DNA of 64,000 bases from Malacoraja senta (lineage: Eukaryota), in NCBI GenBank assembly GCA_038087875.1, contig CM075990.1, positions 17,486,001-17,550,000 on the forward strand, in the 5' to 3' direction. The position numbers and the translations under genes were made by a program. Each line of letters opens with the position of its first letter. Position 1 is the stretch's first letter. Of this stretch, positions 1-64,000 are shown in pieces. Below the pieces are notes generated by a model, which worked only from the letters and a program-made list of their open reading frames with translations, ran no database searches and was not told the origin of the DNA.

Positions 1-177
1 CAAGAACCTTCCTCAGATTCACACTTCAAGAGTGTTTTATTGTCATATGTCCCAAAACGGAACAATTAAATTCTTACTTGCAGCAGCACGACGAGATGAG
101 ATAAGAGTACTTTGTAAACACCCATAATAAACAACAAAGAAAAGTATAGAGACACAAAATGCTGGAGTAACATCAGT

Positions 178-752
178 GCCTCTACTTCCTGAGATTACGG
201 AGAGTCGGTTTGTCAAGGAGGACTCTCTCTAACTTCTACAGGTGCACAGTAGAGAGCATGCTGACCGGTTGCATTGTGGCTTGGTTCGGCAACTTGAGCA
301 CCCTGGAGAGGAAAAGACTACAAAAAGTAGTAAACACTGCCCAGTCCATCATTGGCTCTGACCTCCCTTCCATCGAGGGGATCTATCACAGTCGCTGCCT
401 CAAAAAGGCTGGCATTATCATCAAGGACCCACATCATCCTGGCCACACACTCATCTCCCTACTACCTTCAGGTAGTAGGGAGATGAGGACTGAAGACTGC
501 AACGACCAAGTTCAGGAATAGCTACTTCCCCACAGCCATCAGGCTATTAAACCTGGCTCGGACATAACACTGAACTTTATTAGCCAATACTGTTATTTGC
601 ACTTTATCAGTATATTGATTCATGTGTGTATATATTTATAGAATGCCTTGTGGTCAATGCCTACTATGTTCTGTTGTGCTGTAGCAAAGCAAGAATTTCA
701 TTGTCCTATCAGGGACACATGACAATAAACTCACTTGAACTTGAACTTGAAC
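178..752 (+). mobile_element. Rex1/Babar LINE, 5'-truncated 3' end (RT C-terminal region, 3'UTR, (TTGAAC)n tail)
   Basis: ORF 210-521 reads TLSNFYRCTVESMLTGCIVAWFGN...RCLKKAGIIIKDPHHPGH, typical of the Rex1/Babar C-terminus. Near-identical to the minus-strand copy at 42121-42657. Confidence 0.85.
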
Positions 753-950
753 ACCAATTGGTTCGCTCCTGAATTGCTGTCTGACCGCTCAGTTACTCCA
801 GCAATTTGTGTCTATCTGCAGTTCCTTCCTACACATAAAAATCATATACATAAATTTAAAAAACAGACACTAATAGTGCAAAGACATAATCAATGCCTCC
901 AAGTCTATGTAGTTCGGAGTTTATTTGGAGGTTGTCGTGTAGTGATGCTT

Positions 951-1522
951 GTAGTTGCCGCTCCATGTTCTCCAGAACTTTGTAGAAACAAAGAACTGCA
1001 GATGCTGATTTACACCAAAGGCACAAAGTGCCCATCTATCTGAAGTAGGATCAGGACCAGAAACATCACCTATCCATGTTCTCCATAGATACTGCCTGAC
1101 CCGCTGAGTTACTCCAGCACTCTGGGTCCATCTTCAGCAGAACTGTGATTCTTGCTCTAGATTTGCAGCATATTCGGTTCCCTGTGCCTGACTTTCACCC
1201 TTTGATCCGGTTTATGTTTAAAGGGAACCTAATGGCAAGTATTTTCACACACACACCACACACACACAGAGGGGGGGTGGTTTCTATGTGGCTGAGGAAG
1301 TCGTATAGACACAAGGAGCTGCAGGTGCCGGTTTACACAAAAAGACACAGAGTGCTGGAGTAACTCAGTGGGGTCAGGCAGCATCTGTGGGGAACATGGA
1401 CTGGTGAATTTTGGGGTCGGGATCCTACTTCAGGTAGATGGGCACTTTGTGCCTTTGGTACAAATCAGCATCTGCAGTTCTTTGTTTGTACAAAGTTGTG
1501 GAGAACATGGAGCGGCGACTGC
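951..1522. repeat. ~180-bp inverted repeat (951-1128 / 1344-1522) built from Penelope-derived short elements
   Basis: The reverse complement of 951-1128 aligns to 1344-1522, including the chimeric junctions GATGGGCACTTTGTG and ACAAAGTT(C/G)TGGAGAACATGGAGCGGC. Confidence 0.8.
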
Positions 1523-1859
1523 AGCACCGGTGGAGTAACATCAGCGGCTCAGGCGGTGCAGGAGCCCGGGGTGAGGGAGGGGGGGGAGAGCGGCGTCTCT
1601 CCGGTACAGCCCGAGGCCCGGGGATCGGCTCTGACAACCGGCGGCACAGACAGAGTTGCTGCCCGAGTCCCAGCGCCAGGGGCCCGGGATCCATCCCGAC
1701 CCGACCCGACCACGGGTGCTGTCTGTACGTTCTCCCCGGGACAGCGTGGGTTTTCTCCGGGTGCTCCGGTTTCCCTCCCGGGAACCCCGGGCCCTCCACA
1801 ACGGCCCTCGGCCCGCACCCCGACCGTCAGCCCCCTCCCCCTCCCCCCCCGCTCACCGT

Positions 1860-2370
1860 ACGGCCAGTCGGACTCACCGCCACCGCCGCCCGCCGCGCCT
1901 CGCCCACAGCGCCCCCCACTGGGCTGGAGGACCCATCACCACCTCCCGCCGCAGCGCACCCACCAGGCCGGAGGACCAGCGCCCTCCCCTCGCCCACAGC
2001 GCCGTCGACTGGGCCGGAGGTTCCATCCCCACCTTCCCCTCTCGCCCACAGCGCCCCCCACTAGGCCGGAGTACCAGCGCCCTCCCCTCGCCCACAGCGC
2101 CCCCCACTGGCCCGGAGGATCCATCCCCACCTCCCGCCGCAGCGCCTCCACTAGCCCGGAGGACCCATCTCCATCTTCCCCTCGCAGCGCCCCGCACTGG
2201 GTCGGAGGACCAGCGCCCTCCCCTCGCCCACAGCGCCCCCCGCTGGGCCGGAGGACAAAACCGCCTCCGTGACTCCCGGTGGGGTGAAAGATAAAGTGCA
2301 CTACAGCGACACCTGCCGGAGCGGAGGGACATTGCCTGGGATGGATTCCGCAGCGACACCTGCCGGGCCG
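1860..2370. repeat. GC/CpG-rich compound minisatellite (CCCTCGCCCACAGCGCCCCCCACTAGGCCGGAGGA-like units) in a CpG-island-like region (~1500-2400)
   Basis: Units of ~35-45 bp recur through 1885-2260. CpG is abundant compared with the rest of the window. A related unit recurs at 3401-3473. Confidence 0.75.
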
Positions 2371-2483
2371 GATGACGATATGCCCTCTTTACAAGAGCTC
2401 CAGTGTTTAATTGACCTAATGCACTAGGACAGGAATAATGATGTTCTCACTTCTGCTAACACAACATATTATGATAAATAAGG

Positions 2484-2680
2484 TTCAATCCTGACCTCAG
2501 TGCTGTCTGTGTGGAGCTTGCACGTTCTCCCTGTGACTGCGTGGGTTTCCTCCGGGTGCACCGGTTTACTCCCACATCCTAAAGACAAGCAGGTTTCTCG
2601 GTTAATTGGCCCTCTGTATAATTGCCTCTAGTGTGTAGGGAGTGGATGAGACAGTGGGATAACATCAATTTGAATGGGGG
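2484..2680 (+). mobile_element. V-SINE (HE1-like) fragment
   Basis: B-box-like GGTTCAATCC followed by the V-domain TCTGTGTGGAGCTTGCACGTTCTCCCTGTG...GGGTTTCCTCCGGGTGC. Confidence 0.8.
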
Positions 2681-2761
2681 AACAATATCGTGTCCATTTC
2701 CCAAAAGCTCTACCCTCAATCGGGAATTTAGGCGTATAAATGTTTATTGCTGTCCCTTTCA

Positions 2762-3400
2762 CAGAAACATAGAAACATAGAAAATAGGTGCAGGAGCAGG
2801 CCATTCGGCCCTTCGAGCCTGCACCGCCATTCAATATGATCATGGCTGATCATCCAACTCAGTATCCTGTACCTGCCTTCTCTCCATACCCCCTGATCCC
2901 TTTAGCCACAAGGGCCACATCTAACTCCCTCTTAAATATAGCCAATGAACTGGCCTCAACTACCTTCTGTGGCAGAGAATTCCACAGATTCACCACTCTC
3001 TGTGTGAAAAATGTTTTTCTCATCTCAGTCCTAAAAGACTTCCCCCTTATCCTTAAACTGTGACCCCTTGTTCTGGACTTCCCCAACAACGGGAACAATC
3101 TTCCTGCATCTAGCCTGTCCAACCCCTTATGAATTTTGTAAGTTTCTATAAGATCCCCCCTCAATCTTCTAAATTCTAGCGAGTACAAGCCGAGTCTATC
3201 CAGTCTTTCTTCATATGAAAGTCCTGCCATCCCAGGAATCAGTCTGGTGAACCTTCTCTGTACTCCCTCTATGGCAAGAATGTCTTTCTTAGATTAGGAG
3301 ACTAAAACTGTACGCAATACTCCAGGTGTGGTCTCACCAAGACCCTGTACAACTGCAGTAGAACCTCCCTGCTCTTATACTCAAATCCTTTTGCTATGAA
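2762..3400 (-). mobile_element. CR1 (HER1-like) LINE 3' end with (TTTCTATG)n tail
   Basis: ORF 2859-3230 GLSYEERLDRLGLYSLEFRRLRGDLIETYKI...VVNLWNSLPQKVVEA is the CR1 ORF2 C-terminus. There is an in-frame stop upstream. Near-identical to 43082-43395. Confidence 0.92.
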
Positions 3401-3559
3401 GCGGCCAGTCAGGCTCGCCGCTGCCGCCCGCCGCGCCGACATCGCCCCCCACTAGGCCGGAGGACCCATCCCCATTTTTGCAAAATCCTTTTGCTTTTCC
3501 TCCCGTCTCCCTGTGTCCTTCCACCCAGACCAGTCCCCCACTACACCCCCTTTACATTC

Positions 3560-3815
3560 ACCACCGTACGGCCAAACTCGTCTCTAACTCCATCTACAAG
3601 TTTGCAGAGGAAGCCACCGTGGTGGGCCGGATCAAGAACAATGATGAGACGGGCTACAAGGAGATAGAGAACTTAGTGACACGGTGCCAGGAAAATAACC
3701 TCTCCCTCAACATCAGCAAGATGAAGCAGGTTATTGACTTCAGGAAGCATGGTGGAGTTCAAGCCCCAATCGGCATCAATGGAGCGGATGTGGATATGGT
3801 TGGGAGCTTCAGTTC
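3560..3815 (+). mobile_element. Degenerate Rex1/Babar RT fragment
   Basis: NSIYKFAEEATVVGRIKNNDETGYKEIENLVTRCQENNLSLNISKMK resembles the non-LTR RT (F/Y)ADD region, here mutated to FAEE. Confidence 0.75.
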
Positions 3816-4106
3816 CATAAGATCACCCCTCAGCCTCCTGCGCTCCAATGAAATATAGTTCAGGCCTGCCCAATCGCTCCTTTTAGCTCAGGAGCTTCAG
3901 TCCTGGCTACTATGATCTTCTATGGACAGTGCCTTTAGTTGCATCTTGGACTTTGGTTTTGCACTATTACGGCTACCAGGTATAACTCCTTATTAATTTA
4001 TTGTAGTGTTGAGTAAATAATAAAGCACTACATTGGTTAGTAAGGAACATAACCAATCTACATGTAGTTCTGAGTACTTTGTATTTATCTGCATGTTATT
4101 GCGTTT

Positions 4107-6309
4107 TTTTTTTTTTTTTTAATTTTTATTTATTAGAAGTACATTACATTACAACCACATACATTAATACTCGTCATTTGTATCTTCTTACAATTAATGT
4201 ACTCCCTTTATTTATTTTTTTTACACTAAAAAAGGAAAAGATTGAAAGAAAGAAGAAAGTGAAGGAAAAAGTGAAAGTGTAGAAAAGTGTAGAAAATGTA
4301 ACAACAAAAAAGGACGAAGACCCTATAAGAGCGAAATTAAAAACAAAAGAAAAAGAGTTAAGAAATAGGCCCTAGGAAAAAAAAGAGAAAGAGAGAGAGG
4401 AAAAAAAAAAAGAAAAAAAAATGTTTTTTTGAGCATTACGTAAATAGGACATACCAACTCTTCAACTATCATCCCCCCTTACCTGACCTCAATTTTTTAT
4501 TTTTTTTAAAGTAATTTTGCACCCTATGTTTGTAATAATTCTATAAATGCAGACCACGTCAGGTGGAAGTGATCTGGTTTACCTGCTAGGAGGAGTCTTA
4601 TCTCTTCTAGGTGTAATGTTTCAAACATATTTGAAATCCACATATTTATTTATTTATTTATTTTTTTTTTTTTTATTTTTTTATTTTTTAGAAGTACGGT
4701 AGATTACAGTAATGTACAACACGTATATATTAATACATTTTTAGTACCGCTTCACTTTTTTAAACTTTAAGAAAGAAAAAGAAAGAAGTAAGAAAAGTGA
4801 AGAAAGTGCGCAAAGGTTGTGAAGTGCAAAAGAGTGTTGGGAAAAGAAAGCCCCTTAGAAAAGAGGTTAGAGAAGGAAGTAAAGTTAGAAAATAGACCCT
4901 AGAAAAAAAAGAGAAAGAAAGAAGGAACAATCGCTCTATTATAACTCTTATACCATACTTCATAGAGAAGGAACTACCAACCAAGTCTATTTTTATTTTA
5001 CCTCCCATTACCAGGTCCAGATACCTTTTATTTATTTATTTGTTTTTCTAAATTACTATTGCACCTCATGCTTGTAATAGGTCCAAAAACGTAGACCACG
5101 TCTTTTGAAATTGATCTACTTTGCCTACTAGGAGGAATCTCATCTCTTCCAGATGTAATGTTTCCAACATATTTGATGTCCACATTTTTATTGTTGGTGT
5201 GGGCGCATTTTTCCAGAATTTAAGTATAAGCTTTTTTCCCATTATTAGCCCATAATTGAGTAAATTCTTCTGATACACGTTTAATTCAGGAATACCTTCC
5301 GATATTCCAAAAATAATCCATTCTGGTTTTGGTACCAGTTTTATTTTGATTAATTTTGAAAAAATATCAAATATTTCAAACCAGAATTTTTGGATTTTTG
5401 TACAAAAAACAAAAGAATGTGCTATGGTAGCTTCTTGACATATACATTTATATCCACATATTTATAGTTGGTATTGGAGCCTTCTTCCAAAATTTTAGAA
5501 TTAGCTTTTTTCCAGTTATTAACCCATAGTCCATTAATTTCTTTTGAAACACATTTAGTTCTGGATCATCTTCCGTTATTCCGAAGATAATCCATTCTGC
5601 TTTGGGTATCAGTCTTGTTTTAAATAACTTTGTAAAGATTTCAAAAATTTCATTCCAAAATTTTTGAATTTTTGTACAGAAGACGAATGAGTGCGCTATA
5701 GTAGCTTCTTGGGATTGACATTTATCACAAATAGATGATACGTTTGGGAAAATTTTATGAATTTTAGTTTTCGAATAATATAATCTATGTAAAATTTTAA
5801 ATTGTATTAAAGTGTGTCTTACATTAATCGAGCATTTATGCACGTTTAATAAGTGTTCATTCCAACTTTCCTTTGAAATTTTAATAGGTAACTCTTGTTC
5901 CCAGTCTCTTCTGATACCCTCCGTAGGTGGTATTTGTACATTTAAAATAATATTATACAAATATGATATTAAGTTTGCTGATTCCGCTTTTATCTGCATT
6001 GCCTCGTCCAATACATCTACTGGGTTATTATAATGATCTTTTGTATATTTTTTCAAATAGTCGCATATTTGAAAATATTTAAAATATTGATTATTTCCGA
6101 GTTTATATTTTATTTGTAATTGTTGAAATGAAAGTAATTTTCCAGTTTCATACAAGTCACCAAGCGTTTTAATTCCTAGTCTATCCCATTGTGTATAAGC
6201 TTTATCTATAATAGAAGGACTAAACGAAGGATTATTGACTATAGGTAATAAAAGTGATAAATTTCTTAATTTTAAATTTTGTTTTATTTGTTTCCAAATA
6301 CGGATTGTA
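4107..6309 (-). mobile_element. L1-clade LINE, 5'-truncated (ORF2 C-terminus with Cys-rich domain, 3'UTR, poly-A), interrupted by a second L1 copy
   Basis: ORF 5448-6155 contains IQFKILHRLYYS...CDKCQSQEATIAHSFVFCTKIQKFWNEI. Poly-T at ~4104-4120. A 16-bp TSD GCATGTTATTGCGTTT lies at 4091-4106 and 6310-6325. Confidence 0.9.
4650..5451 (-). mobile_element. Second L1-clade 3' end (related subfamily) nested in the first
   Basis: It has its own T-rich tail at 4650-4689. ORF 5066-5278 KKLILKFWKNAPTPTIKMWTSNMLETLHLEE parallels the host copy. A 14-bp TSD ATCCACATATTTAT lies at 4636-4649 and 5452-5465. Confidence 0.9.
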
Positions 6310-6768
6310 GCATGTTATTGCGTTTATGGGACTGTTAAGCTGCTGCAAGTAAGAATTGTCTGTGCACATGACAATTAAAATACTCTTGACTCTTGAACAC
6401 AGACAGCTACAAACTACAAGCTGTCTTTGTTGTGCTGGGGACTTCAGGCCTTTGTTTTGTTTTGCCCTATATTGGAATTTTTTTATTTATTTAACTTATT
6501 TTTAAGTTTGTTTATTATGTTATCTTTATTGAGCACCGTGTTTACAGACGTGTTGTGCTGCTGCAAGTAACAAACGTCATTGTTCAGTTTCAATAGTATC
6601 ACGACAATTAAACACTCTGAATGCTCTCTTGTAAGTGTCAACTGCAAGATGACATGCTGCATTCTGCTGCCCTCTGCTGCCACACTCTGAAACTACAACC
6701 ATCCTCAGCGAGAATCTTCCCAGTATTTCTTGTTTCCAAATAACTTTGTTGTGCTGGGGACTTCAGGT

Positions 6769-6796
6769 CTGAAGAAGGGTTTCGGCCCGAAACGTT
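6769..6796 (+). ncRNA. Minimal hammerhead-ribozyme-like motif (UUCG-loop variant) in a Penelope-derived short element (~6765-6865)
   Basis: CTGAAGA-A-GGGT-TTCG-GCCC-GAAA-CG-TT. Flanks ggt/gcc can form a short helix I. Confidence 0.55.
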
Positions 6797-7014
6797 GCCA
6801 ATTTCCTTCGCTCCATAGATGCTGCTGCACCCGCTGAGTTTCTCCAGCACTTTTGTGTACCTTCCAAATATCTTTGTTGGTTGCAAAGTCGCAGTTTTGA
6901 AAACGTCGTCGCCGTGTCCGGGGCAATGAGATACTATTGTCACCGTGATCAACAACTTGTTGCTCCCCGACCTTGACTACGGCCCTTTGAGATGGACTAT
7001 TACATTGACCTTGA

Positions 7015-7295
7015 CAGTAGTGCAGCGGTAGAGTTGCTGCCTCACAGCGCCAGAGAACCGGGTTCGATCCTGACTACGGGTGCTGTCTGTACGGAGTTTG
7101 TACGTTCTCCCCCTGACCTGCGTGGGTTTTCTCCAAGATCTTCGGTTTCCTCCAACACTCCAAAGACGTACAGATTTGTAGGCTAATTGGCTCGGTGTAA
7201 ATGTAAATTGTGCCAAGAGTTGATGTGCGGGGATTGCTGGTCGGTGCGGACTCGGTGGGACAAAGAGCCTGTTTTTGCGCTGTATCTCTCAATTA
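7015..7295 (+). mobile_element. HE1-like V-SINE, near full length
   Basis: tRNA-like head (GCAGCGGTAGAG...GGTTCGATCC), V-domain and CR1-like tail ending GCCTGTTTTTGCGCTGTATCTC. Confidence 0.88.
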
Positions 7296-7829
7296 AACAT
7301 ATTAAATTACATGGCCTTGTATATTATATGACCTTGACAACATCCCCTTTAGGGAGAATGTTATAATTTGGCAATTGATATACGATATAAACCTTGTAAA
7401 CTTTACAGCTGATATTAAAAATATTGGAAAATAAAGAAATTCAAGCTGGTTGGTGCACCGGGCTGATTCAGCGGCAGGGTGGGGTGAGTGCCAGGAGGTG
7501 GCACAGACCAAGAAGTGTCCACAAATCTTAGGTTTACATTTAGTTTTATTGTCATGTGTGTCGAGGTACAGTGAAAAGCTTTGCTTGCTAACTAGTCAGA
7601 TCAGATAATACAATATTATCCAATCAAACCGAACTCAAGTGCAAGCGATGCTCCAGAGATACTGCCTTACCCGCTGAGATACTCCAGCACTTTGTGTCTT
7701 TTCAAGTGTAAGTACAATGGATGGAGCGATGGGTTGATACAGGGTGCAGAATATAGTTCTCAGCAATTGTAGCACACCAGTTTAGTTGAGCTGAAAGATA
7801 CAGCTAAGGATTCTGTAAAGATACAGATA

Positions 7830-8080
7830 CCTTAGGCCCACCGGTTACGTGCTGACCAATGATCACCTGTACACTAGTTCTACCCTACATACTCGGGAAA
7901 ATTCACAGAAGCCAATTAACTCACAAACCTGTACGTCCTTGGTGTGTCTGAGGAAACCAGAGCACCCAGAGAAAACCCACCTGGTCACAGGGAGAACGTA
8001 CAAACTGTACAGACAGCACCTGTAGTCAGGATAGAACCTGGGTTCCTGGCGCTGTCAGGCAGCAACTCTACCATTGCCAC
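7830..8080 (-). mobile_element. HE1-like V-SINE
   Basis: Reverse complement of the same SINE consensus. Confidence 0.8.
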
Positions 8081-8129
8081 CGAATATGTAGTGGGGTAGA
8101 GGTGAATTAGACAGTGCCCTAGTTTATGG

Positions 8130-8420
8130 CTTGTGGGAGAAGCCTGATACCAGAGGGGCAGAAGCTGACCCTGAATCTGGTAGTGCGCGCTTTCAAGCAT
8201 CTCCATCTTCTGCCGGACGGGAGCAGGGAGAAGAAGGAGTGACCGGGGTGGGACAAGTTATTATGTTGGCTGGTTTTCTGAGGCAGTGTGATGTGTAGAT
8301 GGAGACAGTGGTGGGAAGTCTAGTCTGTGTGATGGATGGGGCTTCATCTATGAATCTCTGCAATGTCTCGCAGTCTTGAGCAGAGCTGTTCCCAAACTAA
8401 AGTGTGATGCTCGCTGACAC
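8130..8420 (-). mobile_element. Rex1/Babar LINE fragment, diverged
   Basis: The minus strand resembles the same ...PGHSFFSLLPSGRR... region seen in other copies. Confidence 0.65.
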
Positions 8421-9019
8421 TTGGATATAATCCTACCTTCTCTGCCATTATTACTCATCTCTTCTCCTTCCTCGAATGTTCAACAACATTGGACCCATCA
8501 ATAGCGTTAAATCCACAGACGTGATGCCTTCAGCTTCAGCCCACAAGAAGTAATAAAATGGGGTTACGAATTATATAATTCGGGCGGTGGAAGATAATTA
8601 AATTAGCCATTGAATTGTTGTAAAATTAGGCTGTAAAATAAAATAAAACCAAGCAGCAAAGGAGTAATGAAAACCTGGTAGTGATTATGAAATAAAGTCA
8701 ATGCAAGTAGATTAATGGAACTCAGAGGAAGAAGGAATATTACACAAAATTAAATCAGAGAGCATGTTCATAAATTACTTGGGCTAAATCTGTAAACCAC
8801 AAAGTAATCTGTTTGCTCAACAATAACAACAAAAACCTTTGTTGCTGCTTAATAATTTGAATGTTGTTCATAGTCTGATGAAATTATCACAAGTCTACCA
8901 CTTTCCATGGATACAGTAGATTCAGTGGACAATGCTGCTGTTACTTCTGCACTGGCTATATGATCTCCCGGCAGTGACATGTTGATGTCAGTCAGTAAAT
9001 CAGGTGTTCATTTTTAGGC

Positions 9020-9430
9020 GCGATCGACACAAAATGCTGGAGTAACTCAGCGGGTCAGGCATCATCTCTGGGGAGAAGGAATAGGTGACATTTCGGGTCG
9101 AGACCCTTCTTCAGACTGAGTTAATGAGTGATGTAGAGAGATGTAGAACAAACGAATGAAAGCAAAAAAGTAACGATGGTAACGATGTTAAAGGAAAGGC
9201 CATTGTTGGCCATGAACTAGGTGAAAACGAGTTACAGCCAATGAAACTCAACAAAATGTTTTTGAAAATAGTATGATGGGTGGGGGAGGGACAGAGAGAG
9301 AGAGAGAGAGGGAGTGCAGGGGTTATTTGAAGTTAGAGAAATCAAGATTCATGCCGTTGCCCAAGCAGAATATGAGGTGCTGTTCGTCCAATTTGTGTTT
9401 GGCCTCACTCTGGCAATGGACGAGGCCATA
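9020..9430 (-). mobile_element. Penelope-like element 3' end (GIY-YIG C-terminus remnant plus 3' pLTR region)
   Basis: The minus strand encodes a CQSEAKHKLDEQHLIFCLG-like remnant. A hammerhead-like motif with one substitution (GAAATGTC) lies at 9087-9114. Confidence 0.8.
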
Positions 9431-10521
9431 TTTAGTAATGTTGACACTGTTACAGACCAATAATCCGGAGCAATTTGACCAACAGGTCTGACGCTTCCGG
9501 CATGGCCAACTGTACGTAAACCCTGTGAGACAGACCTGTAAGTTATTGAAGAGAGCTCGGTGCCCGCCGTGACTCCTGGAGTGTAGCTTTGTCCCAGGAG
9601 CTGGGGCTGTGAACTACACACGTCTTGTTGCCATCATCCATTATGCCGTTTAAACCTCTTTGACATTCACAACTTGTGAGCCATTAATATTCTGCCTGTA
9701 AAAGCCTCAGGTGTGCGTTACTTCCCATGAGCCAATGAACTCATTTGAACCTTTGGTACTTACCATTGATTACTTTGTGCGATTGTTTGGAACAATTACC
9801 GGTCTCCTCAGTACAACGGCGGCATGGGGGAGAAATCGTGGAGGGGGAATTGGTTCGTCAGCCCCTGCTTGAGTCCTATCGTCTGGTTCCAAGGAATTGG
9901 ATGGATTCCTACTTCTTGCTAAATCTCACTTTCTTTTAGATGCTAAAACTGTACGTGTAATTCCCCCCCCCCCATCATATCCATGCCCAGTGGGGAGCAG
10001 ATGTGGAAAAATGCATCATTGATCTAAAGCAACTTCTGCAGAGTTCCCATCTGGGATTGAATAACTAATGGTGGTTTCTGTGGACAGAAACAAGGAAGAT
10101 GCCTTGTTATCCATCATCACATTTCCCAAGTCACAGTCTCCATGCTCGAACAGCCTCGACAGATTTAGCACAAACAGGGCTTTCTATTTATACCACATCT
10201 GCCCAATGTTCAGCAGCTGAACTTTAGTAGATCGGACAGAGGAATTTGAGGCAGGGGAGAAACTGGGTGAAATAGTCTGAGGGATGGAATGAGCAAATCC
10301 TGCCCCTAGTTGTCATGTTCACCCTGGCCACGCTCTCATCTCACTGCCACGCTCTGGACGAAGGTGCAGGTGCCTGAGAACCATGACCTCCAGGTTCAAG
10401 AACAGCTTCTTACCAGCAACCATCAGGCTCACGAACCACATCCCTAACCACATCCCCACCACAACCCCGATCAACAATGGATGTTATATAGCTTGTGCTA
10501 CACACCTGGGCTTGAATATCA

Positions 10522-10810
10522 TGTGTAGGAAGGAACTGCAGATTAATTCAGATCAGTCTGAAGAAGGGTCTCGACCCGAAACGTCACGCATTCCTTCTCT
10601 CCAGAGATGCTTCCTGTCCCACTGAGTTACTCCAGCACTTTGTGTCTACCTTCGATTTAAACCAGCATCTGCAGTTCTTTCCTACACAGGAACTGCAGAT
10701 GCTGGTTTAAACCAAAGAAGGATCTCGACCCGAAAAGTTACCTATACCTTTTCTCCAGAGATGCTGCCTAACCCGCTGAGTTACTCCAGCTTTTTGTGTC
10801 TATCTTCTTG
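10522..10810 (+). mobile_element. Cluster of Penelope-derived short elements
   Basis: Contains the family blocks CTGAAGAAGGGTCTCGACCCGAAACGTC, GCTGAGTTACTCCAGC and CAGCATCTGCAGTTC in both orientations. Confidence 0.75.
10558..10585 (+). ncRNA. Minimal hammerhead-ribozyme-like motif (CUCG-loop variant)
   Basis: CTGAAGA-A-GGGT-CTCG-ACCC-GAAA-CG-TC, intact. Confidence 0.55.
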
Positions 10811-10963
10811 CACGATCATGGTCTGGTTTACCTGGAACAATGAATAATTCTTTGCATATTTATTGTGCTGTGTTATTTCATCGTTCCGTTCCCTGTGCAA
10901 ATGATAATTAAACACTCTTGTGGAAACAAGGAACTGCAGATGCTGGCTTATACCAAAGATAAA

Positions 10964-11220
10964 CACAAAGTGCTGGAGTAACTCAGGCAGCATCTGTGGA
11001 GAACATGGATAGGTGACGTTTCACAGAGTGTTGGAGTAACTCAGCGGGTCAGTCAGCATCTGTGGAGAACATGGATAGGTGACGTTTCACAGAGTGTTGG
11101 AGTAAATCAGCAGGTCAGGCAGCATCTGTGGAGAACATGGATAGGTGACGTTTCACAGAGTGCTGGAGTAACTCAGCGGGTCAGGCAGCATCTGTGGAGA
11201 ACATGGATAGGTGACGGTTC
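10964..11220 (-). repeat. Tandem array of a 66-bp Penelope-derived unit (3 full copies plus 1 shortened)
   Basis: CACAGAGTGCTGGAGTAACTCAGCGGGTCAGGCAGCATCTGTGGAGAACATGGATAGGTGACGTTT starts at 11022, 11088 and 11154, with a deleted copy at 10964. Confidence 0.9.
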
Positions 11221-12264
11221 AGGTCGAGATCCTTTCTCAGACCATGTCTCTAAGATAATTAGCATAATTCAGATTAGGTCTGTATTCAGACACTCGGTTT
11301 TATTAAGAGCTTGTTATTGTTCTAGTTTGCACTTCATTTCCCTATTTCCATATTAGATCAGACTATGCCTGACACAAACCTGCATCCCACATATAGTTTA
11401 AGTACACAATTAGTTCTCTTGATTCACAGAGAAATGATTCATCTGTTGTTTTCTCTAATGGAAAAGAAACACTTTCCCAACTCCTGTCAACCTGTCAATA
11501 ATCTTCAGGATAACACTGAGGGGGGAGTGAGTGTCTGATCATACTCTTAATTGAACAGATAACCCAGGAGACAAGAAAAAAAAATCCTATCTCTCCCGCA
11601 ATTGAACTTGATCCTTCCAAACCTTAGAGATATTGAGGAGCTGAATTGTCTGTCTGTGAGTGGCGTCTGAGCTGTGTTTGACATCCCATTAGTTAGTGCA
11701 CAGTGGTGTGAATCTGAGGGGTTTAATTACAACTAATGACTGATCAGGGGCACAATGCTGTTCCCAGCAATTAAAAACATTGGTGCAAATAGTTCATATA
11801 AATCGAGCGGAAGGCTGGCTCTGCATCGACACGAGAAAATTCCCTGGTGAAAATCAGTGCTGCAAAGATACAATTCCTTCAGAGTAGCTTCATAATTGTC
11901 TTCATCTTTAATGGAATAAACCGTGGAGTGTAGTTTGCTTTTGTACGGGCAACCTGGATGAACGCAACACTAGATTGTGGAGTGATGTACCTCAATTGTT
12001 TGGGAAGACAATCTAATAGACTTTGAATAATTAAAACAAATTGTTTGCTCTTTAAAGAGGAGAAGAAGTAGTTGTTGATGTCAGGTTGGTGGTAAAGCCT
12101 TATCATCTCAGCTGGAGAGAGAAATTAGTTGCGCAGCGCAATGTCCCAGAGGAGCAGACCACAAATTTGTTTGTAGCTTAGTGGAGATGAATCTTCTTGA
12201 CAGATGAGTTTGGGGACAAATGAATGATTATGATTAATCAGAGATCTTACCTCTCACCTGTGAG

Positions 12265-12585
12265 GCCGGCACGGTGGCGCAGCGGTAGAGTTGCTGCCTC
12301 ACAGCGCCAGTGACCCGGGTTCCATCCTGACTACTGGTGCTGTCTGTACGGAGTTTGTACGTTCTCCCCGTGACCTGCGTGGGTTTTCTCACGGATCTCC
12401 GGATTCCTCCCACACTCCAAGGACGTTCAGGTTTGTAGGTCAATTGGCTCGGTGTGATTGTGAAATTGTCCCTAGTGTGTGTAGGATAGTGTTAGTGTGT
12501 GGGGATCGCTGGTCAGTGCAAGCCCGGTGGGCCGAAGGGCCTGTTTCCACGCTGTATCTCTAAACTAAACTAAACTAAACTAAAC
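12265..12585 (+). mobile_element. HE1-like V-SINE, full length with (TAAAC)n tail
   Basis: GGCACGGTGGCGCAGCGGTAGAG head, V-domain and GGGCCGAAGGGCCTGTTTCC...CTCTAAACTAAACTAAAC tail. Confidence 0.9.
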
Positions 12586-12606
12586 CATGTTCAGACTGGT
12601 GCATGA

Positions 12607-12855
12607 GGCATCTGTGGTGTTGTGTTGCTGAGGTAGGATCAGGGTGTATCACGGGTACTGACCTCCTCACCATTGAAGGGATCTACAAGAGTCGCTGCCT
12701 CAAAAAGGTAGCCAGTATCATCAGAGACCCACACCACCCTGGCCACACTCTCATCTCACTTCTCCCATCCGGAAGAAGGTACAGGAGTCTGAAAACTGTA
12801 ACATCCAGGTTCAGGGGCAGCTTCTTCCTAACTACCATCTGTCTATTAAACACTA
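12607..12855 (+). mobile_element. Rex1/Babar-derived fragment with a non-Rex 5' head
   Basis: ORF 12603-12938 contains IEGIYKSRCLKKVASIIRDPHHPGHTLISLLPSGRRYRSLK. The head is shared with 18268-18310. Confidence 0.75.
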
Positions 12856-13119
12856 TGAACTGCACATACACGATGGAGCAGAAAGCCCAACGCGGTCACA
12901 AGGAGAACGTACTAACTCTGTACAGACAATACCCGTAGTCAGGATGGAACCCGGGTCTCTGGCGCTGTGAGGCAGCAACTCTACCGCTGCACCACCATCC
13001 TGCTACTCTTATTGAAACCAAAATCATTTAAAAAATCAACTGTTAACTCCTCTGTGCGAGGAATATTTACACAAACCACAGTAAAACAGGTGGAAGAGTT
13101 ACTGAGCAAAACGATAGTC

Positions 13120-13335
13120 TGTGGAATTCTCTGCCTCAGAGGGCGGTGGAGGCCGGTTCTTTGGATGCTTTCAAGAGAAGGCTAGATAGGGCTCTTAAAA
13201 ATAGCGGAGTCAGGGGATATGGGGAGAAGGCAGGAACGGGGTACTGATTGGGGATGATCAGCCATGATCACATTGAATGGTGGTGCTGGCTCGAAGGGTC
13301 GAATGACCTACGTATTGTCCATTGTCTATTGTTTC
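13120..13335 (+). mobile_element. CR1 3' end
   Basis: TCTGTGGAATTCTCTGCCTCAGAGGGCGGTGGAGGCC...GGGGAGAAGGCAGGAACGGGGTACTGA with a (TATTGTC)n tail. Confidence 0.85.
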
Positions 13336-13339
13336 TTGA

Positions 13340-13810
13340 GGTCCTCTGAGGGAGCGCTGTATGTATGTATTTATGTATGTATTGTTAGATCTATGTACCA
13401 CTGTATGTAGCATGTTAGTACCTGCACTGATGTAAAGCACTTTGGTCAACGAGAGTTGTTTTTAAATGTGCTATAGAAATAACATTGATTTTACTTAACT
13501 ATTGACAGGAGTGACAGAGGGCCAAGTGAGAGGCTCCAGGCTGTGGGCAGATTCAATGTGACCAAAGGGATGGGTTTTAAAGACTGCCTTAGTGGAAGGA
13601 TAGTGAGGTTGTGGAGTGGAGAGGCCCAGAGGGAATCGCAGACCTCCTGGCTTTGACAGTTGAAGAGCCGGCCACCAAGAGGTGGGACAATTAAATTCAG
13701 GGACGAGTAAGAGGCTGGAAGTGGGGAGGTTTTGGCAGATGGAATTGGACAAGAGGAGATTTGGCAAAGCCACGGTGGGATTAGAGAACAAGAGAGTGAA
13801 TGTCAGCATT
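13340..13810. mobile_element. L2 3'UTR (+, 13340-13500) followed by an old L2 fragment (-, ~13550-13810)
   Basis: AAAGCACTTTGGTCAACGAGAGTTGTTTTTAAATGTGCTATA matches the tail of the L2 at 47156-47605. The downstream part resembles a decayed L2 ORF end. Confidence 0.6.
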
Positions 13811-14051
13811 TAAACAGGTAATGGTGAATCCCACGCTCCCTGTGAAATTCCGGAGTGGCCTGGTCTAACAAACATTTACAGTATTTTATTCTGATTGATG
13901 ACGTTCACCGCCAGGATCGCAAAATTAAAATTGCTCCCCCCCCCCCCAAGTGTGCGGCCCCCTAATAACACGCGAGGCAACACTCTGGGGCTATTCAATC
14001 TTTAGACAGGTGTGGATTAGTAACTGGACAAAACAAAACATTAATCTTTTT

Positions 14052-14370
14052 AAGAAAGAACTGCAGATGCTGGAAAAATCGAATGTAGACAAAAAATGCT
14101 GGAGAAACTCAGCGGGTGAGGCAGCATCTATCTCTCCCTCCTAACCCCATTCTCCTGCCTTCTCCCCATAACAAAGCAAGGACTGTGCCAAAGATTAATT
14201 TTTTGAAGGTAGACAAAAAATGCTGGAGAAACTCAACGGGTGAGGCAGCATCTATGGAGAGAAGGAATTGGCGACGTTTCGGGTCGAGACCCAGGGTCTC
14301 TCCATTCCTTCGCTCCATAGATGCTGCCTCACCCACTAAGTTTCTCCAGCATTTTTTGTCTACCTTCAAA
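14052..14370. mobile_element. Penelope-derived elements, including a ~70-bp-arm hairpin (14201-14370)
   Basis: TTTTGAAGGTAGACAAAAAATGCTGGAGAAAC... is the reverse complement of ...GTTTCTCCAGCATTTTTTGTCTACCTTCAAAA. A truncated hammerhead-like motif sits in the loop. Confidence 0.8.
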
Positions 14371-14914
14371 ACATGAATCTTTTTGGGCCATTGGAATCTG
14401 GGCTTCAAGACAGATGGAGATTTGGTGCTAAGAAATAAATGATGTGAATACTGAGAGATTATATTAGAAGCAGGAGTACTAATTGGAGTTGTGGATGTGG
14501 AGTGGGGAGTGGATCACGGTCTGGCTGGGTGGTTGCTATTGCAGACTGAGTGTCTCTGTGACTTGCTGCCAGACGGGGGCCAGTCGGCCTCAGATCCTTC
14601 CTCTCTGGTGTCTGGGGATGAGGGGAGGGAGCACAGGCTTGGCATCTCGAGGTGCTTTTGTTTTCATGTATCCCAGCTGATCTCAGGCTGAGACTCTACT
14701 GCCCAGCTCACACACAGTCAGTCACACAGTGTTAGCAGGCAGTACGCAAGGAGGTGGTGATGGAGGCAACTGACCCGGGGATACCCAGCTTCAGCCCACT
14801 GCTCCTCTGGTCATCTGCCTACCTGCTCTAAAGATGGTCTGTACTTCAGCTCACCCCTGCTGTTCATGCACCGGTCTAAATGCCTCCAGAACTTCGATCT
14901 CAGTGGGAGAATCC

Positions 14915-15232
14915 ACCAGCTGGAGAGGACAAGACGTCACAGCCTCAGAAATAAAGGACGTTTCTTTTAGCAAGGAGATGAGGAGGAATTTCTTTAGTCA
15001 GATGGGTGGTGAATCTGTGGAACGCATTGCCACAGAAGGCTGTGGAGGCCAAGTCAGTGGATATATTTAAGGCAGGGATAGATAGATTCTTGATTAGCAC
15101 GGGTCAGGGGTTATGGGGAGAAGGCAGGAGAATGGGGTTAGGAGGGAGAGATAGATCAGCCATGATTGAAAGGCGGAGTAGACTTGATGGGCCGAATGGC
15201 CTAATTCGGCTCCTGGAACTCATGACCTTATG
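14915..15232 (+). mobile_element. CR1 3' end
   Basis: ORF 15006-15233 VNLWNALPQKAVEAKSVDIFKAGIDRFL. Confidence 0.85.
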
Positions 15233-15414
15233 ATCTGCTATATCTGCACGCATATTGCTTTTGGCCCTGGCCTGACTTTGTTACCACAGAGCAGATGGTG
15301 GGGCCAGTATGTTGGACATCCTCCCCCCCCTCCCCCCCATCACCCCCCCACCCCCCCATCACCCCCCCCCCATCACCGCCCCATCCCCCCCCTCCCCGTC
15401 CCTGCTCCAGTACT

Positions 15415-16215
15415 ATGTTCAGAATAAAAAATATCAAAACAAGGACTGTGCAAAAGTTATTCTGACATTCTTGGAGGCTCTGCATACATTCACTAGCATT
15501 GTGTCGTCGTGTTCTCAGAAATATCATTATACCCACCACACTTGCTGCTCATGATGAACCAGTTTTTTTGTGTTTATATTTTAATCAAAATAAACTTTAT
15601 TCAGGTTTAAAAATATGTAAAAAACAAGAACTGTGTAAAATTCCTCTGACATTTCCCGCTACCATACATACTGTCGTCAGCATTATATTTGGTAGTGTTC
15701 CCATAAAGCACAATTATACCCCCCACCCTTGCCACTCATGTGCCCCCTGCAGTGCTACCCCTTCCCTCATTTGAGAGGTGTCCCCACCACACCCTGCCCC
15801 CCCATGTCCAGTAACGGAGGGACCCTAGACTGTGGTCCTCCCCCAGCGAGCCTTGGCGTTGGCTGCACCGAGCTTCAGTGCGTCCCTCAGCAGGTACTTA
15901 CTCCTGCAGTCTGCAGCGGGACAGTCGGCAACATTCCCTGACGGAAATCTCGCTCCGCTGGGTGAACAACGCTCGGGCAGACCAAAGAGCATCTTTCACC
16001 GAGTTGATGACCTTCCAGCAGCACTCGATGTCCGTCTCTGAATGTGTCCCTGGGAACGGTCCGTAAATCCTGTGTTTAGGAGCTTGTCGGGATAAACTGT
16101 GACAGGGACCCTTGCAGACCTCTCCAGACTCTCTTTGCGAATCCACACTCTGCAAACAGGTGGTAACCGTCTCCTCTCCACCGCAGCAGTTGCTCAAAAC
16201 CCACAGGGGATGTGT
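15415..16215 (-). mobile_element. Tx1-clade (L1 group) LINE 3' end, plus a second partial 3'UTR at 15415-15550
   Basis: Reads ECCWKVINSVKDALWSARALF...ECCRLSRCRLQE then YLLRDALKLGAANAKARWGRTTV* across a 4-bp insertion, with a T-rich tail at ~15563-15600. Confidence 0.75.
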
Positions 16216-16943
16216 TGACCAATATCTCCATCACAGGCCCCAATGGTCCTGTCATATCACCGTGTATACCCCACAAGCCAAATAAACGGCTATTTCCTGC
16301 ACTTATAGCCTATAATGTTGTACACAATGCTTCCAAAGTGCTGCCCTCATCTCTGTCCTAGCCATTCATTCATTTCTTCACAGCCCCACAATTGTTCTAC
16401 TCATGCAGGCTGTTAACAGCTGTGTAAAGTGTGTTAGTGAGGATGCAATCTAAATTAACAGAACATAGTTTCAACTCATGAGGTGCTGACAGATTAATGT
16501 TGAATTAAATGGTTTCTTACTGAAGATATGGCTTTGAAAGCGGGCTCTTAATTCACAATAGTAATCAACTGATATTTCCAAATTTAAACCGAGACTCCAC
16601 GCTCACTGGGGTCATTTACTAAGTGTAGACCCTCAGGACACAGCCTTGCCAGCGAAACACACTTCATCTTCTTGTCATGAGTGGGTTTATCCAGGGGACC
16701 CTTGACTGAGATCAGTCACTATATTCCCAATGCTCCCAGTTCTGGCAGTTTGTACACCCTTGATATTCCTCCCTCCCACACGGGCCGATGGGCCTCCAGC
16801 TGCCTAGACCCAAGGTCTGCAACTCCCTCCCTCCCTCAACCTCAATGCCCATCCTGTTATTCACCTTAATCATCGTTGCTTTTGACATTTCTTTCAACCA
16901 TTTGTTCTATGTACCATCTATTCCCTCTCGCCTGACTCTCAGT

Positions 16944-16971
16944 CTGAAGAAGGGTCTCGACCCGAAACGTC
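16944..16971 (+). ncRNA. Minimal hammerhead-ribozyme-like motif in a Penelope 3' end (~16860-17040)
   Basis: agt-CTGAAGAAGGGTCTCGACCCGAAACGTC-acc, intact. Confidence 0.55.
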
Positions 16972-17489
16972 ACCCGTTCCTTCTCTCCAGAGATGCTGCC
17001 TGTCCCGCTGAGTTACTCCAGCATTTTGTGTCTATCTTCTGGCGTTCTCTCATGTGGCTTGAAGTCAAGGTCTTGAAATAAGCCTTGGTTTGATTTACGG
17101 GGTGGAAGTTCTGCAGAGATCCTTGTTCTTGTTCTTACATTATTGCAAGAATAAGGGTCTTTAGAGGCAGACTAATCAACAGCTCATTAAATCAGATTAT
17201 TTCAGAAGGCTGTGTGTGATTGAACCATGACTTTAACCTGCATGGTCTGTAATCACCAGATCCAGAGTGTGTAAAACATACCAGAACCACATCATCCCAG
17301 CAATGAGCTGCCGGACAATGGGGTAGACCTGGGTACAATTACAATGTTGAAACGGTATTAAGACAGGAGTGATATTGAGTGATACAGACCAAATATAAGC
17401 GATTAGAATGAGCATTGATGTGTCTGATGAAGTGGGCTGTTAAGGCCCACGTACTATTGTATGTTGTACGATTCTAACTTTAAACAGGT

Positions 17490-17755
17490 CGGCATGGTGG
17501 CGCAGCGGTAGAGTTGCTGCCTCACAGCGCCAGAGACTCGGGTTCGATCCTGACTACGGGTGCTGTCTGTACGGAGTTTGTACGTTCTCCCCGTGACCTG
17601 CGTGGGTTTTCTCCAGTTGCTCCGTTTTCCTCCCACACTCCAAACATGTGCAAGTTTGTAGGTTAATTAGCTTTGGTAAAATTACAAATTGTCCCACGCG
17701 GTGCGGACTTGGTGGGTTGAAGGGCCTGTTTCCATGCTGTACCGCTGAAGTCTAA
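17490..17755 (+). mobile_element. HE1-like V-SINE
   Basis: tRNA-like head, V-domain and tail, with an internal deletion. Confidence 0.85.
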
Positions 17756-18267
17756 AGTCCCCTTTTCATTTGCACACCAAACATTCTCTCCCGAGCCTCC
17801 TCCAATGCCAGAGTGAGGCCACACACACTAAGGACAGCAGAGTTGTACATGGTAATATATGGTCACAATGGCTTCCACAGTCATCATCTTTGTGACACTG
17901 AGGTTTCAATCTCATCTCAATGACCAAACATTCCTAAAATCAAAAATATGTTGAAAATGATAATAATTAAAAAAATAAAAGTTCCACATAGATGGCAACT
18001 TAAATAAGCAATGCACCAAATGTATTTTCTACTGGATCAGATGCTGATATTATAGTTTATTCGAGGCACAATTAACATGAATAATTAGTCAATTCACATT
18101 TTTTAACAAAGGGAGCCATATTATTACTGTGTAGATTGGAGATTGGGATTGAATGATGTTTAATCAACTACTCCGTAATGGGAAAACTAGTCCATGGCAG
18201 TGCAGGATTAACAAAACAACATCAGTGCAAAAGCTAATTACAAAAGCAATTTGATGGCAGCACAAGT

Positions 18268-18515
18268 GGCAATCTGTGGTTTTCTGTTGCTGAGGTAGGA
18301 TTAGGATTTGTCACGGGTACTCACCTCCCCACCATCAAAAGGGATCTACAGGAGGCGATGCCTCAATAAGGCAGCCAGCATCATCCGAGACCCACACCAC
18401 CCTGGCCACGCTCTCATCTCACTGCTACCATCGGGAAGAAAGTAGAGGAGCCTGAAAACCATGACCTCCAGGTTCAAGAACAGCTTCGTCCCATCAACCA
18501 TCAGGCTCTTGAACA
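18268..18515 (+). mobile_element. Rex1/Babar-derived fragment with the same 5' head as 12607
   Basis: Contains GCAGCCAGCATCATCCGAGACCCACACCACCCTGGCCACGC and encodes ...TSRFKNSFVPSTIRLLN. Confidence 0.75.
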
Positions 18516-19023
18516 CTGCAAAACACCAAAGAAACACACACCAGGCCAATTCATCCATGCCAACCAACATTCCCCCAGTCCCATTTACATGCATTTGTTC
18601 CATATCCGTCTCAACCTTTCCCAGCCAAAGACTTCAGGGTTTTTTGCAGTATTATTGGGGGTCATTAATTTAGTTTATGATGTTATGTGTGTGTATTGTG
18701 TTTATGGGTCTGCTCTGTTGCTGCAAGTATGAATGTCATTGCTGCGTTGTCAGCACAGGTGATCATTAAATACTCGACACAGTAGGTTGTGTGGCTCGGT
18801 GGTTAAGGCTAACCTGCTGTGGCAGGGATTGAGTGGTGCTGAAACATGGACACATGTTGATTTAATCGCACCTCAGGGGAGGGGGTCTTCGGAGTTGCAG
18901 AGCTGGGTAGGTGGTCCCTGCTCTAACAAGCACCTCACTTCTTAAAGTCTTCATGTGTTTATCCTGGTGCTGGTGGCAAGGGCAGAGCAGAGGGAATATC
19001 ACGAATCTGTGGGGTGTGAAACT

Positions 19024-19535
19024 GTGTAGGAAGGAACTGCAGATGCTGGTTTAAACCGAAGATAGACACAAAAAGCTGGAGTAACTCAGTGGGTCGGGCA
19101 GCATCTCTGGAGAAAAGGCATTGGGTTGAGACCATCCTTCAGACTGAGAGTCAGGGGAAAGGGAAACAAGAGATACTGTATAGACGGTGATATAGAGAGA
19201 TATAGAACAAATGAATTAAAGATACGCAAAAAAGTAAACAGGCCATTGTTCGCTGTGGGCTAGGTGAAAATGAGTTACAGACAATGAGATAACAAGGTGA
19301 TTTTGAAGCTGGTATGACTTGGGTGGGGAAGGGATGGAGAGAGCGGGGTGCAAGGGTCATGAAGTTAGATAGGTTAATATTCATACCACTGGGGTGTAAG
19401 CTGCCCAAGTGAAATATGAGATGTGGTTCCTCCAATTTGCATTGGGCCTCACTCTGACAAGGGAGGAGGCCCAGGACAGAAAGGTCAGTGTGGGAATGGG
19501 AGGGGTAATGAAAATGTTTGGCAACCGGGAGATCA
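19024..19535 (-). mobile_element. Penelope-like element 3' end with GIY-YIG endonuclease C-terminus
   Basis: The minus strand reads DLPVAKHF..PSHSHTDLSVLGLLPCQSEAQCKLEEPHLIFHLGSLHPSGMNINLSNF, the typical PLE ORF end. It is followed by the same pLTR block found in the short copies. Confidence 0.85.
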
Positions 19536-19919
19536 TGCCGATCAGGCAGTGTTGCTTTACAAAGGCAGAAGCTGTGGGTCTGGATACGGTGTGACTGACT
19601 TATTGGGAATAGTTTGTGGTTTAATGATGGCCCGTGACTGAGGCATCAACCTCTCTATCAGAGGTCACTTTCTGCAGCTGCCCGACCCTGCGACCACAAT
19701 CTGCAAAGCCCAAGCAAACACATTCGGATTATCACTCGACAACGGGCAGAGTGAGCGTCACACCTCCACCACCCCTCCCTGGTGAAATGTCCACACCACC
19801 TCCACACCACTAATGGATTCCTCTGGTAATTCTGCTTTCAGTCACAGTCTGTGAGTACAGCCACACGTCCGGTACATCACTGCATCAACATTTACAGCAC
19901 TGTTCTCAGGCACCAGAAT

Positions 19920-20235
19920 CACAGTCATACAGCATGGAAACAGGCCCTTCAGCCCATTTTGTCCATGCTGTCCAAAGTGCCCCATCGAAGCAAGTCCAAT
20001 TGCCTGCGTTTGGCCCATATCCCTACAATCCTTTGCTATCTATGCATCTGCCCAAATGTCTTTTAAATATTGTTATTCTACTTGCTTCAACTATTTCCTC
20101 TGGCAGCTCGTTTCACACGCCAACCTCCCTCTGGGTGAAATCGTTGTCTCTCAGGTTCCTATTAAATCTTTGCCCTCTCACCTCAATCCTACGCACTCTA
20201 GTTCTTGATTCCTTTACCCTGGGAAAAAGATTCTC
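19920..20235 (-). mobile_element. CR1 3' end, older subfamily
   Basis: CATACAGCATGGAAACAGGCCCTTCAGCCC tail end and TCTGGCAGCTCGTTTCACAC (minus strand of the WNELPE motif). Confidence 0.75.
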
Positions 20236-20342
20236 GTATTCTCCACATGTGTGGGTATTATACTTACTGGGAATTGTTCCTGCTTCAACTGTTGAGCATC
20301 AGTCCAAGAATACAGACCAGAACATCTGTCTTTATTTACAAC

Positions 20343-20640
20343 CGCACGGTGGCACAGTGGTAGAGTTGCTGCCTCAGCACCAGAGACCAGAGTTCGATCC
20401 CGTCTGCGGGTGCTGTCGGTACGGAGTTTGTACGTTCTCCCCGTGGGTTTTCTCCAAGATCTTCAATTTCCACCCACACTCCAAAGACGTACAGGTTTGT
20501 AGGTTAATAGGCTTGGTATAAAACAAAAAGAAAAATTGTCCCTAGTGCGTGCAGGATAGTGTTAATGTGCGGGGATAGCTTGTCGGCACAGACTCGGTGG
20601 GAAGAGGGGCCTGTTTCCACGCTGTATCTCTAAATAAAAC
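20343..20640 (+). mobile_element. HE1-like V-SINE
   Basis: Head, V-domain and tail are all present. Confidence 0.85.
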
Positions 20641-20874
20641 AAAACGCTCACAGCAATTCAGTTGTGGAGGGTTAGTGTGGAGTTGTTCACCCAGCAGAAG
20701 AGGGAGAGGTGGAATCAGATTCAGAATTGTCATACCTTGAGTATGTCCCGCTGAGTTACTCCAGCATTTTGTGTCTATCGGAATCTACAAGCTTCAAATT
20801 GCTATTATTTACATGTCAATGAGGGTCAGATGAATTTATTTCCAGGAGGAGACTGAAGGAACCATATATTTGGT

Positions 20875-21100
20875 GAAGATAGACACAAACTGCTGGAATA
20901 ACTCAATGGGACAGGCAGCATCGCTGGAGAGAAGAGATGGGTGACGTTTCGGGTCGAGACCCTTCATCTGGAAGAAGGGTCTTGACCTGAATCATCACCC
21001 ATTCCTTCTCTCCTGAAATGCTGCCTGTCCCGCTGAGTTACTCCAGCTTGTTGTGTCTATCTTCGGTTTAAAACAGCATCTGCAGTTCCTTCCTGCACAT
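20875..21100. mobile_element. Inverted pair of Penelope-derived short elements
   Basis: GAAGATAGACACAAACTGCTGGA... pairs with ...TCCAGCTTGTTGTGTCTATCTTC. Two degenerate hammerhead-like motifs meet at the centre (20941-20998). Confidence 0.78.
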
Positions 21101-21719
21101 ATTTGGTGCATGCTGTTTCTGCTGTTATTGGAATGCTGCAGGAACATGTAAATGGAGGGGGTGAAGGAGGAGGGATGTAAATTTTGGTGAAGAATACCTT
21201 TGATTTCATGCACCTCAAACTGGAATTAAAGATACCGGCAGAGTTAAACAATAGGCAGAATAATAAAACATAGTGCAGAAGTTTAAAAAAAAAATCAGAA
21301 TCAGCATAAATGGGAAAGGTTGCTTGTTCGGAGTGCTTTTGTTCAAAGCTCCACATAAATCTTGGAATCTCAGCTCCTAATTTTTGTTTGCATTCCTCAG
21401 AAAAATCGTTACATTTTTATGAGACCACAAACCTCAGGTGCTGGAGTCTTGAGCAAAACACAAAGTGCTGGAGGAACTCAGTGGGTCACCATCAACCTGT
21501 ATACTATGGAAGGCACAATTGTAATCATGTATTGTCTTTCCACTGACTGGTTAGCACGCAACAAAAGCTTTTCACTGTACCTCGGTACATGTGACAATTA
21601 ACTAAACTAAACTAAACTTTTCACCGTGCCTCGGTAAATGTGACAATAATCTAAAACGAGACTGAAACTATGTGTTTAAATATAATGAGTGATTCTGGCT
21701 CTCCCACCTTCTCAAGTAG

Positions 21720-21872
21720 TGAAGGTAGACAAAAATGCTGGAGAAACTCAGCGGGTGAGGCAGCATCTATGGAGCGAAGGAATAGGTGACGTTTCGGGTC
21801 TCGACCTGCTGAGTTTCTCCAGCATTTTTGTCTATCTTCGATTTTTCCAGCATTTACAGTTCTTTCTTAAAC
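21720..21872. mobile_element. Inverted Penelope-derived short element
   Basis: GAAGGTAGACAAAAATGCTGGAGAAACTCAGC pairs with GCTGAGTTTCTCCAGCATTTTTGTCTATCTTC. Confidence 0.75.
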
Positions 21873-22569
21873 TTCTCAGGCAGTGAGATCAAAACATCCA
21901 ACCACCTATTAATTGCCATGAAAATAATGGTGATCTTTGACTGGACCATATATCACATGGACTACAGGGGGGTCAGGGTTCAGCAGTTGACTAACTGATC
22001 AATTTGCCAATGTTCACCATTAATACATTTGTAAGGATTACCAGTATTAACCAGTGTAAGCCCCTTGGTCACAGTGCCCCAGTAAGGCCCTTGTTAGTCA
22101 GAGCGAGGTGTTGGGGAGAATGCTTGTCCTCCGGGCTAGACATTGAGTAATTAACCACGCACCACAGCTGTGGCCACTGGGGAGGTAATTGTTTCCAGAC
22201 ATAATGAGAGAAAGTTCAGCACGTGTCCTCCAGATTAACCCCTTCTGCATCTAACTTACACCAAAGCAACTAATATTCTTACCACAGCACCGAGTGTTGT
22301 GGAGAGGCACTGTGGAGATAGATATTTTAGTATAGAATAATGGTTGAAATATGAAATTGACAGCACATACTAGTTTTGTGGAGACCCTTCTTCACCCATT
22401 CCTTCTCTCCAGAGATGCTGCCTGTCCCGCTGAGTTACTCCACCAGTTTGTAAACCAGCATCTGCAGTTCCTTCCTACACATAATAATTGTGCCACTGTA
22501 AGCACCAAGATAGAATAGAAATCAGTATTAGTCTCACAGGTCAAAGTGCTGGGGTAACGCCATGGGTCT

Positions 22570-22783
22570 CGCCTCAGAGGGCGGTGGAGGCCGGTTCTCT
22601 CGATACTTTCAAGAGAGAGCTAGATAGGGCTCTTAAAGAAAGCGGAGTCAGGGGATATGGGGAGAAGGCAGGAACGGGGTACTGATTGGGGATGATCAGC
22701 CATGATCACATTGAATGGGGGTGCTGGCTCAAAGGGCTGAATGGCCTACTCCTGCACCTATTGTCTATTGTCTATTGTCTATT
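22570..22783 (+). mobile_element. CR1 3' end inserted in a Penelope-derived element
   Basis: Encodes PQRAVEAGSLDTFKRELDRALK with a (TATTGTC)n tail. The flanks AAAGTGCTGGGGTAAC and GGGTCAGGCAGCATCTCTGG rejoin into the Penelope block. Confidence 0.8.
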
Positions 22784-23851
22784 GGGTCAGGCAGCATCTC
22801 TGGAGAACATGGACAGATGACGTTTTGGATCAGGACCATTCATCCAACTGCTATTTCCTGCAATGGATCTCAACGTTATTTTCACGCTGAGTTACTCCGG
22901 CACTTTAGGTCTTTTTTTTGTAACCCAGCATCTGCAGTTCCTTGTCTCCACATTACTCTCATAGGTGGAGGTTTACAAAAGCCAGCATCACTGGGTTTCT
23001 TCTCAAACACGTGGCAGCCCCAGGGAACGTAGGCTCTAAGTGACCAATTACCTGCTTCAGTGAGCAGCATACCTTCCACATCAGCCTGGCGTGAGAATTT
23101 GTTTACAGCCCAGGAGGTTGTTCCAGGGCATGGAGCATGGTTCCAGTAACAGATTGTGCACTAAAGATTTCCAGGTGCCTCTCTGTGTCCCAGAATAACT
23201 GAACCACATTCACCTCCACCGTCGCTGTGCTACAAATGTGGTGGCAAGTTCAACAGGCAAACACTTAATTTGTGTGACACATAATGAACTCTCATCAAAG
23301 ATTAAACTCGTCTACTGCAAGCTGGATCCAATTATCCCCCTTTGCACACAGGTGCACCAAGACTTCTGGTGTAACATTTTCATTCCAGTCCATGGCTAGA
23401 ATGAGGGGGGCATTGATTGGAATGCGAATTCATGTAGTTCATAAGTTCATTAATCATAGGAGCGGAATTAGGCCATTCGGCCCATCGAGTCTATCACCAT
23501 TCAATCATAGCTGCTCTAACATTTATGGAGTATGAATGATACAAGCGTACTGCATGAATGGTAATTTCCTGGGAACACTGATGAACAGAGGGACCGAGAC
23601 AAGAAGCCCCTTGGGTTGGTGGCTGCCGTTAGTCAGGGCATTGAATGGCCCCATAGCAGAAGCGTCCACGTCACGGGGTTGGAAACTGGAAGTATCCTGA
23701 GCTAATTCTGCTACCACCATCATCTATTGCAACAAGTGATGGCTCCCACTGATTGTCGCCGGAAGCTTGCGTCCTTTTCAGGACGGACGATGACAGCGAG
23801 GTCAACATTTGTAACATGTTGGACCTCGATGGACACGAAAGAAGAAGAAGG

Positions 23852-24077
23852 CTATTGAATAACATGCATATTGGTACTGATATTGGTTATGTTTCCATGC
23901 TGTTTGACTATTGAATAACATGCATATTGGTACTGATATTGGTTATGTTTCCATGCTGTTTGACTATTGAATAACATGCATATTGGTACTGATATTGGTT
24001 ATGTTTCCATGCTGTTTGACTATTGAATAACATGCATATTGGTACTGATATTGACTATGTTTCCACGCTGTTTGACT
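23852..24077. repeat. 56-bp minisatellite, 4 copies
   Basis: CTATTGAATAACATGCATATTGGTACTGATATTGGTTATGTTTCCATGCTGTTTGA starts at 23852, 23908, 23964 and 24020 (last copy slightly diverged). Confidence 0.95.
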
Positions 24078-25859
24078 CTGTCCAGATGCAGGTACACACA
24101 ATGTCACAATGAATAAACATATCTGCCACCAGGCCTGAAAACTAAATAATGACATTTAACTTTTATCAGTGTATATGTTTACAAGAAAACACTTGCATTA
24201 ACAATCAGCTTTTAAATTTAATGGCAATCACGTACTTTTAAACAGGCAAGTCTCATTAACACAGCACCCATTTAATATGATAAAGCAAAATAAATTCACA
24301 TCCATTCCTGAGAAGTTGTGATAAGTATCTGGGCAGGCAGCAGGCTGCGATATCTGCCCTGCATAATATACATATATTGTTGCCTGCTCTTCCAGCTGTA
24401 ATGTGTTATCAGAAACGGCTTGTTTATCTTCAGTTACGGAATGTCATTGACATTTTGGGAGCATGAGTTTGTTTAACAGCAGCAAGCACTGAAATCTGTC
24501 CAAGGTTTTTCTTGGAAGAAAAAGTCCAGACTTCAAATCATTTATACTCTGTGTGGAAGTGGGCAAAGGGTCAGCACGGTGTGATGGGCAGAAAGGCCCT
24601 TCTTTCTGCTGCATGAATCTGTGGCTATGAGCTTGGACAGCTTAGATTGGTTTTTCTTCAACATTGGAGGTTGCGGGGAGACCTGATACAAGTGCATAAA
24701 ATGATGAGAAGCATAGATGGGGTAGGCAGTCAGAACCTTTCCCCCTGGGTGGAGATGTCAAACACTAGAGCGCACAGCTTTAAGATGAGAGGAGGAATGT
24801 TTAAAGGAGATGTGTGGGATAAGTGCATATTGTTGTGGTAAATAGTTTTGGAATTGACCCAGGCTTATTGAACAATGTGATTGACAGTCAGTCTGGAGAA
24901 GGTTCTGACTCAAAACCTTGTCTGTCCATTCCTTCCACAGATGCCACAGATAATGTCTCATAATCTTTACAGCACGCTTCTGGAAACAGTGTCTAATTCA
25001 TTCAGCTTTTTTGTAAAGTCTGACTACTGCTGATTTATGTTCTAGTCCAGTAATGTCATGGATTTGATTAATTCAATCTCCCTGCTAGTCCCAGAGATCT
25101 CTGCTACCCAATCTCCAGAGACCAAAGTTCATCCGCTCTCCCCCTTGCAACCTGACCGTTATCTTTGGCAGAGAACTGCAGCCGAGTGGTGGTGCTGGCA
25201 AGCTTGCTCATTCTCCCTGCTCTTGTGTATTCCCTCTGCATATCCCATCTTGTTTTCAGAACTCTTGATGGCTTTCAGAACTGAAGCAGTCATACTGAAA
25301 GCAATAAAAAATAATGTGTCCAGATTATCAAAAACCTAATGATGTGAGATCTGGCCTGTCACTTGCTCCATTAATATCACACTTTGTTCAAGTTCAATCG
25401 CATATAAATCACCAAGACAAATGTAACGGGACATTGGCAGACTTAGATATCTTTATTTAATGTTGTCTTATGCTTATAATGCCTGGACTTTATTAAAGTC
25501 CATTATCAATAAATAAACCAAGTTGAGATTAAACATTGTAAATACTTGAATAATACAAGAATAATTACATTTACATTTGTAAGATTTAGTTATATTTTTC
25601 TTGTTTGAATTTATTGAATATTATTAGTTATCAGAACAAATGCATCTTTCAGCCAAGCAGTCTCCTCGTTGACACTGTGATATTAACGCCCGCAATGGGT
25701 TTAGAAAAACAGAGGAGTGTTGATTAATTATCGTTCCTTTTTACATGTTTATTGCAGGATATAATTTGCTTATGTCTTTGTTGAAATATATGCCTCGATT
25801 GATAAATTGCTAAATAAGTCACTGACAGCCTTAATGTTAAATTTGACACAAGATTTTGG

Positions 25860-26165
25860 AGTCATAGTCATCGAGCTGTACAGCACAGAAACCGGCCCTT
25901 CGGCCCACCTTGTCCTTGCCATTCACGCTGGCATACTGGACTAGTCCCATTTGCCTGCATTTGGCCCATAACCCTCTGGTTATCTGTCCAAATGTATTTT
26001 AAAAGTTGCAATTGAGGTCGCATCTAAAGCTTTCTCTGGCAGCTCATTCCAGATGTGGACTACTCTCTGAGTGAAGATGTGGCCCTGAGATTTCTCTTTA
26101 AATCTCTCCCCCTTCATCCTAAGCATGTGCCCTCTAGTTTTTGAATCCTCTATCCGGGGAAAATG
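25860..26165 (-). mobile_element. CR1 3' end, diverged
   Basis: CAGCACAGAAACCGGCCCTTCGGCCCACC tail end and TCTGGCAGCTCATTCCAGA. Confidence 0.7.
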
Positions 26166-26289
26166 TTTTGCAGTAAGGTTTGAGTGTTTTGATTTATTCT
26201 TCAGTTCACTAACAGCAGAATCTTTATGAATTGAACAATGAGAGGTTGGGGCAGAGAATTTGTCTGTTCAAGAATCAGAGTTGTAATGT

Positions 26290-26665
26290 TTAAGGAAGAA
26301 CTGCAGATGCTGGAAAAATCGAAGGTAGACAAAAATGCTGGAGAAACTCAGCGGGTGAGGCAGCATCTATGGAGAGAAGGGATAGGAGACGTTTCAGGTT
26401 GAGACCCTTCTTCAGACATTTGGTCATGTACGTGGATCGGACAGGTTTGGAGGGATTTGGGACAAACTCAGGCAGGTGGGACTAGTGCACATGGGGCACT
26501 TTGGTCGACGTGGACAAGTTGGGCCGAGGAATCTGTTTAGAAAGGAACTGTAGATGTCGGTTTATGCCGAGGATAGACACAAAAAGCTGGAGTAACTCAG
26601 CGGGACAGGCAGCATCTCTGGAGAGAAGGAATGGGTGACGTTTCTGGTCGAGACCCTTCTTCAAC
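26290..26665 (-). mobile_element. Two Penelope-derived short elements interleaved with a CR1 tail
   Basis: Family block at 26292-26417 and 26540-26665, each with a hammerhead-like motif carrying substitutions. Confidence 0.75.
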
Positions 26666-27577
26666 CTCTTCAGCATGGGTCTGTTGCCATGCAGTATCAC
26701 TATGGATTTAGGTTTACTGATAACAGATGTAAAGAACATGCTTTACATTATAGGTTCATGGGTCTTGGTCCTCCAAAATATTCCAAATGGAATGTAAACT
26801 GGAGGACCAACCTAACCCAAGATGGTTGGAAAGTGAACAGAGCACACAGTGCTGGAGGAACTCAGTGGGTCAGGCAGCATCAGAGGAGGGAATGGACAGG
26901 TGTTTTTTGGTCAGGACCCTTCTTCAGACTGAGAGGTTTGCATCTTCTCTCTGTTGCCTTTGACCCATTCTTGTCCAACTGCCAGCAGCTGCTTGCAAGT
27001 GGGGGCTGTTTATGTTGTTTCCCTTGCTTTCCAAAGATTCACTGCCAAGCTGAAGGATAAATCACAGCAGTTAATAGGACAAACATAAGTGATACAAATT
27101 ATTTAAATATACTAATTGCCAAATAACTCAGGAAAGAGGCAGGTGGACCTTGTAACCACAATTGATCCCAGGAGTGGGAATGAGATGGGGATGTGAAGGG
27201 AACATGATGAAGGGCTTGGCAAAGGCTTTGTAGATTGCTTCCAAAGCAACGCGCAATGACGCAAGTTGTGTTGGGTCGCACTATCCATCATTGCAATGGA
27301 ACTGACCCGTGAACCTCTGCTGCATTACTCCCATTCTTGGCCATTGGAACAATATTCCTCCAGCAAAGATGTGCCATTTTGATTGAATTGATTGAAAGGT
27401 ACAGCACAGAAACAGACCCTTGGTCCATGCTGACCATCGAACAGCCTAGTTCCATGTTAACCCACTTCTGCATCCACTCCCTACACACTAGGAGCCCCAG
27501 AGGAAACTCGTGCAGTCACAGGAAGATTGTACACACTCCACACAGACAGCACCCAAGCTTGGGTTCGAACCCGGGTT

Positions 27578-27815
27578 TAGTTTAGCTTAGAGATACAGCG
27601 TGGAAATAAACCTATAAACCTATAAACCTGTACGTCTTTGGAGTGTGGGAGGAAACCGAAGATCTCGGAGAAAACCCACGCGGTCACGGGGAAAACATAC
27701 AAACTCCGTACTCCCGTAGACATGATCGAACCCGGGTCTCCGGCATTGTGAACGCTGTAAGGCAGCAACTCTACCGCTGCGCCACCCTGCCGCCCAGTCT
27801 CCGGCATTGTGAGGC
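27578..27815 (-). mobile_element. HE1-like V-SINE
   Basis: Reverse complement of the SINE head and V-domain. Confidence 0.8.
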
Positions 27816-28130
27816 AGCACCATTAGCTGTGGCATTGTGCTATCCTGCTATCAGGCTTCTGAACAGTCCATCCATAAGCTAGGGTACTGTCCAATTCACC
27901 CCTTTGTCTCTGTAACTGGTGCTCTACAATGCTCAGAGCAATATTCTGCACTCTGTACCTTCCCCTTTGCTCAATCTATTATACTTGAGATTGATGATTG
28001 TATTTATGTACAGTATTTTCTGATCTGATTGGATAGCATGCAAACAAAGTTTCTCACTGTAGAAACAAGGAACTGCAGGTACTGGTTTACCAAGGAAAGA
28101 CACTAAATACTTGCGCAACTCAGGGAGTTA

Positions 28131-28414
28131 TGGGCCTGTCCCACTTAGGTGATTTTTTAGGCAACTACAGGCGACAAGTTTGTCGCCACATGTTCGCCGG
28201 GAGTCGTCTCCTCAGTCGCGCAAAAAGTCGGAGCGTCTTTCTAGTCGCCAGTGGGTTTGACGCCAATGAGCGAAGCTTGACTTCTCCTGACGTAGGTGCT
28301 GTCGTAGGTTGTCGCCAGGATGACGCAGGTTGTCGCCGGTTTTACGGCGACCTGCTACGACTATGACAGTCGCCGGCAGTTGCCTAAAAAACATCGCCAA
28401 GTGGGACAGGCCCA
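28131..28414. mobile_element. Non-autonomous PIF/Harbinger-type MITE
   Basis: Perfect 16-bp TIR TGGGCCTGTCCCACTT / AAGTGGGACAGGCCCA, imperfect to ~36 bp. TTA target duplication at 28128-28130 and 28415-28417. Confidence 0.8.
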
Positions 28415-29569
28415 TTAGGCAACATCTCTGTCCTCCAGGTCACTGAGTTACTCCAGCATTTTGCCTTTTCACCGCACCTGGTTGTTGAGGCAGGGACTAT
28501 CGCAACGTTTAAGAAACAATTAGACAGGTACATGGATACGGCAGGTTTAGAGGGATATGGGCCAAACGCAGGCAGGTAGGTTTAGTGTAGGCAGGTGGGT
28601 CATGTTGGTCGGCATGGGCAAGTTGGGCCGAAGGGCCTGTTTCCACGCCGTATCACTCTATGACTATCTATGTCTTTGGGACACGTGACACCCAACCTAA
28701 AGCATGCAGCAGTCCCTCACGTTGCCATGGAGCAGTTGGACAAACCTTGGGCTTGGTGTCTCAAGCCTGCATCTTGCTGAGTGAGTGTGCAGTGTCACTG
28801 AACAAGACAAGCCTTGACCACTGCTGGGTCTTTGTTCAATGTCCAGGCTTATCTGCACATTGGAAAACAGCCTTGTCCTGGCCAAAGTAAACCTGTAATG
28901 TGGAAAACAGACGAATTAAACACAAAACAAAAAAGATTAACGATACAAATATTTTTAAACATTTTCAATGTCATAAAGTATTTTTAACAGTCGTCGAAGT
29001 AGAGAGATGTGGGTTCTCAAGGGGCTAATCTTTGTGGGTAAGGAGGATTGCTGTCTCGGTCTTGGACCATGGACTAGGTATGCTTCTCATTGTCCTGTTG
29101 CCATCGGCTGTAGTCAGCCCTGGCTGCATATCTTCCTGTTGCTAAACAAAGCCACGGAATATAACAAGCAGGAACAGGAAGGTCCACACAACAGAATGTG
29201 AAGCACACAGCAACTAAAGTATCGGGTGGTGGGTGGGAAACCATTGATTCAGGCTGTATTCCAATTAGTAAATAGTTCTGCTATTCACACGGCTTGGGAA
29301 ATGTCTGCTTCTGAAATATACCCAGAGCAAAATAACAACTTTAACACAAGTAATGAGACCGCATCTAGAACAACCCTGCCCTCAGCAACACAAGCCCCAG
29401 GAGGAGCTCAGCAGGTCAGGCAGCATCTGCGGAGGGAATGGACAGGCGACGTTTCAGGTTGGGACCCTTCTTCAGACTGATGGTGGAGGGGGGAGAGAGC
29501 TGGTGAAGAGGGGTTTGATTTACAGATGGATGGAGTAAGTGACAAAGGCTGGAGGTGAACAGGGCACAT

Positions 29570-29812
29570 CTTCTTCTTCTGTCGTATGTCTTTTAGACCT
29601 GCAGCTCCGTTGAGGCGAGCCAGGCCAACGTGTCATCGTCCAGGTCAATCAGACCTCGTTCACTATTCGGTGGCCGGTGTTTGGGGCAACTGGTGACTAT
29701 GTGCTCCACTGTCTGTGTTGGGTCCCCACACTCGCAGGAGGCGCTGTCTGCGAGGCCCCACCTCTTCATCGCTACTCCATAGCGTCCGACGCCTGTCCTC
29801 AAGCGGTTGCCA
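29570..29812 (-). mobile_element. RTE-X-like LINE 3' end with (GAA)n tail
   Basis: NRLRTGVGRYGVAMKRWGLADSASCECGDPTQTVEHIVTSCP (CCHC-type tail domain). It sits inside a Penelope 3' region (29400-30050). Confidence 0.75.
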
Positions 29813-30279
29813 GATAAGGAGAGAGGAGGAAGAATGAAATATGAAGCTGGAGGGATCGATATAGGCGGAAGAGGAGGTGAGAAAGGAACGGGGAAAGTTA
29901 AGGCAATCATCCCTCCTCACCTGTATCCACCTATCACTTGCCAAACTTTGTCCTATCCCCACCTCACTTTTCCAGCTTACTCCCCCCTACCCCTTCAATC
30001 TGAAGAAGGGTCCCGACTTGAAACGTCATCTGTCCATTCCCTCCACAGATGGTTTGGTTCGGTCTACTACTATTGTCTTGAGCCCCGAGGTACAGTGAAA
30101 GGCTTTTGTTTATATGCTATCAAACCAGATCAGATAATACAATCAAACTGTACAGGTGGAGTGAAGAGAATAATGCCAGTGTGAAGAATATTGTTGTCAG
30201 TGTTGTAGCGTCGTAGTTCCAGAGACAGAGTCCAATGTCTGCGGTGAACAGAGGGGAAGAAGCTGCTCCTTAGTCTGAT

Positions 30280-30565
30280 AGTTTAGTTTAGAGATACAGC
30301 ATGGAAACAGGCCCACCGGCCCGCAGAGCCCGTGCCAACCAGCGATCACCTGTACACTAGTTCTATCCCACACACTGGGGACAATTTACAGAAGCCAATT
30401 AATCTACAAACATGCACGTCTGTGGCATGTGTGAGGAAACTGGAGAAAACCCAGGTGGTCACGGGGAGAACGTACAAACTCCGTACAGACAGCACCCGCA
30501 ATCAGGATGGAACCCGGGTCTCTGGCGCTGTGAGGCAGCAACTCTACCGCTGCACCACCGTGCCA
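30280..30565 (-). mobile_element. HE1-like V-SINE
   Basis: Full SINE consensus on the minus strand. Confidence 0.85.
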
Positions 30566-30904
30566 CCCTATTCCTGAGTCCTGATGTTGCCTGACCCGCA
30601 GAGTTCCTCCTGCACATTGTTTTTTTTCTCTAGATTCCAGCATCTGCAGTTCCTCGTGTCTACAGAATCTTACACTCGCCAGCTGTGTTGGATCACCAGT
30701 GGAACTTGGAACAGTGAGAGCCAGAACCGTCTGAATGAGGCCAAGCTATGGTCTATATTCCAGGCCCCCGACATGAACAGCCAGGCTGAGAACAACATAA
30801 CTTAGAACAGAACAGTACAGCATAGGAACAGGTCCATAATGTCAGCAACAAACCTGATGCCAAGTTCAATATATCTTAAACTTAGGGGTGGCACAGTGGT
30901 GGAC

Positions 30905-31720
30905 GGTCGGCATGGTGATGCAGCGGTAGAGCTGCTGCCTCACAGTGCCAGAGACCCAGGTTCGATCCTGACCATGGACACTGTCTGTACAATATTTGTA
31001 TGTCCTTCCCTTGACCGCATGGGTTTCCTCCGGGCGCTCCGGTTTCCTCCCACATTCCAAAGACGTACAGGCTTGTGTGCAGTTTTGGTCTCCAAATTTG
31101 AGGAAGGACATTCTTGCTATTGCAGTGCAGTGTAGGTTCACAAGGTTCATTCCCGGGATGGCGGGACTGTCATAAACTGAGAGAATAGAGTGGTTGGGCT
31201 TTTATATTCTGGAATTTAGAAGGACGAGAGGTGATCTGATTGAAACATATAAGATTATTAAGGGTTTGGACACGCTAGAGGCAGTAAACATGTTCCCAAT
31301 GTTGGGGGAGTCCAGAACCAGGGGCCACAGTTTAAGAATAAGGGGTAAGCCATTTAGAACGGAGACAAGGAAACACTTTTTCACACGGAGGGTTGTGAGT
31401 CTGTGGAATTCTCTGCCTCAGAGGGCGGTGGAGGCCGGTTCTCTGGATACTTTCAAGAGAGAGCTAGATAGGGCTCTTAAAGATAGCGGAGTCAGGGGAT
31501 ATGGGAAGAAGGCAGGATTGTGGATGATCAGCCATGATCACATTGAATGGCGGTGCTGGCTCGAAGGGCCGAATGGCCTTCTCCTACACCTATTATCTAT
31601 TGTCTATTGTAGGTTAATTGGCTTTGGTAAAAATTGTAAATAAGTGCTGGCGTACTGGAGATCGCTGGACGGCGTGGACCCGATGGGCCAAAGAGACTAT
31701 TTCTGCACTGTATTTCTAAA
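30905..31720 (+). mobile_element. V-SINE split by a CR1 insertion (CR1 ~31078-31607)
   Basis: The SINE stops at AAGACGTACAGGCTTGT and resumes at TTGTAGGTTAATTGG. ORF 31194-31643 is the CR1 ORF2 C-terminus. Confidence 0.85.
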
Positions 31721-31922
31721 CTGATCCCTTCAGCCTTCACGTGATCCATATCCCTGTATTTCCTGCATGTTCATGTGCCTGTCCAAACGCCTCTAAAATG
31801 CCACTGTCACAACATGTTCCAGACACCCATCACTCTCTGTGTAATTAATACAACGTGTGCAGAACAGGTGAGTGGTTGATGCAAGGTTGCAGTGTGAAAC
31901 CGGCAGTGAAAAATAATATTCA

Positions 31923-32185
31923 TGGGCCTGTCCCACTTACGTGACTTTTCGGCGACTGCCGTCACCCGTTATAGGTCGTTGCAGGTCGCCGAAAATGTTC
32001 AACATGTTGAAAATCCAGTGGCGACCAGAACAAGGTACGACTTTGGGCGACTACTCACGACCATACAGGCTTCACCCCGCGACATGTCACCTGTATGGTC
32101 GTGAGTCGTCTCCTCAGTCGCCCAAAGAGTCGTAGCGTCTTTCTGGTCGACGCTGGATTTTCAACATGTTGGAAAATTTCAGCGA
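31923..32185. mobile_element. Truncated relative of the Harbinger-type MITE
   Basis: Same left TIR TGGGCCTGTCCCACTT. Internal inverted repeat TTCAACATGTTGAAAATCCAG / CTGGATTTTCAACATGTTGGA. No right TIR seen. Confidence 0.65.
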
Positions 32186-33249
32186 ATGAGTTAGAGTTAG
32201 GAGCAAGAGTATAAAGCAGCACCTTCAGGAATAGGGTGTAAAAGAGGTGATTGGTTCCTGAGACTTCTGCAGTGGAGAAGAAACTGTTCTTAAGTCTGGA
32301 TGTTTGAGTTTTCAGGCTCCTGCATCTTGAAACCTGAAATCTTTAGACTTTTCCAGGGAGTCTAAATAAAGGAAACATCGACATCTTGTAAGTGTCTTCC
32401 ACAGTAAACAGTAGTGACATTTTAAATAATCAAAATTACCAGGAACATTGGAGATGAAAGAACAATCTGTAACAGGAAGCTGGCATGGAAACGTGGTCTC
32501 CTGAGCCAGTTCTGGTGGAGTTTGGCCCAGTCTCAACGGGAAGAGATTGAGGAAGCAGATGCTGCTGAACGCTGGCAGTCCATGTCTTCAGCAGAGCTCC
32601 CCTTGCACAGACTGACTCACTGTACCCAACAGGGCGGCAATTGCTCTGCTCATCACAGCGCTTCCAGCTTGTTCTTTGCCTTCCCCTCAGGGGTTTGGAA
32701 CCCCCCCCCTCCTCGCATGGTAAATGGACTACAGGAGGTAATCTCCCATCAGCTGCAAGGTCATGTCTTCAGCGTTCCCGTGTGTGGGGAAGGAGTTGGC
32801 TTCAGTCGTGCTTGACGATGTCAAAACCTCTGGCTGGGAAGAGTGTTGGAATCAATGACGTATTTCCACCAATTCTCACTATTGTCCCTTGAGCAGAAGT
32901 GGGCATCTTTTGATTGTGATCTATTTTTATTTCTTAGAATGTTTTGGCCCACAGTGTCCATGATAAACATGATACCAAGATAAACATATCTCCTCTGCCT
33001 GCACGTGATCCATATCCCTCCATTCCCTGCATATCCATTTGCCTGTCAAACCTGCCACTATCGTATCTGCCTCCACCACTGTCACAGGCAGCTCGTTCCA
33101 GGAATCACCACTCTCTAGGTAACAAAACCTACTCCACATCTGTTTTAAACGTTGCCGCTCGCATCTGAAACCTATGCCCTCTAGTATTTGATTTTTCCAT
33201 CTCACCGAATTGAAACTTCAGCACACAGTCTGCAGATTTAAACTTTAGA

Positions 33250-33910
33250 CGTTAGAGATACAGCATGGAAACAGGCCCTCCAGCCCACCGAGTCTGTGCC
33301 AACCAGCGTACACCAGCACGATCATACTCACTGAGGAAAATTTACAACTTACAGAAGCCAATTAACCTAAAACCAGAGCACCTGGGGAAAACGCACGCAG
33401 GTCACAGGGAGAATGTACAAACTCCATACAGGCAGCACCCATGGTCAGGATCGAACCCACTGTCTCTGGCGCTGTAAGGCAGCAACTCTACCATTGTGCC
33501 ACCGTGGCAATGTTCAACCAGAAAGCCCACAGCTTTGCTCAGATGGTAATGCATGTCCAGTTATCCCTTGGTTCGTAAATTCCTTGAGTTGGTGCGTAAA
33601 GGAGTGAAGCCCCCCCCCCCACCCCCCTCACCCCCATTCACACAACTACCACGCATCACATATACTGTCTCGACACCTATTTTAGTTCAGTTTAGTTCAG
33701 AGATACAGCACGGAAACAGGCCCTTCAGCATGAAGATAGACACAAAGTGCTGGAGTAACTTAGCGGGACAGGCAGCATCTCTGGAGAGAAGGAATGGGTG
33801 ACGTTTCGGGTCGAGACCCTTCTTCAGACTGGCCACCGAGTCCGCGCCAACCAGCGATCCCCGCACACTTACACTATCCTACACACACTAGGGACAATTT
33901 ACAATTTACC
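33250..33910 (-). mobile_element. Two V-SINE copies (33250-33505, 33685-33910), the second interrupted by a Penelope-derived element (33730-33830)
   Basis: The SINE tail ACAGGCCCTTCAGC is separated from its continuation CCACCGAGTCCGCGCC by the Penelope block. Confidence 0.78.
33800..33827 (-). ncRNA. Minimal hammerhead-ribozyme-like motif (CUCG variant)
   Basis: Reverse complement is CTGAAGAAGGGTCTCGACCCGAAACGTC. Confidence 0.55.
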
Positions 33911-34910
33911 CAAGATTTCACCATCCCTGCTCACGGTTTTCCCTTCTTGCATCTTTATGAAAAACATGTGATAAAAGTCAATGGAAATAGCTGACAGAAA
34001 TCTAATTCTGATTCAACTTTTACTGTTTCTGCCGTGATGAAGTCCCGTCAGGAAATATTCAAACTCATTTTAACCAAACCAGATCAGAGACTTTGCACAA
34101 AATTTATGGCTTCAGCAAATGTATGATTCATTGCGAAGTTGCCACCAACAAATTGAGGTTATCTCCATCAGAGTTTAATTGCTGTTTGTACAGATGTTGG
34201 CATTATACAGATTGGTGTCACCTGACACCACGACTCATTAAAAGAGGCAAACTCTGACCTTTGCCAAAGAGAAAAAGGTTCCAAAAATACTATTTGCGAA
34301 CAGCACGCATTGATTTATTGTCCATGCAGACCTGGGCACAAGATATTAATCAGCTGCAGAATATGACATTGATTGCTGCTACACTCAACTTCATCCTTGC
34401 AGTGACCTTTTGAGAGGGAGCAATGAATGAAAGGTCAATCAGCTCACCCTGGTCTCCAAGGTCACTGCTTTCATTTCACTTTCTCCTTGACATTAATGCA
34501 TCTCCTGTGAAACCCATTGTGAGAGAGTTCTGTCCATTCAGTACTAGAACACCTGGGTGTCCAGCAGTAATCTCCAAATGCCTCTCCATTTGTTGACAAG
34601 TTTGCAGTCAAATGTTGAATCAGACAGATGATGGGGGAAGCTGGAGATGTTAGAAGCAGTCGGCACTTCAGGCAACATCTGCAAAGGAGAAAGGAAGAGA
34701 GGTAACAGAGTAGCGTGCATTACAGGAAGGATGTGGAGGCTTTGGAGAAGGAGCAGAAGAGGTTTGCCCGAATGCTGCCTGGATTAGAGGGCATTATCTA
34801 TAAGGAAAGTGTTAAAGAAGGAACTGCAGATGCTGGAAAATCGAAGGTACACAAAAATGCTGGAGAAACTCAGCGGGTGCAGCAGCATCTATGGAGCGAA
34901 GGAAATAGGC

Positions 34911-34938
34911 AACGTTTCGGGCCGAAACCCTTCTTCAG
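34911..34938 (-). ncRNA. Minimal hammerhead-ribozyme-like motif (UUCG variant) in a Penelope 3' end (34812-35070)
   Basis: Reverse complement is CTGAAGAAGGGTTTCGGCCCGAAACGTT. Confidence 0.55.
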
Positions 34939-35094
34939 ACTGATAGGGGGTGGGGAGAAGAAAGGAAAAAAGGAAAAAGGCGGAGGAGGAGCCTGAGGGC
35001 TGGGGGAGGGGAGGAGACAACCAGAGGGCTGATGAAGGGGAGGGGACAGCAAGGGCTAACAGAATTGGGAGAAATCTAAAAGTTTTCCAAATCA

Positions 35095-48639: not shown

Positions 48640-49200
48640 GGCACAAGAACAGGCCCTTCAGCCCACAATATCTCTGCCAAACATGATGCCAAGACCTATC
48701 TCTTATCTGCCTGCACAGAATCCACACTCTGCCATTTCCCGCATATCCATGTGGCTACTAATAAGTATTTTAAATGTCCCTAATGTATCTGCTTCAATCA
48801 CCACCCCTTACAGCACAGCACGTTCCAGGCACCCACCACTTTCTCTGTAAGCCCCGCATATCTCCTTTAAACTTTGCCCCTCTCACCTTAAAGCTGTGCC
48901 CTGTTGCATTTGATTTTTCTGCCGTGGGAAAAAAGATTCTGACCGTCTACCTTATCTATGTATCTCATAATTTTATATACATCTCTCAGGTTTCCCCGCA
49001 ACCTCTGGCCTTCCAGAGAACACAATCCAAGTCAGCCCATCCTCTCCCTGTGGCAGGTGCCTGCTAATCCTGGCAGCCTTCTGGTAAATCTCCTCTCCTT
49101 TTCAAAACCTCCATTTCCTTCCTGTAATGGAGTGTCCAGAACTGCACACGTTACTCTAAATGCAGCCAAACCAACGTCTTATGAAGCTGCCTCCATGATT
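48640..49200 (-). mobile_element. Old CR1 fragment
   Basis: GGCACAAGAACAGGCCCTTCAGCCCACAA tail end plus a decayed ORF2 end. Confidence 0.7.
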
Positions 49201-49929
49201 GCCAGAGTTCTCCTGCACTTCCAGAGTTCATTGATGATCACTGTACTACAAGCAGGCGACTGACTGGAGAATGACAAACACAATCTCTCTTGGTCAACGC
49301 TTCAGCAAGGCCAGATAGCAGGAACTCTGCCTTATTTTCCCAAATCCCCAGTCAAAGATTAACATGAACCAGAAATTCAACTTGCAATCTATTGATAGCT
49401 GCAACTCACAGGCACTTCAGCAGGTCTATGTTCCCATTGGGACTCTGGACATTGCCACTGCCTAAGGTGACCAAACATCATCAATTAGTGTTTAACTCGA
49501 GAGAGAAGTCATCCACAACTAATATATGATACAACGTAAGGCCAGACGGTCTAATCTGTTTACTCTCCAGATTATAATTGGGCATTTTATTGCTTCCAAA
49601 GCAGTAATTGTGGCATTTTTAATGATTTACAGAAATAATTACAAATCTATTGAGATGTGTGAATTTATATAAAAAGTACAGAACATCATAGTGGCAATCG
49701 TTAGCTCGAGATATTTGTCGTTCGTGTGAAATTCTAGCTGCACCGTAACAGGAAGGATGAGGCTTTGGAGAGATTGCTGACCAGGTTTACCAGAACACTG
49801 CCCAAATTAGAGGGGATTAGCAAAATGAGGTTGGGCAAACGTGGACAGTTTTCTCTGGGGCGTCTGAGGCTGAGATACGGCAAGATAGACGGTTTATAAA
49901 TTAAGAGGTGCAGAGATAGGGGAGACAGA

Positions 49930-50308
49930 TTCAGGCCCTCTCACCGGAATAATGGAACTCCGGCGTTGGAACGGAAGAACACTCTCGGAGTTTCCGAAGC
50001 GGCCGATTCCGGAGTTCCGACGCCGGAGTTCCATCATCCCGGCGAGGGGGCCTGAAACATCGGGCCGCCTTGCGACGACTGCGGAGGCCTCGATAGGCCC
50101 CGACCACGGGTGAACAAGAGGAAGAGGATTGAACTTTGTTGCCTTCCCTCTCAGTGGGAAACGTTGATCCCGCTGTGGGGGGATGTTTTTATGTTTTATG
50201 TTCAATTCTATACTGCTGTGTTTATCTTATTTGTGTGCTGCATGGTAACTCAAATTTCACTGCACCAATTGGTGTTTGTGACAATAAATGTCCTCTGTCC
50301 TTTGTCAG
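49930..50308 (+). mobile_element. Unclassified GC-rich retroposon with a Rex1-type tail and a 5' inversion, following a CR1 fragment (49750-49925)
   Basis: The tail AAATTTCACTGCACCAATTGGTG...ACAATAAATGTCC matches 59545-59630 (-) and 52540-52600. A 43-bp inverted repeat lies at 49930-49972 / 50014-50056. Confidence 0.6.
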
Positions 50309-50344
50309 TACCTTTTGGTATTTGGAAATGTTGAATACCAGTTA

Positions 50345-50596
<252 letters not shown>

Positions 50597-52894
50597 TTAT
50601 AACCGTAACAAAGCTTTCAACTGTACCTCAATACACGTGACTATACTAAACCCCTACGAATTCCTCGCAGATGCTGATCCAGGGCCCACTGAACACAATC
50701 ATAGAATTCCAACACTGAATGATCCAATGATCCAACACTGAAACAGGACCTTCGGCCCATGTTAACTGTGCTGCTTTTCCATGTTAATCCCATTTTCCCA
50801 CATTAGACCTGTATCTATCCAACGCTACCTGTGGTGAACAAGAAATAATGAAATATAAAAACTGGTGCAGGAGTTAGCCATTCGACCCTTTGAGCCAGCA
50901 CCGCCATTCAATATGATCATGGCTGATCTTCCAGAATCAGCACCCAGTTCCTGCTTTCTCCCCATATCCCATGATTCCGTTAGCCCTAAGAGCTAAATCT
51001 AACTCTCTCTTGAAGAACACACATGTGACAGGCCGTGACTAACAATACAAGATCTCCAGGAATGGCGATCTCGGAGCTGGATTTGATCCTGTGAGAGCCT
51101 TACACTGGGATAATCAGTCCGAGATAACTCCTGAATGCCTGCTGTTCTTCATTTGTGAATCTGTCAGCATTAAAATAAAAGCAGAGGGTTTAACAGCAAG
51201 GAGAGGAAGTAGGTTTTAATCATGTACTGTAGATAAAGGGAGAAATATTTTGAAAAACATTCCTGTTTTATACCAACAGAGGCAAGTTGCACTAAAACTG
51301 TCATGTTTGTTTCTGCTGCTTTTCCCTTGACATCCTCAAATAGTCAATCTCCATCCAATCCCAAAGGGATGGTCCATATTTAGTGGGCTGTAAATAAACA
51401 TTGGACCAGATACTGGGGAGAGAATCTGATGACCCACATAGACATCGGGCAGAGTTGAGCACGAGTCCTGTAGTCATGTCTTCAACAGCTTCGTCTGACT
51501 GTACCGCCATGCTGGAATTAATTTAGTATAGTTTATTATTGTCACGTGTAACGAGGTAAGGTCTTCTTCTTATCGAGTCCACACACAAGATTAGAAGTTG
51601 TTCAGCCAGAGCTGATCACTACTTCTCGACATCTGCACAATGGTGTCTGTCTTGCGTTTCTTGTGCGTGGCGGTGGAAAGATTGGTGGAAACAGGGCCAC
51701 GACGTGAACGCTCTTTCCTTGACCCCCACGAGCTAAGGGGAAAAGCCTTTTGTTGCGTGCTAAACAGTCAGTGAAAAGACTATAGAAACATAGAAAATAG
51801 GTGCAGTAGTAGGCCATTCGGCCCTTCGAGCCCCTGCCATTCAATATGATCATGACTGATCATCCAAAATCAGTACCGAGTTCCTGCTTTCTCCCCATAT
51901 TCCTTGATTCCATTAGCCCCAAGAGCTAAATCTAATTCTCTCTTGAAAACATTGTGATTACAAACATACATGATTAGAATCAAACCGTCCACAGTGTACA
52001 GATACAGGATGAAGGGAATTAGGTTTAGTGCAAGATAAGGTTCAGTAAAGTCTAGTTAACGGTTGTTGAAGGTCTCCAATCTCGTGTGCTTCACGTCTGG
52101 AGAATGCCCACCTTATTCGAGTACACACACCAACAGACCCTGAGCGAGCCAGGACTGCTCCTGTTGAGTTTATTGTGAGATACAGCTGCAGTGAACATAT
52201 TGCTTGCGATAGTGTAACAGACAGATAGATTTAGACAATGCATAAAACACATTAATTATACATAAATACTGCAAGACAGTAAAAAATAAAAAGACTGCAA
52301 AAAAACAAGACAGCACTAAACTAGAGGGAGAGGTTGGGCTGGCGAGGACTCTATGCCTTGGAGCGCAGGAAGCTGAGGGGTGATCTCATAGTGTATATGA
52401 TCATGAGGGGAATAGACAGGGTGAATGCACAGTAGGGAGGGAGATTGAGAACCAGAGGACATTAATGTAGTATAGTATATAATATGTTCATGTTAAATTC
52501 TATCGTGTATTGTGTTCTTTTTATTCGTATGGCTGTATGGCAACTCAAATCTCACTGTACCGATTGGTGCACGTAACAATAAATGCAACTTGAACTTGAA
52601 TATAGCAGAGGATAGTATATAGTACAGTGTATGGCACAGTATGTAGCGTATAGCACAGTGTATAATAGTGTTTGGTCTAGTTGGCGGAAAGATGCTATAG
52701 GAACCTGAGGGGCAACTGGAGGCCACAGAAGAGGAGTGTTGGGATCGGACTGAGATGGAGCAGGTGGTCTGCAGAGCTCGGATGGACAGGGCCAAGACGC
52801 AGCAGACCCATGGTCATGGAAAGCAGAGGGATGTTGTTCCAATGACTCACGGAGAAGTATCATCAGGAAATGAACATGGAGCTGACAGACCTGT

Positions 52895-53395
<501 letters not shown>

Positions 53396-53499
53396 AACAT
53401 CTCTGTCTTCAAGGTTCCTTGCAGACTGCCTCGTTGGAACTTTCTATAGGCTTTGTGGCAGCCCAGAGATGTATTAGTCAACGGCATTGATGCTACGGC

Positions 53500-53885
53500 C
53501 AAAAATGCACATTTACTTCATCAGAAGACTAAGAAATTCAAGATGACTGCAACAATTCTTGCCAACTTCTACAGATGCACCGTAGAAAGCATCCTAATGG
53601 AATACATCACAGCTTGGTTTGGCAACAGCTCTGCCCTAGACCACAAGAAATAACAGTGTGTTGTGAATGTAGCCCAGTCCATTACACAGACCACATTCCT
53701 CACCATTGACTGTATCTACACTTTATGCTGCTTCAGATAACCAGCCAACATAATCATGGATCACTCACGCCTCGGTCATTTCCTCTTCTCCCCTCTCTGT
53801 TCAGGCAGAAGGTACAGAAGCTTGAACGTGCACACCACCAGATTCTGGAACAGCTTCTTCCCCATTGTTATCAGGCTAATAAACC
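53500..53885 (+). mobile_element. Rex1/Babar LINE fragment
   Basis: ILANFYRCTVESILMEYITAWFGNSSA and SGRRYRSLNVHTTRFWNSFFPIVIRLIN. Confidence 0.82.
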
Positions 53886-55976
53886 ATCCTCCCGTAAGCT
53901 GGGGTGTAATCCCAATCTTCCGACCTACCTCCCTGTGAGTTTTCCCTCTGGAACTGTAATACTGTAGCACTTTCATGCAATATTCTACCCCTTGGTATTT
54001 GCATTATCTGTTGTACCTGTGTATGGATTGACGGTACTCATGTCTAATAAGATTTTATTTGAACGGATAGCACGCAAACAAAAGCTTTTGACTGTACCTC
54101 GGTACACGTGTGAATATTCCAAACATGGCACAATTCTTAATGTAGTAACAGGCATAAAGCAACAATTATTGCTCTCAAGCAATATGACGTGTTGCCAGTG
54201 TTGAAGAGAGAGTTGGTGTGACAGTATTTACAGTTTGTACCTGTCCCATCCCTGTTTCCTCAATGTTATGACTTTAGCTGAAAGCCCATCTCCCTCCTCT
54301 TCCGAACAGCTCTAGTCTTTGTGTTAACTGGGTTTAATTGTCATATGTGCTGAACATGGAAGCATGACATTTTTACTTTCAGCAGCATAACTTGCCTGTA
54401 AACACAGACAGACAGGTAACATAATAAACAAGAAATTTAAATAAATTAAAAACCCAAAAATCCCAAAGTCCTTCGTACAACCAAGACAGTTTGTAGTTCC
54501 TAGTTTAGCTAGTACCTCGTTAGTCATACAGCATGGTAATGAATGAATGAATGAGTTTATTGGCCAAGTATGTTCACATACAAGGAATTTGCCTTGGTGC
54601 TCTGCTCGCAGATGACAACAAGACATACAGTAAACAATTAAGAATGACACATAAAACATTAAACATTAATAATAAACACACGGTTCGGCCCAACTAGTTA
54701 GTGTTTGTCGTGTTTGGGGCTCAATATTTTAAACCATCCAGATTATTATTTCACATCTACACCTCTGCCATCCCCACCTTCCGTCTCCCTCATCCAACAC
54801 CACAATCCCTTTTGTCTTAAGAAGGGATTCGACCCGAAACGCCACCTATCCATGTTCTCCAGAGATGCTGCCTGACCCCTGAGTTACTCCAGCACTTTGT
54901 GCCTTTTTTTGGTAAGCCAACATCTGCAGTTCCTTGTTTCTACCCCCTCTGTCTATCCGCCACTTTCCCGACTGTGCCTTGCCTCCATCTCTGCTCCCTG
55001 TGTTTTAAAACTTGTTCCATCTTCAATCACGCAGAGTCTGATGAGAGACCTGCAACGCTGCCTCTGTTTCCCACTGCAGGGACTGCATGGATGTACCCTA
55101 CCCCTCTGAGCTGTGCCAGCATCTTTCATTAGCACCTGAGCTTCACAGTGGAAACGCCAGCCCTCAGAGAGACACAGAGCAGGAGGGGCGGACATGCCCT
55201 CTCTACTCTGGTGGTGTGGGAAAAGCAGTCTGCCTCTTGCCGTGCCATGCTGTCCCTGGAAGTTTCTCACTGCCGTTGAAGGATGTGGACATTTCCAAGA
55301 TCACTGCGAGCGCGGCTTATCTTTAGCATCAAGAACAACAAAAATGCTTGAGAGTCTGGTAAATGTTGTTATTAATTTGGATGTCAGAGGTTAATCTTTA
55401 GTATTGACGGACGGGACTGCTCATTGTTCACATGGCTTCAGTAACACATCAAAGAGCGGCAGGGACTCTAACTTAGAGTGGAGCTGCTTCACCCTCTCAC
55501 CAGCCGGTGACTATAATCTGACTGACAAAAGGAAAGCCCCAATACTGATGCACGTTGACAAGAGGAATGTCTTGATATATCCCGTGAAGGCAGACCAAGC
55601 AAGGGGTTGATTAAAAAATAAACACTCTTCTTCAAAAGACAGATGCTTGAAGTATTTTATGCTCTTGTGGGGTATGTGTGGTTGTGAGGGTGGAGTGGAG
55701 AACAATGGAATTATCAGCATGAAGTATAGGAACGGTGGAGAGGAGAGGGAGAGCTGGTGCTAGAGGGAATGGACACAGAGTGCTGGAGTCACTCAGCTGG
55801 CCGGTCAGGCAGCATCTCTGGAGAAAAAGGATGGGTGATGTTTTGGGTCGGGACCTTTCTTCAGACTGACAGTAGAGGGGAGGGAACTGGAGGTAAGAAA
55901 AGGCCAGAACAAAGTTGCGCCGGCAACAGGTGACCAAGGAAGGGTGGCGGCCATGATGGCCCGTTGTAGGCTGGGG

Positions 55977-56271
55977 TCTGACCTCCCCAGAGGAGCGTGG
56001 GTGAAGCTCAACAGACTTGGTACTGGAGTTGGGCGTTTCAATGTCAGCGTGTGGAGATGGGGGCTCCACCAGAGCCCAGCCTGTGAATGCGGAGCAGAAC
56101 AACAGACAGCCAACCATGTCATCTCTGGGTGCCCGCTCTACCACCCACCAAATGGAGCCCAGGGCCTGGCAGACATTGACACCAACAGAGACAACAACCT
56201 GCCTGCTCAACACCCGGCTTGAGATCTAACTATTTCTTTGGTTTATGTTTCATTCGCAAGAAGAAGAAGAA
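55977..56271 (+). mobile_element. RTE-X-like LINE 3' end with (AAG)n tail, inserted in a Penelope 3' region (55770-56290, minus)
   Basis: LPRGAWVKLNRLGTGVGRF...PACECGAEQQTANHVISGCP. An 11-bp TSD GTAGGCTGGGG lies at 55966-55976 and 56272-56282. Confidence 0.82.
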
Positions 56272-56447
56272 GTAGGCTGGGGGAAGAGGTGGCTTTCTGA
56301 CTTCAGGCGAACGTGTGAGAGTGGTCACAAGCCACGTCGTCTGTCCGAATGACTTCAATGCAGAGAGGTGTCAATCAGTTACCTTGTCACTGCCAGCTGT
56401 TGTACACAATCTAGTCTGTGAGAAGCTGGTCACAGCAGATATGTACA

Positions 56448-56726
56448 GTTTGGGTACATGCATGTGTGTTTGGATACATGCATGTGTGTTTGGGTACATG
56501 CATGTGTGTTTGTATACATGCATGTGTGTTTGGGTACATGCCTGTGTGTTTGGGTACATGCACGTGTGTTTGGGTACATGCATGTGTGTTTGGATACATG
56601 CAGGTGTGTTTAAATACATGCATGTGTGTTTGGGTACATGCATGTGTGTTTGGGTACATGCATGTGTGTTTGGGTACACGCATGTGTGTTTGGGAACATG
56701 CATGTGTGTTTGGGTACATGCATGTG
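56448..56726. repeat. 20-bp minisatellite (~14 copies)
   Basis: (GTTTGGGTACATGCATGTGT)n, containing the palindrome ACATGCATGT. Confidence 0.95.
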
Positions 56727-56974
56727 TCCAGGTGACCACTAGAAATCCATCAGGTAGAATGTGAATAGCAGCTTTTCATTAGTTTAAAGATGCATTGAAA
56801 AGGCACTTAGATAGGTGTATGGATTGGAAACGTTTAATGGGATATGGACTAGTAGCGGGTAAATGGGATGAGCTTAGAAGGGGCATCTTGGCCAGCATGA
56901 ATGAGTTTTGTGGAAAGGTCTGGTTCCATGCTGTATCACACTAAGGTGTAGTAATTTAATTTTTTGATTAAAAG

Positions 56975-57252
56975 ATACAGCATGGAAACTGGCCCTTTGG
57001 CCCACTGAGTCCATGCCAACTATTGATCACCCATTCACACTGGTTCTATGTTATTCCACTTTCTCATCCACTCCGTACTCACTAAGGGCAATTTACAGAG
57101 TGTCAATTAACCTACAAGCTCGCAAGTCTTTGAGATGTGGGAGGAAACCGGATCACCCGGAGGAGACCCACATGGTCACAGGGAGAACGTACAAACTCCA
57201 CACGGACGGCGCCCGAGGTCAGGATCGAACCTGGCTCTGTGGCGCTGTGAGG
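56975..57252 (-). mobile_element. HE1-like V-SINE
   Basis: Tail, V-domain and partial head on the minus strand. Confidence 0.82.
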
Positions 57253-58179
57253 GCTGAGGAATGTTGATAAAATTCACTCAGAACCACGTGGCTCCTGGGA
57301 ATGGCTGTGAAAGAGAGAAACGGGGAGAGCAGAACTTCTCACAGTGTGCTGTGTCCAAACATCTGTTAATCATTCTTACCCATTGTATTTCATAAGCTAC
57401 TGTACGTTTCTCTATGTTGAGCGTAAACAGATACTACATTTTATCAATGTACAAGTTTAATAGGCCAATCAATATTCACTCCATCTCGAATAATACAAGT
57501 GGAGGTTTTGTGAACAGCATGTCTGGAGATTGGCTCAGCTCATACATCACGGCCAGCAAAGAAATCACTTCAGTTAAGAGAGTTTACTCAACCACATTCT
57601 TAAACTCCTAAATTAGACTCCAGCACATGTGTTTTATATCCCACACCAGCAGACTGAAAGCACAATTTCAAGTTTAGTTTTTGGGTCAGCAATTCTATTC
57701 TCATTTTTGAGATTTTTTTAAAAATAAGATTTTTTTTTTTAAACACATAGAAGTTATAATTATAAATGCATCTGACATATTTAAGTGTTCAATCTGATTA
57801 GAAATCTCCATGTTCCATATTAAAATATGCCATTTCCAACAAGTTTAATTTGAAATGAAACATTCTCTTAAGCATTAAGCAACAATTATCCCCATTACTT
57901 TGGTGAAACAGACATGAAAAATCGTATGCATTTAATGAGTGTACATTAAAGAGGTTTCCCAGTAAAATACCAATCCATCTTTAGATCAAAGGTTGTGAGA
58001 GAGAAGCTAGATTCCATGCTGTATTTCTCACTTTATTTGTGAAGCTAAAGAGCTTGATTAACATCAGGGTCTATTGGGTGGGAGTGAGCATTGACTTCTA
58101 CAGTACGGTAAGCATGCATGTACCTGGACAATGATCGGCATAGAGAGATACAACATTGGAACAGGTCCTTTGCCCACAC

Positions 58180-58815
58180 TGACCATCAACGCAAACCAAC
58201 CTCCCTTCACTTGACTCCATCTATACGCAGCCTCGGCAAGGGCAGCAGCATAATCAAGGACCAGCCTCACCCTGATCACCTCCTCTTTCCCCCTCTCCCA
58301 TTAGGCAAGAGGTACAGAAGTGTGAAAATGCACACCTTTAGATTCATGGACAGTTAATTCCCATTTGTTATCAGACAACTGAACCGTCCTCTCATCAACT
58401 AGGGAGCGGTCCTGACCTCCCATCTACCTCATTGGAGACCTTTGGACTATCTTTAGTCTGACTTTATTGGACTTTAATTTGCACTAAACATGATTCCCTT
58501 TAATCTGTATCTGTACACCGCGGGTGGCTTCATTGGTGTCATGTTTTATATCTTTTAATTTATTGTTGTATTTCATATGTAATTTTTGCGCCTCATGTGA
58601 GCTGTTATGTTATGTTGTGTTATGTTGTCTGTTTCTGATGTCTTGTTTATTCTTCTGTACAGCACTTTGGCCAACATTGGTTGTTTTAAAGTGCGTAACA
58701 AATAAAGTTGGATTGGATTGGATTGGATGTAATGTCTTTTCGCGGACTGGATTTCATGCAACAAATAAGCTTTTCACTGCACCTCGGTACACGTGGTAAT
58801 AATAAACTAAACTAA
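58180..58815 (+). mobile_element. Rex1/Babar 3' end containing an L2-type tail (58520-58728)
   Basis: KGSSIIKDQPHPDHLLFPPLPLGKRYRSVK, then CAGCACTTTGGCCAAC...AATAAAG(TTGGA)n. Confidence 0.7.
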
Positions 58816-58912
58816 AAACAAGTATAATGTAATGGATGGAGGCAAGTGTATTCAGAAAAATAGAATCTCACCTGAAAATCATTATTCCCAATGGCTCCTG
58901 AATCTTCCATCT

Positions 58913-58998
58913 GTCTCCCAGTCTCCCAGTCTCCCAGTCTCACAGTCTCCCAGTCTCCCAGTCTCCCAGTCTCCCAGTCTCCCAGTCTCCCAGTCTCC
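58913..58998. repeat. 8-bp tandem repeat (GTCTCCCA)n, ~11 copies
   Basis: Directly visible. Confidence 0.95.
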
Positions 58999-61529
58999 CC
59001 CACCCCCTCACCCTGCCTATTACACCAGGGAGGCTGGGTTAGCTACTGCTGACTATCCATGCAATTAGAAAATCCAATTATAATTCAATAAAAACACAAT
59101 GGAGATATTTATTTCCAACTAAAACTAAAGATTACTACTGATAGCAGTAGTTAAATTATGAATAATTGCAAAAACATCTTGCAGAGTTCATATAGTCTGA
59201 TTGCTGACAACCTCATCCACGCAACCTCACACATCTCCTTCTTCCACTTAGTAGGTTATAAGTGTCTGTTTGACTTCTTGGGGAAAGGTTCTTCCACCAG
59301 CTAAAGAATCGTTAACTAGCAAAAGCAGATCTCAAATACTTGGCATAATGCCCATGGCTTGTCTTACAGCGCAGGTTGCTGTGAGCTGCCATGCACATTG
59401 TGAAAGGGTGGAGGCAAATGTCAAAGGTAATTGAATAAGGACGGACCTGGTCAATACAGCTGGAGAATGGGATGAATCAATGAGTTAGCAGGGGCATGAT
59501 GGCCCAAATGGCCTCCTTCAGTGCGAAAGATTATATGTTTCCATTCAAAGGACAAAGGACAAAGGACAAAGGACATTTATTGTCACATACACCAATTGGT
59601 GCAGTGAAATTCGACTTGCCAATGCAGCACATGAATAAAGTTAATACACAACATTAAAGAATTTAACAGAATTTAACAATAAACATAAAAATAAACATTC
59701 AAGATTTATTGGTTACATTCTGGTGCAAAATTCTTCACTCAGACGCTAAGTTAGTATTTTTTGTTTTTTTAAGGGACAAAAACATACAGAAAAAAGGAAT
59801 AGGCCACGTCCCCTCAAGCCTGTCCCGCCATTCAATACAGTCATGGCTGATCAGCCCCAGGCCTCAACATCGCTTCTATGTCAGGTCTCCGTGATCCACA
59901 CATATCCTGATCTTTCTTAAATATACCTATCTCCTGTTTAAATACCCCAATGATCTAGCCCTCCCCAACTTTCCGTGATGGAGAATTGCAGAGATTCACC
60001 ACCTGTGCACAATGACACAGGTGGTGTCCTCCACACATCAACTTTAAATGACTGCAGACATTTTGTAAGCAGCTTCTCTCGTTGGAGACCTCCCACAATG
60101 AGAGCCGTGGGTAACTGAGGGGTTACCACTGGTGTATGATCAGACCAAGGCCTCAGAGTATGGAGACCACCTGAATCATCTAAAGCTAACTGCAGGGATG
60201 TGTCCTTCAGGCCATGGATTGTCAAGACAAAGGGCAAACAAAGCGCAGGAGATGTTGGATTCACTCAATGATCAGAGGCGAGAGTGGGCCACCCAGTCCC
60301 CATTCAGCTGCTAATCAGATTCTAACCCCAGCTCTATGTTCTCTCCTTTCCCCAGTTACGAGGGCAACATGGACAAGGTGGGCCGAAGGGCCCCTCGCTC
60401 ATCAAGAATGAGCTGCTGGGATCTGGGGGTATACAAGAGGCAAATTCAATAATCACTTTCGAAAGGGAACCGAGTATCTCTTTGAAAGTAACAGCAGAAC
60501 GAGTTGCTGGAAAGACTTCTCTCTGCCCTGCACTCCTCCACATTACATTCTACAGAGCAGAGATCACATACTGTGATTGTCACAAAAACTGTTCAACCAC
60601 TTGAAAGATAGACCTTTAATCCCTCTGTGTATTTGTCTCCGTTAAGATGGTGCGTCAGTGCTTAGCAATGAGACATGTTTGAACTTCTGATCCCAAAACC
60701 ACAATAAGCTGCCCTTGCTCATTCCTCACCCTTCCACAACCTTCCTCCACCCCCCCACCCCCCAGTGTCACTCGGCCAATATCCCTCAAGCACTGTGTTG
60801 ATGGGCGACTTCCAACCTACCAACCCTAGACACTCTGACAAAGTCTTCACTCATTGTGAAACACAGGGAAGATTCAAGTCTTCAGCTGGTTGTTAGTGGG
60901 ATCTCAAACACGCAAAATGTGCAAGTTTGAAGATCTGACCTGAAGACAGAAGCCACTGGAGATACTCTGTCAATCAGTGAAGATGCAAACAGAAAGGGCA
61001 CTAGGATCTTCACTGATGACATTGATTTCTGGAGGAGATTGAAGAGTTCTTCACTGAATGTGTGCAGTTCTGGTTGCCCAGCTATCAGAAGGATGTCTTT
61101 AAGATGGAAAGGATGAAGGATGAAAGGATTGACCAAGATGTGAACTGGAACAGGCTTGAGTTATAGAGAAACTCTATATGCCTTGTTCTTGAACAGCACA
61201 TAGAGATGCCACTTCCCGCGACATCCTCCGACATCCAATTCTCTCAAAAGTCCAATCTTGCAATAGACCTTTTTTGAAAAATAGCAATATATGAATGGCA
61301 TTTCGCCAGGTGCATGGATAGGGAAGGTCCAAAAAATGAGACGATGGCTCGTTGTACTCTTGTGTGGTGACACTGACTACTGAAATCCTGACATCAGTTG
61401 GCAATAGTTGTATTGGGGACTGATTTAATTCAGTAACACTGGACATTTCTTTCAAAGTATTTGCTCCCTCCCATTTTGTAGTTCTAAATGTCATTCTAAG
61501 TGGTTGGGTGTGTGAAACGTGGTGAACAC

Positions 61530-61752
61530 ACCGTACACTAGCACTATCCTACACACACTAGAGACAACTTACAATTTTACCAAAGCCAATTAACCTCAAC
61601 ACTTGCACATCTTTGGAGTGTGGGAGGAAACCAGAGCACCTGGAGAAAACACACACGGTCACAGGGAGAACGTACAAACTCTGTGCAGATAGCACCCATA
61701 ATCAGGATTGAACTCGGGTCTCTGGTGCTGTGAGGCAGCAGCACTGTGCCAC
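61530..61752 (-). mobile_element. HE1-like V-SINE
   Basis: V-domain and head on the minus strand. Confidence 0.82.
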
Positions 61753-63069
61753 TATTTGCTATGTTCATACATCTGTAAAGATTGGAACAACAATTACTGC
61801 CCATCCCTTGTTGCTCAGATTGATTGAACTCCTCACTTTCATGCCTCTTATTTGGATGCTTTTACCCAAGAGTAACGGCTTCCTGACTTGCCCAGTCTTC
61901 AACGCCTTCCAACCTCGCTGGCAGAGATCAGCCTGTGTACGTTTGGTTTGGTTACATGTACCGAGGTACAGTGAAATGCATCTTCTGCATGCTATCTAGT
62001 CCTTCTTCTTCTTCTTCCGTATGGCGTGCACAGCCTAAAGTTGTCGGACAACTTGTTCTATCCAGTCCAATCACACTGTACATGCGTACAATATACCTCT
62101 TCTGGAACATCACGCTGAGAGACACCACTTTCCAGCACCATCTTGTGACTTCTAAGTCTCTAAAAAGTCCGATCGTGCCCCAAAGTGATGTACAAGTTGT
62201 TGTATTTCTCACGTTAAGGCCTGGTGTCCTCGTGGCACTGGATCGATGAGGTTGGGGGTGAGCCTGGTGAATCTAATCCTGGAAATGCAGCGTAGGTTTT
62301 AAACTGGGAGTGATGTGGAACAACTGATTTTACAATGGATGTTCTTAAATTATAACTGTGACCGCACTGAATGAGAACTTCATTAGCTAAAATGAATCTT
62401 GGAAGGGGAATCAAAGATGCCATTGGTGATTGAACCTTTCCTTTCTCTATTAACAAAATGACCCATTTGGAGAGATTTTATCTTAAAAAGCACCAAGACG
62501 TGGTGAACAAAACTAAACCATGCAGCTCGCAAGCGGGATTGTTTAGTTCCCTTCACCTCCAGGACCTTAGAATTTTATAAATAAACACAAGGCGAACTGC
62601 GCTTTTCAAGCACGTCAGTCAAAAGATAAATCAGTTTAAACTCCGTTACAAATGGAAGGATGCTGATTCCAGTGACATTTTTGCCACAAATGTAATAAAT
62701 GAGTATGGTAGCTTATACCTGTAGCTTTACTCATGCCTTAAATCATTTTTACGATGCAGAGGAGCTTGGAATGGAAACCTTGTGCCCAACTAAATCATAG
62801 ATCCTAGAGCAAATGTATATTTAATTAAAAAAAGACAAAGCTCTGGAGCTAACTGGCTGAAGATTTCAACAAGAAACGTCACCTATCCATGTTCTCCAGA
62901 GATGCTGCCTGACCCGCTGAGTTACGCCAGCACTTTGTGTCCTTTTTTGTAAACCAGCATCTGCAGTTCCTTGTGTCTACATTATTTAATTTACTGGATG
63001 AAGCAATGGATGAGATACTCACTGAGTATGGTTTAATGATCAGGGTAATATTTCAGGGGTCCAGTTAAG

Positions 63070-63335
63070 TTCATAAGTTGTAGGAACAGAATTAGGCCAT
63101 TCGGCCCATCAAGTCTACTTCGTCATTCAATCATGGCTGATCTACCTTCCCCCCCAACCCCATTCTTCTGCCTTCTCCCCATAATCTTTGACACCTGTAC
63201 TAATCAAGAATCTATCTATCTCCACCTTAAAAATATCCGTTGACTTGGCCTCCACAGGCGTCTGTGGCAATGAATTCCACAGATTCACCAACCTCTGACT
63301 AAAGAAATTCTTCCTCGTCCCCATTCTAAAGGTGC
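63070..63335 (-). mobile_element. CR1 3' end
   Basis: ORF 63142-63324 RKNFFSQRLVNLWNSLPQTPVEAKSTDIFKVEIDRFL. Confidence 0.88.
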
Positions 63336-63711
63336 TTCACAAATTCTGTTTCATTGAACATGTTCAGTGACTGCCCTTGACCTGTGCCCTTGATTGTATT
63401 GACTGGATGTTGATTTGACTGGATAGCACACAAGCAAAAGCCTTTCACTACATCTCAGTACCTGTGACAATAATTAACCAACAGCTTGCTGTTTGTAATT
63501 GTCAACTCCACAAGCGACAGCTCATACCAGGGGGTGCGGTCTCAATTAAATGTCCAACTAATCATTATATGTATCACATTCTCGATAACTGGATGTCACA
63601 CATTGAGCATGGCTTTCATGTGTTGGAAGAGCAAGCCGACTGTAGTATATTCTGCCTCAATATCAGTAGCTATCAAGCCCCTGAATGCGTGAACATGGTT
63701 CCTGAAGGTAA

Positions 63712-63896
63712 ACACAAAATGCTGGAGTAACTCAGCGGGACAGGCAGCATCTCTGGAGAGAAGGAATGGGTGACACAAAATGCTGGAGTAACTCAGCGGG
63801 ACAGGCAGCATCTCTGGAGAGAAGGAATGGGTGACACAAAATGCTGGAGTAACTCAGCGGGACAGGCAGCATCTCTGGAGACAAGGAATGGGTGAC
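63712..63896 (-). repeat. Tandem array of a 61-bp Penelope-derived unit, 3 copies
   Basis: ACACAAAATGCTGGAGTAACTCAGCGGGACAGGCAGCATCTCTGGAGAGAAGGAATGGGTG starts at 63712, 63773 and 63834. Confidence 0.92.
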
Positions 63897-64000
63897 CTGC
63901 AGTTCTTTCCTACAAAACATGTTTCTGACTTGGTTTCCGTGACATTTCCCAGCAATTGTTCTTCAAACCCTGGATCTTTGGAGTCTAAGGTGGGGTGAAA

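Follow-up and report, generated by a model that had tools for sequence, protein, structure and literature searches.

A dispersed family of Penelope-derived repeats carrying a minimal hammerhead-ribozyme motif in a 64-kb genomic window

The systems closest to the repeats described here include: (i) the minimal hammerhead ribozymes (min-HHRs) of metazoan Penelope-like elements (PLEs) (Cervera and De la Pena 2014, PMC4209133), (ii) PLEs of the Neptune clade (Craig et al. 2021, PMC8557442), (iii) the Poseidon element PAc of Anolis carolinensis (Frangieh et al. 2024, PMC11167929), and (iv) non-LTR retrozymes, which are reported in one chondrichthyan genome (Li, Clavereau and Pollet 2026, 10.64898/2026.07.22.740005). 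In Fig. S3 of PMC4209133, the min-HHR consensus runs from a U-rich flank through CUGANGAH, a G..C helix II, GAAA and a palindrome to UH, and helix I spans 2-6 bp, with 2-bp cases known. Among PLEs, a CX2-5CxxC linker marks Neptune and Nematis, and an optional 30-40-bp tail is known (PMC8557442).

A dispersed family of Penelope-derived repeats with a hammerhead motif is present in the window (the whole 64-kb stretch of DNA analysed). The exact 28-nt motif occurs five times, as three copies of the GGGT-CTCG-ACCC...GTC type and two of the GGGT-TTCG-GCCC...GTT type, at 6769-6796(+), 10558-10585(+), 16944-16971(+), 33800-33827(-) and 34911-34938(-). All five had been placed there by an initial annotation, and its nine further sites with substitutions were recovered within 2 nt. 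Twelve matches are found at ≤3 mismatches (0.00 expected, 100 shuffles) and six with a generic hammerhead-core pattern (0.03 expected). The repeat unit around the motif measures ~105-135 nt. A profile of the ~135-nt block detects 51 fragments at E≤0.01, which cover 4,355 bp (6.8% of the window) and are balanced between strands (23 + and 28 -, p 0.58), compared to 0 fragments in the reversed window; at maximal sensitivity, 54 fragments at about 37 loci are detected (control, 1 match at E 0.74). Thus, the copies named earlier are all real, but their total was too low. The accompanying claim of a very high copy number, with most copies truncated, is supported by this census and by run X1, in which 230,617 of 18.6 million contigs match window positions 8900-10900.

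The complete minimal-hammerhead descriptor is found in 7 of 25 aligned copies in the 64 kb (4 on the + and 3 on the - strand). These include a short copy of the TTCG group at 6766..6870(+), with the descriptor at 6769-6796 and a short 3' end; a copy at 16871..17041(+) that has ~70 nt of upstream UTR before the motif at 16944-16971 and likewise a short 3' end; a short copy at 33730..33831(-) within another dispersed repeat (motif 33827-33800); and a TTCG-group copy at 34811..35070(-) that has pyrimidine-rich sequence upstream, where no ORF end was detected, a motif at 34938-34911 and a tailed 3' end. Two copies belong to an older group: 29388..29479(-), with the descriptor at 29475-29448, and 29998..30053(+), which has lost its 3' part and has two G-U pairs in helix II (30000-30027). 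The seventh lies in a compound insertion at 10523..10808, in which an inverted tail fragment is followed by the complete motif at 10558-10585(+), a tailed 3' end to 10687, a second inverted tail fragment and a degenerate second copy at 10714-10808(+).

Other copies depart from the descriptor at defined positions. The tailed copy at 26288..26418(-) has an intact core and helix II with a broken helix I pair (2.1-1.1), while C3 and 11.1 are changed in the tailed copy at 26535..26667(-), G5 in the degenerate tailed copy at 54813..54939(+), and G12 and the 16.2 CpG in the degenerate copy with a short upstream UTR at 55767..55886(-). A degenerate copy at 40940..41093 (copy on the - strand) has an inverted tail fragment on its 5' side. 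Head-to-head inverted pairs occur at 20856..21098, where the joint (~20969/20970) falls within the first hammerhead-core bases and one arm is tailed, and, as truncated copies found by the sensitive profile search, at 14203..14370, the source of a spurious Rfam MIR1507 match. The same search found an inverted pair of truncated copies at 21720..21872. At 22378..22480, a short inverted core piece precedes a direct arm whose first base lies either at the predicted cleavage site or 2 nt ahead of it. Two tandem arrays are present: 3.6 units of 66 bp that begin with GAAAC, without CUGANGA, after a degenerate copy at 10924..11243(-), and 3.0 coreless units of 61 bp (99% matches) at 63701..63898(-), each of which begins at the predicted cleavage site and runs up to the TGTGTC close to the short 3' end. 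Separately, a single-copy CPEB3-like HDV-type ribozyme candidate is located at 23646-23712.

The tie between this block and a Penelope GIY-YIG ORF end, proposed earlier from the long copies at 9020-9430 and 19024-19535, is upheld by 9021..9442(-) and 19018..19585(-), in which the ORF end lies ~210 nt upstream of the motif. The former includes the ORF end (9442-9323), a ~210-nt pyrimidine-rich 3' UTR, the motif (9114-9087) and a short 3' end; the latter, the longest copy, includes a 61-aa GIY-YIG C-terminus (19543-19361), the 3' UTR, a broken motif and a tailed 3' end. Neither carries a complete motif, due to a deletion that removed GAAACGTC from 19018..19585 and a CpG change at 15.2 (helix III) in 9021..9442; for the TTCG group, no ORF tie was found within the window. 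A search with the ORF end recovers 129 proteins at E≤0.001, the best from Rhinoraja longicauda and Leucoraja erinacea (67-70% identical to the 61-aa fragment), and the fragment aligns at 46-70% with the C-terminal part of GIY-YIG proteins. The 61-aa fragment has zero Pfam matches of its own, and Pfam GIY-YIG is detected in 7 of 13 relatives scanned, each below the curated cut-off. Reverse transcriptase (RT) and GIY-YIG share one ORF in the relatives P0049, P0101 and P0118, and the CX2-5CxxC linker precedes the [LIV]Y[IV]GET motif in six of the seven relatives examined (P0004 is a chimera without it). The linker and a telomerase-like RT in one ORF are found in P0001, P0017, P0049 and P0101, while the truncated copies of the window lack both. 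Neither an RT nor a full-length element was found within the 64-kb window, and a metagenome scan for the RT of this element was empty; thus, the clade call rests on relatives of the 61-aa fragment, which are skate proteins and Neptune-type PLE ORFs and point to a Neptune-type assignment.

The motif fits the published PLE minimal type I hammerhead (PMC4209133) in order, spacing, 9.1 insertion, palindrome and place within the pseudo-LTR (pLTR). The extra A, earlier taken as grounds to doubt activity, is instead a hallmark of the class and not a defect (PMC4209133). It is found at 9.1 in 23 of 23 copies, followed by G10.1 in 21 of 24 and C11.1 in 15 of 24 (plus seven with a CpG-type T). Of 25 aligned copies, 9 retain the core in full (11 bases), along with H17 and a 4-bp helix II. 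The class has a palindrome at 15.2-16.2 and no separate helix III, and in the window positions 15.2 and 16.2 are C-G by majority (20/25 and 18/25), and the palindrome is kept in eight of the nine core-complete copies. Helix I is 2 bp in seven core-complete copies and 3 bp in 6769, and A2.3 lies opposite C1.3 where upstream sequence is present. Non-CpG differences are fewer in the core than downstream (15/248 vs 134/1141, p 0.009), in support of a core more conserved than its neighbours. No variant common to at least three copies is found in the 11 core columns, compared to 16 in 49 downstream columns; the copies compared are related, the seeds that recovered them bore the motif, and the invariance of the core is matched in many downstream columns. 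An Rfam search of the window at E≤5 returned no hammerhead family.

The copies form at least four sequence groups, according to diagnostic columns and a 22-copy tree, rather than the two subfamilies first described, and the two TTCG-type copies are nested inside the CTCG-loop clade. The TTCG-type change does keep helix II paired as U-G; it is, however, one-sided (2/25 copies) and not compensatory, with a double-sided change in 0 of 4 pairs and a covariation score reached by 447 of 500 shuffles among 25 close copies. In the same 25 copies, 87.9% of helix II cells pair, compared to 6-53% in slid controls. The UUCG tetraloop is also present, but is closed by U-G and is predicted to gain just 0.3 kcal/mol. 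The hammerhead is not the minimum-energy fold predicted by the folding model: helix II pairing probability is 0.04-0.09 in three of six copies folded, the best dimer of each of the six is more stable than the designed one by 11-17 kcal/mol, and none of five copies or sub-stretches is more stable than its shuffles (z +0.07 to +1.73).

The dispersed copies are most likely 5'-truncated 3'-end (pLTR) insertions of several related Neptune-type PLEs of a skate-like cartilaginous fish. The parent is proposed to comprise an RT, a Zn-finger linker, GIY-YIG, a stop, a ~210-nt pyrimidine-rich UTR, the minimal type I hammerhead, ~75 nt and an optional ~30-nt tail; of these parts, the window shows the ORF end, the UTR and the motif, together with two classes of 3' end and inverted 5' pieces. 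Based on work with the Anolis PLE, the element protein would nick target DNA and reverse transcription would begin internally, past the hammerhead, at either of two sites, which would generate the two 3' ends. The 3' ends of 45 fragments fall at model positions 127-134 (23), 97-107 (15) and elsewhere (7), the two classes being ~30 nt apart and differing by the optional tail, and the top loose ends of run X1 recur there (10688, 10806-10807 and 9026). Reverse transcription would usually halt early, most commonly at the 5' edge of the hammerhead, often leaving an inverted piece; such a piece is seen at 9 of 37 loci. The two 3'-end classes and the nine inverted loci agree with known PLE insertion anatomy, and the less expected features are the very high density and the sharp 5' break-point at the motif edge. 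In active parents, the motif was probably held by selection and most likely cleaves weakly, as a dimer via the ACGU palindrome or aided by the element protein. The dispersed copies would be passengers that decay after insertion, chiefly at three CpGs of the motif, and most of them have probably at no time cut host RNA to any meaningful extent.

The 5' ends bear on an alternative that is considered unlikely, namely that the 105-135-nt block is a non-autonomous mini-PLE or SINE-like unit served by Neptune proteins in trans, whose RNA would begin at helix I, either from a start site there or through a 3' splice acceptor at the CAG that precedes the core. Skates would then harbour an Alu-scale, Neptune-driven family of ribozyme-headed, SINE-like 'mini-Penelope' repeats of 105-135 nt, with RNA extending from helix I to the two RT start sites and ~10^5 catalytically complete copies dimerising via ACGU and cutting when the element protein is expressed, an outcome held to be just as doubtful. 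Such a unit fits the pile-up at the motif edge, as 25 of 45 fragments begin at model positions 2-8, 15 of 22 edge-starting copies lose similarity to the long copies within ~10 nt of C3 (seven extend beyond), and six empty-site copies of the host repeat set the boundary of 33730..33831 at 4-5 nt before C3. However, the 5' ends are scattered over ~12 nt and not fixed at a single base, and the starts further downstream (20) and upstream (7) form the continuum that truncation predicts. Also in favour of such a unit, the summed depth of run X1 falls from 2.4 million (9034-9100) to ~2,000 (9168-9301), partly through divergence from the UTR of the window copy at the 85% likeness cut-off, and 4 of 15 listed joints connect 9115-9117 with 10553-10568, the head-to-head junction pattern at the motif edge. 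Positions -4/-3 are CA in all 11 copies that retain them, behind a pyrimidine tract (72-92%) in seven long copies, and the intron 3' end of Drosophila virilis Penelope is published to map to helix I. By contrast, the short copies have no exon-1-like leader in common, with the exceptions of a duplicated block at 1040/1433 and a weak 69-nt match at 26415/45651, and some homology may escape detection because the UTR is low-complexity. The PLE literature cited gives no account of the 5'-end clustering at the motif edge.

Far less probable is that the dispersed copies are working ribozymes at the host level, which cleave in trans or as distant dimers to cut pre-mRNA or form small circular RNAs in a retrozyme-like manner. 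Seven descriptor-complete copies in 64 kb and 199 repeat-bearing contigs in RNA library X17, where DNA carry-over is possible, are consistent with this reading, as is cleavage of the Anolis PLE hammerhead in the presence of its protein (PMC11167929); yet published minimal hammerheads are uncleaved as monomers and cleave at low levels as dimers or trimers, only one of nine Xenopus dimers cleaved, and Anolis RNA-seq has no ends at the cleavage site (PMC11167929). The direct arm at 22392 and the 61-bp array unit start at or near this site, but cleavage-site starts show 2-3-nt microhomology, for which template switching or slippage suffices. Furthermore, CUGANGA is missing from both tandem units, the second core of the 10558/10714 pair is broken, complete motifs on the same strand come no nearer to each other than 1.1 kb (33827 and 34938), complete copies are divided between strands (4 + and 3 -), and 18% of run X1 depth at 10583 already carries a palindrome-breaking CpG change. 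The earlier suggestion of host pre-mRNA cleavage or circular RNA is not borne out, as no host exon was found in the window, the strands are balanced and both arrays lack CUGANGA. The least credible reading, a never-cleaving hammerhead look-alike that serves the element as a promoter or protein-binding signal, draws on the uncompensated helix II, the unfavourable predicted folding, the 2-bp helix I, in vitro insertion in Anolis independent of hammerhead cleavage (PMC11167929) and the spread of Naiad PLEs without canonical hammerheads (PMC8557442), but is countered by the 11 core bases, 9.1 insertion, G10.1-C11.1 and 15.2-16.2 palindrome at the published spacing and element position and by cleavage, with C3-G8 rescue, of the same motif class in another vertebrate PLE (PMC11167929).

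Compared to known systems, the repeats resemble non-LTR retrozymes as non-coding, pLTR-derived hammerhead repeats; however, retrozymes are tandem, with a whole hammerhead in consecutive units, whereas the window has dispersed monomers and arrays without a core (10.64898/2026.07.22.740005). A retrozyme identity was rejected for the window copies on this basis, as at least two consecutive complete-hammerhead units are required and the 10714 core is broken. As in PAc (PMC11167929), the hammerhead precedes 3' ends of two classes, with and without a tail, and is unlikely to fold alone; the clades differ, the window element is known from its sequence, and whereas the start codon of PAc is situated within the core, the core of the window copies reads CTGAAGA and the first ATG follows ~50 nt downstream. 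Likeness to Neptune includes the C-terminal GIY-YIG, heavy 5' truncation, inverted 5' pieces and the 30-40-bp tail; the linker is found in the closest relatives, while linker, RT and full element are absent from the window, the clade is putatively assigned through relatives, and Nematis also has the linker (PMC8557442). The pile-up of 5' ends at the motif edge, together with two fixed 3' ends, documents on a large natural sample the points at which PLE reverse transcriptase begins and ends synthesis. The closest match is to the min-HHRs of PMC4209133, in type I order, CUGANGA plus an extra base, G10.1-C11.1, GAAA-C-G-U-H, the palindromic 15.2-16.2, short helix I, U-rich 5' flank, pLTR place, mostly solitary copies in truncated elements and several families per genome, with helix II (4 bp) and helix I (2 bp) both near the lower limit of the published range. 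No cartilaginous fish is among the Fig. S3 entries compared. The repeats add a skate family to a class known since 2014. With the window taken as typical, extrapolation gives roughly 10^5 complete motifs per genome, 1-2 orders of magnitude over the published vertebrate counts (~4,000 in coelacanth and ~9,000 in Xenopus; PMC4209133), a copy number that would make skates suited to a statistical test of in vivo PLE hammerhead cutting, a question raised in PMC8557442 and PMC11167929.

The repeat is a real, dense family of truncated ends of Penelope-like elements (PLEs), probably of the Neptune type, that carry an already known minimal hammerhead. The five exact 28-nt motifs and nine degenerate sites of the initial annotation all lie at the positions claimed, as found in a pattern scan of the window, and the motif with up to three mismatches occurs at 12 sites compared to 0 in 100 shuffles of the window. 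A profile made from nine window copies detects 51 fragments (23 plus strand, 28 minus strand) at a cut-off of E ≤ 0.01, with 0 in the reversed window; these fragments total 4,355 bp, or 6.8% of the window. At maximal sensitivity, the profile search yields 54 fragments that form 37 loci, with one control match at E 0.74. An exact-pattern scan of the JGI metagenomes for the repeat returned 0 loci.

The tie to a Penelope ORF end holds in two long minus-strand copies (9021-9442 and 19018-19585), in which the ORF end lies ~210 nt upstream of the motif. A 61-aa piece of this ORF (19361-19543) matches 129 proteins at E ≤ 0.001 in a protein search, and has no Pfam match by itself. Two skates, Rhinoraja longicauda and Leucoraja erinacea, supply its best named relatives (67-70%), followed by Hypanus, Narcine and Rhincodon. 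Among the 13 relatives scanned, seven have a Pfam GIY-YIG match (under the curated cut-off) and three combine a reverse transcriptase (RT) and GIY-YIG within one ORF. A CX2-5CxxC linker, noted in excerpts of PMC8557442 as a mark of the Neptune and Nematis clades, precedes the endonuclease motif in six of the seven relatives examined. The GIY-YIG ORF end and its linker-bearing relatives together argue that the repeat derives from the 3' end of a PLE, probably of the Neptune type, the clade being assigned from the relatives of the ORF end; the host is most likely a skate. Neither an RT nor an entire element is found within the 64-kb window. A short stretch of this ORF end also stands alone at 17761-17827 (+), lacking the motif on its downstream side. 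In skate and ray gene models, the PLE ORF end is fused to host proteins (P0001, P0003, P0022 and P0006; the partners are a DUF4518 protein, neuromedin-U receptor 1, and NYAP1-like and ATP synthase c-like proteins); these fusions may be either annotation artefacts or exonisation.

The copies of the repeat differ in how much of the motif they retain. Of the 25 aligned copies, which are those keeping most of the motif, nine retain a complete core together with H17 and a 4-bp helix II, eight also have the palindrome and seven (four plus, three minus) also have the 2-bp helix I. The extra A, initially regarded as a possible handicap, is present in 23/23 and is a hallmark of the PLE class, not a defect. 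The core is more conserved than its neighbours, with non-CpG differences at 15/248 in the core columns vs. 134/1141 downstream (p 0.009) and 44/289 at the free positions of the motif; the 11 core columns hold 0 variants common to at least three copies, and the 49 downstream columns hold 16. This conservation supports putative selection in the parent elements, short of proof because the copies are kin and were retrieved with motif-bearing seeds. The proposed two subfamilies give way to at least four groups in the diagnostic columns and in a 22-copy tree, from which three short copies were omitted. Three branches are well supported, including a five-copy clade and, nested within it, a pair with the TTCG helix II loop that is 98% identical. 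The TTCG type is thus a young branch within a CTCG-loop group and does not form an equal second family. No ORF end lies beside the TTCG-group copies in the window.

The 5' ends of the repeat cluster at the edge of the motif. With a weak match and five units internal to the arrays set aside, 25 of 45 fragments begin at positions 2-8 of the ~135-nt model. Of 22 copies tested (copies 1040 and 1433 being one duplicated block), 15 end within ~10 nt of C3 and seven reach >20 nt further upstream. The 33730-33831 copy is inside another repeat, six empty copies of which set the 5' end at 4-5 nt before C3. Among contigs of sequencing run X1, 4 of the 15 joints listed show a head-to-head junction pattern at the motif edge. 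The clustering is read here as a preferred RT stop, with an independent short unit as the rival explanation. A splice product does not account for these ends: long copies have a pyrimidine tract and CAG ahead of the core, much as in D. virilis, where the intron finishes at helix I (PMC4209133, in part), but the 5' ends scatter too much for this reading. Another 5'-end peak, at the cleavage site, had four candidates and was rejected: 14296 is the product of a microhomology deletion, 752 has diverged too far, 63898 begins 3 nt early and 22392 has a 2-nt microhomology. A Pol III B-box in the helix II hairpin was likewise rejected, being just 10-20 nt from the 5' ends.

The 3' ends fall into two main classes, at model positions 127-134 (23/45) and 97-107 (15/45), with 7/45 elsewhere, and recur as top loose ends in X1. 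The classes are 30 nt apart, in agreement with the optional tail of PLEs; in Anolis this tail spans the distance from one internal RT start site to the other (excerpts of PMC11167929 and PMC8557442). An inverted piece, typical of PLEs in the published account (PMC8557442, in part), is found in 9 of the 37 loci. Head-to-head inverted pairs are seen at 14203-14370, 20856-21098 and 21720-21872; if transcribed, such pairs would give 70-100-bp hairpins that are possible editing or small-RNA substrates. An Rfam MIR1507 match (14233-14338, 42 bits) was rejected as an inverted pair of the repeat. Two tandem arrays, of 66 bp and 61 bp, fail the definition of retrozymes because their units are without CUGANGA. 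In the 61-bp array (63701-63898, minus strand, 99% matches), the unit start is the predicted cleavage site and the junction has a GTC microhomology; thus, slippage accounts for it as well as a circular template does.

The abundance of the family and its 5'-end clustering are its less expected features. The claim of a very high copy number stands in that the repeat is dense in the window and abundant in X1, where 230,617 of 18.6 million contigs match window 8900-10900 (a segment that includes a microsatellite and one further repeat) and unique flanks are covered at a depth of 4.28. Summed X1 depth, which is not a copy number, is in the millions over the motif and falls to ~5% of this level at the ORF end. 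The genome-wide figure is an extrapolation: if the window is typical, its seven complete motifs in 64 kb scale to ~2 x 10^5 per genome and its 37 loci to ~10^6, based on the 2.1-2.2 Gb of the little skate (PMC10115646 and PMC9605692, in part); excerpts of PMC4209133 give 4,000 hammerheads in coelacanth and 9,000 in Xenopus. No paper on this skate family was listed in the hammerhead/Penelope literature for sharks, skates and elasmobranchs; a chondrichthyan family may be named in the retrozyme preprint supplements, which lie outside that scope, as do Repbase/Dfam and supplement file 1 of PMC4209133.

Host exons were not found in the window by splice-site scan, by CPEB-like short peptide motifs (a weak test) or by Pfam, for which 217 frames (≥48 aa) in sequence unrepeated within the window gave a zf-RVT fragment, two marginal matches and nothing else. 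The repeat is carried by 199 contigs of the RNA library X17, from which strand, ends and level are not readable. At position 10583, 18% of X1 depth has a palindrome-breaking CpG change, among the variants listed. Other features include an AT-rich C-terminal fragment of a LINE ORF2 at 5066-6314 (-; zf-RVT, E 6e-4), a 1.5-kb imperfect (TG)n tract at 36810-38339 and a 200-N assembly gap at 39924-40123.

Separate from the repeat, a CPEB3-like HDV-type fold at 23646-23712 (+) may be the best lead of the window. The Rfam RF00622 match (23635-23712) scores 34.5 bits (gathering 35), with E 2.1e-5 for the whole window. In the 67-nt fold, P1 forms 7/7 pairs and differs in sequence from the Rfam consensus, P2 forms 7/7 pairs and is identical to it, P3 has 2/3 pairs, L3 is nearly identical to consensus, P4 is possible with one mismatch, and a candidate catalytic C precedes TAA. 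The candidate is single copy within the window, with no CPEB exon found there. The CPEB3 ribozyme is described as conserved across mammals, and no report from cartilaginous fish was found in the literature searched; if the candidate sits in a CPEB intron, the ribozyme would date to early jawed vertebrates. A partial RF00622 match at 51693-51726 (-; 24 bits, E 0.057, model 13-46, without the 3' half) may be chance.

Downstream of the hammerhead, alignment columns 57-90 (~25-60 nt past the cleavage site) hold a conserved possible stem (57-61 with 86-90) and a GAG-NNN-CTC hairpin (77-79 with 83-85), in which 94% of cells pair and the hairpin loop base differs among groups (A, T or C). Double-sided changes are absent from these columns; thus, a real RNA structure here stays a guess, one that could serve in protein binding or RT start.

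Covariation, folding and Rfam results go against the hammerhead as a working ribozyme. Pairing is kept in 87.9% of helix II cells over 25 copies, yet no pair is altered on both sides, and 447/500 shuffles reach the observed covariation score. The U-A to U-G change is present but one-sided and limited to two copies, while the UUCG loop is present but closed by U-G and worth 0.3 kcal/mol. Six copies were tested for predicted helix II pairing, and the probability is 0.04-0.09 for three of them and 0.65-1.0 for the rest; by the folding model, the designed dimer is less favourable than the best dimer by 11-17 kcal/mol in 6/6 copies, and folded copies show no stability beyond that of shuffles. Rfam hammerhead families are absent from the window at E ≤ 5. 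Published relatives, as described in excerpts, are alike: minimal hammerhead monomers gave no cleavage and dimers weak cleavage (PMC4209133), 1/9 Xenopus dimers was active (10.64898/2026.07.22.740005), and cleavage by the Anolis PLE hammerhead is protein-assisted and dispensable for insertion in vitro, with RNA-seq showing no ends at that site (PMC11167929). PLE minimal hammerheads are mostly solitary and from truncated elements (Cervera and De la Pena 2014, PMC4209133, in part), and the window motif matches every defining point in that account: the core, the extra base between 9 and 10.1, G10.1-C11.1, the palindromic 15.2-16.2 and a short helix I.
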